Below, piece by piece: positions 1-64,000 of a stretch of DNA of 64,000 bases. The DNA is from Candidatus Omnitrophota bacterium. GTDB lineage: Bacteria > Omnitrophota > Omnitrophia > Omnitrophales > Aquincolibacteriaceae. The notes beneath the pieces were generated by a model. The model saw nothing but the letters and a program-made list of their open reading frames with translations. It made no database searches and had not been told where the DNA came from. The stretch is from positions 109,231 to 173,230 of the forward strand of contig DAOPYQ010000005.1 of NCBI GenBank assembly GCA_035352955.1. Direction: 5' to 3'. A program made the position numbers and the translations under genes. The number at the start of each line of letters is the position of its first letter. The first letter of the stretch is position 1.

Positions 1-2295
1 GATCGCCGCTTTCACGATGGCGTCGACCGGTTGTTTGATGCCGATATTGAAAACCTTGTAACCGTTGTTCGTAAGGATGATATCCACGAGGTTCTTTCCG
101 ATATCGTGAACGTCGCCTTTAACGGTTGCGAGCACGATACGGCCCCGTTCCTGGCCTTCTTTTTTCTCCATGAAACGTTCGAGATGCGCCACGGCTTTCT
201 TCATAACTTCTGCCGACTGGAGCACGAACGGTAACTGCATCTTGCCCGCGCCGAACAGTTCCCCCACCGTCTTCATGCCCCCAAGCAGGATCTTGTTGAT
301 GATCTCAAGCGGCGGATACTGTTTCCGGGCTTCATCCAGATCCGTTTCGATCCCCTCCGCGTTCCCGTCCAGGATCCGGTGTTTCAGGATGTCCTCGACC
401 GTCCCGGCGGGTCGGCGAACTTCCTGCGAAGCGGGTTCGGAACCCTTTTTGCCTTCAAAATGAGCGATAAACGCCTGGAGCGGATCCTTGCCGTTTTCCC
501 GCTGATTAAAGAGAAGTTTTTCAGCGGCTTCCTGGTCCTCCCGCTGGATCTTGAAAAGCGGCAGGATCTTTTTTGCATGCACGATCGCGGCATCGAGCCC
601 CGCTTCCACCGCTTCATGGAGGAAAACGCTGTTCAGCACCTGCCGTGAAAGCGGCGAAAGCCCGAACGAGATATTGCTGACGCCGAGAATGGCCTGGGCC
701 CCGGGAAGTTCTTTTTTAAGCCAACGGATGCCTTCCAACGTTTCGATCCCGGCATTGCGGAACTCTTCGCTCCCGCTTCCGAGCGTGAAGGTCAGCATGT
801 CGAAAAAGAGATCTTCGGGGCGGATCCCGTACTGTTTTGTGGCGATATCATAGATGCGCGACGCAACACGGACTTTCTCGTCTTTCGTTTTCGCCATGCC
901 TTTTTCGTCGATCACAAGCGCCACGAGCCCCGCGCCGTATTTTTTCGCAAGCTTGCAGATCTTCCGGAGCCGGTCGCCGCCGTCCTCAAGATTGATCGAA
1001 TTGATGATCGCCTTGCCGGCGATCCGCTTGAGTGCTTCCTCGATCACATGCGGCTCTGTCGAATCGATCATCACGGGAACCGTCACGTGCTGATTAAAAC
1101 GCGACACGGATTCGATCATATCCTTGGTTTCGTCACGCCCCACGAACGCCACGCAAAGGTCCACAAGATGCGCGCCCTCTTTTACGGCCTCGCGGGCGAC
1201 GTTCACGATCGCTTCATAATCGTTCCGTTCGAGGAGCTGCTTGAATTTCTTGCTGCCGTTCGCATTCGTTTGCTCGCCCACAAGGAGCGGCGCCGGCCGC
1301 TGACGGTAATTCACCGCGCCATAGAGGCTGGCGCAGGCCGGCTCATGACGCGACGCGCGTTTTTTGGGAACCAGTTTGCCGACCCGTTCGACCACGGCCT
1401 GGAGATGTTCCGGGGCCGTCCCGCAGCACCCGCCCACGATCGAAACTCCGAATTCTTTCACGAACCGTTCGATCTGGTCGGCGAACTCCTTGGGCGTGAG
1501 CTTGTAGTGAGCGACGCCGCCGATATTTTCCGGAAGCCCCGCGTTCGGGAGCACGGAAACCGGTTTGACGGAACTCTCGCACAACGCGCGAATATGCCCG
1601 GCCATTTCCGCGGGACCGGTCGCACAGTTCATGCCGATCACATCAACCGGGAACATCTCGAGCGCTGCGATCACGGCGCTCATGTCCGTCCCGAGCAGCA
1701 TGGTCCCCGTCGATTCAAAAGTGACCTGCGCCATCAGCGGCAACCGCTTCCCGGATTCATGAAAATGTTCTTCCGCGGCGATCAGGGCGATCTTGGTCTG
1801 CAGAAGGTCCTGGCAGGTCTCGATCAGGATAACGTCCACGCCCCCGGCAGTGAGCCCCTTCAACTGTTCTTTATAAGCGGCCTTCAGCTCGTCGAACCCG
1901 ATGTGCCCAAGCGACGGAAGTTTGCTGCCCGGCCCGATGGACCCGACGACGAATCTCGGGTGGTCCGGCGTGGAATACTGATCGGCAACCTCGCGGGCGA
2001 GGCGCGCGGCCTTCTCGTTGAGTTCGACCGCCCGATCCTCGAGACCATACTCGGCCAAAACGATCCGGTTCGAGCCGAACGTATCGGTCTCGATGGCATC
2101 GCACCCGGCTTTGAGAAAACTTTCGTGAACGCTCCGGACCGCATCCGGCTTCGTAATGACAAGGTATTCATTACAGCCGTCCTTGCCGCCGTAGTCCTGC
2201 GCGGTAAGACAAAGCTTCTGAAGATTGGTCCCGAGCGCACCGTCGAAGACAAGGACCTTCTGCTTTAAAATTTCCAGGAATGAAAGATGATTCAT
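1..2295 (-). CDS. metH: cobalamin-dependent methionine synthase, N-terminal ~765 aa; 3' end runs off the window start
   Basis: Reverse-complement translation from the ATG at 2293-2295 reads MNHLSFLEILKQKVLVFDGALGTNLQKLCLTAQDYGGKDGCNEY, a homocysteine S-methyltransferase domain. Around nt 100-200 the same frame gives IVLATVKGDVHDIGKNLVDIILTNNGYKV, the B12-binding DxHxxG motif. The frame stays open to the window edge. The plus-strand ORF 1048..2268 is its antisense artefact. Confidence 0.8.
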   Translation of the reverse strand, partial: MNHLSFLEILKQKVLVFDGALGTNLQKLCLTAQDYGGKDGCNEYLVITKPDAVRSVHESFLKAGCDAIETDTFGSNRIVLAEYGLEDRAVELNEKAARLAREVADQYSTPDHPRFVVGSIGPGSKLPSLGHIGFDELKAAYKEQLKGLTAGGVDVILIETCQDLLQTKIALIAAEEHFHESGKRLPLMAQVTFESTGTMLLGTDMSAVIAALEMFPVDVIGMNCATGPAEMAGHIRALCESSVKPVSVLPNAGLPENIGGVAHYKLTPKEFADQIERFVKEFGVSIVGGCCGTAPEHLQAVVERVGKLVPKKRASRHEPACASLYGAVNYRQRPAPLLVGEQTNANGSKKFKQLLERNDYEAIVNVAREAVKEGAHLVDLCVAFVGRDETKDMIESVSRFNQHVTVPVMIDSTEPHVIEEALKRIAGKAIINSINLEDGGDRLRKICKLAKKYGAGLVALVIDEKGMAKTKDEKVRVASRIYDIATKQYGIRPEDLFFDMLTFTLGSGSEEFRNAGIETLEGIRWLKKELPGAQAILGVSNISFGLSPLSRQVLNSVFLHEAVEAGLDAAIVHAKKILPLFKIQREDQEAAEKLLFNQRENGKDPLQAFIAHFEGKKGSEPASQEVRRPAGTVEDILKHRILDGNAEGIETDLDEARKQYPPLEIINKILLGGMKTVGELFGAGKMQLPFVLQSAEVMKKAVAHLERFMEKKEGQERGRIVLATVKGDVHDIGKNLVDIILTNNGYKVFNIGIKQPVDAIVKAAI

Positions 2296-2528
2296 GGCGG
2301 GTATTCTAACCGAGCAACGCACATCGCGCAACGAACAACGCAAACGCCTCGGGGTCACACCTCATTTTTTGCGAAGGTACGACCCCGATTTTAGGGGGTT
2401 TACGCGGAAGTGGCGGTCTGTCGCTCAGCCGCGGCAATGCGCTCAAGAAAAGCCGCGACGATGGCAATGCCCTGCCCAACCCGAAATGCGGCCGAGGCAG
2501 ACAGGCCAGGCAGGGCTTACCGTATTTT

Positions 2529-5500
2529 TTAAGCCGCCCGCGCGATCGATTCGCGAGCTTTCATTTCAAGGAATTTCTGGACCGCAACGCCCGAGATCAC
2601 AAACCCGCGTCCCGAGGCGTTCATTTCGATCAACTGTTCGATCCCCTGCTGTTCCGAACGGAACAACGCCTTCAAAAGTTCCGCTTTAAGAAGCTCCGGC
2701 TGCCGCAAAAGCTGCGGCTGCCTGGAAATAATATCCGCCAACCGGACCGCCGCGACCACTTCTAGAAGCGCCATATAATCCCGCACCAGCGCATTCCCCG
2801 CCGATTCCCCCGTGATCCTGTAGAAGACCTCGCGGACCATGCTGCCTTTCCCGGAGAAATTCGTCACGAACGGCACGACGGCCTGATCGTTGAGCGGACT
2901 GTACGAACCGTTCGCGGGGATCTGTCTCACGCGAACCCCTTTCGCCAAAAGTTCCGCGGGATTCAATCCGGACAGCCGTCCGCTGATCGCCAATTCATTA
3001 ACGATCGCCCCCCGCGTGTCGATTACTTTCATGAACTGGTTAAGCAGAACCTGCCCACGCTGAACCTCCGCACCCGCCGTCAGATCCAGCCCGATCGCAA
3101 GCCCGCGATCCTTCACATTCTCGAGATTTGCCAAAAGGACTTTTCGTTCCATGGAAATGACCTTCGCCACGGACGGATCGACTGTTTCCGCCATGATGCC
3201 GCTTTTCCCCGTCATCTCCGCGAACGCCGTCGGCACAAAAACATTATTAAAAGCATCCCACAATCTTTTCTCAACCCGCTCGACACCGTCTGAAAGGATC
3301 TCCGCCCTGAAAGCACGAACCGTTTCTACCGCTACTGGTTTCTGTTTTAACACCGTCTCCAGAACTGCGGCATAAACCTGTCTTTTTTCAGCACGCTCAC
3401 GGTCATTTTCCACCGTCGGTCCAACGACCGGCGAACGGACCGGCTCGGGAGTAGCAGCCTGGACAGCGCCGGCGGGGATCTCCCGGACGATCACGGCATC
3501 ATTTCCCTTCCCATGAGAGATCCTCTTTTCAACGACATAGTTTGATTCTGCCCCGGCCAGATCATTTTCAATCCCCTCCAGGCCCTTTTCCCACTTGCCG
3601 GTCAACAAAGTCCCCGCGAAGTAAGCCGCATGCCCCACGATCAAATCATGAGACGAACGAACGAAGGCAAGCTCCACCCGGAAGGTCGATTGCGTCTTTT
3701 TCCGCAACTGGACGATCTCCTCTAGCCGTGCCTTTGCCTGCTGCCTCAGCGACTCGATCTGAGGCACACTGGCCACGTGCGGCATCCGAATTTCGGCGCG
3801 AGAAGGTTTGGCACCCTTTTTTTCCTCAGCAAACGAGGTCTGACCCCTTTTGCTGTTTTCGGCAAGGATCGGCCATGGATTCCGGGCCGGTTCCGCGGGC
3901 ACTTTTTCCCAGGAATCAAGCTTCGGAAGGACCTGCCGGATCGCTTCCACCGGCATATCCGCGGGGATCTCGATCGTGTAATGCACGACCGAAGCCCGCT
4001 GTTGCACTTCCACGGCCTCCGGCCATTCTTTCGTGAGAGCCGCGCACTCTCCCGCATTCAAAACCCGGGACCGGAGGTTTCCGGAAACCGTCCGGGCGTC
4101 CCACCTCAACAAGATCCTCTCCGGCGTAATGTCCAGACGGCAACGGACGGAACGATCCGCCGATTCGATCGCGAGCCGTTCGGCAAGCATCTTCCATCCG
4201 AAGACAGGATCGCTTTCGGGAATCACGTCACCCGCGACACCGGAGCGCTCCAACGCCGTACGCGCCGCCGCGAGCGATTCCGGATAAGGCTTCGCCGGCT
4301 GCAAAAGTGCTTTAGGTTCCGTTAATCCCGTCTTGGGATCGACTTTAAGATGCAGGCTGGACGCCACCATCCGGTTCATCATGTCGGCGCGGACCCGGGT
4401 CCAGTCCATCTGCTCCAACTGGGCCAAGGGCGTCCTGCGGAGTTGATGAATCTCATAGCTCCAGGGCGAGAACTCTCTTCCCACATCCCTGACGCTGGGA
4501 TTCAGCCGCGCGAATTCCGATTCGAGTTCTCTCTCCATCCGGCTGATCTGTCCCTGAGCCGTCAAATACGGCCTGACACTTGATCCAAGATCTTTCAGGG
4601 TCTCCTGACTCTCCCCCAGCAAAACCTTGTTGACCCGTCCCTGGATCTCCTCGGACGAAAGCCAGTGGGAAACGTCTTCTCCCGTCTCTTCGAAGACTTG
4701 CTGCGCTATATCGTGTAGTTTGAAATCGAGCGGTTCATTCGCGATCGCCCGGATCTTGTACAACTCCGGAGGGCTAGGTTCTATTTGATCCGGTTTCGCC
4801 GGATCCATGTTCGCCCAATCCGAGAAATTCAACGCCGCGTCCCGACGCAAGAAAGCAATGTCAGGAGGTTCCATACCCATTTCCTTCGCGCTTTCAACCG
4901 CACACTGGGCTATTTTGTCCCAAGCCGGAAAGACCACGTTGTCGACATAATGCTTTTTAAATTGAACCGGAGTCCATCCGGCCGCTGCGGCGCGTTCGAA
5001 TTCAGCGATAGGATCCATCCTCAAACCGCTCATATCCGCTTCCGCGATCGTCCGAAAGACCGTCTCCCAGAGAGAAACCTGCTCCGGGTGGGTCATGGCG
5101 AGACGGTAGGGAAAGATCATATTCTCGGGCGTAAGCATCGCGTCCACTGCCATCGGGCCGGTCAACCCGGATCCTTTTTGCACAGCAGCGGCGGCAGCCC
5201 GGTATTCCGTATTGATTTGCTGTGTTACAGCATCCTTGAAACTGGAAATAAGACGGACAAGTTCCATTTTCGGGTTACGGGCCGCGACCTCGTCAAATTG
5301 GCGGATCAGCTGTGCGAGGCCCGAGGGCTGCGTCCGTGAAAAAACATTCACGATCGGCGTTTTTCTTGGATCGGAACCCATCGCCTGCATCAAAAGAGAG
5401 CCCAGATTCATGACCGGTCCCAACCCGCTTCCAAGATTTTCAAGGCCCGACGCAAGACTCGCCTCGGTCGCCCCGGCGGGCAACACGTTCGCGGCAGTCG

Positions 5501-8500
5501 CCGCGGCGAGCATCTGCTGCAGAAAATTACGCCTCGGGATCCCAACCCCCTCCCGCATCTCGGAGCGCCGATCTTTCTCTGCCTTGGCATTTTCTTCCTC
5601 TTGCTCGAGAATATTTAAAAAAGGTACCCATCTGGACAATCCTTGTTCGATCCGGTACTTTGAAACATCGAAGCCAAGGACGACGAGTTGCTTCAATAAT
5701 GCAGCCCTCTTTTCGAGGATCTGCGCCTGCATATCGGGATGCGGCCTGCTCATAGACGTCTCATGGAAAAGCCCCACCAAAAATCCCAGGTAAGCGGCCA
5801 GCTCTTCTAAAACCGGTTTCGGGATCACCCGGCTCGAAAGATAAAGCATCATGATTCCGCCATAGCTCAGGGTATCGGCATTGCTCAGAATTTCGATCAC
5901 GGTCCAGGAATAACGCTCGCCGACATGACCGTCCGCAGCGACCACCGCGTATTCGAGCTTCAGATCCTTCAAGAAATTCAACCCCGCCGTCACGAATCCA
6001 TCAGCGAACGCCTTGGCGGTACTGATGTGGAGTTTGCTCCTGACCTTCGCTTTGACGGAAACTTCTCTAGCACCGTCTTCCTCCCGCATCTCCGACCGGC
6101 CGGGGCCGGCAAGAATGGGCCACGGGCTGCGGGCTGTTTCTTCCGGTGTTTTTTTCAATTCCGTCGGTGCCGACGAAATCGACCGAACTTCCGTCTTTTC
6201 AACCGCTCTAAAAACCGGCCGTGCAGGCTTGGCAGAGACCGGCACAAAGCCCTTCGTTTCGCGCGACGCTTTACCGGCATAAAGATCATAGCGCCGGAAA
6301 AGGCTCTTAAGCACTGTCCGTTGGTCGATGGTCAGGTCCGGCGGCGCTTTGAAACTGGACCGGAGTCTTTTGACCACGACCGAGATCTCGAGTTGAGGGT
6401 CCGCCTCGATCTTCGCCAGAAGTTCCGGATTTGAGTCGACCTCTTCGAGGATCGTCCGGATCCGCTCAAAATACGGCCGGCCCATTTCCACGAGCTTCTG
6501 CCGTTTTTGCAGTTCATGCTCGCTCTTGCCAGCCGACGGGACATTTTTCTTGAGGTTCCGGTCATACGCCCGGATCACCTCGACAAGCGACTGAAGAAAA
6601 CCAATATTAATATAAGGTTTATGACGTTTCCGGTAATATTCCAGGCTCTTGTGAGCAATCTCATAGATAACAGACGCCGCCCCGTGCGGCCCGTGCTGCG
6701 CGTATCGGGACTCCATATCCTCAAGGACGCGAACGAATTCCTCGAACCGCTCCGCCATCATCCAAATATTCTCTCCTCTCCTGTCCGTCGCGCTGAACGG
6801 CGGGTGCCATACGCCGCCTTCCCGTCTTTCCGGACGAACTGGACTGGACTTACCGACTACGGACTGTTCCGATATTGATGTTTCGATCTCAGACAGGATA
6901 GCTTCCATTTTTTCTTGAAATTCCAGCGTCGCCTTCTGATAGTTCCGGAACGGCTCCTGCGTTGCGCTGTCCAGTTTATCTTTCACGAACTGCGCCATGA
7001 GCTTCAGTGTAGGTGACGTTTGAAAGCCATCCCCCGAAAGCACCGCGTCAGCCCAAGCTCGAAGCGTTTGCTTCTCCTTCCCGCTCCCGAACTCCTGGTC
7101 CGGGGCAAAGATCATTTCGATCTTTTCTTTAAGTTTGGCCATATCAAAGCGAATATCGCGCAAGCACATTTCTACCGTTTCACGGTCACCGGTTCGCAGG
7201 GAACGAAACAACGTTGCCTGGGCACCGCGAATATACGTCCCGTGACTTTTAAAAAAGTGAACCACACCGTCATCTGCCATGGACTTTCCGACAAGCTTTT
7301 CAAGCTCCTGTAGGAGCGCATCATGGGCTGCAGCGAAAATATCACATTGTTCCAAGACCCGAGTGGCCATCATCCTCAAATTCATCTCCCGCATTTCAGA
7401 TCGGACGTGGTCGTCAGAACCACGCCGAAGCTGTGCCGACGCGCCGCGCTTCTCAGCAGTCCCTGTGGGATTGGGAGTCGATGCGGAGCGGACGGGACCT
7501 TCCTCTGTCCCGCCGCGACTGTACCCAGCTTGACCAAAGCTGGGTGCAGAGCTTCCGGAAGACAAGGAATGAGCTTCGGCCGCCGGCGACCGGATTGAAG
7601 CAACCTCACGAATGCTTTCAAGTTCTCGTTTTAATTTCACAAAGTGGTCGCGTAACGCGAGGATCCAATCACGGTGGTTCTTGAGGATCGAAGCCAACTC
7701 GGCCTGTCCCCTTGGGTCCTTAAGGTAGTCGCATAATTCTCCCGATAGCTTTGAAAACGCCGCCTTTCCGTCAACCTCTTTCTCAAGCGTCTTCAGAAGT
7801 TTTTGCCGCTCAGGATCTTCCCGGAGGAAGGCGTCCAGGAATCGAACGCCCATCCCCATCTCAACGATACCTTTTTCCAAACTCAAGTCGTCGGGCGCAG
7901 GATGTTTTAGCTGCAAGTAAATAGACGAAAGGACATTGCTTACCCCTCCCATCAGCTCACGCCGTAGAGAAGTCTTTTGAAATCTCGCATCGGCAAGGAT
8001 ACCAACCGGATTATCCAAGGCTGCCAGAATGTCCTCCGGCGATCCCCCTTCGGATCTCACGGACACCGGCTGTTCCGGTACCTCCCGCAATTCGGAGCGT
8101 CCTGTCTTCAATTCGTGCGCGGGCGCACGTTTCTCCTCGCGCGCCGATGGCTGCGTTTGAGCGGGATCGCCTCCAATATGCTGGAAATTGAGAGGGATAT
8201 CGCCATAGGATGTTTTCAGACGCTTGGCCCAGTCCGTCTCGCGTGCCCCGAGTACCAGCGTCGCTCCGGTCTGCTTGGCAAAAAGCACAAGCGCCGTTTT
8301 CAGGATCTCCAGGAGGGTGCGATTGGAACCATAAAGATCGTCGACAACAACAACGCTGTTTTTTCCAGCTGCGACAGCGTCGATTGTTCCACTCAAGAAA
8401 TCGAGCACCGCTTGGAAGAAACTAACCCCGGCTCGATCGCTAAGGCCCTCAAAAAGCATGGTGTTGACCTCCGCGGAATCAAACCGGCTCCCCATCTTGA

Positions 8501-11500
8501 TACGCCTTACCGGCACAAAGAAACCGCGCCGGGCCCAAGGGATCGTTTTCTTAAAAAGCTTCAGGACCGCGCGAAGGTCGTCCATATTCTCCGCGGTCAC
8601 GATATTCGCCTCCCCGCCGCGCAGTTTTAATTGAATGACCCTCGGCGACGATTCTCCGGCCTTCGGCGGAAGCTCTGCTTCGATCTCAACGGAGTTTTCG
8701 TCATCGCTTTTTTCGGGCATCGCATAACCCAGCTCCGTGACCGCCAGAGCCACGCCATTCAAGATATCCAGATCGCGCAACGCCTTTTGGCAATTGGATT
8801 TGATCTCATCTGCAAAATAAGGCTCCTCTTCGTCCGGAATTTCTATTTCCGGGAAGAACCGGTTAACACCAAGTTTCTGCGAAATATCGCGAAGATCCTT
8901 CAATCGCTTCAGGATCTCCCTACCATCCGCCAACGATTCGATGGGGGTGGGCCTACGGCTCTGTTTTGAAAGGTCATCTTTTTTAAGTAATATAAAATGG
9001 TCATCTTTTTTGAGCAATGCCATGAACTCCCCGAGCTTGCGACGAAGCTCTTTCATGGCGGGAAGCCCCATTTTTCCCCGGAACGCTTGTACTTGTTCGA
9101 TCAACTCCTTAACCTTGATGTTCCTATAACGCTGGGCCGATAAGTACGCAATCCCGCCGAAAAAGGGGTCCTCGAAAGGCGAACCGAATCTCTCAGGACT
9201 GTAACTGTGAAAAGCAAAGTAACTTTCAGGAATGATCCCGTGGCCATGTAAAAGCGAATAGAATTTCGCGTCCGATTCACCACCGGGATCGAACCGGTTC
9301 CCTTGGGGCCTGATCTCCGGCAACGGCCCGGCTTTTCCGTTTTGCACAAAATCACGAGCCGCATCGAAAATAGCCTGAAACTGTCCGTTATCTTTCAACA
9401 CCTCGCGCGCTTCCAGGATGGAATGATCGCGGACATCCGCATCCCCCGCCTGATAAGGCCCCTTCGTGTAAAAGAATTTCAATTCACCCTGTTTATCAAC
9501 CGAGGTCAGCATTTTTTCCGCTCGGACAGGATTGTCAAATTCCTGCCGAAGCGATCCTTGCGCACTGGGCGCAAGGGCCGCCCGGACCTTCGCAGAAACC
9601 GAAGGATCGGCGAGCAATTGATCGACCGCTTCATGATGATGCGTCGCCGTGATCACGGAAGCACCCATTTCGATCGCTTTTTTGGAGCCTTGAAGAAACG
9701 CTTCTTCCGTCGCAAAAACTTCGTCGTGGATGAATAACGTATTGCGGCTCGCGTTATTGAGCCCGGCATCTTCGCCGGGACCGCGCGCGACAATATCCTC
9801 AAACCAGCTCGTCTCCAGAGGCGAAGGCACATACATCCCGAGACGCGCCATCACGGCGTACAGGGCGGCCCCCTTCAACAGAGTGGATTTCCCGGAGGCG
9901 TTGGGGCCCAACAAAGCCAGGAACGGCTTTTCGTTGGAAAGACGAAGATCATTGGGAACAAGTTCCGCCTTCACTTTAGCCGCATCTTCTCCCCGCTCCT
10001 CACCATCTTTAAGGCCAAGATAGGGATAAGTCAGCTGCGGCGCGTGGAAAGATCCCGGCTCGTCGATAAAAACCGGCCGTTGCCAGTTCTTCCGAACGGC
10101 CAGATCCGCCATGATCCAATAGAAATAAAGCTCGTCCGTGAAATTCTTGAGAAGAACTTCCATATCCGAATCGTTCTCAAGCGGTTCTGCCGCGAGCAGT
10201 TGCCCGAAACGGGTCCTGATGCGTTGATAGGCCGGCCCATCGAGTCCTTGCAGTAGGTTCCGGTTGTCGCGAATAACTTTCAGGACATCTTTCACATGAG
10301 ATTTATATCTGTTGTCAGGGAACTCTTCCCTATGCCTACCATATCTCCGCTTCGCGTTTAGGAACGGACGCGCGAAATAAAGATCTGTCAAAAAAGCCTG
10401 AAAGCGTTCGGAAAATTGCCGGTCAGAGCGGACTTTCCCTGCCATTTCTTCAATGGCGTCCAACCGTTCGAGCACCCGTTCGTGGCCCGGAAGCCGCTCG
10501 CTCGTGAGCATCTCGACATAACGGTAGAACGGATAACGGTATACTACTTCCCAATGTTCGATATCGGGATCGAGCGCTTTGACCCACTTTGAGAATTTGA
10601 TCCCAAGGAACTTCAAGAGACCGGAGGCCACCTTCTTCGCCAAAACAGGCTCGCCCGGTTTCGGGCTTTCCCGCATCTCAGAGCGAACGGTAGAAAGTTC
10701 TGCTGGGGTCTGAAGTTGAGAGATCAGGTCGCGGCTTTCGTAGACTCTATCCTGGCGCCAGACAAGTTCATCCTTGCGCCGATACAATTCCGTTTCCTGC
10801 TTGCGGAGTTCTTCAAGCACTCGCTCCTCGCGTTCCGCGGGATCCGCGCCACCGGCCCATTCCCAGAACCCGCGGTCTTTCAACGTGTAGACGCTGACGC
10901 CGGGCTCTTCAAGAAGCCTGATCCGCTCCCAAAGCGCCGAAAGTTCTTTCGCGAGAGAATCCAGCCCCTGTTTCACCAGTGACTCTTCGCGGTCGAGTTC
11001 TGAATTGAGCTGTTTGGCGTTGAAGGTTTCTCCTCTCTTTGCCCGCTCCTGCAGAGAATGCGGCCAATTCTGCGAGATTTGGAAAAAGCCCATAACCTTA
11101 TCAATAACATCGGGATTTACCTTCGAGAATTCCGCGAACCGTTCTATAGACAGTTCCGGACCGAGCAATCTCTGAACATGCCCGCGCTTTTGAATAAAAG
11201 CTCGAGCATCCCTGAAAATATGCGGTACCATTTCATCAAACAGCCGCCAGTCAAAACGTTGGATCCCAAAATAATCGTCGATCTGTCCCTGAAGTTCATT
11301 CACAAAGTCAAAACTGGCCTCCATGACACCCGGACCCATTCCGGAGAATCTGGAAACAATGTCACCAAGCGAGGCGGGACCGGAGAGCATTCCTTGAAGC
11401 ATGAATCCGCCAAACATCTGCATAAACCCGCGACGGCCCATCATGAGCCTGAGAGAATCCGCGGCAAAATCCTTGAGCCGGAGGATAGAGTCAACCGTCT

Positions 11501-14500
11501 CGCCCGTTTTCCTGCGAGATGTCCCGTAATTATCTTGCAGGGTTTCAAACACGAACGCCGCATTGGCTCCCTTGTAATCCCGGCAACGGTCGAAGAAGAT
11601 ATTCACGAGCTCTTCCCAGGTCAGCACTCCCGTCTTCTCCTTCTTTTTCCGTCCCTCCTCCATCGCCGTACGCGCTGCTTGATCGATCATCTTCTCGATC
11701 TCAAAAGAGACCGCCCCGTTTCCAACCGCGGAGGTTGGAAATGGTTCCCGCATCTCGGATCGGACGTGGTCATCAGGACCACGCCGAAGCTGTGCCGACG
11801 CAATAGGCGTCGGTGCGGAGCGCTTAAGATCCAGGATGTTCAAACGGTTGATCGTCATTCCAAAACGAAGATCCGTACTCTTTCTAACGGAGACCTCAAC
11901 TCCGCCTCGCGCGGCCAACCGGGTGATCTCACCAATGGCTGTTTCATCTTTCACCGCAAGATTGGAGAGGATCATGGTCGCCCGGTCCTTCATCGTATCG
12001 GTGATCTTTTTGATAAATGCCGCTTTCTGACTCTCCGGCACCGCGTCAAAAACATTGAGCAGCACATAGAAGCTATACGCGTTTTCGGGCAATTCTTCCT
12101 TTTCGAGAGAACGGAGCGTATCCGTAAAATGAATCCGATCGCCCACAAGGTCCTGACCAAAACGTCTTTGAATTCTTTCGACCGTCATCCGGTTCATCAA
12201 CTTGAGAACCTGGACATGGGAGGGATTCGGCTGGTTGATATCGACATGACTTTGATTCAAAGCGAACGGCGTCACGAATGCGTCTTCTACGCTGATCCCG
12301 ACCGCCAGCACGCGGTCTTCCGGCCCGGGACGAAGCGAATCGATGAACTCCGCAGCGCGAACCGCCTCTTCCGGCATCGATAGCTCGCGATAAACTTGCC
12401 CCGCCGTCATTTCACTCATCCCCCGCCGTTCCGCGCGATCATCCTCACCCACTTCGGAGACCGGGTCTCCGAAGCGGTCTCGGGCGCGGAGGACCGACTC
12501 GATCCCCTCATCGAGTTCGCGGACCTCCATGGCGAGAAGGTTTCTCTTGTGCTTCACGGCATCCTTCCTCCGATAGAAGTCCCTGCCCCATTTTCCGCGG
12601 AAAAAAACGCTTGCGTCGGAAATCGCGGAGCCCCGGTCCTTAAAAACACGCCGCAGAAAATCCATGTAGGGATCCTCCCCGGGACGATCCGCCCATCGGC
12701 TGAGAATCCGGAGGCTCGTTTTGTAAACGGGCAGCGGATTTTTTAGCGCGATCTCCAGCGCGGTCACAAGCATCCGTCCAAGCAGTTCCCCCGCCGCCTG
12801 TTTCCGCGGGCGATCGGTCTCCGCAGCGGCCACTTTGTCGGCATCCCGCACGAGGATCGAAACGATCCAGCTAAAAAGACCGGCGTCCCCGACCGAAAGG
12901 AAGAACCGGGCCACAAACCAGAAATTGCGCCGGATCTCCGGATCATCGAGATGCCCCATGATCACCTGGACCGGCGCGTAGATCCGCCGGGCATCTTTCG
13001 CGAACCGTCCGGCCTCGCCATACTTCTTCTTCCGCCTGCCCTCGGCATCTTTCTGGCGCTTCAAAAACTCCCGTATCACGGCAACGGCCTCATCCTTCCC
13101 GGTTTGGGCCACCCGCATAAACCCCTTGATCTCGTCGAAATATTTTTTATATTCCGGAGAACTGGCTTTTTTGTCGAGATCTACTTCGGCCTCATCTTCC
13201 TTCGAGAGCCCCTTTTCGCCGCGCCCTGTGCTGCGGCGCTCCGCGCGGTTAGCCACGGCTTCGCGCACCGAAGGCGGCATGATCGCCAGAAGCCCGAAAA
13301 CAACATCCTTCCCGTCGAATGAAAGAATCAACTGCCCGGGATCCCTCAGCCATCCGAAAGCCGCTCTGTCATCGTCAAGAGAAAGGTAAACAAATTCGAA
13401 AAAAAGGATCTTCAGGTCGTCCGAGGCGGCGGGACGGGTAGCCAGAGCGACGTCAAACGCCCGTCCCCGCGCCGCGGCATGGGACATCTCGCGATCCAGA
13501 AAGCGAAAGCGGCAATATTTCACGTGATAAACCTTCAGAAGCTCCAGAAGCCCTTCCGCAAGAGCGAACCTCTTTTCGATCTCGGCCAACGCCCGGTCGA
13601 TCTTTTCCCGGTTCCGGCGGACCGCCACAACAGGCCCCCGTTCCTTATCATGGGACAAGCGCACCAATTCTCTCGCAAGATCGTGGATCGGGACAATCTC
13701 GGGCTCGGAGATAAGCCAGGAAAATGAGGAAAGCCACCATGCGTTGGTCGAAAACTGCTGGTACTTTTTCTCCTCTGAAAGTTCCTGCCGCAGAAGATCG
13801 ATCTTCTCGCGGATCTCCTTGTTTCTCTTGGCGGCAAGTTCCAGCATGTCCCTCGCCCGGACCGACCTCACGCGTTCGACGATCCAGCGAACGTCCGGAT
13901 GTTCTTTCATCCGGGCAAATTCCGTTTCATAAACATGAAGTTGCTTCCGGAACAGATTCCACCAGGTTTCCGACTGCCACGGTTTTTGGGTCGGCCCGCG
14001 CCACACGAACCACGGCTTTTTCGGGTCCTTCTCATGAGCGTACTCCGCGACGCCCGCCTGAAGCGGCACGTAAAGAACATTGCGAAGTTCGCTTCCGGAT
14101 CTTTTTTCCATCGCCGGACGCCCCGCACCCGGTCCCTGCTGGCGAAGCTCGTGACGGCCCCTCACATTCCTCCAGGGATCATGAACCGGCGTCTTGGCTG
14201 CCAAAGCCCGCGCTCTCAGGAACTGATCCATACCGGACCAGGACTCGGGACGAATTTCCCCGAGCAATCCTCGCAGTTTTCCTAAAAACGGTTTCGGATA
14301 AACTTCGACGATATCGGGAATAGACGGATTTTCTGTCGCAAAAAGACGCCCGGGAGAGTCGCCGCTAAAAAAAACGCATCGATACCCCCCGATATCTCCG
14401 TAAGGCTTGACCTCAACCTTGACCCTCGTTTGGCCGCTGGCGGGATCTTTGAAAAAAACGTGCCACACAGCGTCATCCCTGGTTTCAGGCATCCTTGCAT

Positions 14501-17500
14501 CGTTCACCTCAAGCTTCATGCCCTTGGCGGACGCCACTTTTTCAAACTCCATACGGGGTTCCTTGGGCAAAGGTTTATTGCCAAGCTGGTGTTCCCACTC
14601 TTTTCTCCTATTCACCCGGTCCTCCCAGGCCCGATCAAGCGCGAACAAGACCACGAAAAACGAGGAAAGAAACGATACCTGCCGCACAAATTCCAGCGTG
14701 ACGTGCGGAAGCCTGAAATGCCCTTCCATGTAGACCCAAAAGGGATACCCGAACATGTACAACGCCGCAATGCCGCCGAGGATCAGGCAGGACTTGATCC
14801 AGATACTGCCGGTGCGCGAAGACGCACTAACGGAACCCTCCGGACCTCCCTGCCGAAGTTCCATGCGAGCAAGCGTTCCGAACATCGCGTTAACCTTCTT
14901 TTCCGCATCCCTGGCGTTCTCATAATCCGGCGACGGGACCAATAGCTGGGCCTGCAGGGCCTTTTTGATGATGGTCTCGACGTAGGAAGGCTCCCCTTTT
15001 TTGGAGCTAAACACCATTCGGAAATAATCTTTCGAAACCTGCCGCGGAAGCCCCCGTCTCCGGCCATCCGATCCGAACACGTCTTTGATATCGGAAACCG
15101 GAAAAGCCCTCCCGCTCAAAAGGATCGCCAGTTCATTGAGAAAATCGTCCCACCGGCGAAGGCGAAGGAGGGCAAGGACAAAAACAAGTTGTTGCCCGGA
15201 GATCATCTGGGTGTCCGGAGTGTAAAGCTGGATCCCTGTCAGAGCCCGCGCCATCCACCCAAGGACTTCTCCCGTTTGCGCATGAAGCCCCATCGCTTCC
15301 AGACGGAGCAGGAGCGCCCGGCATTTATTGAACGCATTCCAATAGGCGAGCGATCTTTCCTCGACACCAACCACCGCCGCCGCCATCCGCAGATCGCGTT
15401 CCGTCATCTCCAGTTCATCGATCACGCGTTTTCTCAGGGACTTGTAACGGAGGATGATCTGCTTTTTCATTATTTGGGCAAGATGGGCCCGGTAAACTTC
15501 CGCTTTCATCAACCCGGCGCTGTTTTTCTCGAATTCCTTGAAGAAATCAAGATTGATCTGCTGCCGCGCGGCTTCAGTCGCCTTAAAAATATAGTCCGGG
15601 TCCTTCCCGCGGTATCTTTCGAGCATCCGCCGGTGCTGGATCACCCATCGCTGTCCCGTGCGCAGCGAAACCGCGAGCTTTTTGATATCCTCCGGATTCT
15701 TTTCGTCCAAGGAATCCAGATAAGCGCTCGTATAATTGAACGCGTTGATCTGACGTTCGCTCTGAAGGACCCGGGCGACATTCCGTCCGGCATCCGCGAT
15801 AAAAAACGGCAGTGTCGCCTCACAAACCAGCACCACGGCATACTTGTCGAAATGCTCCATATCCGCCCGCAGTTCTTCATCGTGCAACTTGTCGGCCTGA
15901 GCTACCAGCAGATCGCGCGCCGCCCGGATCTTCCGGATCCAGGAAGGATCCATGGGAAGATTCGGATTTGTTTTATCCGCCATCGCATCATGCATGGCCT
16001 TGTATTTCGCGACCGCCGACGGACTCCCGAATGCAATCCCCTTATTGGCAAGGCGGCCCGTAGCCTCTGCGCGCGTATGGTAAGAAACATCCTTCCGCGC
16101 GATCTCAAGCGGAGGCTGGAGCGCCATGATCAAGGCATAGAACCTGGAAAAACAGACCTCCAGATCGGTGCTGAGAAAGAAGAGCATCAACCCGTAAAAG
16201 TCGGCGGAGGCCTTGGCCGTTCCCGGCCCCCGTTTGATCCCCACAAGAAGCTTGCCCAGCTGCGGGTCCCAATGGCCCAACCTCCGGCGCAACGATTCGA
16301 CGCCCTCTTTTTTAAGGATGTCCCTACAGAAATCAATGAAGGGCCCGGTCCCGCTAAAATCACCGGCGATGCGTTCGAAAAAAAGCTCGAAAAGCGGTTT
16401 GTAAAACACCTCCCCGTATAAAGAAGGATGGTCCATGATCACGGAAAGGAACGATTCTTCGCCCGAGGAACCGCCTTCTCTCAGGGAATTCTTGAAACGA
16501 AAAATAAAATTCCAAAGGTCCTCCGCCGCATGAACCGCCTTGGCCGTTTCATCGGGAAAGTGAACCGCGCCGTGAACATTTTCATAAGCCTGCAAGGTCT
16601 GCCGGAGATAAACGTCGATTTTTTCGATCAATCTTTTAATATCAAGGATTGCGGCCCGTTCCGTCCCGCCCCGGGAAAGATCTTCAAGAAAAGGCGCGAA
16701 TTCTTTTTTCACTTCCCCCCAGTCTTTCAAAAACCCCTTGAGATCCTCGATCCGGCTGTTCCGCAGAAAGAGCGTGAAAAAGATCGTGACATCCTGCAAC
16801 GACTCCCGGATCTTTAACGGATCACTGTTCCCCCGGGGCTTCAGATCACCCAAAAGCCTCGAAATCTCCTGGATCTGATCTTCAAGCCAGTCTAATTTCA
16901 TCTGCTCCGGGGATTGATACTCTCGCCTTTCCTTCAGCCGACCGGAAGTCCGGACCTCCGCGCGGCTCTCTCTTCGGGACTCGCTTTCCGCCGCCTTTGC
17001 GTAGGCCACGGAAACTTCTTGGGCGGTAGGAAGCGGCCCCTGTTTCTTTTCATGATCCGTCTTTATCGAAACCAGGGCAGCCTCAAGCGCCTGAAACCTT
17101 TGCCACGCCTGACCGATCTTTTCGATGAAAGCGTTACGGTTGGCTTCCGCTTCAGGGGCTTCAAACAAGACCTCGTAAATAAAATATTCCGCCTGCTGAA
17201 CACGGTCGAGCGCCGTCTCCTTCGTCGCGCCCGCTCCGGGATGAGGCACATTCACGGGCGTATGGATCCCGTGCTTCGCAAGCGCCTCCGCGATTTCTCC
17301 GTGCGACTCCAGGATCTCCCGGATCGCTTCCCAGGCGATCAGCGAGATCCGGAGGTCCACGCCGTTCCTGGTCTGGGCATACTCCGACATCGATTCGCTC
17401 AGGATCGTGGCCGGACCCCGGACATTGTGCGATACCCATGCCTCCCAACTGACCGGTTCAACCGTTTGGTACGAAGTCCCGTCGAGTCTCTTTTTTGCGA

Positions 17501-20500
17501 CCTTGCCCCACACCGTTTCCCGGCTCAGCGGGGTCAACTCCGCGAGCGGGACAAAGACCGCCCCAAAGTCACCCAGGAACTTCTCAAAATCAAGATAAGC
17601 CTCGATCGCAGCCGCGATCTTGGGCCAGGCGTTATAAATATCGAGAACGGCTTGCTTGAATTTTTCATAGTCGTTCCCCGGAAACGCACGGTCGGAATTA
17701 AACGCGAGATTCATAAGGTACGGGGTCAGGTCCCCGTAAGGCACGATGTCGGTTTCGCGGTACTTCTGCAAAACGGAGGCGCGTGACCTGAAATCCAGAT
17801 TCAAAACGTCCCGGAGCCTGGGCTCAACCTCGGTCTGTTTCTTGCGGATCGCGTCAAAATCTTCCCGTATATCCGCAAGCGTCTGTGATTTTGTTTTGGG
17901 CGACAAATATTCCAGCTCCTGCAACGCATAAAAGATCCTGTTTGTCCGGCTCGAATAGGTCCCCTTCCCGTGTTCCCAAAAAAGATCTCCCACATCCGGG
18001 AAAAACACCTTGCCGTCTTTTTCGGAAAGAACATCCCCACGGATACCGCTCAGGGCGCGGATCCGTTTCATTAATTCCACAAGATAATCCCACGCGCCTG
18101 AGGCTCGTTTAAAAAGGTCCGGCTCGTTCCAGTCCGGTTCGAGAATGAGCTCCGCGGATCGAAGTTCAGCCCTGTCGAGATCCGGTTTTAGATTGCCCAA
18201 CTCGAAAGCTTTGCTTTCTCCGGTGGCCGGAAAGTTGACCGGGGTCTCTGGTCTCTGGTCTGCGGTCTTAGTTTTCAACCGGTTCATGTGATGATGAAGA
18301 GCGACGTCGAAACTCTGGCGGACGAGGCGAACGTTCTTTATCGCCCCAACGCCAGGATCCGTCGCCACAGCTGAGGCAAGCTCGTCTTCCAGAACTTTGC
18401 GAGTCCCTCTCACCGCATCCGCAAAATCATCCGCATAGGCTGCTCCGTCGATCTTCGCAAGTAATGCTGGAAGGGTTGCCGACGATTGAATCTTCGCAAA
18501 CAGCTCGCTCACCCTCGGATAGAGAAGCGCTCCTTTTTTATCCTTTTCCCTCGCAAGGGCCGAGATGTGTCTCTCCATCCAAACGGCGAACGGCCGGACG
18601 GCGGGTGAAATGGCGGCGTGCTCTTTCTTTACGGGAACGAACGCGAACGCCTCGACCTCGACAAGCCAGTTCGGCCGGCACACGTCCCCGATAACATAAA
18701 TGATGGGAATATCGGGGAATTTCTTATCCACCGCTTCCTGGATAGCCGCCGCATCTTCGGGCCGTTTGATATAGACGCGCAGCTGCGGGATATCCTTGAG
18801 GTCGCCCATGCGCTGCGTGAGCATCATCCGCACGCTGTCGATCATGTAGAGGGTTTGACGGACCGGATCGCCGATGTACATCTCGGCCTGGCCCTTGGTC
18901 GAGGCCGTGCCGGAGATCAGGACCATTTCGTAACCGGGAGTCACAACCGACATCGCACGCGACCAAAGCGGCGGCTTTTTGGTCTCAAGCGCCTTTTCCT
19001 GAACAACGATCGTATATTCATCGGGGTTCATCTGCCGTGCGCTTTCAAGGCGGAGCGCGTGGACGTTGCTTTTTTTTGCGACAAAGGCGAGCGCCTCCAT
19101 CACGATAGAACCGCTCTTGTCACGTAGCGTCCCGATCCCGGTCGACGCGGGAGGTTTGCCCAGATTTCCACCTTTGATCAGCCCTTCCCCGAACGGGATC
19201 GATTTCCCGTTCATCGAGGTCATAAAGTAATCGTAGCGCGGATTATTGATTCCCCACTGGTAGTTCCATTTTCCCTCGGCATCGTAATCAACGATATGGT
19301 CCTGGTAGAACCAGGTGCGGAGCACTTGCCGGTAATCGAGAACAAAATCGGGGCCGACTTTATCAAGTTGCTTCAGCTTGGCTTCGGCTTTCTTCAATTC
19401 AAGGTAGGTCTTTTCGAGGACATTCCAACCGCGGTCGTAAGTTTTGGTGATCGAAGGATCGGGTGTGATGCCGCCGACATAAACCTGGAACAGATCCGCA
19501 TCCTCGAGGATCGCGCTGTGTTCGCTGATGCGGAGCACCTGGTTCGGCTCAGGGACATATCGACTTTCGTCATCCTGAGCGGAGCGAAGGATCTGAGATT
19601 CTTCACTCTCTCCACGTCGGGGCTCAGAATGACGGGACGAACCCATCGCCACGATCTCGACTGTGAACATGCTTCCGTCAGCAGGAGTTTGTTCGAGATA
19701 CGTCGTGACCGGAGGCTCGACGCCCGTGCCGTAATATTCCCGCAGGGCTTTTTTGATCTTTTCGCGGTCCGCGTCCGTGATATCCCCGAACGAGATCACC
19801 TGTTTGAAGATGTCATCCTTCCTGATCTTCTGTTCCGCGATCAAACGGTCAAGATGCCCGATAACGCTTGCGATCTGTTCCTCCGCCGTCTTCCCTTCCG
19901 ACGGCATCACGGAGAAAAACACCTGCCGTTTCCCGTTCCCGAGTTCCACCGCCTTGGCGCGCGGCTCCATTTTGAGAAGTTCTTCATTGATCGCCTCACG
20001 GGACAGCAGAACCTCAGAGGCCACCCCGGTCGCGATCGCTGCGCCGGAAGACCGGACAGGTTCGCTGTTTCGAATTTCCGCCCGAGCCGGGATATCCTGC
20101 CGGGCAAGATCGTCGAGAGTCGGGACCACCGGAAGATCCTTTTTTTCGAAGCCCTGTGAAAAAGCACTCTGAAGGTCCTGTTGTGTCTTCGGGTCAAGCG
20201 AAAGGTCCTTCGGGAATCCGTGACGGACAAGGAAACGCGCGAGCCTCACCGCGTCAGCGTAAACCTTCCGGTAGTCCTGCGCCACGAGATGCTTCCCGGA
20301 TAAAATGGGCGTCAGAGAAAGCTTCTGTCCCGACTCGCCCGGAGAGACGATCCCCGCCAGGACGCCAAACCCATACTTGGGCGTTTTAATATCGGTATGG
20401 AGTCTGATCTTGTCGATCAGCGCGTGCTCCGGCCGGTACATCTGCGGGGAAGTTCCGATCGTAAGCGTGTCCCCCGCCACCCGCGCATTAAAAATAAATG

Positions 20501-23500
20501 TTCCGTTCCCGGCGGTCATCCCCCCGAGCGTCTTTTGGATCGCCTCGTCCCCCACAAGAGCTTTGTCCTGGTCATAGACCCGGACCTTCCGGAATCCGCC
20601 CCGAAGATCTGCGCTCCGCCACAGGCCGGGGATCTGCAGGAAAAGAGAGATCACGGCATCCACTTTGCTCGCGGGAGTCACCGTACTTTCCTCGGGAGAT
20701 CCGATCCAGACATCCACGACCTCGACAACTTTTCTTCCAAATTTTCGCAGCCGGCTAAGAAGGTCCGTATCAAACGCAAAATCGACCGTGAAATCCGGGT
20801 CCAGGTTCCAGTCCTCGTCGACGGGTTGGATCTCGTCGAGGGCTTCGCGCGTGAACGCCTTGAATCCCTGCTGAGTGTCACGAATACGCCAGAAACCGAG
20901 AAGGACCTTCGTCAGCATGTTATAGATAAAACTGCCTCGCCGTTCCTCATCAAGGCGCCCGTAAACGATCGCTCCCTTGCGCCACCGCGAACCGATGGCG
21001 GCATCCGCTTCCCCGGAAGCAAGCTTCTCCAGCAAAAGCCCGGATTCCGCGAGCGACACGGCACGATCCATGTCCGTGAATATGAAATACTGTTTTAACG
21101 CCTTCAGGATTTCCATGAGCTTGCGGAACGCAAGGACAATCCCGCTCCCTTTTTTTCCGCCGATACCGTCGTTCTGGTCCTTATTCACGAACCAGACCTG
21201 CACCTGCCCGGACTTCAGCTTCTGGGGAAACATGTCCTTGAGGATCTCGAGCGCGACCTGGCCGGAGCTCTTTTCGCTCTTGATCTTTGGCTGCGGGACG
21301 TCCCCTTCAAGTTTTTTACTCTGGAGGAATCCGAGAACTTTTTTAAGCAACGGCCGGACCCAAAAAGTCAGGAAGGCTTTGTACCACTTCAAGAGAAAAG
21401 AGCCTTCTTTTCTCTCCGGCAAAAGGTTGAACCTCAGTTCGTCCGCCGGATTGCTCAGATCCATGGAGCGCTCGCCGTCATCGGCCAGCAAAAGAACGTA
21501 CCGGACATTCGAATTGACGGAAAAAAGTTCGTCAAGCTCCCGGATCTTCCAGACAAGCGCGTCCTCGCCGTTCGGATTCTTTTCCGCCGAGAACGGCCGC
21601 AGGCGGTTCTGTTCCCCGTACATCGAAACGGCAATGCCGACCTCGATGGGGTCGCCGGTGCGCGGCAAGCGGTAAACCGCCAGGAAAGACCGGATCAGCC
21701 GTTCGGCTTCCGGCAAAAGATCATGGAGCTCGGCGTCCTGCGCGAGCATGCCGTCCAGCATCGCGGCGCTCTCATCAGCACGGGGACCTTTGAGAAGCGT
21801 CGAAAGCGCGGCCGAGATCACCGCCATGCGGTCTCTGGCCTTCTTCGTATCAAGCGGCCCGAGCCGGTCGGCGTGCCAATTCATCCTGAGGAAAAGCCCT
21901 GAGGCCAGCCGGTCGACCTCCCCAAGATAGCCGTCGCGCAGCGGGTTGTCCTTGATCCCGTTCTCGAGCATCTGCGAATCGGGCATGGCTTTTTCCATCA
22001 AATCAAGCGCGCCCTTCAAAATCGCGCGGGGCCGTTCGCCCTTGGCAAGGATTTCCACTTCTTCGTCATACCGGATCCCGAGCGACGCAAGCTGATTTGC
22101 GGAAGACATCATTTTCATCCCGCTGTCCCCTTTCCGGATAAAAAGATGGACCCCGGTTTTCGCCGTTATTTCCGACGCCAGATCGGCAAGGATCTTGCTC
22201 GGCCGGATATGGATATCATTTCCGTTCAAGACATGAAACGTCCGGCGCATCTCCGGCCAATTTTCTTCCAGGATCCCCCCGCCGAAAATGACCTGCGGAA
22301 ACCGGGGCGGGACCTCCGGCGTCCGGAGCTCGGAACGAGGGGTGACACGGAAAAACGTCTGGGGGGGGAATGTGAACCGGACCGTCGTCTTGTGCCCTCC
22401 GGTTCCCGGCGGCAAAAATTCCATTTTTCCGCCATGACCTTCGACCACGGCACGAACAAGGGCGATCCCTCCCCCATGAGATTTAAAACCAGCTCTCGGA
22501 AAAATGCCTTCTTTGACAGAATTCGGAACGATCGTAAATCGGCCCGCCGCGTCGATAACCTTGGAAATCCCCACGCCATCGTCATAAACTTCCCATAGGC
22601 CATCCCCATTTTCTGCTTTGCCCGCGCGAAATCCGATCAGACCCTGCTGACCGGCCTGAGCCTGGGCATTCAGCCCGTTGGCCGCCATCTCCCGAACGAT
22701 CCTGAGAGGCGTCCATTCACGGGTAAGCGCATCAGCTAAAATGATCTTCGCCATGGAATCTTCTTCCTCGTCCGGCAAAAGATCGGAAAGAGCTTTCCTC
22801 AGGCCGTCGTCAGACCATCTTTTTGTCCAAAAAACATTAAACTCCGTCTGGGTCTTCGCCACGAATTCATCGAGAAGTTTCGATAAACTTTCTTCCGTAT
22901 CCTGCAAGGTCGGCGCCGGCCGTGGCGATACCGTCTGATAGATCACTTCTTTCATTTCAACGGGGGGCTCTGCCTTTTTCCAGGGGACTTGCGGCCCGAG
23001 CTCTTCCAGTTTTGCTTCGACCTTTTCAAGAGATTGGAACGTAAACTTTTCTTGGGCACGGCCCTTCCCCTGCGTTGAAAGAACGAACTTTGTGCCCCAG
23101 AAGCCCCCGCGGGAAATGTCGATTTTGATCACAAACTCTTTTGCCGACCCCATCGACAACCGGAAAGGATCCTCGGGATTCCCTTTCTTCCTCTTCGTTT
23201 TGGCATCCTCGGGATCCTCCTGTTCACCGTCCCTCACCTTAGATTTTTCAATCGCGATTTCCTCGGGATCCTGCGAAGCTTTCCCCGTGAATTTAGCGAT
23301 ATGGGCATAATCAGGATGCACCGAAAGAAAAGAGAAAAGACCGGCCGCTTCGCTCTGGAACCCGGTGTTCAGCGTTATTTTGTAGACGTCCGTCAGCTGC
23401 CGGTCCGCCGCAGCGCCAAGCACGGAGCGAACGGATTCTTCATTCCCAAACCATTTCCAGAACCGCTTTGAGAGATCGGCTAGCGCTTCGGTCCACGAAA

Positions 23501-26500
23501 CCTCGGGCTGGGCCATTCCGGCCGAGAGGATCTTTTCAGTGCGGGCGCGATAATCTCTCATCATCTCCCGGCCCCGTGGCGTGTGCGCATAGACCTGTTC
23601 GGCCATCTCCATGGTAAGGATTTCGCCGATGATGTCGGCGATCCCCTCAAGCGACTCCTTCTCATGGGACCCTCTAACAAGGACTTTCACAATAGCCCCG
23701 GGGTCCGTGTTCAGATTAACCATTTCGGTGGTTTGTGCGATACCGATCTTTTTATGGGTCACCGGATCGACCAGCTGAACCTCGATGCCCGAAGGAGCGA
23801 ATACTGTTTCCCCAAGTTCTTTCAGCAGACCCGCCGCCGGCGGCATATGCCACCCCTCGGGCCCGACGGTAAAATCCCGCGCGATCTCGCGCTTTTCCGC
23901 GCGATCAGCCCCCGCCCCGGTTTCAAGACCCGGTTTTGACACGAGGGAATCTCGCTTTTCTTTCCGCGTATCCCAAAGATCTTTCGGCCAGAGTTTCAGA
24001 ACGCCCTCTTCCGGAGCCTCAAGGTAAAACCCGTCAGGCATCGTGGGCCAGACTTTTTCAGCCCCCACCATCCGGCGTAACAACCTGCTTACATCCTTCC
24101 TCGCAAAGTTGATCTTTCCGGACGTTCCCACTTGCAGGTTCACGGCCAGCGCCACCATGAGCCCCATCAATTGGGAAGTTTTAGTTTCACGGAAGCCGTA
24201 TAAACCCGCCTTTTCTCCGTTCTGGATCAGGAGCCGGTCGCGGGCGGTCCTCCATTTTTCTGAAAAAACGTCCAGACGCATGACGCTAATATACGGATGT
24301 CTTTCCGCTGCCGGCAACATCACAAGGGGCTTCCCCTCAAATTTCTTACGAAGCCCCGGCGGTAGCACAAGCACCGAATCCTTTGTGAGACGCACGAAAC
24401 CCTCCGTAGCCGGTGCGGCTTCCGGGAGCCGCTGAGACACCGCATCCGGGATCTCCTTGGAAACGGTTGTCTTCGCCGCCAACGATGCCGCTTCTAATTT
24501 TGCCGCAGCCTTCGGATCGATTTCACGGAGCCGGGCAATAAATTCCTCCCGGGTGCCGGGCTCCCCGAGCACCATCCATCCTAAAGCGATCTTTTCCTCA
24601 TCCGACAGCGGTCTCGACGCACGGACCTCCGAGCGGCCGAGCGCCCGGGGGTTTTTCACAGCGGCCAAAGCATTCCCCATCACCGTCTTTTCTTCGAACG
24701 GGACGCCCTGGATGAGGTCCCGGAAATCCCGGAAGAACTTCTGCCCGAGATGCATCATCGAGAACCGCGCGACCTTTCCGCGATAATCGCCGCCCAGGGC
24801 CCACGGCTCATAACGGATCGCGTTCTCGTCCAAAGCCCGTTCCGCCAGGCCGATATGCTTATCCGTCAGAAGCGTCAACGCCCGTCCGACGATCTCACCG
24901 GCCCCATCGTATTGGTAAGTCTTACGGAACTCGAGCCATTCGGTCTGGAGATCGTCCAGGTAACGGGCGTTCTCCGGGTCCGCCTCGAGACCTTTGAGAA
25001 GCGCGGGTCCATTCACATCGCTGACAGGATCACGGCGGTAACCTTTCCCATCGGGATCGCTCCATAATCCGATCCCCGTCCTTATGAACTCCTCTTTTCC
25101 GGTGCGCATGAGGATCTTCAAGGCTTCGGTATCCGTGATCGAAGCGATCCTGCCTTTTCCATCCTTCTTGAACGCCTTGGATTCAAGCCAAAGGAGATAC
25201 CCCTGATCAACGGGATTGGCCGCATAAAGGTTCAGCATCATCATCTCGCGGACGCCCGCGAAATAATCCCGGGGCAATGCCTTGAGGATTCCGAAGACCT
25301 TTTCGAACCTTTCACGGCCCTTCAAATAAGGAATGGCATCCACCGCGGCGCGAAGTTCTTCCGCAAGTCTGAAATAGAATTGCCCGCTTTTCAGGCTGTC
25401 TTGGCCATCTTCCAGGAGACGCGCGACAAGATCCATCGCTCTTTCATCGCCGAGTTCCGCGAGCGCGAGCAGTGCCGGTGGCATGATGGCCGCTTTGTTG
25501 CCGGCATGCCCGTTCAATTCGCTCCCGTCCCAATAAAGGACCGAACGCTGGTAATCCGCGTCAAAATCAACGGCTTTCCAGAGGACTTTCGTCGTCTTCG
25601 CATCCGAGATCCCGGAGATCCCAAGCGCCTCGATGGCTCTCGCCTTGATCCACCAATAGGTCGTCGCCTCCGGACCCGCTAGTTGCAGAAGCCGCTCATA
25701 GATGCGTTTGTCTTTTTTTGCCAGTTGACCGAGGCTTTTCGTGACCGTTTCGCCCAACTCGGCGAATGGCCGGTAAGCATCATCAAAACGCTGTTCTTTA
25801 TCCTGCGCGGCCCGCCATCCGGCGTTGGGGGAAAATCCGAGCAGCTCAAAGAGCCACGGCGCGTACTCCGCAAGCCCTTGCTCCCCCGCCATTTCGGCCG
25901 ACATCTTGATGAGCGGAATGGCCCATTGCACCGCCTGATCGCTGTAATAACTGCGAGAAAGCCCCTTCGGGATGATCTCAAACCAGTCGGAATCGAAGAC
26001 CCCGAACTTGTCCATGCCGTATTCCCTGGAAAGCGGCATGAAGGTCTCGATAATGAACTTCGCGACCTCCGGACGCGCCGGCATCAAAGCGCGGAGAGCG
26101 TAAAGGATCGGATCGCCATGGGCCTCGATGCTCGACATCTCCCGGCACATGAGAAGGAGCCGCATGAGCCGGAGGACCTCTTTGTAGATCTTCTGCCGGG
26201 GGACGGCGGGATTCAGACGCTCGGAGATCTTATCGAGATATTGTCCGAGACGGTTCATCCGGTTCAGGACCATCCGCTCAAGGCCCGCCTGTTTCGCGAT
26301 CTCTTTTTTGGGAAGATGCAGCGTAATGACCGTTCCGGGGACCAGCGTCTTGAAAACCCTGACGACTTGCGCGGAAAGAGGCATAAGTCCCGAGGCGCCC
26401 TCCAACAGCGCCCTTCCCCCCGGGGTCTCGCCTTCCGCTTTACGCGCGTCAAAGGCCTTGCGGCTTTCCCAGGAAATAATATATTTCTCGTGATTGGAAC

Positions 26501-29500
26501 TCCGGATAGCTTCTTCCACTTCGGCGGCCTCCCAAACCCCTGGCACGAACATGTCGATCAGGAACTCATCCTTCTTTTCACGCACGGAAAACTCCGCCTT
26601 ATTGGGAAAGGAATGGCTGACCGGGGAATAACGCTTGAAATAGATCGAGGCCAAGGCCGATACAAGCCCCTCGGTCAGATGGTAGTGGCCCACCGCTCCA
26701 AGCACCATGGTCAGGTCCGCGGATTCGGGGAACGGTCGGTGGACCTTCCCCCAAGTCGGTTCGATCTTGAGGATCCAGTCGAAGGGAGAGGCTTTCAGCG
26801 GGTGCGGATCCATGAAGTTATATTCAACATTCTGATGGAACTCATCGAACTGCTCGCGGAACTTTCTCCAGCAGTAGCCGAACGGGTCCCGCATGAACTC
26901 GTCGTATTCCGCGTACTCGGGATTATCGGGATCAAAAAAATCGTCAAACTCGGGGTTCCCCGTCGGATTGAAATCCGATGTACGCTTCCCCTTGTCGATA
27001 CCCTCACGGTCAAAACGCTCGCGGCGTTCCGGATCTCCCAGGATCTCGTAGGCGCGGGCGGCCTCCTTGAATTTTTCCGCGGCTTCGGCATCCCCGGGAT
27101 GCTTGTCCGGATGATACTGCATGGCTTTAGCACGATAGGCCCTCTTGATATCCGTTGCCGTCGCGTCCCTCGCGACCCCGAGGACCACGTAGGGGTCCCC
27201 CTCCCCGGTCCTCATCTCCGAACGGGCGGTCATGGGTTGGGCGTCGGCTTTCACGATGATGGCGCGGAAATCGTTGGAGTAAACTTTCACCGGTTCTTTA
27301 CTGGCAAAAAGCATTTCGTCCTGAAGAGGCTGCCCCAGCGCCTGCCGCGCCCGATCTTCCGAAGAAATAACTTTCTCGAATGCAAGTTTGGGAGGATGCC
27401 TGAGACTATAGCGATACAACGAAAGTTCCGGCATTCCGAAAACCACCGTCCCCCCTTCACGAAAATTAATCCCGTGATGATAGATCCGGGAAGCGAATCC
27501 TAAACTGATAAGGACAGGTTTGTGCCAGAGGTCTACAAGATCACCTCCGGTAGCTATGATCGCATGGTTCGGATCGACCCCATACCGGCGAAGGAACGCG
27601 TCCACGTCCAGCGCTCTGAACTTAAGCCTCTCGATGGCCTCGCCCTTAATGCTCTCCAGGTCGGAGGTATTGACCGGACCCACGATCCTTCCCGTAAAAC
27701 CCTCCGGCTTGGTACGCCCGATCGAGATCGGGATCCGGCAAAGAACATCTTCTTCCCGGAACTCCGGAAGAGGCTGATAGGTTTTTGAAAAATTCCCCGT
27801 GATCGGCCGGGATTGAACGACGGACAACTCCTCGTCTTTAAAGGCGAATTCCACATCCACGGGAAATCCGAGCGCCTCCTCGATCCCTACGACCACGGTC
27901 CTAAGTTTTTCGATCTCTTCCTTATTCAAAGGAGATAGATGTTTCGTCCTGTTCGCATCGACGATCGCAGACGTATGCTCGTCCCAAGTCTTGTTGATGA
28001 GTTCACGGATTGTCTGATCGGCGAACGAACCTTCTATTCGCAGATCCAATCCGCGCCATTGCATGCCCGCCCGGGGATTATGATTCCGGTCGTAACCTTG
28101 ATAGACCGCTTCGACCTTGCCCGTCTGGCGATCAAGATCGATAATGACATTCCTGCTTCCTGAAACCGCGTACCGTCCCTCGCCCACAACTGCCTCAATC
28201 GCCACATGCCCTTCCAGGTTCGAGAACGCGATCCCGGATTTTTCCGCCCAGATGTAATCCTGAAGAAAAACCGAATAAGCGACATTCTGGTACCGGTCTG
28301 TCACGGTATCGTGGGGCGACTGGAGGCTCGCATGCAAAGCCCAGAACTCCCGTGAGGGATCCGTCTCCCGGCTGATCCCGAAACCCGCCCAGCTCTGTTC
28401 AAAAGAGTCTTCCCCCTGGCGAGAAGAACGCCAGATCCTGAGCCTTCCCAACATCCGGGTCTTTTCGGCCCATGCCTGCCTAAGCTCTAAGGGAAGACTC
28501 TTGTAAAAGAGAAAATTCTCTACAGCATTTATAAAAGCAAGTTCCGCCTGATCAAAGGCAATACCGGATAGCAAGAGATCCTTTTCGTTCTTGCTATTTT
28601 TATACCTGAGAATATCCGGCGTTTCCCGGAGCCCGACAAAGAAATCTGTCCACTCCGCTTCCGTCCCGAAATTCAGGAAGGGTCTAAGATCGGTTTGTAA
28701 GACCCCCCGGATGGCTGAGCGAATTTTAGATTCATCCCCGGCAAGCTCACCGAAGACATCAGCAAAAAGAATGGAGGTCAAGTTTGGAACACCATAGAAT
28801 CCATCCTTCCTCGCTTTTTCAATAAGCCCCTGATTGATCTCTCTTTGTAGTTTTGAAAAGATGGCTCCAGGATTCATGCTTTTGTAACGTTCGTCGATCT
28901 CCCGTAGCAATTTTTCTTCAAAGAGCACGAACTTCGGGATCTTGAAACCGAGTTTTTCCGGAAGTCCCAGTTCCTGAAGAATCAAAAGCCATGCGGCCTT
29001 ACCGCCCCACAGTTTATTCAGTTCCGCGAACCGCGCCTTCACCGCTTCCGGACTCGCCCCTTCTCTCAGTTCCGAACGCGCGGATTCGGTCGATAGCGGA
29101 ATGGCGGCCAACATCGCGATCGTCCGAGTCCCGGGTTTTCCGGGAATATCTCTGCCGAGCCATCTGAGGTTTTCAAGCGTGGCGGCATCCAAAAGGACAG
29201 CCTCCGGAAAACCGTTTTCGATCAATACCCGCGCCACCGTGATCAGCTGGTCCCGGAACTGTGTTTTCTCGGCTTCATTCAAATCGGCACGTAACTTATA
29301 AACTATCGTCATGTTCTGGTCGGGCGCCGATGAGACGAACCCGAAAAGCGTTTTCCAGGAAGAACGTGGATCCCTGATATCAGAATGGGCTCCCACCCCA
29401 TTCATGATCGTCCCAAGATGTAAAACCCCTTCTTCGATCGCAACGTTAAAAAGAAGGCCTCCTCGCGCCACCTCGGCAACCTTGGCGCGAAATTCCGTCG

Positions 29501-32500
29501 CCGTTGCCGGTTTTCCATTGACCACAAAACCATTGACCGAAGACAACCGAAGGCCTTTTTGATCACATGCCGCGCGAATGCGTTCCTGGATACCGGGCAT
29601 CGCCTGTTCGATCTTGGCCCGGATCCCGGCATAAGGCTCGGCCGGCGGCGCGGGATAATCTTTCTCCGTATCAAAATCAAGGCCCGTGCTTCCGAGGATC
29701 AGCTGGATTTTTTTCGGATCGATCCGGAAAGTCTTCTGGATAAATTCACCGTGATGCCGTTGGGCGACCAAAATGAGGTCCGCCCAATCGACAAGTTCCT
29801 GGTCGATCTGTCGGCCTTCGCGGTTACGAAGAACGGGATGCCGTTCCCAGACCGGCGCTCCCAGCCCGAGCCTCGGCCGGACAAGCTGTGCGAGCGTCAT
29901 CTCATCCGCCCGGATCCCGGCGGAACGAACGCTGACTTTATCTTTAAGCTCCGCGGGCAACGCCTGCGCGATCAGATGCGCCGCCAGCGGCGACCGCTCC
30001 CGGTTCGCGTTGCAGACCGTGAGAACATTCAACTTTCCTTTCACGGTTGCGGCTAACGCTTTTTCGATCTCTCCTAATCGAACCTTATTCGTTAACTTCG
30101 CCGGAGTGATCCGCTCTCGCCCGTCTTTTGAATCCCTCCGCAACTCGGAACGGAGGGAGATGCCTTCTGCCCTGGCGATCGTTCTAATCCGGGCATGCAT
30201 AGCCTCCACATCCTTGGACGGCGGAGCCCCATGCTTCTTGCGGGCCCGAGACCTCGGGGCAACAAACCATTCGCCATAATCGGAAAGATCATAAGTCTGT
30301 TCGCGGAGGATCTCCTCCCCAAGGGAGAGAAGCTTCCACCAGGCGCCATCAAACGTTCTCTGAAAAAAATCGACGGCCAAAATATCTTCCGGACTCGTCC
30401 CGGCCAGGATTTTCTGAAGTGTCTCAATCCCGAAAGCGGAAGCTGGGGCTGTAAAAAAATCGCTCTGCCTGAAATGTTCCCCGATCGAACGCGAGATCAA
30501 GGCGTAAACATTTCGCGAGTAATTATCCCCGGGATCATTAAAGGGGGTCCGCGCCACCTTCCCGTTATAATCCGCGATCAGGGCCGCGATCGCGGGAGGA
30601 TCTTCCGCGGCGGCAAGAAAAGCCCTGGCGGCATCCGTTTTCCCCTTTCCCTTCCTGGCCTCCTTGAGAGCCCCCTGAAAGGTCTTTTCGATCTTCCGGA
30701 ACCAGTCATAACGGGCAAAAAACCAGCGCACCGCAAAAATCCGGTGCTCTCTTTGAAGTTCCGCCGTCTTGGTTGCGTAACGCTCAAAAAGCGCTGCCGG
30801 ATTGTCAGCTCCCCCGACATTCAACTCTTCGATCCGCAAGGCCATATCGATCAGACGGGCGAAGGCATCCGGAGACACGTTGAAATCTCCGTCACTCCGG
30901 CCCGCGAACGGACTCAGGGCAAATTCTTTTAAACCGTCCGTGATCATCACGGTCTTCCGATCCTGCTGCTCGCTGTCGGCGCGGACGAAAATCCGTGTCT
31001 GATCGAGCTGAAGACCATAAAAACCGGCGACTTGCTTCCAAGCCTCATCTATTTTCCGGAACCAATGCGCAAGGGACTGCGTTGCTTTCAGAGCATCGGA
31101 TTGGACCATAAACTCATCGAAATCAGTACGGGAGAAAGACGCTCTCGCCTCCCTGCGCACATCGACCCGTTCAAGACTTCGCGGAAGGAAAACTTCTTTG
31201 GGGTTTAGGGGATAGGGTTTAGGGGATAGATCTGTTTTTGCCAAGGTTGCTTTTCTATACCCTATACCCTCCACCCTATCCGCCAAAAAGTTTTCAGGCA
31301 CGCGCGCGCCCTCCCACATCGGAACAGCATACGGCGTCTGGTTGGCCGGTTGGCCGAGGAGCTTCGCGATATGGGCTTCGCTCAATTGACCGTTCTTGCT
31401 GAGAAACTGGAGTTTCCCGATGAACCGCTCAAGTATGGCGCTCCACTTTTCTTTGAGACCCTGGAATTCGGGCGACTGTTCCGCCGCGCACTGATCGATG
31501 TAACGGGTATATTTTGCATGGTCCGCAACGCGGCCCGAGGCGGCAAGATCACGAATCACTTCGTCGCGCCACTCTTTCAGGACCGAGCCACGGGCCACGG
31601 GCCACGGGCCACGACTTGTTTGCACGTCCGTTGCCAGCTTATCGCTCGTGGCGCGAGCGAAGGCGTCATAAAGATCGATCCGGCCGTCGCGCGGGCGGAA
31701 ATATTTCGCCCAGGAAACCTTGCCTCGCATGTGATCGAGATAGCGGCCGTCCTGCGGGACTTCTTTCATCGCGGGAGACACGACCGCGTACGGAATGCCT
31801 TGTGCTTTTAACTTTGACGCGAGGCCTGAGGTGTGGAAGCCGCCGGCAACGAAAATAACGGGGGAAGGATGGAGGATGAAGGATGGAGCTTTCACAAAAC
31901 TTTCGAGCTTGTTTAAAAAAACGGCTTCGCGATTCAGCGCAATTTTGTAGAAATCGAAAAAATCCGCCACGCGCGGTGAGCCTAAAAGAGCATTCATCTT
32001 TTGACTCATTTCACGGATCTCTTGATTTTTCACTCCATCCGCCATCCGCCATCCGCCATCCGGCTGAAAAGACTGCCATTCCTCCCTGCTCAATTCAAAC
32101 TTTATCAGCTTCTCCATGAGCCGTAAGCGCTCGTCCAATTCCGAAACAGCTTTCGCCTCCGCCGTCGTGAAAAGATTGGCCCGCACGGTTGCGAGAAACG
32201 CGTCGAATTCTTTCATGAAGGCCGGGCCTCTGAGATTTACGAGCTTTTCGTGGCGGGCAATTACCTGGGCCAATTGGGGAGAAATTTTGAAAGAACCGTC
32301 ATCCTGAGGCAAAGCCGAAGGATCTCTTTTTTGAGATTCTTCGCCCTTCGGGCTCAGAATGACGGCCTCATTTTTTAAAAACAGCGTTAGCTCGTACGCC
32401 AGCGCGCCTTTACTCATCCGGCCGGTGCGGGAGGCCTGCTTGAGGGCATTGAGCTTTGCCTTTGCGGGTCCGTCCTTCACGGCTTTTTCCGTCTGAATCG

Positions 32501-33437
32501 CCAATGCTTTGATCTCCCGATCGAGTTCCGGGCTCAACCCCTTCTTTTCCTGCTCGATCGTCATGAACAACGCGTTGAGCGTTGCGCCTTGCGCGTTGCG
32601 CCCGGAATACCCCGAAAGATATTCCAGAAAAGCCGTCAACTTGGCGGGATCTGCCTGCCATTCCGAAAACCGCCGGTCGAATTCTAACGCCTCCGCAGAA
32701 TAATATTTTTCCTTCAGCTTTTGCAGTTCCTCTTTGAATTTTGAACTTTGAACATTGAACTCGGCCTGTCGCCCAAGACCGAAAAGGAACGCATGAACGC
32801 CCTCCTCGTAAAGCCTCCAGTCCTCGATCCCGACGAATTCGGCTTTCCCCTGCATGAGCACGCTCGCCGCGGCCACCCCGGAAAGTTCGCCGGTCGCGAG
32901 ATAATCGTCAAAGACCGCCTTGCGTTTTTCCGCGTCGGGGAACATCCGGAAAAGCGTCGGGTCAAGCTTCCCTTCCGCGCCTTCCAAAGCGACGGTCCCG
33001 ACGCCGTATTTTTCCTGGAAATATTCGATCAGCTTCGCGAGGGAGCGTTGGGCGTCCGGGATCGAATGGGCATCTTGAATTAAAATTACAAACTTCCCGG
33101 ATGAAGGAGGAAGGATGACGGATGACGAAAAACCGCTCTTAAATTTACCATCATTTGACATCCTCTTTCCGACATCCATTTCCTGGATGGTTCCCAGTTC
33201 GGGAGGGACGACAAGCTCCTGCACATTTCCGCGTGAAGCGGAGGCCGAGGCAAGAAGGCTGGTGTCGTTCCCTCCCTGAACATGGGAGACATTGATCGAT
33301 TGGGCGAGTCCTTGTGCGGGAAAAGAAAGCAGGTCCGAGCAGAGAAAAGCCATCACCGTGAGCACACTAATGGCCCTTATTTTAAACGAAAAGCTGGAAG
33401 GAAAACTCCTCTTGTGTAGAGATGTTTTTGGGTTCAT
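2529..33437 (-). CDS. giant 10,302-aa secreted or membrane multi-domain protein (mosaic of enzymatic domains)
   Basis: Single uninterrupted ORF of 30,909 bp in the six-frame track. N-terminus [47 protein letters not shown] is a Sec-type signal peptide. Several domains are recognisable from sequence and are listed as separate features. Domain positions were checked against the DNA at five anchor points and the residue count closes exactly at 10,302. Stop TAA at 2529-2531. Confidence 0.85.
5457..5534 (-). other. internal twin-arginine (Tat)-like signal motif (aa 9302-9327), directly after an RSEMRE linker
   Basis: [37 protein letters not shown] has RRxFL, then an Ala-rich hydrophobic stretch, then an AxA-like site. 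This is a textbook Tat leader architecture, but it lies ~9,300 residues into the ORF. Confidence 0.35.
7386..7436. repeat. 51-bp intragenic repeat copy B, encoding linker [17 protein letters not shown] (aa 8668-8684)
   Basis: See copy A. Further peptide-level copies of RSEMRE/RSEMRT start at aa 2072 (before the J-domain), 7585, 9115 and 9291, at roughly nt 27210-27227, 10668-10685, 6078-6131 and 5550-5567. Confidence 0.8.
9603..9950 (-). other. MutS domain-V-like ABC ATPase (aa ~7830-7945)
   Basis: [45 protein letters not shown]...[38 protein letters not shown] aligns with the MutS Walker A region (ITGPNMGGKSTYMRQ.AL..LMA.IGSYVPA) and the THYFEL region. The Walker B / signature segment is degenerate. 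DNA check: LALLGPNAS at ~9880-9917. Confidence 0.55.
11745..11795. repeat. 51-bp intragenic repeat copy A, encoding linker [17 protein letters not shown] (aa 7215-7231)
   Basis: Plus strand catctcggatcggacgtggtcatcaggaccacgccgaagctgtgccgacgc versus copy B catttcagatcggacgtggtcgtcagaaccacgccgaagctgtgccgacgc. About 46 of 51 nt are identical, while the flanking DNA is unrelated. Confidence 0.8.
14628..14807 (-). other. internal transmembrane hairpin (two predicted TM helices, aa ~6211-6270)
   Basis: [27 protein letters not shown] and [26 protein letters not shown] are two ~22-residue hydrophobic stretches inside an otherwise hydrophilic protein. Confidence 0.5.
18633..19940 (-). other. two RidA/YjgF (endoribonuclease L-PSP)-like domains (aa ~4501-4599 and ~4830-4934)
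   Basis: C-terminal signatures ...[51 protein letters not shown] and ...[53 protein letters not shown] resemble the RidA PAR..V.V..LP....VEIE.IA motif. Confidence 0.45.
20688..21650 (-). other. family-2 glycosyltransferase (DPM1/GtrB-like) domain with an internal insertion (aa ~3930-4250)
   Basis: [17 protein letters not shown]...[16 protein letters not shown]...[14 protein letters not shown]...DAAIGSRW gives the typical GT2 fold signatures (DDGS-like and DxD motifs). Confidence 0.6.
21993..22244 (-). other. HPr-like phosphocarrier domain (aa ~3732-3815), directly C-terminal to the GHKL ATPase
   Basis: [81 protein letters not shown] aligns with E. coli HPr ([27 protein letters not shown]...KSASAKSLFKLQTLGL..G..V.ISAEGEDEQKAVEHLVKLM). 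The active-site His (H15 equivalent, in DIHIRPS) and the Ser46-region serines are present. Confidence 0.6.
22353..22760 (-). other. GHKL / HATPase_c histidine-kinase-like ATPase domain (aa ~3560-3695)
   Basis: [27 protein letters not shown]...[38 protein letters not shown] shows the G1 (DxGxG), G2 (GGxGLGL-like) and G3 (GTG) boxes. Checked on DNA at 22380-22382. Confidence 0.65.
26997..27197 (-). other. DnaJ J-domain (aa 2081-2147), preceded by linker ARSEMRT
   Basis: [66 protein letters not shown] carries the HPD motif and aligns with E. coli DnaJ residues 4-68. DNA check: gacccctacgtg at 27186-27197. Confidence 0.8.
27408..28226 (-). other. PEP-utilising / pyruvate phosphate dikinase N-terminal (PPDK_N) ATP-grasp-like domain (aa ~1738-2010)
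   Basis: [21 protein letters not shown] resembles the PPDK_N / PEP synthase nucleotide-binding motif (DIEWAI..GKLYILQARPET). The segment after it, [17 protein letters not shown]...[13 protein letters not shown], weakly resembles a mobile domain but lacks the canonical GGxTSHAAI phospho-His motif. Confidence 0.5.
29538..30035 (-). other. low-molecular-weight protein tyrosine phosphatase domain (giant protein aa ~1135-1300)
   Basis: P-loop [21 protein letters not shown] matches the LMW-PTP CX5R(S/T) signature V-C-x-x-N-x-x-R-S. The C codon was checked on the DNA at 30012-30014. Confidence 0.7.
31588..31613. repeat. heptanucleotide tandem repeat (ccacggg x3.7) inside the 5' part of the giant CDS
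   Basis: Plus strand gccacgggccacgggccacgggccacg. The sense strand encodes RGPWPVARG (aa ~608-616). The 21-nt core keeps the frame, but a +/-1 unit change would shift it. Confidence 0.6.
32035..32062. repeat. heptanucleotide tandem repeat (ccatccg x4) inside the 5' part of the giant CDS
   Basis: Plus strand ccatccgccatccgccatccgccatccgg. The sense strand ggatggcggatggcggatggcggatgga encodes [10 protein letters not shown] (aa ~459-468). Confidence 0.6.
33303..33437 (-). other. predicted Sec signal peptide of giant protein (aa 1-45)
   Basis: Basic n-region (KR), hydrophobic core [12 protein letters not shown], then AQGLA|QS, which looks like a signal-peptidase site. Confidence 0.55.
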
Positions 33438-33605
33438 TTGCCTCGGCCTGGCGTTTATTTTTTAATACTTATGAAAAGGTAACATATATGCGCCAATTCG
33501 CAAGGCCTGTAGAGGGAAAAATACGGTTTTTTCGATGAAAATTCGCGATTTTTTTGCGGAAAAAATCTGCTAGAAAACGCTATAAGATGCTTTCGGAAGG
33601 CGGCG
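33438..33605 (-). promoter_or_regulatory. AT-rich intergenic region upstream of the giant gene (putative promoter and RBS)
   Basis: 168 bp between the uvrC stop and the giant-gene ATG. It is AT-rich (tattaaaaaataaacgcc on the sense strand) and has GAGG 3-4 nt before the ATG. No convincing -35/-10 pair could be placed by eye. Confidence 0.3.
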
Positions 33606-35105
33606 CTATTTCTTTTGCTCTTTGAAGTAATTTATAACATTCTCTGCCGCCTTTACATCCATCCCTGCCAGACTTGAAATGTCATCGACCGAAGCATTTT
33701 TCAGGGCCTCAATGGACTCAAAATGCCGCAAGAGCATTCGCTTGCGTTGCGCCCCGATCCCGGGGATCCCGTCCAGGACCGAACGCTCCAACCCGCGGAT
33801 TTTCAGAGTGCGGTGGTACGTGATCGCAAAACGGTGCGCTTCATCCCTCACTTTCTGAAGAAGATACATGGCCGGGGAATCAACCGGCAGAAGGATTTCA
33901 TGTCCGAATTTCGGAGAATAGACCTTTTCAAAGCGCTTCGCGATGGAGATCAACTCGATATTTTCCATCGCTTCTTTCCGGAGGACCTTGAGAGCGGTAT
34001 TCAAATGCCCCTTTCCGCCGTCGATCATGATCAGGTCCGGAACAAACGTTTCGCGGCCATCCTTAATGCCGCGAAGCATCCGGGTCAGAGCTTCTGCAAG
34101 CATGGCGTAATCATTGATCGCGGAAACACCCCGGATCTTGTAGCGCCGGTAACCGAGCTTATCCGAAAGTTCCCGGTAAAAAAACACCCGGGACGCCACC
34201 GCTTCATCCCCCTGAATATTCGAAACATCGAAACAGGCGATCCTCGCCGGCAACCGGTCCATCCTGAGGATCTGTTTAAGCTCCAGCGTCGCCGAAAGTC
34301 CGACGCCAAGTTCGGGACGCCTCGGCAGGAACCGCTTTCTGCGAAGTTGCCCGAGCGCCTCGATCTGTTCCTTGAAGAACTGCGCATCCTCAAAGCGAAG
34401 CTCCCGGCTCGCCTGCCGCATCCGGTCGGTGAGATATTCCATAAAGCTTTTTTTGCCTCCGCCGAGAAACCTCCGGACCTCCCCGATCAGGCGGTCGTAG
34501 ACCCCCTTCACGTCCGGTTTGATACACGGCGCAAGACACTGGCCGATGTGATAATAAAGACAGGCCGTTTTAGGCAACGCCTGACATTTGCGGACCGGAA
34601 AAAGGCTATTGATCAGGTTCACGGCCTGCCGCAGCAACCGGGAATCCGTATACGGACCATAGTAATACGCGGCGGGGCCGGACCGCTGACGCGTGATCGA
34701 AAGCCTGGGGAATTTCTCGCGGGTGATCTTGAGGAGCGGAAAACTTTTGTCGTCCTTGAGCTCCTGGTTGTATTTGGGCCGGTATTTCCGGATCAGGTGG
34801 GCTTCAAGGAGCAGCGCGTCGACTTCAGTCGGGGTATCGATGTGATCGATCCCGCAAACTTGTTCCATCAGGACGGCGACCTTCGGAAGCCGCCCCCGGT
34901 TGACGAGGTAGGAACCGACCCTTTTCCTGAGGGCCTTCGCCTTCCCGATATAAAGGATCGTGCCGGCCGCGTCCTTCATCAGGTAGACGCCGGAGGTTAG
35001 CGGCAACTTCTCAACTATCCGCCGCAAGACTTCCTTTTGAGAACCGGATGACGGAGGGCGGATGACGGAAGATGTTGGAGTTTTTCGCTTTACGCCATCC
35101 TCCAT
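33606..35105 (-). CDS. uvrC: excinuclease ABC subunit C
   Basis: GIY-YIG motif GVYLMKDAAGTILYIGKAKALRKRVGSYL, UvrC-type central region, and C-terminal HhH GIPGIGAQRKRMLLRHF. The N-terminal 25 aa (MEDGVKRKTPTSSVIRPPSSGS) is encoded by a GGATG-type repeat array. The ATG is preceded by GGAGGatgaagg. Confidence 0.8.
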   Translation of the reverse strand: MEDGVKRKTPTSSVIRPPSSGSQKEVLRRIVEKLPLTSGVYLMKDAAGTILYIGKAKALRKRVGSYLVNRGRLPKVAVLMEQVCGIDHIDTPTEVDALLLEAHLIRKYRPKYNQELKDDKSFPLLKITREKFPRLSITRQRSGPAAYYYGPYTDSRLLRQAVNLINSLFPVRKCQALPKTACLYYHIGQCLAPCIKPDVKGVYDRLIGEVRRFLGGGKKSFMEYLTDRMRQASRELRFEDAQFFKEQIEALGQLRRKRFLPRRPELGVGLSATLELKQILRMDRLPARIACFDVSNIQGDEAVASRVFFYRELSDKLGYRRYKIRGVSAINDYAMLAEALTRMLRGIKDGRETFVPDLIMIDGGKGHLNTALKVLRKEAMENIELISIAKRFEKVYSPKFGHEILLPVDSPAMYLLQKVRDEAHRFAITYHRTLKIRGLERSVLDGIPGIGAQRKRMLLRHFESIEALKNASVDDISSLAGMDVKAAENVINYFKEQKK

Positions 35106-35126
35106 CCTTCATCCTCCATCCGGTTT

Positions 35127-36968
35127 TTATGCGCCATCCACAAGCTTTTCGGTGTTCACCAGATCGGCCGCGGGCTTGCGGCGCTTGTGGAACCAATCGA
35201 ACGCTTCCTTGACCTCGGGAACCCGGCAAACGAAACACAAACCAAGATACGCAACCGTCGCAACCAAAATGCTTCCGAACACCTGGATCAGCTGAACCTT
35301 CGTGCCGGCCCCGGGAAACCAGTGTTTAAAGAGCTCCCAACTGGCGTAGCAAACGACGCCCATCGCCACCGAAGCGAGAAGGATCCGCAGAAAAGAGAAC
35401 GCCACTTCACGGAACGGAAACTCCCCGACTTTTTTCGGATAATAATAAACGAGCTGTGCGAACTGAAAGATCCCCGAGATCGAGGTCGCGATCGCAAGCC
35501 CCGCCTCCTTGAACGGCACCATCAAGATCAGGTTCAGGATGATGTTGGAGAAAAGCGAGATAATGGAGGTCCGCATCGGGGTCTTCGAATCATGCGCCGC
35601 GTAAAAACCGCTGTTCATGATCTTTTGCCCCGCGAACGCGAAAAGGCCGATCGTGTAACCCAACAGAACGGCCGCACTCCGTGCCGTGGAAGCCGCGTCA
35701 AATTCCCCCCGTTCGAACAACGCGCGGATGATCGGCTCGCGAAGCACGATCAGACCGACCGAGGACGGAAGGATGATAAAAAAGATGCTCCGGAGCGCAA
35801 ACGACAGCGTTTTTCGGGACGCCTCCTTCTCCCCTCTCGCGATCTGCTGGCTCATCATCGGAAGGAGCGCCGTCCCCATGGCGAGCGCGAAGATCCCGAG
35901 CGGGAATTGCATCAGCCGGTTTCCATACCAAAGACTTGAGTTCGCGCCAGGCCCAATCATCATGCCGAGCGTCATGTCGACCGTGATATTGATCTGCACG
36001 ACCGCAAAGCTCAGCGTGACCGGCAACAACAGGCGCCAAACCTTTTTGAGCGATTCGCACCCGATGTCCCAGATCCACCGGAAACGGAAACCGATCCTTA
36101 GCAGCGGCGGAACCTCGACGGCCACGTGCAGGAACCCGGCAAAAAGGATTAAATACGAAAGCCAGCGGATCTTTTCAACATAACCGCCGGCCGCCCACGC
36201 AGGCACCCAGAGCACGCCGGCGATCCAGACCAGGTCAAGGATCGGACCCCCGAGCGACGGCGCAAAAAAGTGACGGTGGCTGTTCAGGACACCCATCCCG
36301 ATCGCGTAAAGGGAAATGAACCAGAGGTACGGAAAAAGGATCCTGGAAAGATCAAGCGTCAAAAGGTAGGTCTGCGAATGCCCCCCGATCCCGAGAAGAA
36401 TCCCCAAAAGTCCTTCCACCGCAAGAACGAACGCAAAAAGCGCGCAGGCCAGGAACGTCAGGGTAACATTGGTAAAACGAAACGCCTCTTCTTTGCTCAC
36501 CTTCGCCGAGAGTTCGTTATAGACCGGAATGAAGGCGCTGGTGAGTCCGCCCTCCCCGACGATCCTCCGGAAAAGGTTCGGGAGCATGAATGCGTAGAGG
36601 AAAGCGTCCCATTGCCAGCTCGTCCCGAAGGTTTTGGCGCTCACGATGTCCCGGAAAAGGCCGAGGATCCGGCCGACCAGGGTCATAATCCCCACGACCG
36701 CCGCCGCCTTCACCAGGTGCCGCTTCCCCGAGGCGTGAGCGTGGGGAACCTCGTTGACACGAGAAGCACCCCGTGTTACATTACCGCCACTTTTGTCACC
36801 CATAGGAGTCATTGACATGCCGAATATTCCTTCTGCTGCAAAACGTATACGAAGCGACGCGAAGAAACGCGCCAAGAACCAGGCTGTGATCTCCGAGCTC
36901 AAGTCGATGGGCAAGAAATTGACCCAGTTGGCCGCCGAGCCGGAAAAAGCCAAGGCCTTTGCCGCCAC
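35127..36968 (-). CDS. murJ: lipid II flippase MurJ (MviN). The start is uncertain; the true start is probably a GTG near 36713.
   Basis: VGIMTLVGRILGLFRDIVSAKTFGTSWQWDAFLYAFMLPNLFRRIVGEGGLTSAFIPVYN matches the MurJ N-terminal consensus, and the protein is multi-TM throughout. The annotated ORF start would overlap the divergent rpsT start at 36817. Confidence 0.75.
   Translation of the reverse strand: MAAKALAFSGSAANWVNFLPIDLSSEITAWFLARFFASLRIRFAAEGIFGMSMTPMGDKSGGNVTRGASRVNEVPHAHASGKRHLVKAAAVVGIMTLVGRILGLFRDIVSAKTFGTSWQWDAFLYAFMLPNLFRRIVGEGGLTSAFIPVYNELSAKVSKEEAFRFTNVTLTFLACALFAFVLAVEGLLGILLGIGGHSQTYLLTLDLSRILFPYLWFISLYAIGMGVLNSHRHFFAPSLGGPILDLVWIAGVLWVPAWAAGGYVEKIRWLSYLILFAGFLHVAVEVPPLLRIGFRFRWIWDIGCESLKKVWRLLLPVTLSFAVVQINITVDMTLGMMIGPGANSSLWYGNRLMQFPLGIFALAMGTALLPMMSQQIARGEKEASRKTLSFALRSIFFIILPSSVGLIVLREPIIRALFERGEFDAASTARSAAVLLGYTIGLFAFAGQKIMNSGFYAAHDSKTPMRTSIISLFSNIILNLILMVPFKEAGLAIATSISGIFQFAQLVYYYPKKVGEFPFREVAFSFLRILLASVAMGVVCYASWELFKHWFPGAGTKVQLIQVFGSILVATVAYLGLCFVCRVPEVKEAFDWFHKRRKPAADLVNTEKLVDGA
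36757..36790 (+). promoter_or_regulatory. putative sigma-70-type promoter of rpsT
   Basis: TTGACA, then 16-17 nt (cgagaagcaccccgtgt), then TACATT, about 25 nt upstream of GGAG-N8-ATG of rpsT. Confidence 0.4.
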
Positions 36969-37077
36969 TCTCGTCTCCCGCTACGACCGGGCTGTTTCTT
37001 CCGGCGTGATCCCCCGCGGCCGTGCCGACCGCAAGAAATCCCGGATCGCGACGTTCCTCGCAAAAATCAAAAAGTAA
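36817..37077 (+). CDS. rpsT: 30S ribosomal protein S20
   Basis: MPNIPSAAKRIRSDAKKRAKNQAVISELKS... is the classic S20 N-terminus. SD GGAG 8 nt upstream. The ORF-track start at 36754 is an upstream in-frame extension. Confidence 0.85.
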   Translation: MPNIPSAAKRIRSDAKKRAKNQAVISELKSMGKKLTQLAAEPEKAKAFAATLVSRYDRAVSSGVIPRGRADRKKSRIATFLAKIKK

Positions 37078-37096
37078 TTCTTTTTCGCACAACGTT

Positions 37097-37145
37097 CAAC
37101 GCGCAACGCACAACAGGATCTCCGGATTCGTGGCGTTGCGCGTTG
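37097..37145 (+). terminator. putative stem-loop downstream of rpsT (13-bp stem, 23-nt loop; no U-tract)
   Basis: caacgcgcaacgc ... gcgttgcgcgttg is a perfect 13-bp inverted repeat starting 20 nt after the rpsT stop. With no T-run, intrinsic-terminator function is uncertain. Confidence 0.3.
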
Positions 37146-37168
37146 TACTTTGCGCACCCACCCCTTCC

Positions 37169-38149
37169 TCAAGCGCTATAACGCAAAAGCCACGCCTCGA
37201 CGGCCGCCATTCCTTCCACTTGTCCGGTCTTCGCCTTTTTGTCGATCTGATAAAGCGCCTCGATCGCCGATTCTAGCACCTTCACCGGGAACTTCCTAAG
37301 CGCCGCCATCCTCGACGGAGGCATTTTGCAGCGGGAACAAACGTCTCTCTCCGAAGCGCCTCTTTCCAAGAGGAACGCGGCCTGCCACAACTGCCGCAGC
37401 TGCCAGTGCAGGATCCCCACCAGCGAGATCAAGTCAGCCTCGTAAAAATCCATCAGATCCCGGAAAACCTTGAGGATCCTGGCCCGGTCGCGCGCCAGGA
37501 ACGCGTTCGTCAGCTTGAACACGTCCATCTCGGTCCAATTCTCTTCGAACCGGGCCACCATCGCTTCATCGATCACGGACTTTTCATCGGCAAACTGGGC
37601 CAGACGATCCAGCATGCTGTCCAGAAAAACAACGGCGTCTCCGCACATCTCGAGCAGCCGCGCCTTGGCGCCCGGCGTGATCGTTTTTTTTGCTCCGGCA
37701 AGTTTTTGCTGGATAAACGCCGCGCCGGCGGTCCGCGTTTCTTCCTTCGCGAGCGCGAGTACCTGCCCGTAAGATTTTACGAGCTTTGCCAACCCGGTTA
37801 CGGCCTTTGCTTCCTCCGTCTCGAAAACAAGGACCGTTTGAGGCGAAGGCTTTTGAAGGTAGGCCTCCAAAACCGCAAGGTCCTGCTCTTTCAGAAGATC
37901 CGCGCCCTGGACATACAGGATCTGGCCCTCGGAAAGGAACGGCAGCGTTCTCGCGGTCGCGAGAACGGTTTCAAGGGGCGTTTCCTCAAGACGGAAGCTC
38001 TGGCGGGCAAACGACCCGCCGGCCTTTTTCTCGGTTTCGGCAGCGATCGCCTTGCTTTTTTGAGCGCGGAGAAAAGAGTCGCCGATCAGAAGATGGAGAT
38101 TACTTTTCACGGCAACCGGAACGCTGGAACGATCACCAGTCTTCGACAA
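37169..38149 (-). CDS. holA: DNA polymerase III delta subunit
   Basis: N-terminal NLHLLIGDSFL (the LYLLYGEE-type motif) and overall HolA-like helical architecture. It follows an LptE-like lipoprotein gene, the conserved rlpB-holA arrangement. Confidence 0.65.
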   Translation of the reverse strand: MSKTGDRSSVPVAVKSNLHLLIGDSFLRAQKSKAIAAETEKKAGGSFARQSFRLEETPLETVLATARTLPFLSEGQILYVQGADLLKEQDLAVLEAYLQKPSPQTVLVFETEEAKAVTGLAKLVKSYGQVLALAKEETRTAGAAFIQQKLAGAKKTITPGAKARLLEMCGDAVVFLDSMLDRLAQFADEKSVIDEAMVARFEENWTEMDVFKLTNAFLARDRARILKVFRDLMDFYEADLISLVGILHWQLRQLWQAAFLLERGASERDVCSRCKMPPSRMAALRKFPVKVLESAIEALYQIDKKAKTGQVEGMAAVEAWLLRYSA

Positions 38150-38657
38150 TGCGGTTCACGATATTGTCGGCCAGCTTCGCCGCGGCGTCGAGCGACGCCT
38201 TCTGTTCCCCGAGCGAAGTGACATCGGTCACGTAGTATTCGTTATCCCCGGTGAAATTCGGCTCTTCCCAGATCACATCACCGGTCTTGTTGTCGACAAG
38301 CTTCAGGTGCACCACGATGAAAAGGCGGTATTCCTGTACGGACTCGAGCTGGGTAAAACGCAAACCTTCCTGCTCGTACGCCAAAAGATCGGTCTTGAGG
38401 ACCGCATCGGCCTTTTCCTTTTCCACGACTTTGAGGTTCCCGTCCTGGTGAAGTCTCTGGATCACGGCGTTCGTGATATCCATTTCGATCCCCTGCTGGT
38501 AGGCGTAAACCTCTTCCACGGGAATCTTGTTCTTGACGGTCTCGACAAAGATCGTCTTGATGTTCCTGGGAAGAACGGTCTTGCGGGTATAACCGCACCC
38601 ACCCGTTCCGATCACCACCACCAACGCTAGGATCCCCGCAACGCCAATTTTTTTCAT
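38133..38657 (-). CDS. lptE: LPS-assembly lipoprotein LptE-like. The start is taken at MKKIGVAG; the ORF extends to 38675.
   Basis: Signal peptide plus lipobox GTGGC|GY. The ~160-aa mature domain has the size and position (directly upstream of holA) expected of LptE/RlpB. Sequence similarity is weak, so the call rests mostly on context. Confidence 0.45.
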   Translation of the reverse strand: MKKIGVAGILALVVVIGTGGCGYTRKTVLPRNIKTIFVETVKNKIPVEEVYAYQQGIEMDITNAVIQRLHQDGNLKVVEKEKADAVLKTDLLAYEQEGLRFTQLESVQEYRLFIVVHLKLVDNKTGDVIWEEPNFTGDNEYYVTDVTSLGEQKASLDAAAKLADNIVNRIVEDW

Positions 38658-38677
38658 CTGTGCCGCTCCGATCATCT

Positions 38678-41600
38678 TTAAACCTTGCTGAAACGTTCTT
38701 TTTCTTTGGAAAGAAAGTTGTCGCGCGTCTCGAGGTCCTTGAGACGTTGTCTCATCCGTTCCTTTTCCGTCACGAGGTCCTGATACATGGCCTTCGACTT
38801 GATCGTCGGAAGGACCCGGTCGGTTTCGTGGATGCGTTTTTCGAGGATCATCTTTTCCTGGATTTCGATCGCAAGCTCCTCATCGATGACCTTCACAAGT
38901 CCGGACTTCACTTCTGCAAGTTCGCGGTATTTCTTGGTGCCTTCTACGTCCGTAGGCGACACTTCCTTCGGGATATCCCCAAGGGCGATGCCCTGCTCCT
39001 GGACATAGATGCTATAGGAGATCTCAAGCTCTTCCTGGATCCGGACGACCTCTTCGCGAAGCGCCTTTTCATCGGGAACCACCTCAGCCTTGTTCTTTTT
39101 CTTGGGGCTCGCACTCAGGAGATCTTTCGAGGACGTTTCCGCGGTTGTCTCCTGCGGTGTGGCCTCGGACGGAGTCGCCGCCGGCGGGGTCGGCTTTGGG
39201 GTCTTTTCCTGGATCATAACCTCAACGGCCGTCTGCTGTTTCTTCAGCCCATCAAGCTCGCGCGTCTGCTGGTCCAAACGGTTAAGAAGGACTTCCTTGC
39301 GATCTTTCTTCGGGATCACCCGGCGCGCGCTCTGGACGGCTTCCTCAATAAAAGCGTACGGAACCTTTACAAAAGAACTCCGGAACTTCATCCCGCCTGC
39401 CAGGGACGCCTTCGCGTTAAGGATTTCGAGTTCTTTTTCGAATTTTGCGATCTCCTGCTCCTGGGCCTGAATCATCAGGCTTTCCAGTTCGATCTCTTCT
39501 TTCAGCTGTTTGGCTTTCGCGACCGATCCGGCTTCCGCCGCGGTTTTTCCGGCAGACTTGGTCAGCTCAACATCCTCGTTGGGAAGCCCGAAAAGGAACG
39601 ATTTGGCAAGATAAAGGGTCCCCGTAACGGGTTTCGCCACGGTCGTGAGGACTGGATTTTTCCCTTCCGTAGGATGGAGGGTCGCGTCAAGCTCCGCGAG
39701 AAGTTTCTGGACATGTTTGCGACGGTCCTCAATATCCTGATAGCGCCGGCGCATATCTTTCTCGGTCTTTTTGATTTCCTTGCGAAGTTTCCGGCCGTCG
39801 ACCTGTTTTTCCTGATCCAGGGAACGCATCATTTCCTGCTGCTCCCTCCGCGCCAACTCCTTGTCAAAAGCGGTCGAAAGAGTGTCGACAATGTTCTGCT
39901 GGGTCGCGATCTTCTCGTTGAGATGCATCTTGAGCTGGAGAAGTTCTTCGAGTTTTTTGTTCTGCAAGTCCCCGGCTCCCGGCCCCGACAGAGCCTCCGG
40001 CGCGGCGACGGGCGAGCGGCTATCCAGGAGGGCTTCTAGCTCCTGCTCCGCCAATTTTCCAAAATGTTTCTCGTAAAGTGCCATAGCGGTATCCAGTTTT
40101 CCCTGAAGTCCCTCGATCTCCTTCAACCTGGCAATGAGCTTCGGATCCGTGGGTTTGGCAAGTCCTTCCGCCACTTTCCCGCGAAGACGTTTACGTGCCA
40201 CCCCGGTCTCGGAAACCTGGGGCGTAAGCTCCCCTGCCAGCTCACTATAACGTTTGTAGAGCTTTTCCTTTTTCTGGAAAATCTCCTTCTTTTTGCGCGA
40301 AAGTTTGTAGAGACCTTTTTCGTCCATCTTCCGGATCTTTTCGAGCGGCGTTTCGGGGAGGATCGAGAACGGAATCAGGCCTTCATAAAATTTCTGATCG
40401 GGAACGCCGAGTTCGGAACGCCAGGTGGCCAAACGGTCCTTTTCTTCGGCCAACGCGTCACGCTCCGCTTCGAGCGAAGCCTGCCAACGCGCAATCGCCT
40501 TCTGAAAATCCGGCGAGGTGTTGTTTTTGTAGCGTTTCTTTTTTCGTTCGAGGTCCTTGAACCGTTCATTAAGCTCATTCTCACGACGGCGGAGGTCCTG
40601 TTTGCGCCGGTCAAGGCTCTCGGCCTTGTTCTTGTCGATTGACTTCATCCGCTTTTTGAGCGCATCGATCTCTTTCTTGAGCTGCGCGCGTTCGGCCTTT
40701 TTTTCCTTCCCCAGCGCATGGTATTTCTCCTCAAGCGCGTTGATCTCTTTCTGAAGCTCCTCCGACTTGGCATTCAGGTATTTGACGGGCTCCTCAAGGG
40801 CCCGGAGCTTTTCGGCCGCCTTCTGCCCCCACCCTGTCTGCGGGTAGCGTCGTGCGGTATCGCGGTAGTAGATCAGCGAACTCTCGAGATAATTCTCTTT
40901 TTCATAATAAAGACCGATGCGGTAATTCTTCTCGGCATTGATCTCGTCGACCTGCTGACGGATCTTTGCGGCCTTTTCGGCATCGGCCGACTGCGGATAA
41001 CGCTGCAAGTATCCCTGCGCCTGGCGGGACGCCTCATCAAGCGCCGTTTGATCGCGGTCTTTGCCGGCGGTCTTCGCGTAAGCGGTTTGGGCGATCTGCA
41101 AACGGGCTTCCTGAACCAACGGACTCTGCGGGTACTGGTCGATCAAACCCTGAAAAGCCTCCACCGCTTCGTCATACTTATTGGACTTCTGATAGGCCAA
41201 ACCCAAGCTGAACTGAGCCTTATCGCCGAACGCGCCGTAGGGTGCGGATTCCACGACCTGTTTGAACACTTCGATCGCGAGAGGCAGCGAAGGGCGGATC
41301 TCCAACCCCAGGACCTTCCCTTTTTTCTTGCCGGAAAGGAACGTCTCGCCGATCAGAAATTCACGCTCGACCACCTCTTCGAAACGTTCGCTCTGCGGAT
41401 AGGATTTGACAAGCGACTGGTAAGTCTTGTGCGCTTTCACGAGGTCGCCCTGCTCTTCAAAAATAGTGCCCAGGCGGTATTCGGATTCGGCGGCGACACG
41501 GGACTTGGGGTATTTTTTGAGGATGATTTCGAACTGCTCGACGGCTTTATCGAGCTTCTTTTCTTTGTAAAAATCGAGGGCGCCGTCGAAAATTTCGTCG

Positions 41601-41731
41601 GCATCAGCCTGGGTGTTCTCTTCCGTATTGATGAACTTGCCCTGTTCGGGCGACCAGACCCAATCCGCCGAAACAAAGGAATGCGGCAGAAGTAATATCG
41701 AAATGAAGGCAAAAACCTTCCAAATTCTCAT
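38678..41731 (-). CDS. BamD/YfiO-like TPR lipoprotein fused to a ~700-aa coiled-coil extension (1017 aa)
   Basis: Signal peptide. The first ~300 aa contain TPR-like repeats (NYRIGLYYEKENYLESSLIYYRDTARRYPQT and similar) as in BamD. The remainder is highly charged heptad-like sequence (EELQKEINALEEKYHALGKEKKAERAQLKKEIDALKKRMK...). Confidence 0.5.
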   Translation of the reverse strand: MRIWKVFAFISILLLPHSFVSADWVWSPEQGKFINTEENTQADADEIFDGALDFYKEKKLDKAVEQFEIILKKYPKSRVAAESEYRLGTIFEEQGDLVKAHKTYQSLVKSYPQSERFEEVVEREFLIGETFLSGKKKGKVLGLEIRPSLPLAIEVFKQVVESAPYGAFGDKAQFSLGLAYQKSNKYDEAVEAFQGLIDQYPQSPLVQEARLQIAQTAYAKTAGKDRDQTALDEASRQAQGYLQRYPQSADAEKAAKIRQQVDEINAEKNYRIGLYYEKENYLESSLIYYRDTARRYPQTGWGQKAAEKLRALEEPVKYLNAKSEELQKEINALEEKYHALGKEKKAERAQLKKEIDALKKRMKSIDKNKAESLDRRKQDLRRRENELNERFKDLERKKKRYKNNTSPDFQKAIARWQASLEAERDALAEEKDRLATWRSELGVPDQKFYEGLIPFSILPETPLEKIRKMDEKGLYKLSRKKKEIFQKKEKLYKRYSELAGELTPQVSETGVARKRLRGKVAEGLAKPTDPKLIARLKEIEGLQGKLDTAMALYEKHFGKLAEQELEALLDSRSPVAAPEALSGPGAGDLQNKKLEELLQLKMHLNEKIATQQNIVDTLSTAFDKELARREQQEMMRSLDQEKQVDGRKLRKEIKKTEKDMRRRYQDIEDRRKHVQKLLAELDATLHPTEGKNPVLTTVAKPVTGTLYLAKSFLFGLPNEDVELTKSAGKTAAEAGSVAKAKQLKEEIELESLMIQAQEQEIAKFEKELEILNAKASLAGGMKFRSSFVKVPYAFIEEAVQSARRVIPKKDRKEVLLNRLDQQTRELDGLKKQQTAVEVMIQEKTPKPTPPAATPSEATPQETTAETSSKDLLSASPKKKNKAEVVPDEKALREEVVRIQEELEISYSIYVQEQGIALGDIPKEVSPTDVEGTKKYRELAEVKSGLVKVIDEELAIEIQEKMILEKRIHETDRVLPTIKSKAMYQDLVTEKERMRQRLKDLETRDNFLSKEKERFSKV

Positions 41732-41816
41732 AAGTCGTTTACAATCTTCGGGTTACGGAAATTTGCGAGGTGCGTAATATATCACGCGCCAAGAAAAACT
41801 GTCAATAGAAATACCC

Positions 41817-44171
41817 TTAAGAGAACGATAAAAATCCCAATTTGCCACGAAGGAACGATTCAAGCTCCAGAACCGTTCCGTTTTCTCTGAAACTAAGCGC
41901 TCCCGTAGTTTTCAGATCAAGAAACGTCACGTCCTCGCGGTTTAAAAAACCGGCAAGGTCCGGCTGCGGCTCCGGAAAAACCGCAAGAAGCGGACGCGTT
42001 CGCCTGATCCATTCGCGGAATTCGCCAGGCACCGATCTCCCTTCCGGAGGGAGAAAGACCGCGTGAACGTCCCCATCCCGCGGAACCGCAATCAATTGTT
42101 TAAAAAGTTCGGAATCCAGTTTTGAGATCAACATCACGCGCCACGGACCCGACAGGATCTTCACCGCCATCCCCGAACGGCTCTGGGCGACCACCTCAAT
42201 TGACGCTTTCCCCATCACCGCTCGGTCTCCCGGACGAACGCTCCTCGCCTTTCCGGGAAAAGAACGAAGGATTCCCCAGAAGATCCCGGGGACCGGTGAA
42301 AACGCCCCGGAATAAAGCAGAAAACGCACCGGAAAATCTCTCATCACGGATTGCAACCCTCCCGTACGACTTTGATAAAGATCGGTCAGAAGGATCCCCT
42401 CGAGACTCCGGATGCCGCGGCTGCGGAGATACGGCGCGACGAGCCACTCTCCCTGGTTCGACGGAAAATTTCTCCCCGTATTGATCAGCCAGTGGGCCCC
42501 GTTCGAAAAACGGGCGTGCGCAATCTGGTTCTTTCCCCCGGAGAGGAGCGTCAGGTAAAACCCTTCCGGGCCTAAGGGCCTGAAGAAAGAAACGGTCAGA
42601 GCAAACCAAGCAATGAACACCGCCCCCGTCACCGCCTTTTTTCCTGCAAATTTGAATTTTCTCAAGATCAGAAGACACGCCATGCTTGCGAAATAAAAAA
42701 CCATAAGAAGAAGCGTCGGCTTTTCCAGGAACCAGTATCCCCATCGCCAGATGGAGAGTGCCTTCACCCAAGCAAGCCCCATGGTGAGGAACCAGGAAGA
42801 GAACAGAACGAGCGCCGAATTCAGAAACGGTACCCAACAAAAAAGGAGTGTGAAAAGCCCCGTAAAAAGCGCCGCGTCAAAGACCGGGATGGCCACAAGG
42901 TTTGCGAGGACGCTAATCGGAGAAAAGACGTTAAAGTAATAGATCACCAGCGGAAAGGTTCCTGCGAGAACGGCCATGCTTGACCCGATCGAAAGCGATG
43001 CGATATCCAACCGCCTCGTGAGAGGAACGATCAGAATAAGTGAAAAAACGGACAGAAACGACAGCTGGAACCCGATGTTCCAAAGACTGCCGGGATCCCA
43101 CAGGACGAGTAAAAAGAACGCGAAACAAAGGGCATTCAAAAGATTGGAAGGCCGGCCGGCAAGCGTTCCGAGAAGCGCCAGGATCGCACAATACCCCGCT
43201 CGCTGGACCGGCAAACCCGCCCCCGCAAGCCCCACATAGGCACCCACGATGAAGATCGTCATCATGACCGATGCGCGGCGCGGCAGCCTAAAGAGAAGAA
43301 AGACCAGAAAAAAACTGCCCGCGATCATGGTAATGTTGAGCCCGCTGATCGCAAGAAGATGGACCGTGCCGGTCTTCATGAACTGATCACGCACCTCCGG
43401 AGCGACATCGGTCCGGACCCCGATCACAAGCGCTTTCATGATCGCAGCATGCGCGGGGAGATAAAGCCGGTCGATCAAAACAGCGATCTTCTCCCGCGCG
43501 CCGGCGATCCCGCGAACAAAGACCGGAACCCGTTCCACTGCCAGCCGCCGGACACTTCTGGCCCCAAGCGTCTGGAACACGACACGGATATCCTTTTGCT
43601 CGAGAAATCCGGCATAATCGAACTCCCCGGGATTCAGCGCCTTGTGAGGGATCTCCAACTTCCCGTAAAGGGAGAGCTCGTCCCCCGTTTCCGGAACAAA
43701 GGAAGGCTGGAGCAAAAACGTTTGGACGTTCCCGGTAACCCTGAAGGTCCGCCGCCGGCCTTTTTCATTTTTTGACAAGGTCCGGGCAGTCAATATCAAA
43801 GACACGGTGACTTTTTTCCCTCGCGCTTTGAGCTCCGGGAGCGAACTCACGACCCCGGTAAGTTTCACGCGCTCCTCACCCGCAAAATTCCATACCGCAT
43901 CCGGCCATTGCCGCCCATCCCGTTGCGCCCACAGAGATCCCGCCGAGGCCATCACGACCAAAAACAATGGCAGGGATATTTTCCGCCCGCGGAAGATCAG
44001 AAGGAGGATCATCCCCGCGCCGAAAATCCCGAGCAAGAACCCGCAGGACACCGTAACGTATTTCTCGAAAATGATCCCGGAGGTAAAACCCGCAGCGATC
44101 CAGAGAAACGGCAATCTCATAATATGGTTATTATACACCATTATTATGATTAAAAACGAACTGCTAAACAC
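41817..44171 (-). CDS. comEC: ComEC/Rec2-family DNA internalisation channel protein
   Basis: Multi-TM protein with the ComEC competence core (FLLVLWDPGSLWNIGFQLSFLSVFSLILIVPL). The C-terminal region is a degenerate metallo-beta-lactamase-like domain. The start may be the internal Met at ~44120. Confidence 0.65.
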   Translation of the reverse strand: MFSSSFLIIIMVYNNHIMRLPFLWIAAGFTSGIIFEKYVTVSCGFLLGIFGAGMILLLIFRGRKISLPLFLVVMASAGSLWAQRDGRQWPDAVWNFAGEERVKLTGVVSSLPELKARGKKVTVSLILTARTLSKNEKGRRRTFRVTGNVQTFLLQPSFVPETGDELSLYGKLEIPHKALNPGEFDYAGFLEQKDIRVVFQTLGARSVRRLAVERVPVFVRGIAGAREKIAVLIDRLYLPAHAAIMKALVIGVRTDVAPEVRDQFMKTGTVHLLAISGLNITMIAGSFFLVFLLFRLPRRASVMMTIFIVGAYVGLAGAGLPVQRAGYCAILALLGTLAGRPSNLLNALCFAFFLLVLWDPGSLWNIGFQLSFLSVFSLILIVPLTRRLDIASLSIGSSMAVLAGTFPLVIYYFNVFSPISVLANLVAIPVFDAALFTGLFTLLFCWVPFLNSALVLFSSWFLTMGLAWVKALSIWRWGYWFLEKPTLLLMVFYFASMACLLILRKFKFAGKKAVTGAVFIAWFALTVSFFRPLGPEGFYLTLLSGGKNQIAHARFSNGAHWLINTGRNFPSNQGEWLVAPYLRSRGIRSLEGILLTDLYQSRTGGLQSVMRDFPVRFLLYSGAFSPVPGIFWGILRSFPGKARSVRPGDRAVMGKASIEVVAQSRSGMAVKILSGPWRVMLISKLDSELFKQLIAVPRDGDVHAVFLPPEGRSVPGEFREWIRRTRPLLAVFPEPQPDLAGFLNREDVTFLDLKTTGALSFRENGTVLELESFLRGKLGFLSFS

Positions 44172-44229
44172 TAAAAATGACGCCTCTCACAGAAGGAATT
44201 ATAAAAAAACATTTCAGGAAGGATGGAGA

Positions 44230-44781
44230 TCAATGAAGCGTAAGAAGGACTTCTTTTCCCTGAACGTCGAGACGGACCAAGTCTTTCCCCACACTCTTAA
44301 CAAAAGCCTTTCCGGAGAGAACATCCCCCTCGCCCACGATCCTGCCGTCAATGATCGCGACACTTCGGGGACCCAAATTCGTGATCCCCGTCAGGCGGAA
44401 CGAAACCTTAACGAAGGTGTTCTGGAAAACCTGAGGCCTCGGCGCCGAAACTGCAACTGGAGCCGGAACAGACGCGGGGGCCGGAGCAGGAATCACCGCC
44501 ACAGCTTCACGGAGAACAGGGCGCGGAGGCACCGGACTCTTTCGAACCGAATCCATGGAATAAAAAATAATCCCCGCGAGCAAAATACAGGCGCACCCGA
44601 CGCCGGCGATCCAGTAAAATTTTTGGCGCCTCGAATAGGCTTGCTGGACGCGTGTGAGCTCCTGCTCAAGTTGTCCCCCCATCGGATCACGCTGCCACGG
44701 TTTCGGAGCAGACGGCGTAACACGGATAAGCGTTTCCTGGGCACGGTTCGTTTTATCAAGCGCCTGCTGGATCAGACTCAC
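44230..44781 (-). CDS. GspB/ExeB-like membrane protein (partner of ExeA)
   Basis: 183 aa with one TM helix (FYWIAGVGCACILLAGIIFYS) and a Pro/Ala-rich periplasmic part. Its start overlaps the upstream ExeA-like gene's stop by 4 nt (ATGA). Confidence 0.4.
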   Translation of the reverse strand: MSLIQQALDKTNRAQETLIRVTPSAPKPWQRDPMGGQLEQELTRVQQAYSRRQKFYWIAGVGCACILLAGIIFYSMDSVRKSPVPPRPVLREAVAVIPAPAPASVPAPVAVSAPRPQVFQNTFVKVSFRLTGITNLGPRSVAIIDGRIVGEGDVLSGKAFVKSVGKDLVRLDVQGKEVLLTLH

Positions 44782-45587
44782 GCGGCCACTCCTTGAAGAT
44801 CGGCTTCCGCGAACTCCACCATTTCCGCGCTGATATCAAGGGAATTCCGGATAAAGGCCGCGAGCATGGCGCGGTCCGCGAGAATATTGATAACGCGCGG
44901 GATCCCCGACGAGAGCTCATAAATGCGCTTCACCGCATCGAGACCAAAAAAGTCGCGCGCCGCACCCGCCACATGGAGTCGATGGCTGAGATACTGCCCG
45001 ATCTCTTCGAGACTGAGCTCGGGGAGATGGCACCGCACCGCGACCCGCTGCTTCAACTGCTTCAGGTCCTTGCGATTCAAAAGGTCATGGAGCTCCGGCT
45101 GCCCCATCAGGATGATCTGCAAAAGCTTTTGCGTGGTGGTCTCAAGATTCGAAAGAAGACGGATCTGCTCAAGCGCCCTGGGCGGCAACAGCTGCGCCTC
45201 ATCAATGATCACGACGGCGTTGAATCCTTTCGCGCTCTCATCGAGAAGGAACCGGTTTAATACGTCGAAATAGTCCTTGCGCCTGCGAGCCTTCGGCTGA
45301 AGGCCAAAATCCTCGACCACTACTTGCAGAAGCTCCATCTCCGAAAGCTTGGGATTAAAGACCAAAGAGCTGTGAACGTTCTCGCCCAGCTGTTGCAAGA
45401 ACATCCGTGAGAGGGTCGTCTTGCCGGCACCGATCTCCCCGGTGATCTGAATGAAACCGCTCCGCCGCTGAAGCCCGTAGTGCATGGCAGACAGTGCGGC
45501 CTGGTGGTGGCGGCTCAAATAGACAAAGCGGGGGTCCGGAGTGACATTGAAGGGAGATTCCCGTAATCCAAAAAAAGGTTCGTACAT
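44778..45587 (-). CDS. ExeA/GspA-family AAA+ ATPase (secretin-assembly helper; AAA_22-like)
   Basis: PFNVTPDPRFVYLSRHHQAALSAMHYGLQRRSGFIQITGEIGAGKTTLSRMF gives Walker A GxxGxGKT, and VVIIDEAQLL gives Walker B. Domain order is typical of ExeA/MshM. Confidence 0.6.
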   Translation of the reverse strand: MYEPFFGLRESPFNVTPDPRFVYLSRHHQAALSAMHYGLQRRSGFIQITGEIGAGKTTLSRMFLQQLGENVHSSLVFNPKLSEMELLQVVVEDFGLQPKARRRKDYFDVLNRFLLDESAKGFNAVVIIDEAQLLPPRALEQIRLLSNLETTTQKLLQIILMGQPELHDLLNRKDLKQLKQRVAVRCHLPELSLEEIGQYLSHRLHVAGAARDFFGLDAVKRIYELSSGIPRVINILADRAMLAAFIRNSLDISAEMVEFAEADLQGVAA

Positions 45588-45679
45588 CGCGTTCCCTCGT
45601 GAAAGTGCGGTGCTTTCTCTCTTAGATGAACGGCAGATGCGGAAGGAATCTTAAGGAGGGTTTTGGAAAAACGAAGACG

Positions 45680-47725
45680 CTAATCTTTGGAGAAAGTAAA
45701 CTCCAGGATCCGGCCGTCTTTGCGGGCGATATGGATATCCAGCGGATGGCGCCGTTCTCTCGAATAAACGGTCTTCCCTCCCGCCATCAGGTCACGGGCG
45801 GTCATTTTCCCCGAAATCTTCTCCAGGGCCGGAAGACAGATCATGGCGCTCTTATCCTCGTTCCCGTTGTTGACGACGACGAGATAATACCGTTTCCCGC
45901 GGCGGAAAAGTGCCGTTTTCACGTCCTTGGTGAGAGAATAACTGACCAGACAGACCTTGAGATGCTTCAGAACCGCCAGGACAAGGTCCGGCGTCGGTTC
46001 CATCCCGAGATGCACGATCCGGCCCTTGCCGACCTTTTTGATGTAGCCGACCGTCTGCGTGCCGTAAGAACCGAGGTTCACCCGGATCTTCTCGCACCCC
46101 TGGCCCCTGAAAATGTAAACCGAACTTGTCACCGGCACCGGTTCATCGGTTTTGTTTAGAGAGATCTTGAACTGCCGCTTAAATTCGAAGAGCGTCCGCT
46201 CCGGTTCCTCGAACCCGATGACCTGGTAAGGCTCGAAGTTATCGTTCTTCCTCGGGAACGACCGGAACGCCACAAGCGTCCCTCCCTGTTCGACGTACCG
46301 GCGAAGATTCTGATGGGCCTCCTTGGTAAGCCACTGGTTCCCGGAGTAAAAGAGAACCTCCTTTTGCGGGACGGGATACCGGGGATCACAAACATCATAA
46401 TCCACATCCGCCTGATACAGCGCGACCAGGATCGGGCTGTTGTGCGTCAGCGTCCGCGCGGCGTGCTGGATCGGGTTGAACGTGACCGCGATCTCGGTGA
46501 GTTTGGTCAGGGACGGCGGATTCAGCTGTTTGAACGCAGAAACGATCTGTTTAAAAACGTCGTAGAGCTCTCCGCGCACGCGGCCCCATTCATTGATCGG
46601 CGACATGTACCAGTTGTCGCGGTTCACGAGCATGTACCAGTTCCATCCTTTGACGCCCGCGAGAAACGCCGAAAGACAGATCATCCGGTAATGGTTCGGC
46701 GTGAGCACGCTGGTCTCGTAATGCCGGCCGTGCCAGATCCCGGACTGGAATTCCGCGATAAAAGGAAGCTTGGAAACGCTCGCGAGGTAACGGATCTTGT
46801 CGCAGAGCTTCCGGTGCTCGAACGCGTCTTCCGCGAGTTCATTGGAAGGATAAAGGTCCAGACCGATCAGGTCCGAGACCTTCTGAAATTCCACCCAATC
46901 ATGCGCATAAAAGAACGGGTATGTATTAAGGTAGACCGGGATATCGATCCCGAGATCCCGATAAGCCTGGATGCTCCATTTCGCGCATTGCGCGGAGTAG
47001 CGGTACTTGAACTTGAAGTAATCGAGATGGCGCTTAAGCTCCCGGTCACCCTTGAGCGGAAGCCCCATCTCCCCGGGAAGCATCGTCGCGATAAAAGGCG
47101 AAGCTTCGCGGAACGACCCGTAGTGCGTGTCCCAAGCCTCGTTCAGCGCCTGAAGATCCCCCTTGTACAGGTCCTTGATGAAATCCTGAAAAAGGCCGGG
47201 CTTGGCCGAAAGACCGTACTGGTGACCGAACACATCCGGCCAGGGATCGATCTCATTGTCCGCCTGCAGCAGGATAATATGGCCGCTTTTCCGGGAAGCA
47301 AGGTACGGTTTAAAAACCTTCGTCACCTGCCTGAGATACTCCGCGGCATACGCCAGAAACTTCGGATGAAGGCGGTGGTATTTATAAGCATAATCGGGAA
47401 CACCGTCGTGGGGCCACTCGCTGTAGATGTACGGCCCGGGCCGGATGATAAGCCAAAAACCTTCCTTGCGGGTCAGGTTAAGAAAGCCCTTGAGATTACG
47501 GGCCTCGTCCGTCTTTCCCGTAAAATCAAAATGGCCGCGCTTGTACTCATGAAAATCCCACGGCACGTACGTGGAGATAATGCTAATCCCCATCTCCCTG
47601 ACTTTGCCGAGAACTTCTTTCCAGTAATGCGGATTGAGACGCCAGTAGTGGACTTCCCCGGAGATAAGAGGAATTTCTTTTTTGCCGACCAGGATCTTTT
47701 GACCTTTGATCTCGACTTTAGGCAT
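45680..47725 (-). CDS. glycoside hydrolase family 35 (beta-galactosidase-like)
   Basis: [70 protein letters not shown]...[22 protein letters not shown] matches the GH35 N-terminal TIM-barrel signature. The ORF-track N-terminal 120 aa are an over-extension into leuS. The ATG overlaps the leuS stop (ATGCCTAA). Confidence 0.6.
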
Positions 47726-50201
47726 CCGCCACCACAAGGTTGATCGTGCGCCCCGGAATGATAATGACCTTTTTGAGGACCTTTCCCTCGAGACATTCCC
47801 TGACGCGGGGCTGCTCCAGCGCCTGCTGTTTGATCGCTTCTTCGCTCTGTCCATGAGAAACGACCATTTTGGCACGAACTTTACCCGCAACAAGAACCGC
47901 CATCTCGACCTGGTCCTCCACAAGATACTTTTCATCGAACTGAGGCCAGGCCTCGTAGGCAAGGGTCTTCTCGTGTCCGAGACGGCTCCAGAGTTCCTCT
48001 GCCAGATGCGGAGCGAAGGGCGCGAGCAGCAGCAGGAATTTTTCGAGAACTTCCCGCGCATGATCGGAATGCGGAGAAACTTCATTCACGAAGATCATGA
48101 GAGCCGAGATCGCGGTATTGAATCGCATCGCCTCCATGTCCTCCGTCACCTTCTTCACCGCCTGATGCAAGGCCTTCAACTCAATGGCGGTCGCCGGACG
48201 ATCGAGAACATTCGCATGAAGCTTGTCCTCCCTGTCGATGAAAAGCCTCCAGGCACGTCCGAGGAATCGGTACACGCCCTCCACGCCGGCGGTAGACCAG
48301 GGTTTCACCATCTCAAGCGGCCCCATGAACATTTCGTACAGGCGGAACGCATCCGCACCGTACTGCCGGACAACATCGTCGGGATTGACCACATTCCCGC
48401 GGGACTTGGACATTTTCTGGTTGTCTTCACCAAGGATCATCCCCTGGTTGACGAGCTTCTTAAAAGGTTCTTTCGTTGAAACGTGCCCGAGATCGAACAA
48501 GACCTTGTGCCAGAAACGGGAGTAAAGAAGATGCAGGACCGCGTGTTCCGCGCCCCCCACATAAAGATCGACCGGCATCCAGTATTTTTCCTTGTCCTTC
48601 GCGACAAATGCCCGACCGTTCTTCGGGTCCATGTACCGAAGATAGTACCAGCACGACCCCGCCCACTGCGGCATCGTGTTGGTCTCGCGCTTGCCAGCCG
48701 CGCCGCATTTCGGGCATTTGCAATTCACCCAATCCACAGCCTTGGCGAGCGGCGGCTCGGCGGATTCCAACGGTTTGTAATCCGTCATCTCGGGAAGCCT
48801 GAGCGGAAGTTCGCTTTCCGGAACCGGAACCGTTCCGCAGGTTTTGCAATGCACGATCGGGATCGGTTCGCCCCAGTAACGCTGCCGTGAAAAAAGCCAG
48901 TCACGGAGCTTGTACTGCACGCTCCCCTTGCCGAGGCCTTTTTGTTCCAGCCACGCCGTAATCCTCTTTTTCGCCTCGGGAGTGGCAAGTCCCGTGATCG
49001 AAACTTCGGACCCTGTCGAATTCACGGAAATGCCGTCCTCCACAAATCCCTTCCAATCGATCTTCGGATCCTCCGGCTGGACAACCTGGATCACGGGAAG
49101 ATCGAACTTCTCGGCAAATTCGAAATCGCGGGTGTCATGCGCCGGCACGGCCATGATCGCGCCGGTGCCGTAACCCATCATCACGTAATCCGAGGTCCAG
49201 ACCGGGATCTTCTGTCCGTTGACGGGATTGACCGCATGGGCCCCCGTAAAAACCCCGGTTTTTTCTTTTTCAAGTTGGGTGCGTTCGAGCTCGCTCTTCC
49301 TCGAAGCCCGGAGGCAATAATCCGTGACCTCCTTTTTCCGGTCCGGAGTCGTGAGCTTCACAACAAAAGGATGCTCCGGCGAAACGACCATGTAGGTCGC
49401 GCCAAAAAGTGTGTCGGGCCTCGTGGTAAAAACGCGGAGTTTTTCGCCCTGTGCGGGGCCGTCCGCGACCGCGAAATCAACTTCCGCGCCTTCGCTGCGG
49501 CCGATCCAGTTCCGCTGCATCTCCTTGATCGCTTCCGACCAGTCGACGAGCTCGAGGTCTTTTAAAAGTCGTTCCGCATAAGCCGTGATCTTCAGGACCC
49601 ACTGCCGAAGCGGCCGGCGGTAAACGTTTTTATGCCCCTTGCGATCGCAGGTGCCGTCCGCGCCGACTTCTTCATTCGCAAGCACCGCTTTGCATCCGTC
49701 GCACCACCACACCGGAACTTCAGCTTCATACGCCAGCCCCTGTTTGTAGATCTGGAGAAAGATCCACTGCGTCCATTTGAAATAGTTCGGGTCGGTCGTG
49801 TCGACTTCGCGGTCCCAGTCGTAGCTGAAACCGAGCATCTGGATCTGCCTGCGGAACGTATCGATATTCTTTTTTGTGGTGACGGCCGGATGGGTCCCGG
49901 TGTCGATCGCGTACTGTTCCGCGGGAAGGCCGAACGCGTCCCACCCCATCGGGTGAAGCACGTTGAATCCGCGCATCCGCTTGAAACGGGCAAGGATATC
50001 GGTGGCGGTGTAACCTTCGGGGTGACCGACGTGGAGACCCGCGCCGGAAGGATACGGGAACATATCAAGGATGTAATATTTGGGTTTACCGCCGCAGGGT
50101 TCCCCCGGATCCGGGGAACGGAAGGTCTTATGCTCAAGCCAGTAGGCCTGCCACTTTTTCTCGAACTCATCGAAGGGATACGCTTTGAATCCGCTTGCCA
50201 T
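47718..50201 (-). CDS. leuS: leucyl-tRNA synthetase
   Basis: [27 protein letters not shown]...[22 protein letters not shown] (HIGH)...KMSKSRGN (KMSKS), full LeuS architecture. The ORF-track N-terminal 41 aa are encoded by the duplicated tRNA-flanking repeat and are not real. Confidence 0.9.
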
Positions 50202-50220
50202 ATTTTTTAAATCCCCCGGA

Positions 50221-50309
50221 TCGACTCCCGACCGTAGCCATAAACGCTTTTCTTGATCGTCATGGCGTTGTACCGAATTCTTGGAATTCAGTGCGAGAGG
50301 AGGGAGTCG
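50221..50309. repeat. 89-bp direct repeat copy B (includes a duplicate of the last 18 nt of tRNA-Leu)
   Basis: tcgactcccgaccgtagccataaacgcttttcttgatcgtcatggcgttgtaccgaattcttggaattcagtgcgagaggagggagtcg versus copy A at 50477..50565: 84/89 identical. Confidence 0.7.
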
Positions 50310-50434
50310 GCGCCTTCCGCTCACTTTGTTTCGCTTCAGGTCGGCACTGACACCCCATTAAATTTGAATGGATTGTTAGTGCCGTCCCAACAATCCCTTA
50401 AAAATAATTGTCGGTTGGGGCGGCCACCCGCGCT

Positions 50435-50461
50435 ACAAACATGACAGAAAGTCATGTTTGT
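50435..50461. repeat. perfect 11-bp-stem palindrome (acaaacatgac-agaaa-gtcatgtttgt) inside the 167-bp segment between the direct repeats
   Basis: Seen directly in the sequence; no flanking T-tract on either strand. Confidence 0.6.
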
Positions 50462-50476
50462 AATCAAACGCTCCCT

Positions 50477-50565
50477 TCGACTCCCGACCGTAGCCATAGA
50501 CGATTTCATTGATCGTCATGGCGTTGTACTGAATTCTTGGAATTCAGTGCGAGAGGAGGGAGTCG
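50477..50565. repeat. 89-bp direct repeat copy A (overlaps the genuine 3' end of tRNA-Leu plus 71 nt downstream)
   Basis: See copy B. Confidence 0.7.
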
Positions 50566-50633
50566 AACCCTCATGGTGTTTGAGCACCGCTGGATTTTGA
50601 GTCCAGTACGTCTGCCAGTTCCGTCACTCTCGC
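50548..50633 (-). tRNA. tRNA-Leu (anticodon CAA), type II with long variable arm
   Basis: Reverse complement GCGAGAGTGACGGAACTGGCAGACGTACTGGACTCAAAATCCAGCGGTGCTCAAACACCATGAGGGTTCGACTCCCTCCTCTCGCA. It has a 7-bp acceptor stem, anticodon loop CUCAAAA, T-loop GGTTCGACTCC and discriminator A. CCA is not encoded. Confidence 0.85.
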
Positions 50634-50657
50634 AATTATACCGGAAAGGATAAAAAC

Positions 50658-50730
50658 TGGACCGGAAGGGGATCGAACCCATGACCTCCACAATGCCATT
50701 GTGGCGCTCTCCCAGCTGAGCTACCGGCCC
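50658..50730 (-). tRNA. tRNA-Ala (anticodon GGC)
   Basis: Reverse complement GGGCCGGTAGCTCAGCTGGGAGAGCGCCACAATGGCATTGTGGAGGTCATGGGTTCGATCCCCTTCCGGTCCA. It has the G3:U70 Ala identity pair, anticodon loop AUGGCAU and T-loop GGTTCGATCC. Confidence 0.85.
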
Positions 50731-51219
50731 ACGCAAATTGAAAAAAACAAGCCCGACCTGCGTGAAGAGCGGGTATTCTACTGAAGAAGGCTGGAATTTA
50801 CAAGAAAGGTTTCGAAACACCTTGCAATCACTTTCAAAAAACCTTCCTCTTTTTCGAAATCACAGAAACGTGTGGCCTGCCGGTCAGTTCACCGTTACCG
50901 CTCCCCTTTTAAGAGCACTCACCGGATCCGGCATTCCATGCGCCGGTCAAACAAGGCCCCTCAATCCAGATCTCGCCCTTGCTCACGAGGGCCGCATTGC
51001 CGTTCACGGGCTTCACGGGGAGTGTCAAAGCGTGATTCGTTTTCAGATCCTTTTACTGCCCGTCCGGCGCGGGATAATAGGTCGGAAGCTCCGCTTTGCC
51101 GGCATACGCTAACGGCGGCATCGTCAACAATGCCAGGCCGACCCAAACCGTCCTAAGATCAATCTTCAACATACCGGCCTCCCGTTGGTATTAACTCCCG
51201 CGCAAAGGCACGGATAAAA

Positions 51220-51561
51220 TTAAAAGAAAGTTTCGGGATCGAGCGGAAAACCGTCCTGCTGACCGGGGACCGCGGCAAAAAGAACGTCCCACGCCCCGCA
51301 GGCGTACCGTGTCACGGTCCGGAAAAACCCGTCAAAAAACCCCGCCGTATCGCGGAACAAACGCGGATTGCCGTCATTTTTCTGGTCATATCGCTGGATG
51401 GTGGAAGGAAGTTCCCAGGGAGCTCCGGCAAGATTTTTGACCCCGCGGGTGAGGGTCCTCCCAAGTTGGGTGAGATAGCCCGGTTCCTCGGCCGCAAACG
51501 CCCCGGGAACAGATAAACCCATTGTTAAAACAAGGATCAAAACGCTCATGACACGTCGCAT
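51220..51561 (-). CDS. small secreted protein resembling the exosortase-system-associated TIGR04073 family
   Basis: Signal peptide MRRVMSVLILVLTMGLSVPGAFA. The motif LTRGVKNLAGAPWELPSTI resembles the family's conserved G..N...GW.E.P core. Confidence 0.35.
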   Translation of the reverse strand: MRRVMSVLILVLTMGLSVPGAFAAEEPGYLTQLGRTLTRGVKNLAGAPWELPSTIQRYDQKNDGNPRLFRDTAGFFDGFFRTVTRYACGAWDVLFAAVPGQQDGFPLDPETFF

Positions 51562-51683
51562 CCGGATCTCCTTTTGCCCCCAGGGCATCGCTTCAAAACT
51601 CAAACAAATTTAAAGTTTTATCCCGCCAACGCCGATGACTCTTATGCGTCAAAGGTGAGTCAACCCGTACTGGAGAGTGAACT

Positions 51684-51875
51684 ATGAAATCGGCCTATAT
51701 TTGTCCCGCATGCCAGTGGTCCGGCAGTGAGTCCAATTTCGTTACCAAAATCCTCTCCATCATGTACCGGCCCAAGCACGACAATATCCAGGCCTTCAAG
51801 CAGATCAAATGCCCCAAGTGCCACAATCTCGTAACGATCATCTTCGAGACGCTCGACGGCACGATCGTAAAATAA
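51684..51875 (+). CDS. small zinc-ribbon protein (CPxC...CPKC), hypothetical
   Basis: 63 aa: MKSAYICPACQWSGSESNF...IKCPKCHNLV has two Cys pairs. GGAGAG lies 6 nt upstream of the ATG. Confidence 0.4.
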   Translation: MKSAYICPACQWSGSESNFVTKILSIMYRPKHDNIQAFKQIKCPKCHNLVTIIFETLDGTIVK

Positions 51876-51891
51876 TCTCCGGGGGCTTCCT

Positions 51892-52671
51892 CTATTTTTT
51901 CCTGAACCATCCGAAGTGTGCTAATTTGATCCCAAGCTGGGTGATATACCGGTATAACTCCCGGGACCCGAACAGCTGGTATTCCCTTTCACGCGGAAAC
52001 GTGAGCGAACTGATCGCGCACAATTCATCATCCACCCATCCGGGATGACACATGATCTCGCTCGTTCCCTCCGGGAGCGTAAAAAGAAGGTGTCTCAGGA
52101 CCTCATCGGTCCAGAAGGTGTGAGGATCAAGGTTGCCGTAAAAATGGTCGGTGGTCTTCAGATACTTGTGCGTGGCCCGGACTCCGGGTTCGTTCAGGAT
52201 GCGGGACCAGCGGACCGGAAGACCGTGTTTTTTTACAAGCGCCGCAAGCGCGATAAAAAACGGCATATGATCGTGCATATGGTGATGGACGTCCACGTGC
52301 GTCGGGAGCCTCTTAAAAACCTTTACGAAGCGCTGGAGCTGGGCCTTAAATTCCTCGGAGATTTCCTCAACGGGCGGAAATTTTTTCGCAAGATACTCGG
52401 CCTGCTTTTTGAAACGGCCGTCTTTGCGGATCAGCGACTTCACGAGCGCCTTTTTCGCGACGGGCTCACCCAGCGTGATATTCAAATGCAGCCCGAGACC
52501 CAATTTTTTGCAGGCCAAGACCTCACGAACGACGTCCGGAGCCGTCGAAAGATTGATCATAAACGTCGTGCTGGCAACGATCCCGTTCTGGTGGGCCTTG
52601 AGGATCGCCTCGGTAACCTTCGGCGTCAGATTACAATCATCCGCGTTAACGATCAAAATCTTCTGTTTCAT
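51892..52671 (-). CDS. YdjC/ChbG-family carbohydrate deacetylase
   Basis: MKQKILIVNADDCNLTPKVTEAILKAHQNGIVASTTFMIN matches the YdjC N-terminal signature (LIINADDFG...GIVTSTS.M). Conserved His cluster HVDVHHHMH. Confidence 0.6.
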   Translation of the reverse strand: MKQKILIVNADDCNLTPKVTEAILKAHQNGIVASTTFMINLSTAPDVVREVLACKKLGLGLHLNITLGEPVAKKALVKSLIRKDGRFKKQAEYLAKKFPPVEEISEEFKAQLQRFVKVFKRLPTHVDVHHHMHDHMPFFIALAALVKKHGLPVRWSRILNEPGVRATHKYLKTTDHFYGNLDPHTFWTDEVLRHLLFTLPEGTSEIMCHPGWVDDELCAISSLTFPREREYQLFGSRELYRYITQLGIKLAHFGWFRKK

Positions 52672-52696
52672 GCCCCTGCTTCCGTTCCCGTCCGGT

Positions 52697-53077
52697 TCAC
52701 GGCACCACGATCACAACCGTCGCGATCGCGTACTCCCTTTCATGCGCGAGCGAAAGTTCAATCTGCGCTTTTCCGGGGATCTTCAATATTTTACAGGCCT
52801 GAGGCGTTAACGCGAGGTAAGGCTTCCCCGTCGCCTGCCGTTTGATCTCGATCCCTGAAAGTTTCAACCCTTTCTTTGGCTTTATCTTGAGAGCCTTCAG
52901 CACCGCTTCTTTGGCGGCAAACCGCGCCGCGTAATGCTCGAACCGCATGCGCTTCGAACGGCAGTAGGCCCGCTCGTCCGCGCTAAAAACACGCTCGATA
53001 AATGTCTTTCCCGAACGCCGGATCAACTGCTCCATCCGCGAAACCTTCACAAGATCGACGCCCTGAAAGATCTTCAC
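52697..53077 (-). CDS. acpS: holo-ACP synthase (4'-phosphopantetheinyl transferase). The start is probably a GTG near 53077.
   Basis: VKIFQGVDLVKVSRM...FSADERAYC...RFAAKEAVLKAL...GIEIKRQATGKPYL...ELSLAHEREYAIATVV is the canonical AcpS layout. The ORF-track N-terminal 86 aa are an over-extension. Confidence 0.7.
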   Translation of the reverse strand: MKIFQGVDLVKVSRMEQLIRRSGKTFIERVFSADERAYCRSKRMRFEHYAARFAAKEAVLKALKIKPKKGLKLSGIEIKRQATGKPYLALTPQACKILKIPGKAQIELSLAHEREYAIATVVIVVP

Positions 53078-53087
53078 TCGGGCGACC

Positions 53088-53396
53088 TCAGGAAGACACG
53101 GCGGTGCGGAGGAACCAGTAGACCAGCGCCGCAATAACGGCCACCGAAATGATATAAAAATTATTGAATCGCCAGAAATCCCAGAGTTTTTGACCGAAAG
53201 AAATGGAGGTCCCGACCTTTTTCTTTTTGAGGAGAACGTCGTACTTGAGGTTGAGGACCTCTTCTTTGCGGAAACGGATATAGACCCCGCCGATCTTGTA
53301 GGCGTGAAGGACCCCGTCGCGGATATACTTTTCAATCTCGCTTTGTTCAGCTTCGAGGTAATTCTTCACTTCATCGAAAGTCAGCATATTGTTCAT
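53088..53396 (-). CDS. membrane-anchored excisionase-family HTH (HTH_17) protein
   Basis: LTFDEVKNYLEAEQSEIEKYIRDGVLHAYKIGGVYIRFRKEEV is an excisionase/MerR-type HTH. It is followed by a C-terminal TM helix FYIISVAVIAALVYWFL. Confidence 0.45.
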   Translation of the reverse strand: MNNMLTFDEVKNYLEAEQSEIEKYIRDGVLHAYKIGGVYIRFRKEEVLNLKYDVLLKKKKVGTSISFGQKLWDFWRFNNFYIISVAVIAALVYWFLRTAVSS

Positions 53397-53464
53397 GACA
53401 GATCAAAATCCTCTGGTAGGAACCGGAAAGACCGGAACAGACCGGGCTGCAAAATCGACGAAGG

Positions 53465-54034
53465 TTAGACGCGAGCCCGTTCCTGCTGGATCCACTGGTC
53501 AACCTCAGCCTTGATAAAAATCCAGTTGCCGTTCTCAAAGCGGGCCGGGATCTTCTTGGAGTGCGCCCAATCCTCAATGACCTTGGATTCGACTTCCAGA
53601 TACTGAGCCACATCCTTCAACGTCAGGAACACATCCACGCCGTCCGCCGACGTGGCTCCCTGCATTCCGACATGCCCCTGCAGAACCGCGCCCTCGACCA
53701 TGCTCATCCGGGGCGTCGTCACGTTCCCTTTCAAGGTCGCCGAACCGAGGATTGCAAGGCTCCGGGTCGCCACGATATCACCGGTCACCTTGCCCGCGAT
53801 CACGATGTTGTCACCATGGATATTGGCCGCCACCTTCGCATTCTCACCGATCGTGAGATTGCCGCGGGTATCGAGCTTTCCCTCAAAACTGCCGTTAATG
53901 CGGAGATTCACGGGATCTTTAAACGAAATCGTCCCCTGCATGCTCGCGTCGACATCAAGGATCTTTTCCTGGATCTCATCTTTCTTTTTTTGGGCCATGG
54001 GTTTCGCTCTCCTTTGGGCGTATTTTGAGATCAA
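53465..54034 (-). CDS. bactofilin (CcmA/DUF583) with a C-terminal excisionase-type HTH extension
   Basis: The beta-helical repeats ISFKDPVNLRINGSFEGKLDTRGNLTIGENAKVAANIHGDNIVIAGKVTGDIVATRSLAILGSATLKGNV are typical of bactofilin. The C-terminus DVFLTLKDVAQYLEVESKVIEDWAHSKKIPARFENGNWIFIKAEVDQWI is an HTH_17-like domain. The start may be the Met at ~53998. Confidence 0.6.
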   Translation of the reverse strand: MISKYAQRRAKPMAQKKKDEIQEKILDVDASMQGTISFKDPVNLRINGSFEGKLDTRGNLTIGENAKVAANIHGDNIVIAGKVTGDIVATRSLAILGSATLKGNVTTPRMSMVEGAVLQGHVGMQGATSADGVDVFLTLKDVAQYLEVESKVIEDWAHSKKIPARFENGNWIFIKAEVDQWIQQERARV

Positions 54035-54126
54035 AAATCTGAATCATTATCATGGTTTTGCTGGGGGTTGTCAATGAAACTACCGTCAAAACGGACGACG
54101 AATCGCGGATGGCGCAAACAGGTTTT

Positions 54127-54157
54127 GTCGTCATCCGTCAACCTTCATCCGCCATCC
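54127..54157. repeat. GGATG-type heptamer array (reverse complement ggatggcggatgaaggttgacggatgacgac) in the bactofilin-mnmA intergenic region
   Basis: Member of the dispersed array family also found at 31867-31888, 33097-33127, 35045-35075 and 35100-35121. Confidence 0.5.
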
Positions 54158-54161
54158 AATC

Positions 54162-55244
54162 TCAGAGGATCTCCCCGCCCCCGAGGCAGACGCCGCGCTG
54201 GTAAAAAACCGCGAACTGTCCCGGCGTGACGGCACGCTGAGGTTTGTCGAAAACGATACGGGCCTTGTTCCCGGGACCGGGAAAGAGCTTTCCCGGCGCG
54301 GCAGTCTGGCGATAGCGAACTTTGGCCCGGACGCGAACAGGCTTTCCGGGACGCCTAGAAATAAAATTACACGGCGAAAGGATCACTTCCTTGCTCAGCA
54401 GTCTTTTCTCGTCGTTTGTCACGTTCAGGATATTACGGCGGACATCGAACCCGGCCACGAAGAACGGCCCGCCCGAAAGCCCCAGCCCCTTGCGTTGCCC
54501 GATCGTGTAAAAATGAAGCCCCCGGTGGCGGCCGAGGATCATACCTTTTTCGTCCCGGATATCGCCTTCCTTCTCCCCGAGCTCTGCGGCAAGGAACGCA
54601 TCCATAGAGCTCCCTGCGACGAAACAGAAATCCTGGCTCTGCTTGCGTTTGAGGAAGATCTCGAAACCGAGTTCTTCGGCCATCTGGTAGATCTCTTTTT
54701 TGGTATGGCCGCTCAAAGGAAAAATGATCCGGCTCAGCTGTTCCTGCGAAAGAAAACTCAGGGAATACGTCTGGTCCTTCTCGGAATCTCCGGCGGGAAG
54801 GAGTTCCGCCCTGCCGCTCCGACGGTTCTTCCTGACGCTCGCATAATGGCCCGTCGCAACATGGCGAATCCCGTGGCGGCGCGCCCATTCGAAAAGTTTC
54901 TTGAATTTAAGATGCCGATTGCACATCACGCAGGGATTCGGCGTCCGGTGATCACGGAGTCGCGCGAGAAAATAATCGATGACCTCTTTTTTGAACTCGC
55001 GGGAGACATCGAAAATATGATAAGGAACGCCGAGCTTCCGGCAAACGTCTTTCGCGATTGCGAAAGATTCGGCGCTGCAACAAATATTTTCGCGCAGGCA
55101 GTTACGCGGATCTTCCCATACCGGATATTTGAGAGATACGCCGACGGGGTCCCACCCTTGCGCCTTTAGGAGCACGAGCGCCATAGAAGAATCCACCCCG
55201 CCCGACATTCCGACCACGATGGGTTTCCGTCCGGCTTTTTTCAT
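54162..55244 (-). CDS. mnmA: tRNA-specific 2-thiouridylase
   Basis: PP-loop VVGMSGGVDSSMALVLLKAQGWDPVGVSL, then the catalytic Cys region HRTPNPCVMCNRHLKF. Confidence 0.85.
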   Translation of the reverse strand: MKKAGRKPIVVGMSGGVDSSMALVLLKAQGWDPVGVSLKYPVWEDPRNCLRENICCSAESFAIAKDVCRKLGVPYHIFDVSREFKKEVIDYFLARLRDHRTPNPCVMCNRHLKFKKLFEWARRHGIRHVATGHYASVRKNRRSGRAELLPAGDSEKDQTYSLSFLSQEQLSRIIFPLSGHTKKEIYQMAEELGFEIFLKRKQSQDFCFVAGSSMDAFLAAELGEKEGDIRDEKGMILGRHRGLHFYTIGQRKGLGLSGGPFFVAGFDVRRNILNVTNDEKRLLSKEVILSPCNFISRRPGKPVRVRAKVRYRQTAAPGKLFPGPGNKARIVFDKPQRAVTPGQFAVFYQRGVCLGGGEIL

Positions 55245-55253
55245 GACAACACG

Positions 55254-55949
55254 TCAGGGCCTTCCGAAAAAGTGGTAAAAACCGGAAAGCCGGAGGCTGA
55301 AGGCAAAGTCCGAACCCGACGAGACCGAGATCTTGATACGGCGGAGAAGATAAGGATTCCCCTCATACTTCCGGTCGTGAATATGGCTCGCCGCGCAACC
55401 GTAGACATACCCGGCGCCGCGGACCATCTCGAGGATCTTGTCATTGAAAGATCCCGACGGGTACGAAATGCCGCGCACTTCTTTGCCGAGCCGGTCTTCC
55501 AGGATCTTTTTGGACGCGACGATCGATTCCCAAGCTTCTTTTTCGGGGATATCCCCCAGCGGCTTGTGATAAAGGGTATGGCTGCCGATCTCGAGGCTCG
55601 GCGTCCTGGCCATTTCCTTGAGCATGTCCCAAGTCATGAATCCTTCTTTTCCGACATCCCCCGGCGTCACAAAAAAAGTTCCCGCGAAGCCGTGCCCTTT
55701 CAAGACCGGAAAAACACGTTCGTAATTGTCCTGGTAACCGTCATCGAAGGTCATCGCGACCTTCCGACCGAAAAACCCCTCCTTCCATCCGCTCTTCACG
55801 CACGCCTCAAGCGGGACCGTCCGGAATCCCCGCTCTTTCAAAAAAAGCATCTGCTTCTGAAAAAGCTCCGGAGAGATCGCAAGCTTGTTGCCGGGAAACC
55901 GGGCGGGGTCCAGACTGTGATACGCAAGGACCGGAATGAATTTTTTCAT
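55254..55949 (-). CDS. polysaccharide deacetylase (CE4 / NodB-homology)
   Basis: VLAYHSL...RKVAMTFDDGYQDNYERVFPVLKGHGFAGTFFV are the NodB motifs TFDDG and HGxxxTFF. Confidence 0.7.
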   Translation of the reverse strand: MKKFIPVLAYHSLDPARFPGNKLAISPELFQKQMLFLKERGFRTVPLEACVKSGWKEGFFGRKVAMTFDDGYQDNYERVFPVLKGHGFAGTFFVTPGDVGKEGFMTWDMLKEMARTPSLEIGSHTLYHKPLGDIPEKEAWESIVASKKILEDRLGKEVRGISYPSGSFNDKILEMVRGAGYVYGCAASHIHDRKYEGNPYLLRRIKISVSSGSDFAFSLRLSGFYHFFGRP

Positions 55950-57064
55950 GCCGCTCCTTTCAGGACCTTTTCGTAAACATCCTGGATCTGCCGGTACATA
56001 TTCACCGAGGAATAATCCGCCGCGGCAAGACGCCCGACCCTGGATCTTTCCTCGCGCAAGGCCGGATCATTCTTATACTGAAGGATCCGCCCGGCAAGTT
56101 CAGGGACATTCCCTTCTTCAAAAAGAAGACCGCGCTTCCCGTAGCCCAAAAGCTCCGCGATACCTCCCGAATTGGAACCGATCGCCGGAAGCCCGGCCGT
56201 CATCGCCTCAAGGATCGAAAGCCCGAAGGCCTCAGGCCAAAGATACGGAGCGGCAAAAACATCCGCGGCCTTCAAAGGTTTTTCGGTCTCGGTCACGTTC
56301 CCGAGAAACCGGATCGCGTCTCCGAGGCCAAGCTCCGCCACCCGGTTCTTCAATTTACGCGCGTAGGCTTCGTCCCCCATTCCCGCCACCAAAAGGCGAA
56401 CCTCCGGGAATTCCTTGTGAACGAGCAAAAAGGCCTCGATCAAGATATGGACCCCCTTGACGGGGATCAGTCGGGAAAGCGCAAGCACCACGAAGTGACG
56501 ATCCTCATACCCGTATTCCTTCCGGACGGCCTGCCGGTCCACCTTCTGGATCCGGTGCCGAAGCGCGTCCACATCGATCCCGTTCAACGCCACGATCACC
56601 GGCGGCAAATGTTTTTCGCCAAAGATCTCGTAGAGACCATTCTTCATCGTCTGGGAGATCGCCATAACAGCTCGCCCCCAGCAAGGAAAAAGCCGGCGGC
56701 CGAGACGGTTCTTGTAAAACATGTGCGCCGTGGACACGTATGGCGTTTGGACAAAAAAAGTCGCGGCCGCGGTCAGTACCTGTGCGACCCGCGTGTGGGT
56801 GTGGAGGATGTCGAGACGGTTCTTTTTCAGAAAAGAAACGAGTTTGGGAAGCTGGCCCCAGAGCTTCGGAGAAAGCTCGCTCTTGCACCGCGGCACATCG
56901 GAGATCACCCCGGCGCAACAATCCCTGAAATCCTTGGCACAAACCCCGTCGCTCGCCCAAACGTAAACCTCATGGCCGGCCTTCGTCTGCTCGCGGACGA
57001 GCGTAAGAAGATACGTCGTGATGCCCCCGGTATGGAGGTGCGTCGTTATGTGAAGGATCTTCAA
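55946..57064 (-). CDS. family-4 glycosyltransferase
   Basis: MKILHITTHLHTGGITTYLLTLVREQTKAGHEV, and the C-terminal EAFGLSILEAMTAGLPAIGSNSGGIAEL is the GT4 E-x7-E-like region. Confidence 0.7.
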   Translation of the reverse strand: MKILHITTHLHTGGITTYLLTLVREQTKAGHEVYVWASDGVCAKDFRDCCAGVISDVPRCKSELSPKLWGQLPKLVSFLKKNRLDILHTHTRVAQVLTAAATFFVQTPYVSTAHMFYKNRLGRRLFPCWGRAVMAISQTMKNGLYEIFGEKHLPPVIVALNGIDVDALRHRIQKVDRQAVRKEYGYEDRHFVVLALSRLIPVKGVHILIEAFLLVHKEFPEVRLLVAGMGDEAYARKLKNRVAELGLGDAIRFLGNVTETEKPLKAADVFAAPYLWPEAFGLSILEAMTAGLPAIGSNSGGIAELLGYGKRGLLFEEGNVPELAGRILQYKNDPALREERSRVGRLAAADYSSVNMYRQIQDVYEKVLKGAA

Positions 57065-57149
57065 CCGTTTCCCCCTGGCTTTATCCGTAATGAAAAGGGG
57101 CTTTCCCCCTGTCCGGGGGGCAAGCCCCTTGAAATTATTTTTCCGAACC

Positions 57150-57593
57150 TTAAAACTGAGAAGTGCAATTCGGGCAACGGACCGCCTTGATCGCGACGGT
57201 CGAACAGCAAAACGGGCATTCTTTGGTCGTCGGCGCCGCGGGAGTCCCCGGAGTCGCCGGTTTCTGGAGCCTATTGATCTGCTTGATCAGAATAAAGATG
57301 ACAAACGCCACGATCAGAAAATTGATCACGTTGTTGAGAAACATCCCGTAATTCAACGTCGGCGCGCCTGCCTTCTGGGCTTCCGCGAGAGACACGAAAA
57401 CCTTGTCGGACATATTGAGATACAGGTTCGAGAAATCCACTTTACCGAGCAAAAGCCCGATCGGCGGCATCAAAACGTCATTGACTAGGGAGGTTACGAT
57501 CTTCCCGAACGCGGCACCAATGATCACACCGACCGCCATATCGATCACATTGCCGCGCATCACAAACTGTTTGAATTCATCGAGAATCTTCAT
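57150..57593 (-). CDS. mscL: large-conductance mechanosensitive channel with a C-terminal Cys4 zinc-ribbon tail
   Basis: [55 protein letters not shown] is the MscL N-terminus and TM1. The C-terminus [24 protein letters not shown] replaces the usual helical bundle. The ORF-track N-terminal 36 aa are an over-extension. Confidence 0.8.
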
Positions 57594-57645
57594 CGTTTGG
57601 GTCCCTCCTTGAGTTGAAATTCTCCTTCGAACGTCTACGACGGAA

Positions 57646-58023
57646 CTAATCCAGCCGGACTTTGGAAAGGTCCGCGCCCTTTTCCTGAAGCTTGTTGACA
57701 TAGATCTGGTAACGCTCCAGAAGAGCCGTCGCGTCGACCTGGATCTTGCTGAGACGGTTCTTGATGGATTTTGATTTGTCGCTGAAGATCTCCTTGACCG
57801 GAAGACCTTTCATCTCATCCGTGATCTTCCCGAGCTCGACTTTCTGGGCGCGGACCTCCTTGGCGTAAGCGGCCGCCGTGCTCTCCAGGTCCGCGACCGA
57901 CATCGTCTGGACCTCCTGCTGGATTTTGGCAATGGGTTTCTTGGGATCCACTTTTTTTGAGCACCCCGTCAACGCGGCAACCGTCATGATAAGAGCAAAT
58001 ACTGCGAAATTTCGAACTTTCAT
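57646..58023 (-). CDS. small lipoprotein, hypothetical
   Basis: Signal peptide plus lipobox LTGC|S: [24 protein letters not shown]. Confidence 0.4.
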
Positions 58024-58210
58024 AGCTGACTCCCTTTGGTTGGATCAAAAACGCCTCAAACCCGAAACGGTCCGGGACGCCTGAAGAATCGCTCTCCGCT
58101 TCTCCGGACATTCCCCTCTAGGAAAACCCTCCGGAAAGTTCCAGAGCTGCGGCATCTTAACATGAGCCCCGCTGCCATTGCAAAAAGTTTAACCTAACGG
58201 ATTGTTCCGT

Positions 58211-59080
58211 TTACAATCCACGCATCCCCTCGGGCCGGAGCCGGATCCCTCCGTCGAACGCGGCCTTCAGCGCGGTCAAAAGCGCCGGTTTGTCTTTGGG
58301 AAAGGTTCCCTGAAGCGGCAAATGGTTCGAGGCGTGGTCCGAGCGGAACACCGTGTGTCTGAGTTCAAGTCCTTGAACGATCTCGTAAGCCTCCCGTAAC
58401 AGCTCCCTGGAATTCAATTCGACGAATTCCCCGCGGCGAATTTCATCCGCTAAGGGAGTTCCGGGAATGACCATCAGCGAAAGAAAGGAAAGATACCGGG
58501 GCTGCATCCGGTTCAGGGCTTCGATCGTGCCGCTGACATGCCCCGCAGAATCCCGCTTCCCGCCCAACCCCAGCAGCACAATGACCGAAGAACGGATACC
58601 CGACTGCTCCGCCCGCTGTACCGCCTCGATCATCTCCCCAACGCTCGACGTTTTTCCGCACCGGTCGAGCACGGCCTGGCTGCCGCTTTCCAGCCCCATA
58701 TAGATCAGACTGAGTTTGCGCTGATAAAGCTCCGCCAATCCCGCGTCACTGATCCGTTTAAAATTCGCCCCGTTCGCGTAGCTTGAAACTCGCGCAAGCC
58801 GCGGAAACGACTGTTCCAGTTTTTCAAGAATCGGGATCAGTTTGGAAGGACCGAGCACCAACGCATCGCCGTCCATCAGAAAAACGCGCCGCGTCCCGGG
58901 ATAGCGACGGGCATACCGTTCAATGTCAGAAAAAATTTCCGTGGGGTCTTTGATACGGAAAGGCTTGGTCTTGTAGGCGCCGCAGAAACTGCAGTGGTCC
59001 GCCGAACATCCGAGCGTCACCTGCAGGAGGAAACTTTCCGCTTCCGCGGGAGGTCTTATCACGGGTTCAAGGATCGGCAT
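58211..59080 (-). CDS. radical SAM family protein (cluster motif CX4CX2C)
   Basis: LQVTLGCSADHCSFCGAY (Cys spacing 4 and 2) plus a glycine-rich SAM-binding region MGLESGS. Subfamily not assigned. Confidence 0.65.
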   Translation of the reverse strand: MPILEPVIRPPAEAESFLLQVTLGCSADHCSFCGAYKTKPFRIKDPTEIFSDIERYARRYPGTRRVFLMDGDALVLGPSKLIPILEKLEQSFPRLARVSSYANGANFKRISDAGLAELYQRKLSLIYMGLESGSQAVLDRCGKTSSVGEMIEAVQRAEQSGIRSSVIVLLGLGGKRDSAGHVSGTIEALNRMQPRYLSFLSLMVIPGTPLADEIRRGEFVELNSRELLREAYEIVQGLELRHTVFRSDHASNHLPLQGTFPKDKPALLTALKAAFDGGIRLRPEGMRGL

Positions 59081-59100
59081 GAGGATTCCGTTCGGCCCTT

Positions 59101-60030
59101 TTATTTTTTGACGGCCCAGCGCAGGATCGCGCTTTTGGAACGCGGGTTATCGTAACATTCCTGGGGCGTTGGCCGGATCGCGTCGCGGCCTGTCTCCGAG
59201 TAAATTCCCGCTTCGACGCCTTCGGTAAAAGAAAACACCACTCGATCATCCTCGCCGGAATGAAACGTCAGGACCGCGACCCTGCCCCCGGCGTTAAGAC
59301 AATACGGCAGATTTCTCAGGAACTGATCGAGCGCGGAAAACTCGTCATTGACGGCGATCCGGAGTGCCTGAAAAACCCTCCGGATGGACCGAGTCAGTGA
59401 TTCTTCCGAATACTCGGAAGAAACAGGCGGCAGCGCCTCGCGGATGACCCCCGCGAGCCCGGTCGTGGTCGAGATCCTTTCCCGGGACTGATAGATCGCC
59501 TTCGCGATGGCGCGAGAATAAGGTTCATCCGAATAGAGCCGGAGCATCCCTTCAAGATCTTCTTCCGCAAGCGACCGGATCAGGACCGAAGCGGGCCGGC
59601 CCCGATGAGGGTTGAGCCTGAGATCAAGCGGCCCTTCCGCTTTAAAAGTAAACCCCCGCGAGGGATCATCCAGCTGCATGGAAGAGACTCCGAGATCGGC
59701 CAGGATAAAATCAAAACCCCCGCCCGCATCGGCGAGCAGTTTCGGAACCCCCGCAAAATTGGTCTTTCGGATCACGAGCTCGCTTTCCGAAAAACCCGCT
59801 TCACGGAGCCGCTTCTCGGTGCGCACGATCTCGATCGGATCCACGTCGATCGCGAAAAGGCGCCCGCCCGGACGGATTCTCGCGAGAAGTTCCCTCGCAT
59901 GCCCCCCGTAACCCAACGTCGCGTCAAGACCGGTCTGCCCCGGCTTGGGGCTGAGAACTCGGAGGACTTCTTCCACGCAAACAGGACGATGGGAACCCGC
60001 CGGTGTTTTCCCGCTCTTCAGGACCTTTTC
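59101..60030 (-). CDS. rsmH: 16S rRNA m4C1402 methyltransferase RsmH (MraW). The start is uncertain; the ORF extends to 60309.
   Basis: HRPVCVEEVLRVLSPKPGQTGLDATLGYGGHARELL...FAIDVDP matches RsmH (HIPVLL.E.L.....G.YVD.TFGGGGHS). The ~100-aa upstream in-frame extension overlaps the cupin ORF and is probably not translated. Confidence 0.7.
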   Translation of the reverse strand, partial: EKVLKSGKTPAGSHRPVCVEEVLRVLSPKPGQTGLDATLGYGGHARELLARIRPGGRLFAIDVDPIEIVRTEKRLREAGFSESELVIRKTNFAGVPKLLADAGGGFDFILADLGVSSMQLDDPSRGFTFKAEGPLDLRLNPHRGRPASVLIRSLAEEDLEGMLRLYSDEPYSRAIAKAIYQSRERISTTTGLAGVIREALPPVSSEYSEESLTRSIRRVFQALRIAVNDEFSALDQFLRNLPYCLNAGGRVAVLTFHSGEDDRVVFSFTEGVEAGIYSETGRDAIRPTPQECYDNPRSKSAILRWAVKK

Positions 60031-60178
60031 AACATCGGGGGCGTACTTGGCGGGATCAAGTTCTTTGTATTTTTCCTCAAACCGGCGAGGATGCGTACCT
60101 TTGTAGCGGGGCCGCCGTTTTCGTTGAGGTTCTTGCGGCGTTTTCTCGGGATTTATCAAAGCGATCCGGCCTTTCCCC

Positions 60179-60523
60179 TCAGCCCTCGGCCCAATGAACG
60201 GCCAGCCATACGGTTCTTTGTTTGGGGTGGGTCCAATCCACACGATGGGAGGTTTTTCGCGGAATGAACACATGCTCACCGGCCTTGAGATCGAATTGCT
60301 TCGGAACACCCTTGAATAAAAGACGCGCCCTGCCTTTCAGGACGATCACCCACTCCGCGGCTTTCGAGCAAAGCCATTGCCCCGGCGGGGTCGCCTGCCC
60401 GCGGGAAACAATCCTTTCGATCCTGAGGCCTCTCCCCTTTCGCAGAGTCTGAAAAACCTCACGTCCCCTTGCATCGGGAAGTCCGGAAAAAACATTATGG
60501 ATCTTTACTTTTGGCACAGACAC
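60179..60523 (-). CDS. cupin-domain protein, hypothetical
   Basis: 114 aa with a cupin-like beta-barrel pattern (WVIVLKGRARLLFKG...GEHVFIPRKTSHRVDW). Confidence 0.4.
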   Translation of the reverse strand: MSVPKVKIHNVFSGLPDARGREVFQTLRKGRGLRIERIVSRGQATPPGQWLCSKAAEWVIVLKGRARLLFKGVPKQFDLKAGEHVFIPRKTSHRVDWTHPKQRTVWLAVHWAEG

Positions 60524-60542
60524 CGCCTCCGAGTCATCCTTT

Positions 60543-60908
60543 TCACTGAATAAATAACCGGCGCAGCCAGGAAAGAAAACCTTTGCCCTGGGCTGTGGAA
60601 GGCTCCGGAAAGGATTCCGGGGGAAGTTCGCTTTGCGGTTCCGGACCGCTCCCCGGCTCCGGCGGCGCCTGAAGGTCCTTGAGCAAAACCTCGGCCCGCG
60701 TCCGGTCTTCCGGACGGATATAGACTTTCACCGTGCCCATCAGAGGATTCAGGCCCCCCATGCTTCCCATCGCAAACAAATTCTGCACGCCTTCGTTCTT
60801 GATGAAACAATCGATCTCCGCTGCCTCAAGCGCTGCCCGCACCACCTCGGCCCGCAACGGATCTCCGTCCTCGAAAATCAAAAAGAATTCTTCCGTATCT
60901 TTTGCCAT
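60543..60908 (-). CDS. DUF2007-like small protein, hypothetical
   Basis: N-terminal half resembles the DUF2007 fold pattern (AEVVRAALEAAEIDCFIKNE...). Pro/Glu-rich tail. Confidence 0.3.
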   Translation of the reverse strand: MAKDTEEFFLIFEDGDPLRAEVVRAALEAAEIDCFIKNEGVQNLFAMGSMGGLNPLMGTVKVYIRPEDRTRAEVLLKDLQAPPEPGSGPEPQSELPPESFPEPSTAQGKGFLSWLRRLFIQ

Positions 60909-60909
60909 A

Positions 60910-61299
60910 TTACCTCCTGAGCCCGTACGGGCGACATCCCTTTGGGGCGATCACTTCCGCGGCAAGCGTCAACGCTCCGAGGACCGGGTGCAAATGCTGG
61001 TCGATAAAACCCGGCATGATGATTTTGGAGCTCAACGTGTCATCGACCGAATAAGGTCGATCGCCGAGGGTCGACTTGACCTCCTCGAGTGTCCCGGCCG
61101 CGAGGATCTTTCCGCCGGCAACGGCCACCGCGGTTGCGAACGGATTTTCGCGCTCCATCGTGATGACTTTTGGGGCCGTATAGATCTTGACCGGAGAGGG
61201 CGCCTGCGATACCGCGGCGCCTAAACCCGCGGATTCGGCCGCCAGAACATGTTGGACAAGCGCGCACGACAAAACAAGGACGGCTAACGCACCCATCCC
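60910..61299 (-). pseudogene. truncated amidohydrolase-family N-terminus (signal peptide plus ~90 aa), probable gene remnant
   Basis: MGALAVLVLSCALVQHVLAAESA...AVAVAGGKILAAGTLEEVK...IIMPGFIDQHLHP is an amidohydrolase N-terminal signature. The ORF stops after ~130 aa, where ~500 aa would be expected. Confidence 0.35.
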
Positions 61300-61385
61300 A
61301 TGAGATCTGTTATCCACCCGCATCCTCCCATCGAAATTGAATTCCGCCTCTTCGCAAACGGCAGAACGTTCCCCGCCCTGTTTTT

Positions 61386-61544
61386 CTATTTTTGTTTCAA
61401 CAAAACGGCTCCACCCGCAACGCAAATAATCAACGTGACGTAATTATAAATGTTCCAATAAGCCGCATCATCCAGAACCATTCCCACCACCGTCGCAACC
61501 GCCAAAGCCAGTAATAACGCTCCGAGCATCTGATAAATTTTCAT
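61386..61544 (-). CDS. small two-helix membrane protein, hypothetical
   Basis: MKIYQMLGALLLALAVATVVGMVLDD...VTLIICVAGGAVLL. Confidence 0.25.
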   Translation of the reverse strand: MKIYQMLGALLLALAVATVVGMVLDDAAYWNIYNYVTLIICVAGGAVLLKQK

Positions 61545-61575
61545 ATCCGCCCCCTTTTGGGTTTCTGTTTTTGTC

Positions 61576-61923
61576 TTACGCGCCTTCGACGATCCCGGCC
61601 GCCTTTTCAACACACTCAAGACAGGAGATCTTTTTCAGCGCCTTGATCTCCCGGCATTTAACGGAACCGGCGAAGTCCTGAAAGATCCCGTAAAGTTCAG
61701 CGACCTTGGAAGAACCCAACGCTTCAAGAAGACGTTTGGCCGCATAGATAGCCCCGCAATAACCTTCGGGTGCGCGGCCGCCGCCGAACCCCGCGTAGCT
61801 TTGAAGCTCTTCCACAGAGAGAGGGACCTTCTGCCGAAACGCATACGCCACCGATTCACAGCAGTTCATCTTCCAGGGCCCGGGGCGTTCGAGATAGTTC
61901 TGTCTGGCTTTTTGAACGCTCAT
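61576..61923 (-). CDS. C_GCAxxG_C_C-family putative redox protein
   Basis: MNCCESVAYAF...GYCGAIYAAKRL...ISCLECV matches the NCAQ.V / CGAxxG / C..C pattern of that family. Confidence 0.5.
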   Translation of the reverse strand: MSVQKARQNYLERPGPWKMNCCESVAYAFRQKVPLSVEELQSYAGFGGGRAPEGYCGAIYAAKRLLEALGSSKVAELYGIFQDFAGSVKCREIKALKKISCLECVEKAAGIVEGA

Positions 61924-61989
61924 AAACGTATCCTCCCTTTATATTTGCGACGGACACATGGCCTTCCGGGGTTCCGAACCGGAATAACG

Positions 61990-62709
61990 CTAGAGACTAT
62001 TATGCAACGAATGATGATGGAGCACCAGCCATCGCTGGGCGCTTTGATAATCCGGCATAAGCGCTTTCACTTTCTGCCAGAACCGCTTCGAATGATTCAA
62101 CTCTTCAAGATGGACGACTTCGTGGACAACGACATAATCCACCACCTCCCGGGGCGCCATCATCAACCTCCAACTGAAATTCAAAACCCCTTTCGCGCTG
62201 CAGGACCCCCAACGCCCGGCCGCGTTTGAGATCCCGACCCTGAGGTAACTTGCCCCGGTCAGCCCGGTATAATGGCGGACCCGGGCAGTCAAGAACTCCC
62301 CGGCCCGTTCCCGGTACCAATCCCGGAAAAGCCACTTGGCCAAAGACACGCATCCCTCCCGCAGAAAAAATCCGTTTTCTTTAAAAACGAGCGGCCCATA
62401 GGCCCCCGGAACGACGGAAAGACCGTACGCTTCGCCAAGATACTGGAATTTTTCACCGGAAAAAAAGCGCTTCGGGACCGCGGGAGCGCAATGGGTGCGC
62501 GCGAAATCTTGTTTGCGCAAGATCCAGGGAAGCTTTTGGCGGACCAACTCGTGAACGGTCCCAAGCGGCATCTTGTGGGGAACGCGAACGATCAGGTGGG
62601 CTTCGGAAGTGACTTGGAGCTCTACCGTCCGGCGCCTCGACCGGATGATCTTATGAATCGGATGTGGCTCCACGAGAGCTGAACCTTCCTGTCTTTTGTT
62701 TACCGTCAT
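61990..62709 (-). CDS. YgjP-like metal-dependent hydrolase (DUF45 / M48-like, HExxH)
   Basis: N-terminal RSRRRTVELQVTSEAHLIVRVP and C-terminal VVHEVVHLEELNHSKRFW (HExxH) match DUF45. The start is taken at MTVNKRQ to avoid overlap with yciH. Confidence 0.55.
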   Translation of the reverse strand: MTVNKRQEGSALVEPHPIHKIIRSRRRTVELQVTSEAHLIVRVPHKMPLGTVHELVRQKLPWILRKQDFARTHCAPAVPKRFFSGEKFQYLGEAYGLSVVPGAYGPLVFKENGFFLREGCVSLAKWLFRDWYRERAGEFLTARVRHYTGLTGASYLRVGISNAAGRWGSCSAKGVLNFSWRLMMAPREVVDYVVVHEVVHLEELNHSKRFWQKVKALMPDYQSAQRWLVLHHHSLHNSL

Positions 62710-62747
62710 CTGTTCTTCCGGAAAAATCCTGCGGAATTCCTCCTGTT

Positions 62748-63047
62748 TCAACGCGACTTTTTCAAAAACCATGCCGTGACAAAGTTGACCTGGTCTCCCT
62801 GGATCTCGATCTGTCCGTTCTTGACGGTCCCGCCGGTCCCTAAAAGGGTTTTTAATTCCTTCGCGATGCCTCCGAGCCTTTCCGCGCCGTACGTGTGAAG
62901 ACCGGAGATCACGGTGACGTATTTCCCCATCCTCCGCTCCAGACGGATCTTCGCTTTCGGGCTTGCCGGATTTTCTTTTTTAAGCGGCTGAGGCGCCCTG
63001 TCATCCGGACTGAGCGACCAGCCTTCCCCGCCTGTCATCTTTGCCAT
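62748..63047 (-). CDS. yciH: translation initiation factor SUI1/YciH
   Basis: [53 protein letters not shown] is the SUI1 domain. The ORF-track N-terminal 63 aa are an over-extension. Confidence 0.75.
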
Positions 63048-63064
63048 CGTGGTTCGTCCCTTCT

Positions 63065-63601
63065 TCACTTCATCGCGGAAGGCACCCGGACCGTCCTGCC
63101 GCTTATCATGAAAACATCTTTCCCCCGGTGATGAAGCGTTCGCGGATTTTTCGCTCGCGGGTCGATCCAGGCCCGGACCACTTGCACGATGAATAAATTG
63201 TACCGCTTCGCCATCGTCTGATCGATCACCTTGCATTCAAGGTTCGCATAGCACTCCCCGATCATCGGGGCCTTGACCCGCGAAGCCTTCTCGGGCGTCA
63301 ACCGGAACGTCTTGAATTTATCGACCGTCCGGCCGGAAACATTGCCGCACGCGATCGCCTTTTTCGCCAACCTCGCGGCAGGAATATTGATCACGCATTC
63401 CCGTGTCGCTTTCAAAACATCGAACGTGTAATTCTGGTCGCTGATCACAAGACCCAAAAGCGGCGGATCAAAATCGATCATCGTATGCCACGCCATCGTC
63501 ATAATGTTCGGCCGGCCTTTCAACGCCGTCGAAACCATCAGGAGCGGCCCCGGCCCGATCAAGGTATAAACTTTTTTCAACGGAAAATATTTTTTAGTCA
63601 T
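63065..63601 (-). CDS. flavin reductase-like FMN-binding protein
   Basis: [34 protein letters not shown] and overall size (178 aa) fit the flavin reductase split-barrel family. Confidence 0.55.
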
Positions 63602-64000
63602 CCTTCCCCCTTTGCATTGAACCCGGCAAGCGTTTCGGCCAGCTGTTTGGGGTGCGTGATCATGCTGTCATGCGGCCCGGAGATCATCCTTCGCGACCAA
63701 CGACCGCCCTGCGCCCGCGCATAAGCCTCCTCATGGGATTTCCGGGAGGCTCCGGGGTCCTGGACCTTATTGAGAAGATACGTTTTTGGGATTAAATGAA
63801 CTTTCGGCTCGCTGACAACCAGAGATTCTTCGTAACAGGCGGCCGGAGTCGGCGTCAAAAGCGGTTTGACCCACGCGACATCTTCCGGGTCCGTCACGCC
63901 AAAGACTTCCGGCGAAGGCGGCATCAGGACCTGAACGCTCTTTCCGGCAAACGTGATCGTGCTGACCCTCGCCCGCAGATCCGGCCTGACATCAAAAAAA
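63598..64000 (-). CDS. alpha/beta-hydrolase-like protein, C-terminal part; 5' end off the window
   Basis: C-terminal GPHDSMITHP resembles the catalytic-His region of alpha/beta hydrolases. The frame is open to the window end. Confidence 0.3.
   Translation of the reverse strand, partial: FFDVRPDLRARVSTITFAGKSVQVLMPPSPEVFGVTDPEDVAWVKPLLTPTPAACYEESLVVSEPKVHLIPKTYLLNKVQDPGASRKSHEEAYARAQGGRWSRRMISGPHDSMITHPKQLAETLAGFNAKGEG

Follow-up and report, generated by a model that had tools for sequence, protein, structure and literature searches.

Giant proteins of Omnitrophota and comparable systems

Giant multi-enzyme proteins with signal peptides and transmembrane (TM) helices have been catalogued by the thousands in Omnitrophota (Seymour et al. 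2023, PMC10066038; West-Roberts et al. 2023, bioRxiv 10.1101/2023.11.21.568195; Nielsen & Lui 2026, bioRxiv 10.64898/2026.06.07.730766, class 1). Omnitrophota proteins of at least 10 kaa, of which ~5,800 are catalogued, carry a mean of 22 TM helices (Nielsen & Lui 2026), "most" of those with at least 30,000 aa contain a divergent SecA_DEAD domain, and type II secretion or pilus genes are frequently found nearby, neither of these two features being obligatory. Whether Omnitrophota giants work uncut or are cleaved into pieces is a question in this literature, and the cleavage points of such giants are unknown according to West-Roberts et al. (10.1101/2023.11.21.568195).

The 10,302-aa protein analyzed here, whose gene lies in a window of 64,000 nt (the whole stretch of DNA analyzed), belongs to this described class. 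Like the catalogued giants, it comes from the same phylum, is encoded by one ORF of at least 10,000 aa, contains many Pfam families with none dominant (among them PPDK_N, HATPase_c, and HEAT_2), carries a signal peptide and few TM segments, and consists mostly of unannotated sequence that is poorly conserved between genomes. Unlike them, it has no SecA_DEAD (no Pfam match at E ≤ 1), C39, or S8 domain, and its hydrophobic segments (2–3 in total) fall far below their mean TM count. Type II secretion and pilus genes are absent from the window, in which only comEC and one AAA_22 gene are loosely related. Since signal-peptide-bearing multi-enzyme giants with PPDK_N, HATPase_c, and HEAT_2 had already been described in the phylum, the novelty implied by a preliminary description of this DNA is not supported; a further Omnitrophota ORF of at least 10,000 aa is not news alone, and the sequence is already in public MAGs. 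What seems to be undescribed so far is a head-tail plan, a linker pentapeptide, and a family-wide scarcity of cysteine. The conserved head and tail, R-[S/A]-E-x-R, and cysteine depletion go unmentioned in 10.1101/2023.11.21.568195 and 10.64898/2026.06.07.730766. The head, the tail, the strictly conserved pentapeptide, and near-zero cysteine unite hundreds of large proteins that are otherwise unalignable.

Several other systems resemble the giant in part. The MARTX toxins of Vibrio are alike in logic only, i.e., a secreted giant chain of unrelated effectors and linkers with release by an in-chain protease, whereas their own features (type I secretion, glycine-rich repeat regions at either end, a C80 protease activated by InsP6, and cutting after Leu) are absent in the giant. 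Viral and eukaryotic polyproteins likewise combine units in one chain with a short border motif and, as a candidate in the giant, a protease in the same chain; polyproteins are cut at short consensus sites, whereas cleavage of the giant is a proposal. To our knowledge, and after a literature search, no bacterial Sec-exported polyprotein with a defined cleavage motif has been described. Repetitive adhesins (Ebh, SiiE, and LapA/Bap) are comparable in size range and export, and Ebh is an earlier example of a ~10,000-aa chain exported through Sec; however, these adhesins repeat one or two domain types in tandem, whereas the giant is essentially repeat-free.

Domain content of the giant

The features recognized in the giant, apart from the pentapeptide sites given below, are as follows (window coordinates, strand, and description).

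2529..33437 (-): giant ORF, 10,302 aa plus stop codon (ORF listing, translation, codon statistics)
33303..33437 (-): Sec-type signal peptide, residues 1–45; basic n-region, hydrophobic stretch 22–41, site between G-L-A and Q-S
31338..33215 (-): conserved family head, residues ~75–700; predicted Tiki/TraB/ChaN/erythromycin-esterase-like fold with a long helical insertion
29568..30041 (-): LMW phosphotyrosine phosphatase-like domain (LMW-PTP), residues 1133–1290; C1142-X5-R-S motif
29079..29543 (-): unnamed module, residues 1299–1453; also present in P0034 and P0037
27225..29063 (-): PPDK_N-like ATP-grasp module of ~610 aa, residues 1459–2071
27003..27203 (-): J-domain, residues 2079–2145; HPD at 2109
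25551..25748 (-): HEAT-like repeats (weak), residues 2564–2629
23628..23861 (-): HPr-like domain 1 (weak), residues 3193–3270; GWHMPPAA
22359..22703 (-): GHKL (HATPase_c) ATPase, residues 3579–3693
21993..22247 (-): HPr-like domain 2, residues 3731–3815; IHIRPS
20781..21152 (-): GT2-like (AglJ/DPM-type) glycosyltransferase region, residues 4096–4219; below curated cut-offs
20085-20627 (-): weak second copy of the 1299–1453 module, residues 4271–4451
18639..19271 (-): FkbO/chorismatase-like tandem RidA (YjgF) fold, residues 4723–4933
14634..14813 (-): candidate TM hairpin, residues 6209–6268; two hydrophobic segments, by hydropathy only
12846..12917 (-): further hydrophobic segment, residues 6841–6864; three charged residues, doubtful as TM
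9618..10109 (-): MutS domain V-like ABC ATPase, residues 7777–7940; below Pfam GA
2532..3140 (-): conserved family tail, residues 10100–10302; ends ...IARAA-COOH

The domains listed in the preliminary description proved essentially right, with the reservation that the GT2 and MutS-like ATPase assignments stand only below curated cut-offs. Specifically, the GT2-like region, which belongs to the block most highly conserved in relative L091, scored E = 1.3e-5 with NCBIfam and E = 0.03 with Pfam (both under cut-offs), while the MutS-like ATPase possesses Walker A, the DE motif, and THHHE despite its sub-GA Pfam score. About 10 distinct domain families were found with Pfam and NCBIfam, each in one or two copies and none dominant, and recognized domains cover only ~25% of the chain. 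Pfam and NCBIfam scans of residues 5094–7589 and 8452–10099 revealed no family, and a homologue search with residues 5000–6500 gave no match at E ≤ 1e-5. The PPDK_N-like module is also known as stand-alone proteins and within other large mosaic proteins; an exhaustive search with residues 1100–2299 revealed no matching protein that spans more than one module.

A family with a conserved head and tail

Homologues of the head comprise 9 proteins and at least 274 metagenomic loci. ORFs bearing the head are nearly always huge: complete ones mostly range from 1,412 to 3,542 aa, at least 17 reach at least 3,950 aa at the edge of the fetched flank, and the family as a whole spans from about 1,400 aa up to the 10,302 aa of the giant. 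The family plan, from the N to the C terminus, is a signal peptide, a head of ~630 residues, hypervariable unrelated modules, and a tail of ~200 residues with an Ala-Ala end. Only residues 1 to ~750 are common to the homologues; even the syntenic orthologues P0002 and P0003 have different downstream modules, and cargo domains differ in all 12 members scanned. Because the cargo of the family is hypervariable, a unique domain order is expected and uninformative, so the exact order that the preliminary description had singled out carries no particular meaning. In one locus (L085), a stand-alone LMW-PTP gene adjoins the head-family gene.

An HMM of the tail from which the giant had been left out matched residues 10100–10302 (E = 4e-21) and ended exactly at the stop. 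Twenty of the 26 complete members have an [AS]A C-terminus, and the giant ends in RAA. A search of the PDB with the tail profile found nothing, and AlphaFold models of the tail on four sequences had a pLDDT of 39. With its signal peptide and head, its tail, and its R-[S/A]-E-x-R sites, the giant is a member of this family.

The head carries the signature motifs QDAH...EGA...R...GGFH behind the signal peptide, and an alignment of nine sequences revealed invariant H124, E152, R503, and G532-G-F-H535. In an AlphaFold model (pLDDT 72.6), the predicted fold of the ~630-residue head appears most similar to that of the Tiki/TraB/ChaN/erythromycin-esterase hydrolase superfamily. PF04187 (ChaN/Tiki) matched one of the nine homologues weakly (E = 0.0065) and did not match the giant itself; a search of the head profile against PDB sequences gave no match, and Foldseek against the PDB gave no significant match. 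The superfamily is marked by paired xxxH motifs plus a conserved Glu and Arg, and H124, E152, R503, and H535 may correspond to its catalytic residues. The head differs from the Tiki/TraB/PrgY/GumN/ChaN/erythromycin-esterase superfamily by a helical insertion of ~340 residues and by its first motif (QDAH in the family of the giant versus GxxH). Many members of the Tiki/TraB/ChaN/erythromycin-esterase superfamily function as esterases or bind haem and are not proteases.

R-[S/A]-E-x-R marks at module borders

The pentapeptide R-[S/A]-E-x-R occurs at 19 sites in the giant (hereafter, marks), compared with 0.78 ± 0.93 in shuffled sequences.

30138..30152 (-): RSELR, residue 1096
29064..29078 (-): RSELR, residue 1454; start of the PPDK_N module
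27210..27224 (-): RSEMR, residue 2072; border of the PPDK_N module and the J-domain
24621..24635 (-): RSEVR, residue 2935
23889..23903 (-): RAEKR, residue 3179; just before HPr-like domain 1
22323..22337 (-): RSELR, residue 3701; border of GHKL and HPr-like domain 2
20070..20084 (-): RAEIR, residue 4452
18159..18173 (-): RAELR, residue 5089
16950..16964 (-): RAEVR, residue 5492
13233..13247 (-): RAERR, residue 6731
12423..12437 (-): RAERR, residue 7001
11748..11762 (-): RSEMR, residue 7226
10671..10685 (-): RSEMR, residue 7585
8085..8099 (-): RSELR, residue 8447
7389..7403 (-): RSEMR, residue 8679
6084..6098 (-): RSEMR, residue 9114
5553..5567 (-): RSEMR, residue 9291
3786..3800 (-): RAEIR, residue 9880
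3381..3395 (-): RAEKR, residue 10015

Across the family, RSExR was observed 260 times versus 5.3 expected (49-fold) and RAExR 105 times versus 7.2 expected. The close variants KSExR, RSExK, and RSDxR showed no enrichment across the family, which argues against the motif being a product of chance or composition. Codons at the marks vary synonymously, and a DNA-level recombination signal was rejected for this reason. The density of marks reaches 1.78 per 1000 aa in head-bearing ORFs versus 0.23 in other ORFs of the same loci, with none in the 8,317 aa encoded by neighbour genes in the window. None of the 19 marks lies inside a recognized domain; instead, marks are located at independently defined module borders, and a mark lies no more than 10 aa from 26% of homology-block ends, compared with 4.7% of random positions. 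The flanks of the marks are linker-like, and marks are spaced at a median of 274 aa. Ala replaces Ser in 8 of the 19 marks of the giant; Ser is therefore dispensable, both as a nucleophile and as a modification site. In some relatives, a mark lies just 9 residues from the C terminus, a position that fits common-end processing and a docking motif equally. The marks offer rational borders for module-wise structure prediction of the ~75% of the chain without a recognizable family, and they may show cut sites, which would make the question of giant cleavage directly testable.

Proposed cleavage of an exported chain or a possible uncleaved coat

Our best reading, which we hold tentatively, is that the giant is a Sec-exported polyprotein that is cut at R-[S/A]-E-x-R and whose modules target a partner or prey cell. 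The chain would cross into the cell envelope via Sec, kept free of disulfides during crossing by its scarcity of cysteine, and would be cut at the marks, most probably by the Tiki/TraB-like head, either in cis or in trans. Cutting would release or display ~20 separate modules, namely, the phosphatase, the ATP-grasp module, the J-domain, the GHKL ATPase with the two HPr-like domains, the GT2-like region, the FkbO-like fold, the MutS-like ATPase, and numerous others without an assigned fold, and these would be directed at, or work within, the partner or prey cell to which these host-dependent bacteria attach. For the multi-effector toolbox that the preliminary description offered as one possible reading, the motif in the linkers, together with a head resembling proteases, raises the plausibility of a MARTX-like logic, i.e., a processed multi-module protein. 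The ATP-grasp, GHKL, ABC-ATPase, and J-domain modules require ATP or Hsp70, which are absent outside the cytoplasm, and this speaks against the cut-polyprotein reading. So do the esterases and haem binders in the superfamily of the head, the exchange of Ser for Ala at the marks, the mark close to the C terminus in some relatives, which suits docking equally well, and the low number of hydrophobic segments compared with catalogued Omnitrophota giants.

A bolder version, which we regard as doubtful, is that R-[S/A]-E-x-R is a cleavage code, that the Tiki/TraB-like head is the dedicated protease, and that the tail with its Ala-Ala end completes a cassette into which arbitrary enzyme modules are inserted by Omnitrophota, such that ~20 proteins are matured outside the cytoplasm and aimed at a host or prey. 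If true, Omnitrophota giant proteins would for the first time have a defined processing rule, and bacteria a new route for delivering many proteins in a single export event.

Alternatively, the giant may be an uncleaved envelope coat or scaffold, i.e., one exported, surface-tethered chain of ~1.1 MDa in which the mark serves as a hinge, a docking site (e.g., for the head or tail domain or for a wall polymer), or a sorting tag, with the modules working next to one another at the attached host cell's surface. An extracellular coat has been proposed for a 39,678-aa protein of V. archaeovorus, the linker-like flanks of the marks fit this arrangement, and a mark so near the C terminus is explained as easily by docking as by cutting. 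The interchange of Ser and Ala within a strict R..E..R pattern would also suit a salt-bridge recognition motif. However, a coat leaves unexplained why a protease-like head always accompanies the motif, and its ATP-dependent modules would sit at the surface without a substrate supply. On balance, we consider the coat rather unlikely.

Export and membrane topology

A further alternative, which we judge improbable, places the modules on the other side of the membrane: the giant would be a cytoplasmic, membrane-tethered multi-enzyme assembly (a fused operon or metabolon), with its N-terminal segment as an anchor and its ATP-dependent modules in the cytoplasm of the producer. The ATP-grasp module, GHKL, MutS-like ATPase, J-domain, HPr-like domains, and LMW-PTP are normally cytoplasmic, the separate LMW-PTP gene in L085 suggests a fusion of neighbours, TM segments directly behind the head in some relatives could place the tails inside, and 46% of long Omnitrophota proteins are TM-only (Nielsen & Lui).

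The N terminus of the giant points in the opposite direction. Its first 21 residues contain five Lys/Arg and one His before the hydrophobic segment, which is followed by acidic or neutral residues, and the bulk of the chain would therefore lie outside by the positive-inside rule. The signal-peptide pattern is kept in all homologues, with an A-x-A-type signal peptidase site conserved in close homologues; the residue pattern and its conservation bear out the Sec-type signal peptide proposed earlier for the start of the ORF, all signal-peptide and TM calls here being based on hydropathy heuristics only. No TM segment was found from the head to residue 6209, and the TM hairpin claimed in the preliminary description, which stands there as a pair of hydrophobic segments by hydropathy only, would keep the chain on the same side. 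The cytoplasmic reading also fails to explain the strong cysteine depletion (0.22% in the giant versus 1.0% in its cytoplasmic neighbours). The whole family is nearly cysteine-free, and several head-family relatives of 2.6–4 kaa contain no cysteine at all. Furthermore, P0012, a stand-alone copy of the ATP-grasp module, bears its own signal peptide.

Integrity of the gene

Is the giant a single gene at all? A decaying gene, an assembly chimera, or ordinary genes fused by sequencing errors and with no function as a single product could be suspected given that all assemblies of the locus that were found are short-read metagenome assemblies, possibly built on the same reads, and that in relative P0001 a separate gene of at least 2,602 aa directly follows the head gene. 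Translation of the minus strand revealed an ATG-started ORF of 10,302 codons with zero internal stops, in agreement with the single stop-free ORF of 30,909 bp reported in the preliminary description. The other two frames of the same strand contain 27–54 stops per 1000 codons, so that ~360 stops would be expected by chance over this length. Scored with the codon table of the neighbours, frame 0 was the top-scoring frame in each 1000-codon window, and GC1/2/3 is 0.61/0.41/0.64 in the giant versus 0.58/0.40/0.68 in the neighbours; codon usage is native and uniform along the gene. Moreover, the family head and family tail share one frame 30.9 kb apart, the R-[S/A]-E-x-R grammar is maintained over the full length of the giant, and relatives also have ORFs of at least 4,000 aa.

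Two gene calls returned 10,302 aa, and the locus is 100% identical, in the parts compared, in JGI Ga0116247_10000081, NCBI CAYPJP010000004.1, and NCBI DAONFQ010000020.1; the four assemblies thus agree completely where comparable, possibly on shared reads. We conclude that the gene is real and intact and lies on the chromosome of an uncultured member of the Omnitrophota and that the artefact reading, now very improbable, is close to refuted by the intact frame, the uniform codons, and the presence of head and tail in one frame. The strain variant L083 has zero differences within the first 149 codons of the giant, and therefore yields no dN/dS estimate.

Least probable of all, and refuted, is membership in a known class of giant toxins, adhesins, or megasynthases (MARTX-type, RTX, Bap/SiiE-type adhesin, or NRPS/PKS), whose defining domains are absent: Pfam scans revealed neither RTX-type nor Gly-rich repeats and no C80 cysteine protease domain (CPD), Pfam and NCBIfam no condensation, adenylation, carrier, or ketosynthase domains, and self-BLAST no tandem repeats and only one duplicated 35-aa segment (consistent with the earlier statement that the protein is not a repetitive adhesin), while MARTX, invoked there as an analogue, is further excluded as a class by the N-terminal Sec signal in place of a C-terminal type I signal and by the lack of type I secretion genes within the window.

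Gene neighbourhood and host

The gene is flanked by uvrC and metH and lies amid housekeeping genes. Promoter and terminator scans at both gene ends gave nothing useful, and the ORF at 1048-2268 (+) was rejected as a gene since it is the antisense shadow of metH. LeuRS is nearest to MAGs labelled Verrucomicrobiia. The affiliation with Verrucomicrobiota that it suggested was overruled by two lines of evidence: identical UvrC, MnmA, LptE, and ChbG proteins carry the label Candidatus Omnitrophota in NCBI, and every labelled relative of UvrC (63–79% identity) belongs to Omnitrophota. The link to this phylum made in the preliminary description was therefore correct.

An intact giant gene of a described class

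The gene is intact, belongs to a known class of giants and encodes a protein with a conserved head (residues ~75–700), a conserved tail (residues 10100–10302), cargo modules between the two, a linker motif (the pentapeptide R-[S/A]-E-x-R, each occurrence of which we call a mark) and a depletion in cysteine.

2529..33437, minus strand: giant ORF, ATG start, 10,302 codons

Translation revealed no internal stops, while the same-strand alternative frames contain 27–54 stops per 1,000 codons. With a codon table derived from the neighboring genes, frame 0 scored highest in every 1,000-codon window, and the GC content at the three codon positions was 0.61/0.41/0.64 versus 0.58/0.40/0.68 in the neighbors. 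Chance alone would predict ~360 stops, so selection maintains this frame, which is native to the genome, and the single 30.9-kb ORF of the preliminary description stands. Its non-repetitive nature was borne out as well, since self-BLAST of 300-aa tiles returned one 35-aa duplicate and no other, so the protein is not a repetitive adhesin. This lone duplicate (11748–11822 and 7389–7490; residues 7206–7231 and 8650–8684) reads SAQLRRG[PS]..., and both copies end in a mark, a pattern that suggests a recent linker duplication.

The locus also occurs in JGI metagenome 3300010352 (Ga0116247_10000081, 178 kb), in NCBI assemblies GCA_964411105.1 (160 kb) and GCA_035403665.1 (35 kb) and in a 177,948-bp NCBI TPA contig, and two gene calls list the 10,302-aa product. 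These four copies are 100% identical over the parts compared, but they possibly derive from the same reads and are therefore weak as independent evidence. Integrity is argued more strongly by the family signatures at both ends; a head and a tail sharing one frame 30.9 kb apart are the best evidence for one intended product. An artefact is essentially excluded. An ENA contig (L083) differs from 32989–35975 at 23 positions with no indels; uvrC and the giant gene's initial 149 codons are free of differences, which places all 23 on the murJ side of the overlapping stretch.

ORFs of >20 kb occur in most Omnitrophota classes, with poor conservation, sparse annotation and an unclear role (Seymour et al. 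2023, PMC10066038). Proteins as long as 85,804 aa have been described with domains including PPDK_N, HATPase_c and HEAT_2, and autoproteolysis by C39 or S8 domains was suggested, with the cleavage points stated to be unknown (West-Roberts et al. 2023, bioRxiv 10.1101/2023.11.21.568195). A catalog of thousands of proteins of at least 10 kaa defined a "multi-enzyme" class, found a signal peptide or TM helices in 94% and reported that singletons make up 80% of sequence clusters (Nielsen & Lui 2026, bioRxiv 10.64898/2026.06.07.730766). Our protein is a further example of this class: the three studies agree with the earlier claim that giant multi-enzyme ORFs are known for Omnitrophota, while the novelty implied with it was overstated. 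A literature search found no published description of the head, tail, motif or cysteine features. Membership among the MARTX toxins is essentially excluded.

Modules of the protein

Domains were searched in overlapping tiles first and in individual segments second, and recognized domains cover approximately one quarter of the protein.

Residues 1133–1290: LMW-PTP (Pfam 29.6 bits, above GA; C-X5-R-S kept)
Residues 1459–2071: PPDK_N-like ATP-grasp
Residues 2079–2145: canonical J-domain (HPD present)
Residues 3193–3270 and 3731–3815: two HPr-like domains (His site retained)
Residues 3579–3693: GHKL ATPase
Residues 4096–4219: GT2, with matches that all fall short of curated cut-offs (NCBIfam AglJ-type E 1.3e-5; Pfam E 0.03)
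Residues 4723–4933: FkbO/chorismatase-like tandem RidA fold
Residues 6209–6268: hydrophobic hairpin
Residues 7777–7940: MutS-like ATPase, below Pfam GA (GPNASGKST, HDE Walker-B-like motif, TATHHHE)

The HMM scans thus recovered the domain list proposed from the sequence, with GT2 and the MutS-like ATPase falling below cut-offs. In an exhaustive search with residues 1100–2299, every protein found was limited to a single module. The ATP-grasp module (~610 aa) also occurs within other large mosaic proteins and as a stand-alone copy; one such copy (P0012, 650 aa) has its own signal/lipoprotein-like N terminus (...FLCQGITFAKDCS), so that this nominally cytoplasmic module seems to be exported by itself in that organism. 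In GCA_029261035.1 (locus L085), a stand-alone 148-aa LMW-PTP gene (6189–6635, minus strand) is divergent from a 1,558-aa head-family gene (6856–11532, plus strand), and our protein carries its LMW-PTP module after the head in the same chain, which looks like a gene-fusion link.

A conserved head and tail enclose changing cargo

A search with residues 1–1100 gave nine homologues, and BLAST showed only residues 1–~750 to be common to them. All nine have a signal-peptide-like start, and the closest keep the A-x-A|Q site. Two of them (P0002 and P0003) share the murJ-uvrC context and are positional orthologues, yet their downstream sequence is quite unlike that of our protein, with a MarC-like membrane domain and a FabD-like region. 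Scanning metagenomes with the head alignment gave 274 loci, of which 80 were kept. In these, the head-bearing ORF was nearly always huge: complete ones mostly measured 1,412–3,542 aa, and at least 17 ran for 3,950–4,045 aa without a stop up to where the retrieved flank ended. The cargo of 12 such ORFs comprised PdxA, patatin, inositol monophosphatase, PCMT, HATPase_c, methyltransferases, sugar transferases, PALP, NUDIX, MBL, HAD, transglutaminase and others, any one domain occurring in only 1–2 members. The closest relatives have a few extra blocks in common with our protein, part collinear and part rearranged.

Invariant positions of the head are H124, E152, R503 and G-G-F-H535. Foldseek ranked the Tiki/TraB/ChaN/erythromycin-esterase families first, not significantly, and Pfam ChaN/Tiki matched one head homologue weakly. 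The order of H124, E152, R503 and H535 appears to fit that in these families. The head likely belongs to this superfamily, with a putative protease, esterase or ligand-binding activity.

At the other end, the family-wide alignment covers the last ~200 residues. A tail HMM built with our protein left out matched its residues 10100–10302 (model 14–215 of 215, E 4e-21); a profile search found no PDB relative. The C-terminal sequence [AS]A-COOH ends 20 of 26 complete family ORFs, ours closing with ...IARAA. A 5,057-aa mosaic with neither head nor motif (P0013) likewise has a signal peptide at its start, and its last residues are ...FAEAA; a C-terminal Ala-Ala may thus extend beyond the family.

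A pentapeptide motif marks module borders

RSExR occurs 11 times in the protein (shuffles: mean 0.53, maximum 3) and R-[SA]-E-x-R 19 times (0.78 ± 0.93, maximum 6). None of the marks lies within a recognized domain, and several fall exactly at module borders set independently by homology.

Mark 1454: ahead of the ATP-grasp module starting at ~1460
Mark 2072: between the ATP-grasp module and the J-domain
Mark 3179: ahead of the first HPr-like domain
Mark 3701: between GHKL and the second HPr-like domain
Marks 6731 and 7001: on either side of a block that also occurs in a relative (L096)

The 1299/4271 module, too, has the motif at the end of each copy. In 79 family ORFs and ours together, RSExR was found 260 times versus 5.3 expected (49-fold) and RAExR 105 times versus 7.2, with KSExR, RSExK, RSDxR and RSQxR at or near expectation. 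At position x, V, L, M and A predominate, and no other position is conserved. Flanks of the marks are less hydrophobic (p 1e-33) and richer in Pro/Gly/Ser (p 6e-13) than random positions, the spacing is domain-sized (median 274 aa), and outside the head 26% of homology-block ends lie ≤10 aa from a mark versus 4.7% of random positions. Codons at the marks vary synonymously, indicating that selection acts on the peptide. The Ser of RSExR in our protein is always encoded by TCN (AGY in 0 of 11, versus 28% AGY across the ORF), and its only common alternative, Ala (GCN), is one base away, which fits a position where Ser and Ala can replace each other freely.

The motif was absent from the neighboring proteins of the window (8,317 aa) and from head-less large mosaic proteins (~17,000 aa). 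Its frequency per 1,000 aa was 1.78 in head-bearing ORFs versus 0.23 in the remaining ORFs of those loci, where it was mostly confined to a few further large ORFs. At five loci (L143, L146, L099, L122 and L098), large head-less ORFs (860–3,300 aa) with 2–7 marks adjoin the head-bearing gene, which itself has no marks at L143; such arrangements hint that processing may occur in trans or that the family has split forms.

Cysteine depletion and a proposed mechanism

Cysteine makes up 0.22% of the protein versus 1.0% of its neighbors, and several relatives of 2.6–4 kaa are wholly cysteine-free. Such depletion is typical of proteins that cross the envelope unfolded, including autotransporter passengers and type I and type III substrates, and supports export. 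Together with the conserved signal peptide and the positive-inside rule, it suggests that the protein would be exported by Sec. The chain may then be cut at the marks, as the strict short linker motif at module borders and the co-occurring head, from a superfamily containing proteases, imply; the main rival is an exported but uncleaved chain in which the motif is a hinge or docking site. Less likely is a cytoplasmic metabolon, in view of how charges are distributed around the N-terminal segment and because no TM segment precedes residue 6209. In the cleavage model, the released modules could act on a partner cell, as suggested by the lifestyle that has been proposed for this phylum and by the dependence of ATP-requiring modules on a cytoplasm. 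The interpretation offered in the preliminary description is partly supported: the ORF, the domains and the Omnitrophota link were borne out, while its novelty was overstated, giants of this phylum having been described. With the head, tail, motif and cysteine features, the question of whether Omnitrophota giants are cut, and at which points, can be put to a concrete and inexpensive test.

Genomic neighborhood and host

The neighbors are all housekeeping genes on the same strand.

Downstream: metH
Upstream: uvrC, murJ, holA, lptE, BamD-like TPR protein, comEC, leuS
Further in the window: mnmA, mscL, rsmH, two tRNAs

The host is assigned to Omnitrophota and not to Verrucomicrobiota, as LeuRS alone had suggested: four proteins of the window have identical database entries labeled Candidatus Omnitrophota bacterium, and among the best 120 relatives of UvrC all labeled matches are Omnitrophota/Omnitrophica (63–79% identity, several submitters). 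For LeuRS (leuS, 47718–50324, minus strand), the nearest labeled MAGs are Verrucomicrobia/Verrucomicrobiia (72% identity), two unlabeled MAGs are closer (78–82%), and the best 80 genome matches include no Omnitrophota label; horizontal transfer of leuS or inconsistent MAG labeling could account for this. The minus-strand frame open from 2361 to the window edge (1–2361) encodes methionine synthase MetH (787 aa seen), and a plus-strand 406-aa ORF at 1048–2268, with no Pfam match, was rejected as an antisense shadow of metH. The longest-ORF call of a GH35/GH42-like gene (45680–48085) shares 368 bases with leuS; since the Pfam domain of this gene begins at residue 132, translation probably starts immediately downstream of leuS. 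Finally, in a 189-aa protein (53465–54034, minus strand), a bactofilin domain is followed at the C terminus by an HTH_17 DNA-binding domain, an uncommon combination.

What the first reader, a model, noticed from the sequence alone, without database searches (positions are those of the whole stretch)
5457..5570. Twin-arginine-type signal sequence embedded ~9,300 residues inside the giant ORF, right after an RSEMRE linker
[41 protein letters not shown] is an n-region with RRxFL, an Ala-rich h-region and an AxA-like site. That is indistinguishable from a genuine Tat leader, yet it is internal. It suggests the C-terminal ~1,000 aa were once, or still are after cleavage at RSEMRE, an independently exported protein. 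This supports the fused or processed polyprotein model.
Basis: partly seen in the sequence, partly recalled or inferred. Interest (0 to 1): 0.6.

Follow-up and report, generated by a model that had tools for sequence, protein, structure and literature searches.

The report
Export-signal look-alike inside giant Omnitrophota protein
A twin-arginine export-signal look-alike really does sit about 9,300 residues into a 10,302-residue bacterial protein, at the start of one of about twenty protein-sized cassettes separated by a short R-S-E-x-R motif, and relatives show the same arrangement too often for chance, so these giant proteins may be cut up and sorted piece by piece.

Summary
Window 2529-33437 (minus strand) is one 10,302-aa ORF, and aa 9291-9327 (window 5457-5567) read [37 protein letters not shown].

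The ORF belongs to a multi-copy giant-protein family found almost only in Candidatus Omnitrophota MAGs. Members share:
- a Sec-type N-terminal signal;
- a conserved ~600-aa N-domain;
- a conserved ~220-aa C-domain;
- variable cassettes (median 341 aa) separated by an R-[S/A]-E-x-R junction motif: 486 instances against 36 expected, with synonymous codon variation.

Across 269,000 aa of family sequence, strict Tat-like leaders occur 8 times against 0.7 expected. Five of the eight lie within 13 aa after a junction, where 7% would be expected. Strongly hydrophobic Sec/TM-like segments cluster after junctions too.

So the leader is a non-random, cassette-initial targeting element, and the modular fused or processed model gains support. 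Three corrections apply:
- the unit is a ~583-aa orphan cassette (aa 9297-9879), not the last 1,000 aa;
- the leader fails the curated Tat-signal HMMs, so it is not "indistinguishable" from a real one;
- no stand-alone homologue, protease or tat gene was found.

Cleavage and export are inferred, not shown.

The parts
2529..33437 (-). Giant ORF of 10,302 aa. It is a member of an Omnitrophota 'cassette-train' giant-protein family.
   Evidence: single ORF. (family: shared N- and C-domains, 420 relatives, nearly all in Omnitrophota MAGs). (window 914-32250 is 100% identical to GCA_035403665.1 contig DAONFQ010000020.1).
33297..33437 (-). N-terminal Sec-type signal or anchor, aa 1-47: [45 protein letters not shown]|QS.
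   Evidence: sequence. (hydrophobic peak at aa 14-41). The n-h-c reading is mine; no predictor was run.
31395..33215 (-). Family-conserved N-terminal domain, aa 75-681. Invariant motifs are IQDAH, EG and GGFH. Fold and function are unknown.
   Evidence: alignment A2. (AF2 pLDDT 78). (no significant PDB or Pfam match).
5550..5567 (-). Junction motif RSEMRE, aa 9291-9296. It is one of 19 R-[S/A]-E-x-R junctions in this ORF. The others start at aa 1096, 1454, 2072, 2935, 3179, 3701, 4452, 5089, 5492, 6731, 7001, 7226, 7585, 8447, 8679, 9114, 9880 and 10015.
   Evidence: Enrichment. Specific to giant ORFs.
5457..5549 (-). Twin-arginine-type leader, aa 9297-9327. It has a short n-region (GVGIP), RRNFLQ, an Ala-rich h-region and an A-G-A|T or T-E-A|S site.
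   Evidence: Family recurrence. Sub-threshold on curated Tat HMMs.
3801..5549 (-). The cassette headed by the leader, aa 9297-9879 (583 aa). It is an orphan with no Pfam domain.
   Evidence: bounded by junctions at aa 9291 and 9880. (no Pfam). (no homologues except the same protein).
3786..3800 (-). Next junction, RAEIR, aa 9880-9884. It ends the leader-headed cassette.
3381..3395 (-). Junction RAEKR, aa 10015-10019, just before the C-terminal domain region.
2532..3203 (-). Family-conserved C-terminal domain, aa ~10079-10302. It is always at the very C-terminus of relatives and ends in -AA.
   Evidence: 30 relatives match only this part, at their C-termini. (alignment A3). (AF2 pLDDT 82). (no significant fold match). 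(-AA or -SA ends).
11328..11444 (-). Second Tat-like segment, aa 7332-7370 ([27 protein letters not shown]...). It lies 104 aa after a junction and is not homologous to the first.
   Evidence: (no significant similarity to the aa 9302 region).
14634..14810 (-). Internal pair of hydrophobic TM-like segments, aa 6210-6268. A third TM-like segment, aa 6841-6864, lies outside this range. Together these are the only strongly hydrophobic internal stretches.

Best explanation
Shown: The segment is the leader of one cassette in a 'cassette-train' giant protein. The ORF belongs to an Omnitrophota family with a fixed N-terminal module (Sec-type signal plus a ~600-aa domain) and a fixed ~220-aa C-terminal module. 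These bracket a variable string of protein-sized cassettes (median 341 aa), each separated by a short R-[S/A]-E-x-R peptide motif. Each cassette looks like a complete ordinary protein. Most are cytoplasmic types: DnaJ, HPr, PPDK-like, LMW phosphatase, HATPase and L-PSP here. About one in twenty starts with its own Sec-type signal, first TM helix or twin-arginine-type leader. The stretch at aa 9297-9327 is such a leader, heading the 583-aa orphan cassette aa 9297-9879.

Inferred mechanism: The leader targets this one cassette to or across the cytoplasmic membrane, most plausibly by Tat, because Tat takes completed, folded substrates after translation. This would happen either after the chain is cut at the RSEMR and RAEIR junctions, or while the leader is still tethered, as with the internal Tat signal of actinobacterial Rieske proteins.

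Not shown: cleavage, the protease, the Tat machinery and export.
For: 1. The sequence is as described.
2. The junction motif is enriched 11-fold here and 14-fold across the family. Codons differ synonymously between copies, so the peptide is what is selected. It is absent from ordinary neighbouring genes.
3. All six Pfam domains in this ORF fall in separate inter-junction intervals. DnaJ starts 4 aa after a junction and HATPase ends 8 aa before one.
4. Family-wide there are 8 strict Tat-like leaders against 0.7 expected, and 5 of 8 lie within 13 aa after a junction (P = 8e-5). In relatives alone it is 4 of 6 (P = 3e-4). Examples: L041 RSEVRTNRRTFLGALGAAGAFGF; L040 ...SSRRYFLGLCLKSFAFASVAGLPSVVLA|QS; L033 RSEMRRRDFLG...PGLTG|C, which carries a lipobox.
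5. One relative's post-junction leader passes the TIGR01409 Tat-signal cut-off and two more come within 2 bits of it.
6. Strongly hydrophobic segments start within 20 aa after a junction in 14 of 110 cases against 4.7% expected (P = 7e-4). These include textbook n-h-c/AxA signals, a complete MarC membrane protein (PF01914, positions 2-203 of 203) and a PG_binding_1 cassette.
7. A cassette homologous to the one in L029 recurs in P0032 (twice) and P0033. In three of these four copies the sequence just upstream is a hydrophobic or RR leader of a different type, which suggests the leader is maintained; the fourth copy, in P0033, was not looked at for a leader.
8. The h-region here is too weakly hydrophobic for a Sec TM segment, as in Tat signals (PMC1182353; PMC5449189).
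9. Internal, tethered Tat signals are known to work (PMC3471235; PMC5449189).
Against: - This particular leader misses both curated Tat-signal profiles. It has Q instead of the usual K after RRxFL, P rather than S/T before RR, and an acidic rather than basic c-region.
- The cassette has no homologues and no recognisable domain, so neither conservation of the leader nor a Tat-typical cargo could be tested.
- No tatA or tatC was found in the window or in 1.3 Mb of related loci. That search was small and biased, so it is uninformative rather than negative. The two Omnitrophota giant-gene papers mention Sec components but never Tat.
- No protease fold was recognised in either conserved terminal domain.
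- In a first, smaller sample, a looser test found no significant enrichment of hydrophobic stretches after junctions.
- My Tat detector was designed after seeing the window's motif.
Confidence: 0.5

Rival explanations
1. Fossil of gene fusion. The cassette was once a separate Tat- or Sec-exported protein that was captured into the giant gene. Its leader is now a non-functional remnant that simply has not decayed yet.
For: - The leader scores below the curated Tat HMM cut-offs, and its c-region carries Glu rather than the usual basic residue.
- No Tat genes were seen.
- The cassette is an orphan, so no constraint can be demonstrated.
- If the leader were active and the chain uncleaved, it would also carry the family's C-terminal domain across the membrane, unlike in the members examined, where no hydrophobic leader was seen before that domain.
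Against: - Intact n-h-c leaders recur at cassette starts in many independent proteins.
- Three copies of one homologous cassette, in L029 and P0032, are each preceded by a leader although the leader sequences differ.
- Orthologous MarC cassettes in L001 and L002 keep junction plus first TM at ~50% identity.
- Decaying relics would not be expected to remain this well formed across a family this diverse (25-55% identity).
Confidence: 0.25
2. Not a targeting signal at all. It is an Ala-rich amphipathic or linker helix, or a peripheral membrane-binding segment, that happens to follow an Arg pair next to an Arg-rich junction.
For: - Junctions end in Arg and their flanks are rich in S/A/E/P, which raises the local chance of RR and low-complexity stretches.
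- A second RRxF[LM]Q segment at aa 7335 is not next to a junction.
- Curated HMMs do not call the leader.
- TatP's authors report that the pattern alone gives 15% false positives among cytoplasmic proteins with RR near the N-terminus (PMC1182353).
Against: - Expected frequency is 0.037 per shuffled protein.
- The pattern shows strong positional bias to junctions in independent relatives (P = 3e-4), and several of those leaders carry complete AxA sites or a lipobox.
Confidence: 0.15
3. Separate gene. Translation restarts at the ATG inside RSEMRE, so [15 protein letters not shown]... is the true N-terminus of an independently translated 1,009-aa protein nested in the giant ORF.
For: [30 protein letters not shown]|TE would be a 30-aa leader of textbook length. 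Six of the eleven RSE[MLV]R junctions in this ORF have Met at position 4.
Against: - There is no Shine-Dalgarno-like sequence before any junction's fourth codon. The fourth codons include GTC and CTC, which cannot initiate.
- Family-wide, the fourth residue is also A, T, S, Q or K.
- There is no promoter-like site on the minus strand in 5300-6300.
- The reading frame stays open for 30.9 kb.
Confidence: 0.03

Closest known systems
Omnitrophota giant 'multi-enzyme' proteins (West-Roberts et al. 2023, bioRxiv 10.1101/2023.11.21.568195; Nielsen & Lui 2026, bioRxiv 10.64898/2026.06.07.730766)
   Same: Same phylum. Both have an N-terminal signal, many unrelated enzyme domains tiling one polypeptide, and HATPase/methyltransferase/GNAT-type content in relatives. 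Post-translational cleavage has been suspected there too.
   Different: - Those papers give no cleavage points. [quoted passage not shown]
- Neither mentions a junction motif.
- One of them suppressed signal-peptide calls on later chunks as chunking artefacts.
- This protein lacks the C39/S8 peptidase, SecA-like and dockerin domains that define their named classes.
[quoted passage not shown]
   Same: A twin-arginine motif followed by a weakly hydrophobic segment lies inside a polypeptide and is used, while tethered, to move a C-terminal domain across the membrane.
   Different: - There the RR motif follows an even number of Sec-inserted TM helices a short distance upstream, and the cargo binds a cofactor.
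- Here about 9,300 residues of mostly soluble cassettes precede it.
- The cargo is an orphan with no cofactor domain.
- C-terminal positive charges after the h-region are absent; the sequence there is ...TEAS.
MARTX toxins and other bacterial polyproteins, such as the gingipain RgpA/Kgp/HagA precursors (from my own knowledge, not checked here)
   Same: Conserved terminal regions bracket a variable, shuffled set of effector-like modules that are released by cleavage at short inter-module sites.
   Different: - No cysteine-protease or other protease domain, and no RTX-type repeats, were found.
- The junction motif is different.
- Modules that carry their own Sec or Tat signals are, as far as I know, not a feature of those systems.
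Canonical N-terminal Tat signal peptides (PF10518, TIGR01409, TatP pattern)
   Same: The RRxFL core, a long uncharged and weakly hydrophobic h-region, and small residues at -3/-1.
   Different: The segment is internal, is not called by either curated profile, and has no basic residue in its c-region.

Membership tests
Twin-arginine (Tat) signal peptide | Consensus core S/T-R-R-x-F-L-K (TatP pattern RR.[FGAVML][LITMVF]) | tested here: met
   RRNFL at aa 9302-9306 fits the pattern (pattern from PMC1182353). The flanks deviate: P at -1 and Q at +5.
Twin-arginine (Tat) signal peptide | Uncharged, only moderately hydrophobic h-region followed by an AxA-type signal-peptidase site | tested here: met
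   There are 21 uncharged residues, and the best 12-residue Kyte-Doolittle mean is 1.41. The segment falls below a TM threshold (19-residue mean under 1.4). Candidate sites are A-G-A|T and T-E-A|S. This is my own heuristic, not TatP or SignalP.
Twin-arginine (Tat) signal peptide | Scores above the curated profile cut-offs (PF10518 22.7 bits; TIGR01409 16.7 bits) | tested here: not met
   Neither profile hits at E up to 10. Only TIGR02811 formate_TAT hits, at 13.7-14.3 bits against a cut-off of 48.45. As a positive control, relative L033's second leader scores 24.1 bits on TIGR01409.
Twin-arginine (Tat) signal peptide | Located at the N-terminus of the translated protein | tested here: not met
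   It starts at aa 9297 of 10,302. Internal initiation is unsupported. It could become N-terminal only after cleavage, which was not tested.
Twin-arginine (Tat) signal peptide | TatA/TatC translocase encoded by the organism | tested here: inconclusive
   Nothing was found in the 64-kb window or in 1.3 Mb of related Omnitrophota loci. Whole genomes could not be searched.
Twin-arginine (Tat) signal peptide | RR-dependent export of the passenger | not testable with these tools
   Needs a reporter assay.
Omnitrophota cassette-train giant-protein family (defined here) | Conserved N-terminal domain with IQDAH, EG and GGFH motifs after a signal peptide | tested here: met
   aa 75-681 align at 25-39% identity to 10 relatives. 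420 genomic relatives were found, and nearly all of the 80 retained are from Omnitrophota MAGs.
Omnitrophota cassette-train giant-protein family (defined here) | Conserved ~220-aa domain at the extreme C-terminus, ending in -AA | tested here: met
   30 relatives match query positions ~790-1013 at their own C-termini. Alignment A3. Ends are -AA or -SA in 30 of 30.
Omnitrophota cassette-train giant-protein family (defined here) | Multiple R-[S/A]-E-x-R junctions between protein-sized cassettes | tested here: met
   19 instances against 1.65 expected. Intervals are 135-1239 aa.
Processed polyprotein (MARTX-like or viral-like) | A protease domain, or a dedicated protease, that cuts at the inter-module sites | tested here: inconclusive
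   There is no protease Pfam domain in the ORF. The N- and C-domain models have no significant PDB match. Weak, non-significant hits to the erythromycin-esterase-like structures 3b55 and 2rad (E about 2-3) are only a lead.
Processed polyprotein (MARTX-like or viral-like) | Release of separate polypeptides demonstrated | not testable with these tools
   Needs proteomics or N-terminomics.
Dual Sec/Tat-targeted membrane protein | Even number of Sec-inserted TM helices shortly before the RR motif, and a cofactor-binding C-terminal domain | tested here: not met
   The nearest TM-like segments are more than 2,400 aa upstream, at aa 6210-6268 and 6841-6864. The cargo has no Pfam domain.

The most novel reading that the evidence does not exclude
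These Omnitrophota giant genes are 'operons in one polypeptide'. A single chain is cut at R-S-E-x-R junctions by an as-yet unidentified, lineage-co-evolving protease. Each released cassette is then sorted on its own: most stay in the cytoplasm, while those with their own Sec or Tat leaders or TM helices go to the membrane or periplasm, or, if the chain is delivered into prey, are routed by the prey's Sec/Tat machinery. The Tat-like leader at aa 9297-9327 would be one working example. This would also resolve why cytoplasmic-type enzymes are predicted to lie 'outside' in whole-chain topology predictions.
Probability: 0.3. Interest if true: 0.85.

Novelty: new variant of a known kind. Interest (0 to 1): 0.62.

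Why it matters
Giant Omnitrophota proteins are a recent puzzle. It is not known whether they act as one chain or are cut up, and whole-chain topology predictions place obviously cytoplasmic enzymes outside the cell.

A conserved peptide junction (R-S-E-x-R), together with cassette-initial Sec or Tat leaders, gives concrete and testable cleavage points. It also gives a reason to treat internal signal-peptide calls as biology rather than as artefacts.

If processing is confirmed, this would be a bacterial polyprotein whose pieces are addressed to different compartments. The junction motif would also let these proteins be split computationally into tractable units for structure and function prediction.

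Tried and rejected
- **Stand-alone homologues of the downstream module.** The word-indexed search of 5.8 billion clusters gave nothing. A full HMMER scan of 1.84 billion representatives gave only the same protein beyond the shared C-domain. The JGI metagenome scan gave nothing.
- **Internal repeats.** Almost none were found. The two Tat-like regions are not homologous.
- **Pfam on Tat-led and signal-led cassettes.** Nearly all are orphans. The exceptions are MarC, PG_binding_1 and HEAT.
- **Stand-alone homologues of relatives' Tat-led cassettes.** The L029 cassette occurs only in two other family proteins. The L040 cassette has one marginal stand-alone hit, P0034 (E = 1.3e-4), which has its own hydrophobic anchor. 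This is suggestive only.
- **tatA/tatC by tblastn.** Nothing was found in the window or in 80 related loci. This is uninformative.
- **Internal initiation or promoter.** Rejected.
- **Literature.** Searching for the motif strings returned only noise. No paper in the library links Omnitrophota and Tat.
- **An early looser test.** On 31 proteins, hydrophobic stretches after junctions were not significantly enriched. The effect appeared only with a stricter hydrophobicity threshold and the larger 89-protein set.

Full report
**1. The observation**

Window 2529-33437 on the minus strand is one uninterrupted ORF of 10,302 aa. Residues 9291-9327 read [37 protein letters not shown] (window 5457-5567). 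The quoted peptide, its position about 9,300 residues in, and its placement right after RSEMRE are all correct.

The segment fits TatP's default pattern RR.[FGAVML][LITMVF] (PMC1182353). It has 21 uncharged residues after the arginine pair. Its h-region is Ala-rich and too weakly hydrophobic to pass a TM threshold. It offers A-G-A|T or T-E-A|S as signal-peptidase-type sites.

A strict detector (RR.F[LIVM] plus at least 13 uncharged residues) expects 0.037 hits per shuffled copy of this protein. It finds two, at aa 9302 and aa 7335.

Against the claim that it is "indistinguishable" from a real leader: cut out on its own, the segment hits neither Pfam TAT_signal nor TIGR01409. It scores only 14 bits on TIGR02811, whose cut-off is 48. 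SignalP, TatP and TATFIND were not available.

**2. What the ORF is**

Pfam finds LMW phosphatase, PPDK_N, DnaJ, HATPase_c, HPr and L-PSP domains, all of cytoplasmic type, plus a weak MutS_V hit. The neighbours are ordinary chromosomal genes: uvrC, murJ, holA, comEC, leuS, mnmA and mscL. Window 914-32250 is 100% identical to NCBI MAG contig DAONFQ010000020.1 of GCA_035403665.1.

A full HMMER scan with aa 9290-10302 returned 31 proteins. Apart from the same protein (P0001), almost every hit matches only the last ~220 residues, at its own C-terminus, and many are 2-7 kaa long; P0026 instead matches a short stretch (query 731-795) well inside its chain. Every full-length hit also shares a ~600-aa N-terminal domain with IQDAH, EG and GGFH motifs behind a signal peptide.

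A genome scan with that N-domain found 420 relatives. Nearly all of the 80 retained come from Candidatus Omnitrophota MAGs, often with many paralogues per genome. This places the window in Omnitrophota by inference. It fits the "multi-enzyme" class of Omnitrophota giant proteins described in two preprints.

**3. The junction motif**

RSEMRE is not a one-off. R-[S/A/N]-[E/D]-x-R occurs 19 times in this ORF against 1.65 expected. RSExR occurs 11 times against 0.36 expected.

The six RSEMR copies use different synonymous codons, so the peptide is what is conserved, not the DNA. Across 89 family proteins and fragments (269 kaa) there are 486 instances against 36 expected. The core is R-S(75%)/A(22%)-E(97%)-[V/L/M/A...]-R, and the flanks are rich in S, P, A and E.

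The motif is essentially confined to the giant ORFs. After removing other giant ORFs, the rate is about 1.4 per 1,000 aa in family ORFs against about 0.03 in other ORFs. The preferred variant is protein-specific: RSELR seven times in L029, RAExR in P0008, RSD[IV]R in P0006 and RSEMR here.

Intervals between junctions have a median of 341 aa (IQR 203-512), which is the size of ordinary bacterial proteins. In this ORF each of the six Pfam domains lies in its own interval. The protein is therefore a train of protein-sized cassettes between fixed end modules.

**4. The leader in that context**

This is the key result. In the family set the strict Tat-like detector gives 8 internal hits against 0.7 expected. 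Five of them start within 13 aa after a junction, although only 7% of residues lie within 40 aa after one (P = 8e-5). Leaving the window out, it is 4 of 6 (P = 3e-4).

The relatives' examples are often more canonical than the window's:
- RSEVRTNRRTFLGALGAAGAFGF (L041);
- RSEARDNRLQGSSRRYFLGLCLKSFAFASVAGLPSVVLA|QS (L040);
- RSELRLTRRSFFPAAAAGAAAFYATVTGASA|QE (L029);
- RSEMRRRDFLGMMLKTSAAVVAAAVVPGLTG|C, which carries a lipobox (L033).

One of these passes TIGR01409, and two more come within 2 bits of its cut-off.

Strongly hydrophobic segments also cluster after junctions: 14 of 110 start within 20 aa, against 4.7% expected (P = 7e-4). They include textbook Sec signals (RSEARKFLGLKGFVLAAALFLSSMTYA|QS), a complete MarC membrane protein beginning 2 aa after RSEIR, and a peptidoglycan-binding cassette.

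A cassette homologous to the L029 one recurs in two other family proteins. In P0032, both copies are preceded by their own hydrophobic or RR leader, each with a different sequence. So cassette-initial targeting signals are a recurrent and apparently maintained feature of the family. The window's leader is one of them, and one of the weaker ones.

**5.

The unit headed by the leader is aa 9297-9879 (583 aa). It ends at RAEIR (aa 9880), and another junction follows at aa 10015. The last ~220 aa are the family's universal C-domain. The "C-terminal ~1,000 aa" is therefore not one former protein.

The cassette has no Pfam domain and no homologue anywhere else. The proposed test, stand-alone homologues carrying the leader at their true N-terminus, cannot succeed for it. 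In relatives, only one marginal stand-alone homologue of a Tat-led cassette turned up, and it has its own hydrophobic anchor.

**6. Mechanism**

Shown: the modular architecture, the peptide-level junction, and the non-random placement of leaders after junctions.

Inferred: the leader directs its cassette to or across the membrane. Tat is the natural candidate, because it accepts finished, folded substrates and the h-region is Tat-like in hydrophobicity. There are two routes:
- (a) Cleavage at the junctions releases the cassette with the leader at or near a free N-terminus.
- (b) The leader works while tethered, as the internal Tat signal of Streptomyces Rieske protein does (PMC3471235; PMC5449189).

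Route (a) fits better. Without cleavage, the family's C-domain would be dragged across the membrane here but not in the other members examined. No downstream stop-transfer segment exists.

I could not identify a protease. Neither conserved end domain matches a known fold or family at significance. No tat genes were found in the little sequence available. Independent translation from the Met in RSEMRE is rejected: there is no SD or promoter, and the fourth codons include GTC and CTC.

**7. Comparison with what is known, and novelty**

Omnitrophota giant multi-enzyme proteins are known, and cleavage has been suspected. However, the 2023 preprint states that cleavage points are unknown. The 2026 preprint suppressed signal-peptide calls on later chunks as chunking artefacts. 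Neither mentions a junction motif.

Internal Tat signals are known in dual Sec/Tat membrane proteins, but in a very different setting. MARTX-like polyproteins share the logic of conserved ends bracketing shuffled modules (from my own knowledge), but not cassette-level export signals.

I file this as a new variant of known kinds. It offers a testable prediction of cleavage points and of piece-by-piece sorting.

**8. Verdict**

- Observation: confirmed.
- Interpretation: partly supported.
- The leader is a cassette-initial targeting element rather than chance: about 0.8.
- It is currently functional in export, which is the best explanation: 0.5.
- Fossil of a gene fusion: 0.25.
- Unrelated helix: 0.15.
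- Nested gene: 0.03.
- Interest: 0.62.

Noticed in passing
window 7389-7442 and 11748-11801 (minus strand; aa ~8665-8684 and ~7212-7231): A near-identical ~55-nt DNA repeat encodes ASAQLRRG[S/P][10 protein letters not shown]. Here a junction and its upstream linker are duplicated at the DNA level, unlike the other junctions. This may mark recent duplication or recombination at cassette boundaries.
   Followed up: partly
window ~6099-6130 (aa ~9103-9113) and ~3830-3860 (aa ~9860-9870): The motif AR[S/N]PWPILA recurs shortly before the junctions at aa 9114 and aa 9880. It may be an extended pre-junction element.
   Followed up: no
window 2532-2540 and the C-termini of P0002-P0031: All 30 family C-termini end in -AA (25) or -SA (5), which resembles ssrA-type or tail-specific-protease recognition ends. 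The function is unknown.
   Followed up: partly
window 11328-11444 (aa 7332-7370): A second Tat-like segment, [27 protein letters not shown], is preceded by two Met residues and lies 104 aa after a junction. It is not homologous to the aa 9302 region. It could mark an unrecognised degenerate junction, or it could be chance.
   Followed up: partly
L001 (family ORF aa ~2645-2910) and L002 (family ORF aa ~945-1210): A complete MarC-family six-TM membrane protein (PF01914, positions 2-203 of 203) is embedded as a cassette, starting 2-5 aa after an RSE[IL]R junction. It is conserved between two genomes.
   Followed up: partly
L001-L080 (for example L075 and L080 on contig JBAYGD010000007.1): The family is highly paralogous: at least 9 copies in MAG SO_2016_GW1_117, some close together on one contig. 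The preferred junction variant differs between proteins (RSELR seven times in L029, RAExR in P0008, RSD[IV]R in P0006).
   Followed up: partly
L082 (GCA_035403665.1 contig DAONFQ010000020.1), equal to window 914-32250: In the public assembly the contig end cuts the gene. It was called from an internal Met as a 6,573-aa protein (P0001), so the public annotation understates its length by about 3,700 aa.
   Followed up: yes
window 14634-14810 and ~12846-12917 (aa 6210-6268 and 6841-6864): These are the only strongly hydrophobic internal segments of the ORF: a TM-like pair plus one more. None of them is next to a junction, and their role in topology is unclear.
   Followed up: no
window 1048-2268 (+) and 2294-2689 (+): ORFs of 406 aa and 131 aa lie on the strand opposite the gene run and have no Pfam match. 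The real downstream gene is probably on the minus strand (MetH-like in L082) and runs off the window start.
   Followed up: partly

Follow-up and report, generated by a model that had tools for sequence, protein, structure and literature searches.

The window, a 64,000-nucleotide stretch of a genome that the relatives of its UvrC place in the Omnitrophota, carries on its minus strand a giant open reading frame (ORF) that encodes a protein of 10,302 aa, a length called identically in the JGI and NCBI records (Table 1). The 30.9 kb gene is a chromosomal cellular gene adjoining uvrC and murJ, and its further neighbours in the window include rpsT, holA, lptE, a bamD-like gene, comEC, leuS, GH35, a glycosyltransferase, mnmA, rsmH and similar genes. 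The protein consists of a conserved head followed by a variable body, in which Pfam scans detect a mosaic of HATPase_c, HPr, PPDK_N, LMW-phosphatase, J, HEAT and methyltransferase-type domains, together with a MutS_V-like ATPase module. Outside the head, Pfam scans of the whole protein matched no peptidase family.

A short peptide recurs along this protein, and its refined consensus is R-[SA]-E-[MLIV(A)]-R. The initial annotation had described it as an RSEMRE linker, and every copy named there is present in the giant ORF with trivial offsets (9114 rather than 9115, and RNPWPILAE from 9852 rather than 9851), but the list was incomplete, as 15 strict and three relaxed copies exist. RSEMR is the most enriched k-mer of the giant protein, with six occurrences against 0.007 expected, which rules out chance low complexity as its origin; RSELR is seen four times against 0.03 expected, and none of the window's five remaining frames contains RSEMR. 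In addition, PWPIL forms a two-copy peptide repeat (aa 9105 and 9854).

Table 1. Features of the giant ORF; protein positions in residues (first residue for motif copies), nucleotide positions in the window.
Feature	Protein position	Window position	Strand	Remarks
Giant ORF	10,302 aa	2529..33437	(-)	Conserved head and variable multi-module body
Conserved head	1-750 (~700 aa)	31188..33437	(-)	Invariant D122-x-H124, E152, R503, G532-G-F-H535
Hydrophobic signal/anchor	22-40	33318..33374	(-)	Basic n-region ahead; hydropathy scan; kept in all heads
RREAR, relaxed	761	31143..31157	(-)	Directly behind head; position of first strict copy in most relatives
RSELR	1096	30138..30152	(-)	42 aa ahead of LMWPc domain
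RSELR	1454	29064..29078	(-)
RSEMR(T)	2072	27210..27224	(-)	J domain begins 4 residues past motif end
J domain	2081-2143	27009-27197	(-)
RSEVR	2935	24621..24635	(-)
HATPase_c	3579-3693	22359-22703	(-)
RSELR(T)	3701	22323..22337	(-)	Between HATPase_c and HPr domains
HPr domain	3731-3815	21993-22247	(-)
RAEIR	4452	20070..20084	(-)
RAELR	5089	18159..18173	(-)
RAEVR	5492	16950..16964	(-)
RMELR, relaxed	6191	14853..14867	(-)	Gly/Pro-rich linker
RHELR, relaxed	6428	14142..14156	(-)	Gly/Pro-rich linker
Long linker copy 1 (19 residues)	7213-7231	11745..11801	(-)	Holds RSEMR(E), aa 7226 (11748-11762)
RSEMR(E)	7585	10671..10685	(-)	Upstream of MutS_V-like ATPase module
RSELR(E)	8447	8085..8099	(-)
Long linker copy 2 (19 residues)	8666-8684	7386..7442	(-)	Holds RSEMR(E), aa 8679 (7389-7403)
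RSEMR(E)	9114	6084..6098	(-)	ARSPWPILA ahead (6108-6134)
Module	9120-9290	5568..6080	(-)	RSEMRE at both bounds; end-to-end homologue of stand-alone P0003, also homologous to an internal part of P0002
RSEMR(E)	9291	5553..5567	(-)	Then 27-residue twin-arginine-like segment (about 5460-5549)
ARNPWPILA, second copy	9851-9859	3861..3887	(-)
RAEIR	9880	3786..3800	(-)	Last copy

The motif is far beyond chance, specific to this protein system, and co-occurs with the head. In 73 non-redundant related large proteins from two independent collections (188,270 aa), 329 copies are present. By comparison, only two copies were found in 183,430 aa of unrelated ORFs from the same loci, one of them in a frameshifted family member, and a second control of about 99,000 aa of such ORFs contained none, so that the overall rate in unrelated neighbour ORFs is about one copy per ~280 kaa. 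The family proteins range from 2,000 to over 10,000 aa, some members measuring only 2-4 kaa, and the distance from the head to the first copy is usually 4-120 aa. The median spacing between copies is 310 aa, and 36 doublets have their copies less than 40 aa apart. Head-less proteins that bear the motif are encoded beside head-bearing ones. Within the motif, R1, E3 and R5 are near-absolute, position 2 prefers Ser over Ala, position 4 is aliphatic, and the flanks are unconserved. Alanine occupies position 2 in 68 of the 329 copies; some proteins have it almost throughout (RAEVR in L046, RAEAR in the neighbour of L108). Position 4 shows lineage preferences as well, with RSELR throughout L020 and L111, RSEVR in L050, RSEMR in L024 and L132, RAEVR in L046 and RSEAR in L124, as would be expected if the site co-evolves with a single reader. 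No published description of an R-[SA]-E-Φ-R motif was found.

The copies sit in flexible, disorder-prone linkers at module junctions. None of them falls inside a Pfam domain in the seven proteins scanned, and in the window the median distance from a domain edge to the nearest copy is 37 aa, compared with 159 aa under random placement (P=0.037). Across the family, the flanks of the motif are prone to disorder, with a propensity that in the median stands at the 80th percentile (z=13). All four homology blocks detected in the bodies begin or end at a copy; among them are a tandem 366-aa module in L006, each of whose two copies ends in RSEΦR, and a module in L008 bracketed by RSEAR 755 and RSEAR 1114. 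The complete stand-alone protein P0003 (179 aa) aligns exactly with what lies between copies 9114 and 9291. The same short sequence thus recurs at most junctions between independently folding units, which is a generic feature of self-processing polyproteins. The proposal that the peptide marks boundaries between modules is therefore borne out. The initial annotation had allowed that the copies might miss the domain boundaries, or that no homologue might carry them and the motif be chance low complexity; neither holds, because the motif exceeds chance, lies at junctions and is carried by homologues. Its placement before the J domain and before a Tat-like segment is real but anecdotal, since signal-like or transmembrane-like segments are not enriched downstream of the motif in general. 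The segment behind copy 9291 reads P-R-R-N-F-L-Q, followed by a further 13 residues, and may be compared with the Tat consensus S/T-R-R-x-F-L-K, which is followed by a hydrophobic stretch and an A-x-A-type end; Pfam TAT_signal gave no match to it, and the Tat reading comes from its sequence only.

The head is the only part common to all family members, and it is probably a hydrolase of the TIKI/TraB/EreA/ChaN superfamily, with the domain spanning aa ~60-720. Members of this superfamily are built on an alpha/beta core in which helices flank a central parallel beta-sheet. They share a catalytic pattern of E-x-H, a Glu about 28 residues further on, a second His and an Arg that binds the substrate, exemplified by RRSP and Bcr135 (PMC6254334). 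The head displays this arrangement of two His, two acidic residues and Arg, with E152 28 residues after H124, as matched by order and spacing rather than by residue-level structural superposition and with Asp instead of Glu as the first acidic residue. Among 56 heads that share 24-54% identity, 55-56 retain each of D122, H124, E152, R503 and H535, while residue 121 is Q or E, and the head appears catalytically intact as a TIKI/TraB-type hydrolase. Among family HMMs, the best match is PF04187 (ChaN/Tiki) at 12-17.7 bits, under the cut-off of 27.7, in three of 11 heads and in the C-terminal GGFH region only; NCBIfam gave no match to the head, and a PDB profile search returned one spurious match only. 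Compared with TraB, PrgY, EreA, ChaN and the TIKI proteins, which include the Wnt protease Tiki1 and the Ras/Rap1 endopeptidase RRSP, the head has a ~300-aa helical insertion between the core halves, stays below Pfam thresholds and precedes thousands of residues of fused cargo; processing of its own polyprotein is not known from any superfamily member.

Purifying selection acts on the motif peptide and not on its DNA. Both the CGN and the AGR family encode arginine, the serine codons are of TCN or AGC type, and Ser and Ala replace each other; differences are limited to wobble positions, a pattern that selection at the protein level would produce. In 105 aligned orthologous sites, R1, E3 and R5 are 60-66% identical, against about 30% for the flanks. 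These features bear on the suggestion that the repeat is a recombination joint, that is, the footprint or substrate of in-frame insertion, deletion or swapping of cassettes, with the peptide as a passenger. Cassettes do move, as heads that are 50% identical are followed by bodies without detectable similarity, and modules recur at other positions or in tandem. Furthermore, the codon bias of the copies toward CGY-TCY-GAR-NTG-CGG hints at common descent, and one pair of copies is long enough at the DNA level. The two near-identical 51-bp stretches with unrelated flanks that had been reported, which encode a 17-residue peptide beginning AQLRRG(P/S) at aa 7215-7231 and 8668-8684, are indeed there, and their likeness was slightly understated: the core is identical at 46/51 positions, but with the preceding Ala-Ser codons the repeat extends to 56-57 bp with 52/56 identities (93%), while the 90-bp flanks match at the random level (32/90 and 28/90). 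Lying as direct repeats 4.36 kb apart, the two could recombine or mark an insertion. Four of the five nucleotide differences in the core are synonymous, however, and the fifth is the Pro/Ser exchange. Beyond this pair, the copies share amino acids rather than DNA: they have only 15 nt in common, with free third positions, alternating Arg and Ser codon families and the Ser/Ala exchange, and this identity is too low for homologous recombination. Inverted-repeat and att-like structures are absent, and orthologues retain R, E and R while the flanks drift. As a general explanation, the recombination joint is not supported, and we regard it as improbable.

The codons also speak to a signal in RNA or translation, by which an internal start codon at position 4, or a structured RNA, would yield separate products without proteolysis. 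NTG codons (ATG, GTG, TTG, CTG) make up 62% of position 4, and some downstream sequences resemble native N-termini (14 residues for the J domain and 13 for the Tat-like signal). Nevertheless, 23% of the position-4 codons are unable to initiate (GTT, GTC, GTA, CTT, CTC, CTA), Ala (GCN) also occurs there, and an SD-like core lies upstream of only 12/69 copies. Variation at wobble positions only argues against an RNA signal, as does the predicted folding of the 57-nt long copies, which is not significantly better than that of shuffled sequences (z -1.7 and -1.9), and this reading has hardly any probability left. That the motif is modified after translation, for example by phosphorylation of Ser or a modification of Arg, so as to regulate the modules, is scarcely more credible. 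The motif has a basic-x-Ser-acidic look and the giant protein includes HATPase_c, HPr, PPDK_N and LMW-phosphatase domains, but the replacement of Ser by Ala in 68/329 copies excludes phosphoserine as the common function. The main rival is a docking or recognition motif that is not cleaved, in which the pentapeptide would serve as a binding site for the head, a chaperone, or a machine of export or assembly, for instance during the stepwise feeding of a huge chain through a translocon or the tethering of modules to a scaffold. A selected linear motif in exposed linkers would fit this equally well, doublets would suit avidity better than cleavage, the giant protein has an N-terminal signal/anchor, and some TIKI-fold proteins are binders, such as ChaN, which binds haem and is not a protease (PMC6254334). 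For pure binding, however, the motif would not need to lie exactly where units matching complete stand-alone proteins begin and end, nor where modules that were shuffled or duplicated do so. Moreover, the catalytic His/Glu/Arg/His set of the head is fully invariant, whereas PMT, a mere binder, has lost its own (PMC6254334). Docking is thus unlikely, though a serious contender.

The reading that we prefer, and to which we give an even chance, is that a bacterial polyprotein is processed at the motif, with the TIKI/TraB-like head as the probable protease. The precursor would be cleaved at or beside the pentapeptide by a site-specific endopeptidase, releasing modules of ordinary protein size. The N-terminal head is the prime candidate for this enzyme; it would free itself first, at the site just behind it, before turning to the other sites and to the head-less motif-bearing proteins encoded next door. 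We infer that recognition leads to cleavage and that the head is the enzyme, and the same holds for the cellular place of processing.

Several observations count against processing by the head. Besides the haem-binding ChaN, the superfamily contains the Ere enzymes, which are esterases, so not all of its members are proteases. In the head-bearing L007/L087, L108 and L120, about 3,000 aa contain no strict copy but only RSETR-type variants, with the head residues intact. The head lies behind a signal/anchor and may therefore be outside the cytoplasm, while many modules look cytoplasmic (DnaJ, HPr, PPDK). Finally, the 36 doublets have no obvious role if each junction is cut once.

Short recognition sequences repeated at junctions, with the protease inside the precursor, are familiar from viral polyproteins (picornavirus 3C, flavivirus NS3, pestivirus Npro), where an N-terminal protease that frees itself first is a known arrangement. 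Here, in contrast, the gene is cellular and chromosomal, the modules are hypervariable between close relatives, and cleavage is predicted. In the MARTX toxins of Vibrio and relatives, a protease domain within the protein itself processes the regions between modules and so sets the modules free (PMC6315884), and one MARTX effector, RRSP, itself has the TIKI fold (PMC6254334). Both systems comprise a very large single polypeptide with unrelated enzymatic modules, a repertoire that differs by strain through recombination in MARTX, and the effector-array architecture appears analogous, with cleavage predicted here. The giant protein differs in that Pfam scans over its whole length detect neither RTX/haemolysin-type repeats, which in MARTX toxins form glycine-rich regions at both termini, nor the C80 (InsP6-activated cysteine) protease domain that these toxins have internally; its candidate protease is TIKI/TraB-like and lies at the extreme N-terminus, and a strict five-residue motif takes the place of a loosely defined linker. 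In addition, the Omnitrophota family spans about 2-10 kaa or more, the bacteria that carry it are free-living or episymbiotic, and head-less substrates would be encoded alongside. The 'Archaeovorins' (West-Roberts et al. 2023, Nielsen & Lui 2026), giant proteins of the multi-enzyme class, share with the present protein the phylum, an N-terminal signal/TM, a HEAT/PPDK_N/HATPase_c/methyltransferase mosaic and largely unique sequences. The present gene falls short of their gene size of >90 kb, has a TIKI-like head and lies among housekeeping genes, as opposed to T2SS/T4P and polysaccharide-import genes, and neither the motif nor a TraB/Tiki domain is mentioned in either report. In other Omnitrophota giants, peptidase domains of the C39 or S8 type stand at the N-terminus, and the authors proposed that these carry out processing, with cleavage points unknown to them; published proteomics of V. 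archaeovorus is too sparse even for coverage (10.1101/2023.11.21.568195).

The motif is the first concrete candidate for the cut sites of these giant proteins. A more tentative proposal, possible rather than probable, is that Omnitrophota produce self-processing polyproteins in which an N-terminal TIKI/TraB-type endopeptidase reads R-[SA]-E-Φ-R and, acting in cis as well as in trans, divides precursors that measure from 2,000 to more than 10,000 residues into at least a dozen enzymes, membrane proteins and export substrates of ordinary size. Cassettes exchanged between genomes would be bounded by this code too, and each lineage would thus have its own cargo behind a common head. If true, no self-processing polyproteins of comparable scale are known from cellular life, and the modules might be effectors that are delivered, like those of MARTX toxins, to a host or prey cell.

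The pentapeptide R-[SA]-E-[MLIV(A)]-R recurs in one giant ORF of 10,302 aa that holds the whole of the finding, and none of its copies falls in the other five reading frames of the 64-kb window. A JGI contig of 178 kb and the NCBI MAG GCA_964411105.1 carry the same gene, again called at 10,302 aa. RSEMR occurs 6 times in this protein against 0.007 expected from composition, RSELR occurs 4 times against 0.03, and the two are its most enriched k-mers. Under the broad consensus there are 15 strict copies, accompanied by the variants RREAR, RMELR and RHELR. Every one of the RSEMR-type copies that the initial annotation had listed was recovered, and that observation is hereby confirmed and considerably extended. 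The gene has an ordinary chromosomal setting, with uvrC immediately upstream and next to it murJ, rpsT, holA, lptE, a bamD-like TPR gene, comEC, GH35 and leuS. The window UvrC is at most 77% identical to Omnitrophota MAG proteins, which places the organism in that phylum, and only scattered Pfam domains are recognized in the giant ORF itself (LMWPc, PPDK_N, DnaJ, HEAT, HATPase_c, HPr, L-PSP and a MutS_V-like P-loop).

Relatives were collected with UvrC as a synteny anchor, for which about 50 Omnitrophota loci were fetched; the assemblies L001 and L002 do not differ from the window. A very long ORF lies directly downstream of uvrC in 11 loci, and multiple RSE[MLIV]R copies are present in 10 of the 11. 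In this first set the giant ORFs, 43,928 aa in all, contain 69 copies versus 2 for the 183,430 aa of the other ORFs, and one of these two belongs to a frameshifted family member. A second, independent set, obtained by a metagenome scan with an alignment of the N-terminal head shared by the family, added 52 proteins, whose bodies (96,508 aa) contain 191 copies; the 59 'background' matches of this set fall without exception in further large ORFs next door on the same strand, with none in the other ~99,000 aa. The initial annotation had regarded a lack of homologues carrying the motif as a sign of chance low complexity, and such homologues are numerous: both sets combined, with about 3,300 aa of each relative covered, hold 329 copies spread over 73 non-redundant proteins or fragments. 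Many family members are complete at only 2,000-4,200 aa, so the motif is not strictly a feature of giant genes.

Position spectra give R-[S>A]-E-[M/L/V/A/I]-R, in which R1, E3 and R5 are almost absolute and the flanks are unconserved. The preference at position 4 varies by lineage, with RSELR throughout L020 and L111, RSEVR in L050, RSEMR in L024 and L132, RAEVR in L046 and RSEAR in L124, while L007/L087, L108 and L120 have intact heads and only RSETR-like variants within the first ~3,000 aa. In one relative (L006), RSEMR precedes a run of at least eight serines, and SSSS shows strong enrichment in the protein, which amounts to a low-complexity linker beside the motif.

The genomic neighbourhood is itself well kept, as the order comEC, bamD-like TPR gene, lptE, holA, (rpsT), murJ, uvrC and large head-bearing gene recurs in many Omnitrophota genomes (L001, L006-L050). 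In five genomes, an unrelated gene of ~1,200 aa replaces the head-bearing gene after murJ-uvrC. The ORFs of this size 3' of uvrC, present at six loci, were considered as 'unfused' versions of the family and rejected, since five are unrelated and lack head and motif; the sixth, L013, is a frameshifted family member, and its split is either an assembly error or a genuine inactivation.

Tandem arrays of family proteins, in which further ORFs adjoin the head-bearing gene, were observed at L098, L113, L112, L108 and L126. Among the neighbours on the same strand, large ones that show no head have as many as 13 motif copies, and RAEAR occurs five times in the neighbour of the L108 protein and nowhere in its own body. 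At a further locus (L102), a single in-frame TAG separates a head-bearing ORF with no motif in its body from a headless ORF of at least 1,971 aa with 3 copies; the TAG may stem from an error in sequencing, may truly end the gene or may be a site of stop-codon read-through.

The placement at module boundaries proposed by the initial annotation held once domains had been mapped, as Pfam scans of seven proteins placed 0 copies within a domain. The J domain of the giant protein begins 4 residues after copy 2072 (copies are named by their aa position), just as had been suggested, and copy 3701 lies between HATPase_c, which ends at 3693, and HPr, which starts at 3731. In the window, the median distance from domain edge to copy is 37 aa, compared to 159 aa under random placement (P=0.037). 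Complete domains are found within inter-motif segments, such as MarC (966-1153) between copies 937 and 1210 of L006 and a methyltransferase between copies 661 and 891 of L046, and RpiA ends 33 aa before a copy in L010. Furthermore, on a disorder-propensity scale the flanks of the 329 copies reach a median of the 80th percentile (z=13); Ser, Ala and Pro are preferred immediately ahead of the motif, and Ser, Thr and Glu immediately behind it. Copies are spaced at a median of 310 aa (IQR 144-461). An argument from the near absence of intervals under 100 aa held in the first 12 proteins and was withdrawn, since the combined set includes 36 doublets less than 40 aa apart. Signal peptides and transmembrane helices are not enriched at module starts (6/80 versus a 5.4% background, p=0.27).

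The bodies are mutually unrelated even between proteins with 50% identical heads, and the few blocks that are shared begin or end at a copy. The blocks beginning at 2700 of L020 and 1269 of L022 each start 2 aa ahead of their copy, L006 contains a tandem 366-aa module of which both copies end in RSEΦR (Φ being an aliphatic residue), and a homologous block at 751-1119 of L008 is bracketed by RSEAR at 755 and 1114. The body of the giant ORF is an orphan. No relatives of its segments were found in genomes and metagenomes, and an exhaustive HMMER search with aa 8400-9599 against 1.84 billion representatives returned only two weak relatives besides the giant protein's own contig-end fragment (P0001). 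In each, the match covers precisely the stretch from copy 9114 to copy 9291; P0003, a complete protein of 179 aa, aligns from just after copy 9114 to about 14 residues before copy 9291. In P0002, an unrelated multi-domain protein of 1,398 aa, the ~170-aa module of window aa 9120-9290, with a conserved F-x-TAGLNFG, stands beside a nucleotidyltransferase-like segment. The occurrence of this module in three architectures points to a mobile domain. At the locus level, heads are ~50% identical and the UvrC neighbours ~70% identical, yet nothing is detectably similar beyond about aa 750 when the window is compared with L006, L007, L008 and others.

The whole family has about 700 N-terminal residues in common, comprising a basic n-region, a hydrophobic anchor and a domain with the motifs LIQDAH, ALEG, GELSGAAAASVL, GIEDW, RE/RD, GGFH and MxGxVSW, and in most proteins the first motif copy follows 4-120 aa behind. 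The head sits behind this signal/anchor, whereas many modules are of cytoplasmic type. Among Pfam families, PF04187 (ChaN, Tiki superfamily) matches the heads best, with a score below threshold. An AlphaFold model, for which the alignment was shallow, is of mediocre quality (pLDDT 61) and has an alpha/beta core split by a ~300-aa helical insertion; a Foldseek search of the head against the PDB gave no significant match, and comparison with NCBIfam was uninformative. Active members of the superfamily use a 2His/2Glu set, represented in RRSP by E3900, H3902, E3930 and H4030, with R4001 in substrate recognition, and the corresponding Bcr135 residues include H85/E113 (PMC6254334). D122-x-H124, E152, R503 and H535 of the head are invariant in 55-56 of 56 heads, down to 24% identity, a conservation reached by only 5% of columns, and the H-to-E spacing is 28 residues in the head, RRSP and Bcr135 alike. 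The best Pfam family, the invariant residues, the 28-residue spacing and the catalytic set of the superfamily together suggest that the head is probably a TIKI/TraB-type hydrolase, predicted to be catalytically intact, with moderate confidence in the fold assignment. The TIKI branch of the superfamily includes sequence-specific endopeptidases.

Selection acts on the amino acids of the motif, since its codons are of mixed families (CGN and AGR for Arg, TCN and occasionally AGC for Ser, GAA about as often as GAG for Glu) and Ser and Ala replace each other. Orthologous sites, aligned in 105 comparisons, are 60-66% identical at R1/E3/R5 versus about 30% in the surrounding linker. The copies have a codon bias, CGY-TCY-GAR-NTG-CGG, which may reflect their common descent. 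Because 62% of position-4 codons are NTG, RSEMR was also considered as a translated ribosome-binding site with an internal start codon; this was rejected, as SD-like cores are rare upstream and position 4 holds Ala and non-start codons, 23% of its codons being unable to initiate translation. Frequent Ala in place of Ser at position 2 excludes a phospho-serine site as the common function.

The initial annotation had also proposed a recombination joint, and had described two long, near-identical DNA copies with unrelated flanks. The copies themselves are borne out, with a true length of 56-57 bp, 52/56 identical positions and 90-bp flanks at the random level of 31-36% identity; they encode ASAQLRRG[P/S] followed by ten further residues, and 4 of the 5 differences in the 51-bp core are synonymous. 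As a general account of the motif the recombination joint is not supported, and it survives only for this single pair, which could mark the insertion of the intervening 4.36-kb block or mediate its loss. An RNA hairpin in the 57-nt copies was rejected: a GUGGUC…GACCAC stem is present, with a folding z-score of only -1.7 to -1.9 versus shuffled sequences, which is not significant. The most economical reading is a polyprotein in which the pentapeptide would mark cut sites, and its main rival is a non-cleaved docking motif, which accounts for most of the same data. It is plausible that the motif is such a processing site, with a candidate enzyme in hand, as the head would be the prime candidate for the cutting enzyme. 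Recognition would also have to work in trans, since motif-rich headless proteins are encoded next to head-bearing ones. The proposed arrangement resembles viral polyproteins, and also the MARTX toxins, in which an internal protease frees exchangeable effector modules via inter-effector regions (PMC6315884).

Two other repeats were noted within the giant ORF. The peptide AR[S/N]PWPILA is present as two copies at a distance of 749 aa, whose 27 nt are ~78% identical; the first includes 1.5 units of a GTGGCCC heptamer, and no copies beyond the two were found. A 28-bp inverted repeat, 93% identical, lies inside the coding sequence and is possibly a chance match. In addition, 11 tandem heptanucleotide arrays of about 3.3-4.4 copies, all with different units (including TTTAGGG, GCCACGG, CCATCCG and CGGATGA), are clustered within 6 kb that take in the 5' end of the giant gene, where the head is encoded, together with the region of uvrC and murJ; the remaining 58 kb of the window has only two weak period-7 arrays. 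Those inside the head encode insertions of 7-10 aa in variable loops, such as RGPWPVARG and a further ten-residue peptide, and L006 and L007 have arrays of their own units, for example (AGTACGG)x4, encoding VRSTEYGVR. If a single unit changed, the reading frame of the giant gene would shift, and the arrays could thus be a phase-variation switch, or else the trace of an unusual mutational process.

Coordinates of the giant ORF, its repeats and related features in the window and in relatives
Feature	Sequence	Position	Remark
Giant ORF	window	2529..33437	minus strand
Region without detectable similarity to relatives	window	2529-31187	beyond about aa 750
Long copy	window	11745-11801	aa 7213-7231
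Long copy	window	7386-7442	aa 8666-8684
AR[S/N]PWPILA, first copy	window	6108-6134	aa 9102-9110
AR[S/N]PWPILA, second copy	window	3861-3887	aa 9851-9859
Inverted repeat, one arm	giant ORF	nt 13288-13315	about aa 4430
Inverted repeat, other arm	giant ORF	nt 20016-20043	about aa 6681
Conserved gene order	window	33606-44171	
Heptanucleotide cluster	window	31197-37114	both strands
Heptanucleotide array	window	31197-31224	
Heptanucleotide array	window	31255-31279	
Heptanucleotide array	window	31587-31613	
Heptanucleotide array	window	31866-31888	
Heptanucleotide array	window	32035-32062	
Heptanucleotide array	window	32571-32601	
Heptanucleotide array	window	32732-32761	
Heptanucleotide array	window	33098-33127	
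Heptanucleotide array	window	35045-35069	
Heptanucleotide array	window	35095-35121	
Heptanucleotide array	window	37086-37114	
RSEMR with serine run	L006 giant ORF	aa 1852-1880	
In-frame TAG	L102	11173-11175	
Split family member	L013	11595-17280	head ORF (1,128 aa) overlaps other-frame continuation with three more motif copies

Giant Omnitrophota genes are a recent puzzle, as their products might be single megadalton chains or might be cut up. Other Omnitrophota giants are suspected to be processed by N-terminal C39 or S8 peptidase domains, with no cleavage points known, a lack that, according to those who described the giants, blocked even structure prediction (West-Roberts et al., 10.1101/2023.11.21.568195). 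The motif and any TraB/Tiki domain go unmentioned both in that study and in a 2026 survey; searching the literature for the pentapeptides brought up nothing but unrelated strings, and 'Omnitrophota' with 'polyprotein' gave nothing relevant, so as far as can be told the motif is undescribed in the searchable literature. It offers an experimental handle, being specific to one family, located at module junctions, under purifying selection and paired with a conserved protease-like head, for which H124, E152, R503 and H535 are the predicted catalytic residues, and it predicts exact product boundaries, with at least 16 segments in the giant protein. If there is no cleavage, the motif would still be a new and highly specific linear motif with a reader to be found. 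If cleavage does take place, the "cytoplasmic-type" enzymes of apparently exported giants would become separate released proteins, and the polyprotein strategy, hitherto typical of viruses and a few toxins, would extend to normal bacterial chromosomal genes.

Follow-up and report, generated by a model that had tools for sequence, protein, structure and literature searches.

The DNA analysed here, a 64-kb stretch from a Candidatus Omnitrophota bacterium (the window), carries an uninterrupted open reading frame (ORF) of 10,302 aa (2529..33437, (-) strand), and the region of interest at 21993-22760 (-), i.e. aa 3560-3815, lies within this single unbroken ORF. The giant ORF starts with a signal-peptide-like segment, and Pfam detected unrelated enzyme domains in it, namely LMWPc, PPDK_N, DnaJ, GHKL/HATPase_c, PTS-HPr, GT2, RidA-like and a MutS_V P-loop, together with a weak match to HEAT_2. 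Only three parts of it stood out as hydrophobic in a simple hydropathy scan (aa 22-40, ~6212-6235 and ~6845). EIIA, EI and PEP-utilizers gave no Pfam match in the giant ORF, where only PPDK_N was detected, ~1,850 residues from the HPr-like domain, and neither EI, EII and HprK nor any other PTS gene was found within the window. Response_reg had no match in the giant ORF or the neighbouring genes of the window, and STAS had none in the giant ORF or the window's other genes.

In this layout the protein conforms to a known type, the giant multi-enzyme proteins of Omnitrophota, i.e. the 'Archaeovorin'-type proteins (West-Roberts 2023; 10.1101/2023.11.21.568195) and the 'class 1 multi-enzyme metabolic clusters' of a 2026 preprint (10.64898/2026.06.07.730766). 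Like them, the giant ORF exceeds 10,000 aa (the class being one of single ORFs of at least 10,000 aa with many unrelated enzyme domains), and it is one polypeptide tiled by many unrelated Pfam domains, with HATPase_c, PPDK_N, HEAT and GT as typical constituents. It differs in being small for the class; furthermore, SecA_DEAD, C39 peptidase and numerous transmembrane helices belong to the West-Roberts description, whereas Pfam found neither SecA_DEAD nor C39 in the giant ORF and its hydrophobic segments are few. Of the relatives whose source is named, the closest (locus L003, 44% identity in the HPr unit) comes from a Candidatus Omnitrophota MAG and matches protein P0002, the family member that has the same RSExR delimiter (see below) as the giant ORF. 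Among the domains of Omnitrophota giant proteins, HATPase_c ranks with the most frequent: of 779 proteins that have at least 10,000 aa and a Pfam match, 136 contain it (10.64898/2026.06.07.730766; 10.1101/2023.11.21.568195), and a GHKL neighbour of the HPr-like domain is therefore unsurprising. The main text of neither preprint mentions an HPr-like domain or a recurrent delimiter motif.

The first-pass annotation had described the region as a GHKL (HATPase_c) ATPase domain fused directly to an HPr-like phosphocarrier domain, and both domain identities are upheld, since each scores above its Pfam gathering threshold and the fold models agree. In a search with a 456-aa piece, HATPase_c (PF02518) matched aa 3579-3693 (22359..22703, -) with 33.0 bits against a threshold of 26.4 (E 8.8e-8), and PTS-HPr (PF00381) matched aa 3731-3815 (21993..22247, -) with 31.5 bits against 23 (E 1.8e-7). 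The core of the GHKL domain, supported by Pfam, alignment and AlphaFold2 (pLDDT 84-94), has an N box (E3583/N3587) and a G1 box (D3619-G-x-G3623) that are invariant in the GHKL family; its G2 box, 'HGGGIAL' (aa 3654-3660), is partly degenerate, as it is in some relatives. It is preceded by a family-conserved helical extension at aa 3511-3578 (22704..22907, -) that includes one conserved Trp, so that the whole unit comprises ~190 aa. No histidine is present in the ~70 residues upstream of the core, nor is any His conserved in this segment across the family; the extension is thus not a DHp. The absence of a HisKA/DHp or receiver domain between the GHKL and HPr-like domains, which had been remarked on before, in fact extends throughout the giant ORF (Pfam).

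Judged by its profile matches, the GHKL domain is of the histidine-kinase catalytic-domain type and not of the RsbW type. PF02518 was the sole Pfam profile matching it at E up to 0.1, with no match to HATPase_c_2 (PF13581), and its weak NCBIfam and PDB sequence matches were to the catalytic domains of KdpD, FixL and CreC. It shares with the catalytic (CA) domains of two-component sensor histidine kinases such as EnvZ, CpxA, FixL and KdpD the Bergerat fold, the N and G1 boxes and the C-terminal 'TTVR..FP' ending, and its best sequence and structure matches are to such domains. Unlike them, however, it is accompanied by no DHp/HisKA, phospho-acceptor histidine, sensor or receiver, has its own conserved N-terminal helical extension, and recurs as a repeated cassette in giant proteins as well as in fusions to sugar-phosphate enzymes. 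The analogy to RsbW that had been drawn for it is correspondingly weakened: although it resembles the RsbW/SpoIIAB serine kinases (HATPase_c_2) in being a small, DHp-less GHKL domain whose target would have to be a separate protein domain, it lacks both the PF13581 match and a STAS-domain substrate (RsbV/SpoIIAA), the HPr fold is unrelated to STAS, and RsbW was only a weak structural match, ranked behind histidine kinases. One relative, P0017, has a sub-threshold match to HATPase_c_2 (20.5 bits against 27.4). The GHKL unit may be expected to bind and probably hydrolyse ATP, and has no DHp histidine of its own.

HPr is normally a free protein of ~88 aa that works in the PTS. The HPr-like domain of the giant ORF was supported by Pfam, alignment, AlphaFold2 (pLDDT 88-96) and Foldseek, in which the top 31 PDB matches of the didomain model were all HPr structures; a second model, consisting of the HPr-like domain and its downstream region, gave TM up to 0.88 and rmsd of 1.7-2.4 A, and over both models TM to solved HPr structures was 0.65-0.88 and rmsd 1.7-3.5 A. 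Both the fold and the catalytic residues thus survive closer inspection: when the domain is aligned to the HPr of E. coli and B. subtilis, His15 corresponds to H3743 (22209-22211, -), Arg17 to R3745, Pro18 to P3746 and Ser46 to S3779 (22101-22103, -). All six members of the HPr family keep Pro18, whereas Arg17 varies. His15 and Ser46 likewise do not vary among the six, so that some kinase or phosphodonor must exist. Each of the six members also keeps a family-specific extension C-terminal to the HPr fold, at aa 3816-3848 in the giant ORF (21894..21992, -), with the consensus 'MLEEG..ENPLYDAYL.EI', the second half of which is a helix.

On the other hand, the sequence comparison indicates an HPr-fold domain that is not a PtsH equivalog. 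Its weak NCBIfam and PDB sequence matches were to the HPr family and the HPr domain of DhaM, and its scores were far below the NCBIfam cut-offs (TIGR01003, 23.9 against 47.9; PRK13780, 22.9 against 110). Thus, it resembles PtsH (PF00381) in fold, in its score above the Pfam gathering threshold and in having His15, Arg17, Pro18 and Ser46 in register, but differs from it in starting only at residue ~3731 of a host protein that is 10,302 aa long and has a signal peptide, in its C-terminal helix, and in having no EI, EII or HprK in the window. Ser46 and its 'M-[ST]-S' context are conserved as in HPr regulated by HprK/P, but HprK/P is a P-loop kinase and not a GHKL protein. In the multiphosphoryl transfer proteins (FPr/FruB, DhaM and EI-HPr-EIIA fusions), HPr is fused to other PTS domains such as EIIA and EI (PMC2405797); the present domain is likewise part of a larger protein rather than a free one, but it is flanked by a GHKL ATPase and a GT2, and no other PTS domain is present in the protein.

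A second, degenerate HPr-like domain is located at aa 3193-3270 (23628..23861, -), with Pfam scores of 18.5-19.5 bits, below the threshold. It keeps His15, has Arg17 replaced by Pro and has lost Ser46, and it shares a delimiter-bounded module with the GHKL unit. HPr-like folds therefore flank the GHKL domain on both sides, slightly beyond chance expectation, an arrangement that does not favour an origin by module shuffling.

Of the earlier description 'fused directly', the adjacency stands and the direct fusion does not, since the two domains are separated by a linker of ~35-37 residues (aa 3694-3730, 22248..22358, -) that is predicted to be disordered (AlphaFold2 pLDDT 33-39). The linker contains the pentapeptide RSELR (aa 3701-3705, 22323..22337, -), 6-8 residues past the GHKL domain and 25-30 before the HPr-like domain. 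It belongs to a motif, R[SA]E[LMIVAT]R, of which the giant ORF has 15 copies, against a mean of 0.3 and a maximum of 2-3 in shuffled sequences. None of the 15 copies is straddled by a Pfam domain, and we refer to the motif as the delimiter. The codons differ between the copies, which points to selection on the peptide and led us to reject an origin as a DNA-level repeat. The possibility that the Met of RSEMR is a fossil start codon was also rejected, since the position tolerates Leu, Val, Ile, Ala and Thr just as well and the delimiter of other lineages is GARLA. Around homologous GHKL units, the delimiter depends on the host protein, being RSExR in the giant ORF, GARLA in P0009 and GTRL[AS] in P0012.

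Downstream of the HPr unit, a helical connector (aa 3849-3930, 21648..21893, -) leads to a GT2 glycosyltransferase of GT-A fold (aa ~3931-4270, 20628..21647, -), identified by Pfam and by structure search, with dolichyl-phosphate mannose synthase and ArnC as its closest structures. The connector is structured in the model, with pLDDT of 62-93 and no stretch of three or more residues below 50, and the pTM of the HPr-GT2 model was 0.69, against 0.55 for the GHKL-HPr didomain model. In the model the HPr-like unit is structurally continuous with the connector and a polyprenyl-phosphate-type GT2. The conserved helix always follows the HPr-like domain, and in all three giant proteins a GT2 lies downstream after a variable gap, that of the giant ORF being collinear with those after HPr in P0002 (35% identity over 294 aa for the HPr and GT2 region) and P0006 (where HPr and GT2 are ~430 aa apart). 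A delimiter is present between HPr and GT2 in P0002 and absent from this position in the giant ORF. Weak matches of aa ~4243-4330 to tethered-dimer HIV-1 protease, with a whole-sequence E of 6e-6, were judged spurious, as no single stretch passed and the D-T/S-G motif is missing.

The relatives of the two units were sought by an exhaustive phmmer search of 1.84 billion representative proteins with the GHKL and HPr halves. Five other proteins had a match to the HPr half alone and 13, plus two ordinary kinases, to the GHKL half alone, and no other protein among these representatives matched both halves. With a sample of relatives this small (5 of the HPr type, 13 of the GHKL type), an occasional protein with the didomain may have escaped detection. 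Nevertheless, the view that the pairing is not a standard architecture is borne out by this search, which returned no second case of the didomain, and a literature search found no HPr fused to histidine kinases. Each unit occurs on its own between delimiters: the GHKL unit has them on both sides in P0009 (3671, 3893) and P0012 (3789, 4005) and upstream in P0017, and the HPr unit has them on both sides in P0002 (1292, 1448) and six residues upstream in P0006. The GHKL family is fused to unrelated enzymes, with up to three copies per protein and without any HPr. In P0006, the closest collinear relative, the N-terminal domain (aa 117-705 of the giant ORF) is directly followed by HPr with no GHKL, and the GHKL unit sits in a ~3,000-aa stretch of the giant ORF that is missing from P0006; in P0002, the upstream neighbour of HPr is different from that in the giant ORF. 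As for gene neighbourhoods, the 10 kb on either side of HPr at loci L003 and L004 contained no GHKL-family domain, none of the nine loci around stand-alone members contained both families, and those of P0004, P0005, P0007, P0008 and P0015 showed no GHKL-HPr or PTS linkage. When metagenome contigs were scanned with the alignment of the HPr family, the only match was a locus identical to that found in the genome contigs. An HPr-like fold beside an RsbW-like GHKL, suspected by eye at aa ~535-830 of P0009, was dropped, as Pfam has no match there.

We therefore consider it probable that the GHKL and HPr-like domains are autonomous modules of a giant protein which came to adjoin each other through shuffling or insertion, and that they are not a dedicated kinase-substrate pair. 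Like the giant multi-enzyme proteins described from Omnitrophota, the protein would be built as 'beads on a string', and in it the GHKL unit would close a module spanning aa 2935-3701 and the HPr-like unit would open the next, probably as a phosphorylatable carrier or regulatory domain serving the region downstream; modules shuffled or inserted in this lineage would have placed the one beside the other. This reading draws on what was seen directly, i.e. the domain identities, conserved residues, disordered linker, delimiter, independent occurrence of the units and collinearity, and the biochemical activities are all ones that we infer. A tethered ATP-binding domain ~35 residues from the HPr-like domain is physically able to reach it, a circumstance that the shuffling view has to accommodate.

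Since the motif is ~50-fold enriched and always lies between domains, with the copy between GHKL and HPr in a predicted disordered linker, shuffling might be further refined by supposing that R[SA]E[LMIVAT]R marks the processing sites of a polyprotein, and that cleavage at RSELR (aa 3701-3705) frees a piece ending with the GHKL unit from one starting with HPr. That the motif follows the lineage and not the module (RSExR, GARLA, GTRL[AS]), as a protease site would, and that its codons vary between copies, are in keeping with this idea. However, Pfam detected no peptidase domain in the giant ORF, no delimiter separates HPr from GT2 there although P0002 has one, and the motif might just as well serve as a linker, for docking or to pause secretion; hence we regard processing as a tentative proposal. 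HPr is also known to bind proteins such as glycogen phosphorylase and Rsd, and by comparison the HPr-like domain could serve the helical and GT2 region by binding or regulation, as an adaptor rather than a phosphocarrier, the GHKL domain being irrelevant to it. The conserved helix, the downstream GT2 in all three giant proteins, the structured connector and the score below the NCBIfam HPr-family cut-off agree with such a role, as does the N-terminal signal peptide of the giant ORF and several relatives, which would make the domain extracytoplasmic and so remove it from ATP and PEP. But the invariance of His15 and Ser46 in the whole family, Arg17 being variable, is hard to explain without phosphorylation, and HPr is split from GT2 by a delimiter in P0002 and by the ~430-aa gap in P0006, so that this role appears unlikely.

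The first-pass annotation had regarded the two domains as a self-contained Ser/His phospho-switch. In such a scheme, the GHKL domain would be a kinase for the tethered HPr-like domain, at His15 or Ser46, acting in cis or between copies, and the PTS-independent switch could control the downstream glycosyltransferase. The intact N and G1 boxes, the conserved His15, Arg17 and Ser46 of this protein, a GHKL domain that without a DHp needs an external acceptor, a flexible tether that permits the encounter, the window's lack of EI, HprK or other PTS genes, and the degenerate HPr-like fold inside the GHKL domain's own module speak for this scheme. It is nevertheless improbable in our judgement, and the idea of a self-contained switch is not supported: the linker is disordered and bears a delimiter, the two units are separate, autonomous and delimiter-bounded in relatives, none of which conserves their adjacency, the GHKL family is otherwise joined to unrelated enzymes, its type is that of histidine kinases and not of RsbW, and the pTM of the didomain is only 0.55. 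Moreover, we know of no histidine-kinase catalytic domain that phosphorylates an HPr fold. Phosphotransfer between GHKL and HPr has no support beyond adjacency. The boldest form of the idea, and a very improbable one, is that the orphan GHKL is a new kind of HPr kinase, passing phosphate from ATP to His15 or Ser46 in an EI- and HprK-independent relay within a giant exported protein that might gate the polyprenyl-phosphate glycosyltransferase, with the degenerate HPr-like fold as a remnant of the same pairing.

Were GHKL and HPr functionally coupled, phospho-HPr could be made in a third way, next to those that rely on Enzyme I and HprK/P, and a histidine-kinase catalytic domain would for the first time be seen to act on an HPr fold, but the evidence points in the opposite direction. 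What the locus does reveal is a hitherto undescribed, small family of HPr-like domains with intact phospho-sites and a signature C-terminal helix, which resides in signal-peptide-bearing giant or large proteins and not in the PTS. The delimiter may be more interesting than the GHKL-HPr pairing itself: cleavage of such giant proteins has been suspected by West-Roberts et al., with the 'cleavage points' unknown (10.1101/2023.11.21.568195), and a lineage-specific motif at the module boundaries offers concrete candidates for these processing sites.

The segment at window positions 21993-22760 on the minus strand encodes aa 3560-3815 of the giant protein, and lies within a single uninterrupted ORF of 10,302 aa (2529..33437; minus strand, as are all features of this protein mentioned below). 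Pfam searches with a 456-aa piece of the protein identified a HATPase_c domain at aa 3579-3693 (E 8.8e-8, 33 bits, gathering threshold 26.4), hereafter GHKL, and a PTS-HPr domain at aa 3731-3815 (E 1.8e-7, 31.5 bits, gathering threshold 23). Searches of NCBIfam and PDB sequences, with weaker scores than Pfam, returned the HPr family and the HPr domain of DhaM for the HPr half; for the GHKL half, the matches were to KdpD, CreC and FixL catalytic domains. In an AlphaFold2 model of aa 3490-3850, pLDDT was 84-94 in the GHKL core and 88-96 in HPr, and the top 31 Foldseek matches of this didomain model in the PDB were all HPr structures; the GHKL part matched histidine-kinase catalytic domains first (4i5s, EnvZ 4kp4 and CpxA 4biu), followed weakly by RsbW and PDK. 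HPr in a second model (aa 3716-4290) reached a TM score of 0.88 and an rmsd of 1.7 Å. Both domain identities proposed in the first-pass annotation are therefore borne out, by Pfam scores above gathering for the two and by the predicted fold for HPr.

Alignment with the E. coli and B. subtilis HPr proteins places H3743, R3745, P3746 and S3779 at His15, Arg17, Pro18 and Ser46, respectively. As His15 and Ser46 are invariant, together with Pro18, in all six members of this HPr family, the domain is probably phosphorylatable, and the conservation of the two sites first read from the sequence holds. GHKL retains E3583 and N3587 of the N box and, in the G1 box, D3619-G-x-G3623, and because both boxes are intact it probably binds ATP; its G2 box, 'HGGGIAL', is partly degenerate, as it is in some relatives. 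It carries no acceptor histidine of its own, and domain searches found no HisKA/DHp or receiver domain anywhere in the giant protein, in agreement with the first-pass annotation. The two domains are not fused directly, as had been stated: between them lies a linker, residues 3694-3730, whose pLDDT is 33-39, and the pTM of the didomain model is just 0.55.

An exhaustive phmmer search of 1.84 billion representative proteins with aa 3500-3830 returned 20 matches, including a second gene call of the protein itself, two ordinary histidine kinases, five proteins that match the HPr half only and 13 that match the GHKL half only, in up to three copies per protein. No other protein among these representatives matched the two halves together, so the pairing is indeed non-standard. 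Likewise, Pfam found HPr without HATPase_c, or HATPase_c without HPr, in the relatives; six-frame HMM searches detected no domain of the GHKL family up to 10 kb from HPr at two loci around relatives' genes (L003, from a Candidatus Omnitrophota MAG, and L004), and both families at none of nine loci around giant or stand-alone members. The library also contains P0001, in which the giant protein is 6,573 aa long and starts at Met3730 (22248-22250), one residue ahead of the HPr domain and exactly at the module start; this entry probably stems from gene calling on a truncated contig.

Each half behaves as a unit in the relatives, of which the set is small. The GHKL unit consists of a conserved helical N-terminal extension, in which one Trp but no His is conserved, and the catalytic domain; it is bounded on both sides by short delimiter motifs in P0009 (3671, 3893) and P0012 (3789, 4005). 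In the HPr unit, the HPr fold is accompanied by a signature helix, 'MLEEG..ENPLYDAYL.EI'; the unit is delimited on both sides in P0002 (1292, 1448), and begins 6 residues past a delimiter in P0006. By BLAST, P0006, with 3,299 aa, is collinear with the giant protein and a 'mini' form of it: HPr comes immediately after the N-terminal domain (giant 117-705), and P0006 lacks the stretch of ~3,000 residues with LMWPc, PPDK_N, DnaJ, HEAT, the degenerate HPr and GHKL. Three HPr-family proteins (P0005, P0007, P0008) and one of the GHKL family (P0015), from loci L006-L009, are smaller, non-giant proteins with a common C-terminal tail, '(P)GGID[LM][DN]P ... ~40 aa ... hydrophobic', so both cassettes also circulate in another lineage, as separate proteins that have this tail in common.

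The linker between GHKL and HPr contains such a delimiter, RSELR (aa 3701-3705), 8 residues after the end of GHKL and 30 before the start of HPr. The giant protein has 15 copies of R[SA]E[LMIVAT]R, most of them RSEMR or RSELR, where shuffles lead one to expect 0.3 (maximum 2-3); they are at 30138-30152, 29064-29078, 27210-27224, 24621-24635, 22323-22337, 20070-20084, 18159-18173, 16950-16964, 11748-11762, 10671-10685, 8085-8099, 7389-7403, 6084-6098, 5553-5567 and 3786-3800. The copies always lie between recognisable domains, DnaJ beginning 9 residues past one of them, and no Pfam domain straddles one. Their codons vary, which argues for selection as a peptide and excludes a DNA repeat as their origin. 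Other giant proteins from the search have equivalents: P0002 (RSE[AMT]R-type, 23 copies), P0009 and P0012 (G[AT]RL[AS]; 22 copies as GARLA and 11 as GTRL[AS], respectively) and P0017 (G[AS]R[LF]A, 5 copies), each against at most 0.2 expected, and homologous modules carry whichever flanking motif belongs to the host protein.

HPr is linked more closely to what follows it. In the model of aa 3716-4290 (pTM 0.69), structured helices (pLDDT 62-93) lead from HPr to the next domain with no disordered stretch between. This domain has a GT-A fold, closest to dolichyl-phosphate mannose synthase (5mlz) and ArnC, and its sequence matches AglJ and a dolichyl-phosphate hexose transferase, weakly, and a GT2+GtrA homologue. 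HPr is followed by GT2 in all three giant proteins that carry it (the giant protein, P0002 and P0006); P0002 is collinear with aa 3696-4273, spanning both (BLAST), with a delimiter between them, and in P0006 they are ~430 residues apart. A conserved domain of unknown function at aa ~4243-4330 (~20448-20711) is common to P0006 (aa 830-999); weak whole-sequence PDB matches of this region to tethered-dimer HIV-1 protease (E ~6e-6, no single stretch passing) were judged spurious, since it lacks the D-T/S-G catalytic motif.

The best-supported reading is that GHKL and HPr are separate cassettes of a beads-on-a-string protein, brought together by module insertion or shuffling, in which GHKL would close one module and HPr would open the next, structurally tied to the region downstream. 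The first-pass annotation had instead likened the pair to a self-contained Ser/His phospho-switch, in which GHKL would phosphorylate HPr in cis. The flexible tether would permit this, no other kinase is in view, and GHKL's own delimiter-bounded module (aa 2935-3701) contains another HPr-like fold, a degenerate one spanning aa 3193-3270 (23628-23861; 18.5-19.5 bits in Pfam, short of the required 23), in which His15 is kept, Arg17 is replaced by Pro and Ser46 is lost. But the support stops at adjacency, and we therefore consider the switch improbable; the pairing itself is real. In P0002, too, there is a second HPr-like domain that scores below threshold (aa ~6305-6398). PPDK_N ATP-grasp domains usually phosphorylate a swivelling His domain; the giant protein has a PPDK_N (aa 1637-1888) and no such partner, so it is conceivably another phosphodonor for the HPr-like His. 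The architecture is unique but probably incidental.

Pfam further identified LMWPc, a low-molecular-weight phosphatase (aa 1138-1248), DnaJ (aa 2081-2143), RidA/L-PSP (aa ~4837-4933) and a MutS_V-type P-loop (aa ~7842-7891). The N-terminus carries a signal-peptide-like segment (aa 22-40; 33318-33374) with a positive N-terminus, a hydrophobic core and 'AQGLAQ|S', and a simple hydropathy scan showed only two further hydrophobic regions (aa ~6212-6235 and ~6845). Taken at face value, this segment would place DnaJ, PPDK_N, GHKL, HPr and the MutS-like P-loop outside the cytoplasm. Signal-like N-terminal peptides also occur in P0003, P0005, P0006, P0012 and P0017.

The giant protein is encoded on a JGI metagenome contig of 178 kb. 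The neighbouring genes are housekeeping genes (UvrC, MurJ, HolA, LptE, a BamD-like TPR protein, ComEC, LeuRS, MnmA, RsmH and others), with no PTS genes among them. The gene content of the window is that of an ordinary diderm chromosome (LptE, BamD-like, MurJ); every large annotated ORF of 1-64000 is encoded by the minus strand, each 2-kb bin has a negative GC skew, and tRNA-Leu(CAA) and tRNA-Ala(GGC) (50547-50633 and 50657-50731, minus strand) lie between LeuRS and YdjC. The protein fits what has been published on the giant multi-enzyme proteins of Omnitrophota, among whose commonest domains are HATPase_c, PPDK_N, HEAT and glycosyltransferases; of the 779 Pfam-positive proteins with 10,000 aa or more, 136 contain PF02518; their proteolytic processing is suspected, with 'cleavage points' unknown, and the main text of neither preprint mentions HPr or the delimiter motif (10.1101/2023.11.21.568195; 10.64898/2026.06.07.730766). 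Known fusion partners of HPr are other PTS domains, e.g. in FPr and EI-HPr-EIIA proteins (PMC2405797). What is new here is an HPr-fold domain in a non-PTS giant protein, beside an orphan histidine-kinase-type ATPase cassette. The R[SA]E[LMIVAT]R copies may serve for polyprotein processing or as linker signals, and as a candidate set of processing sites they merit follow-up of their own.
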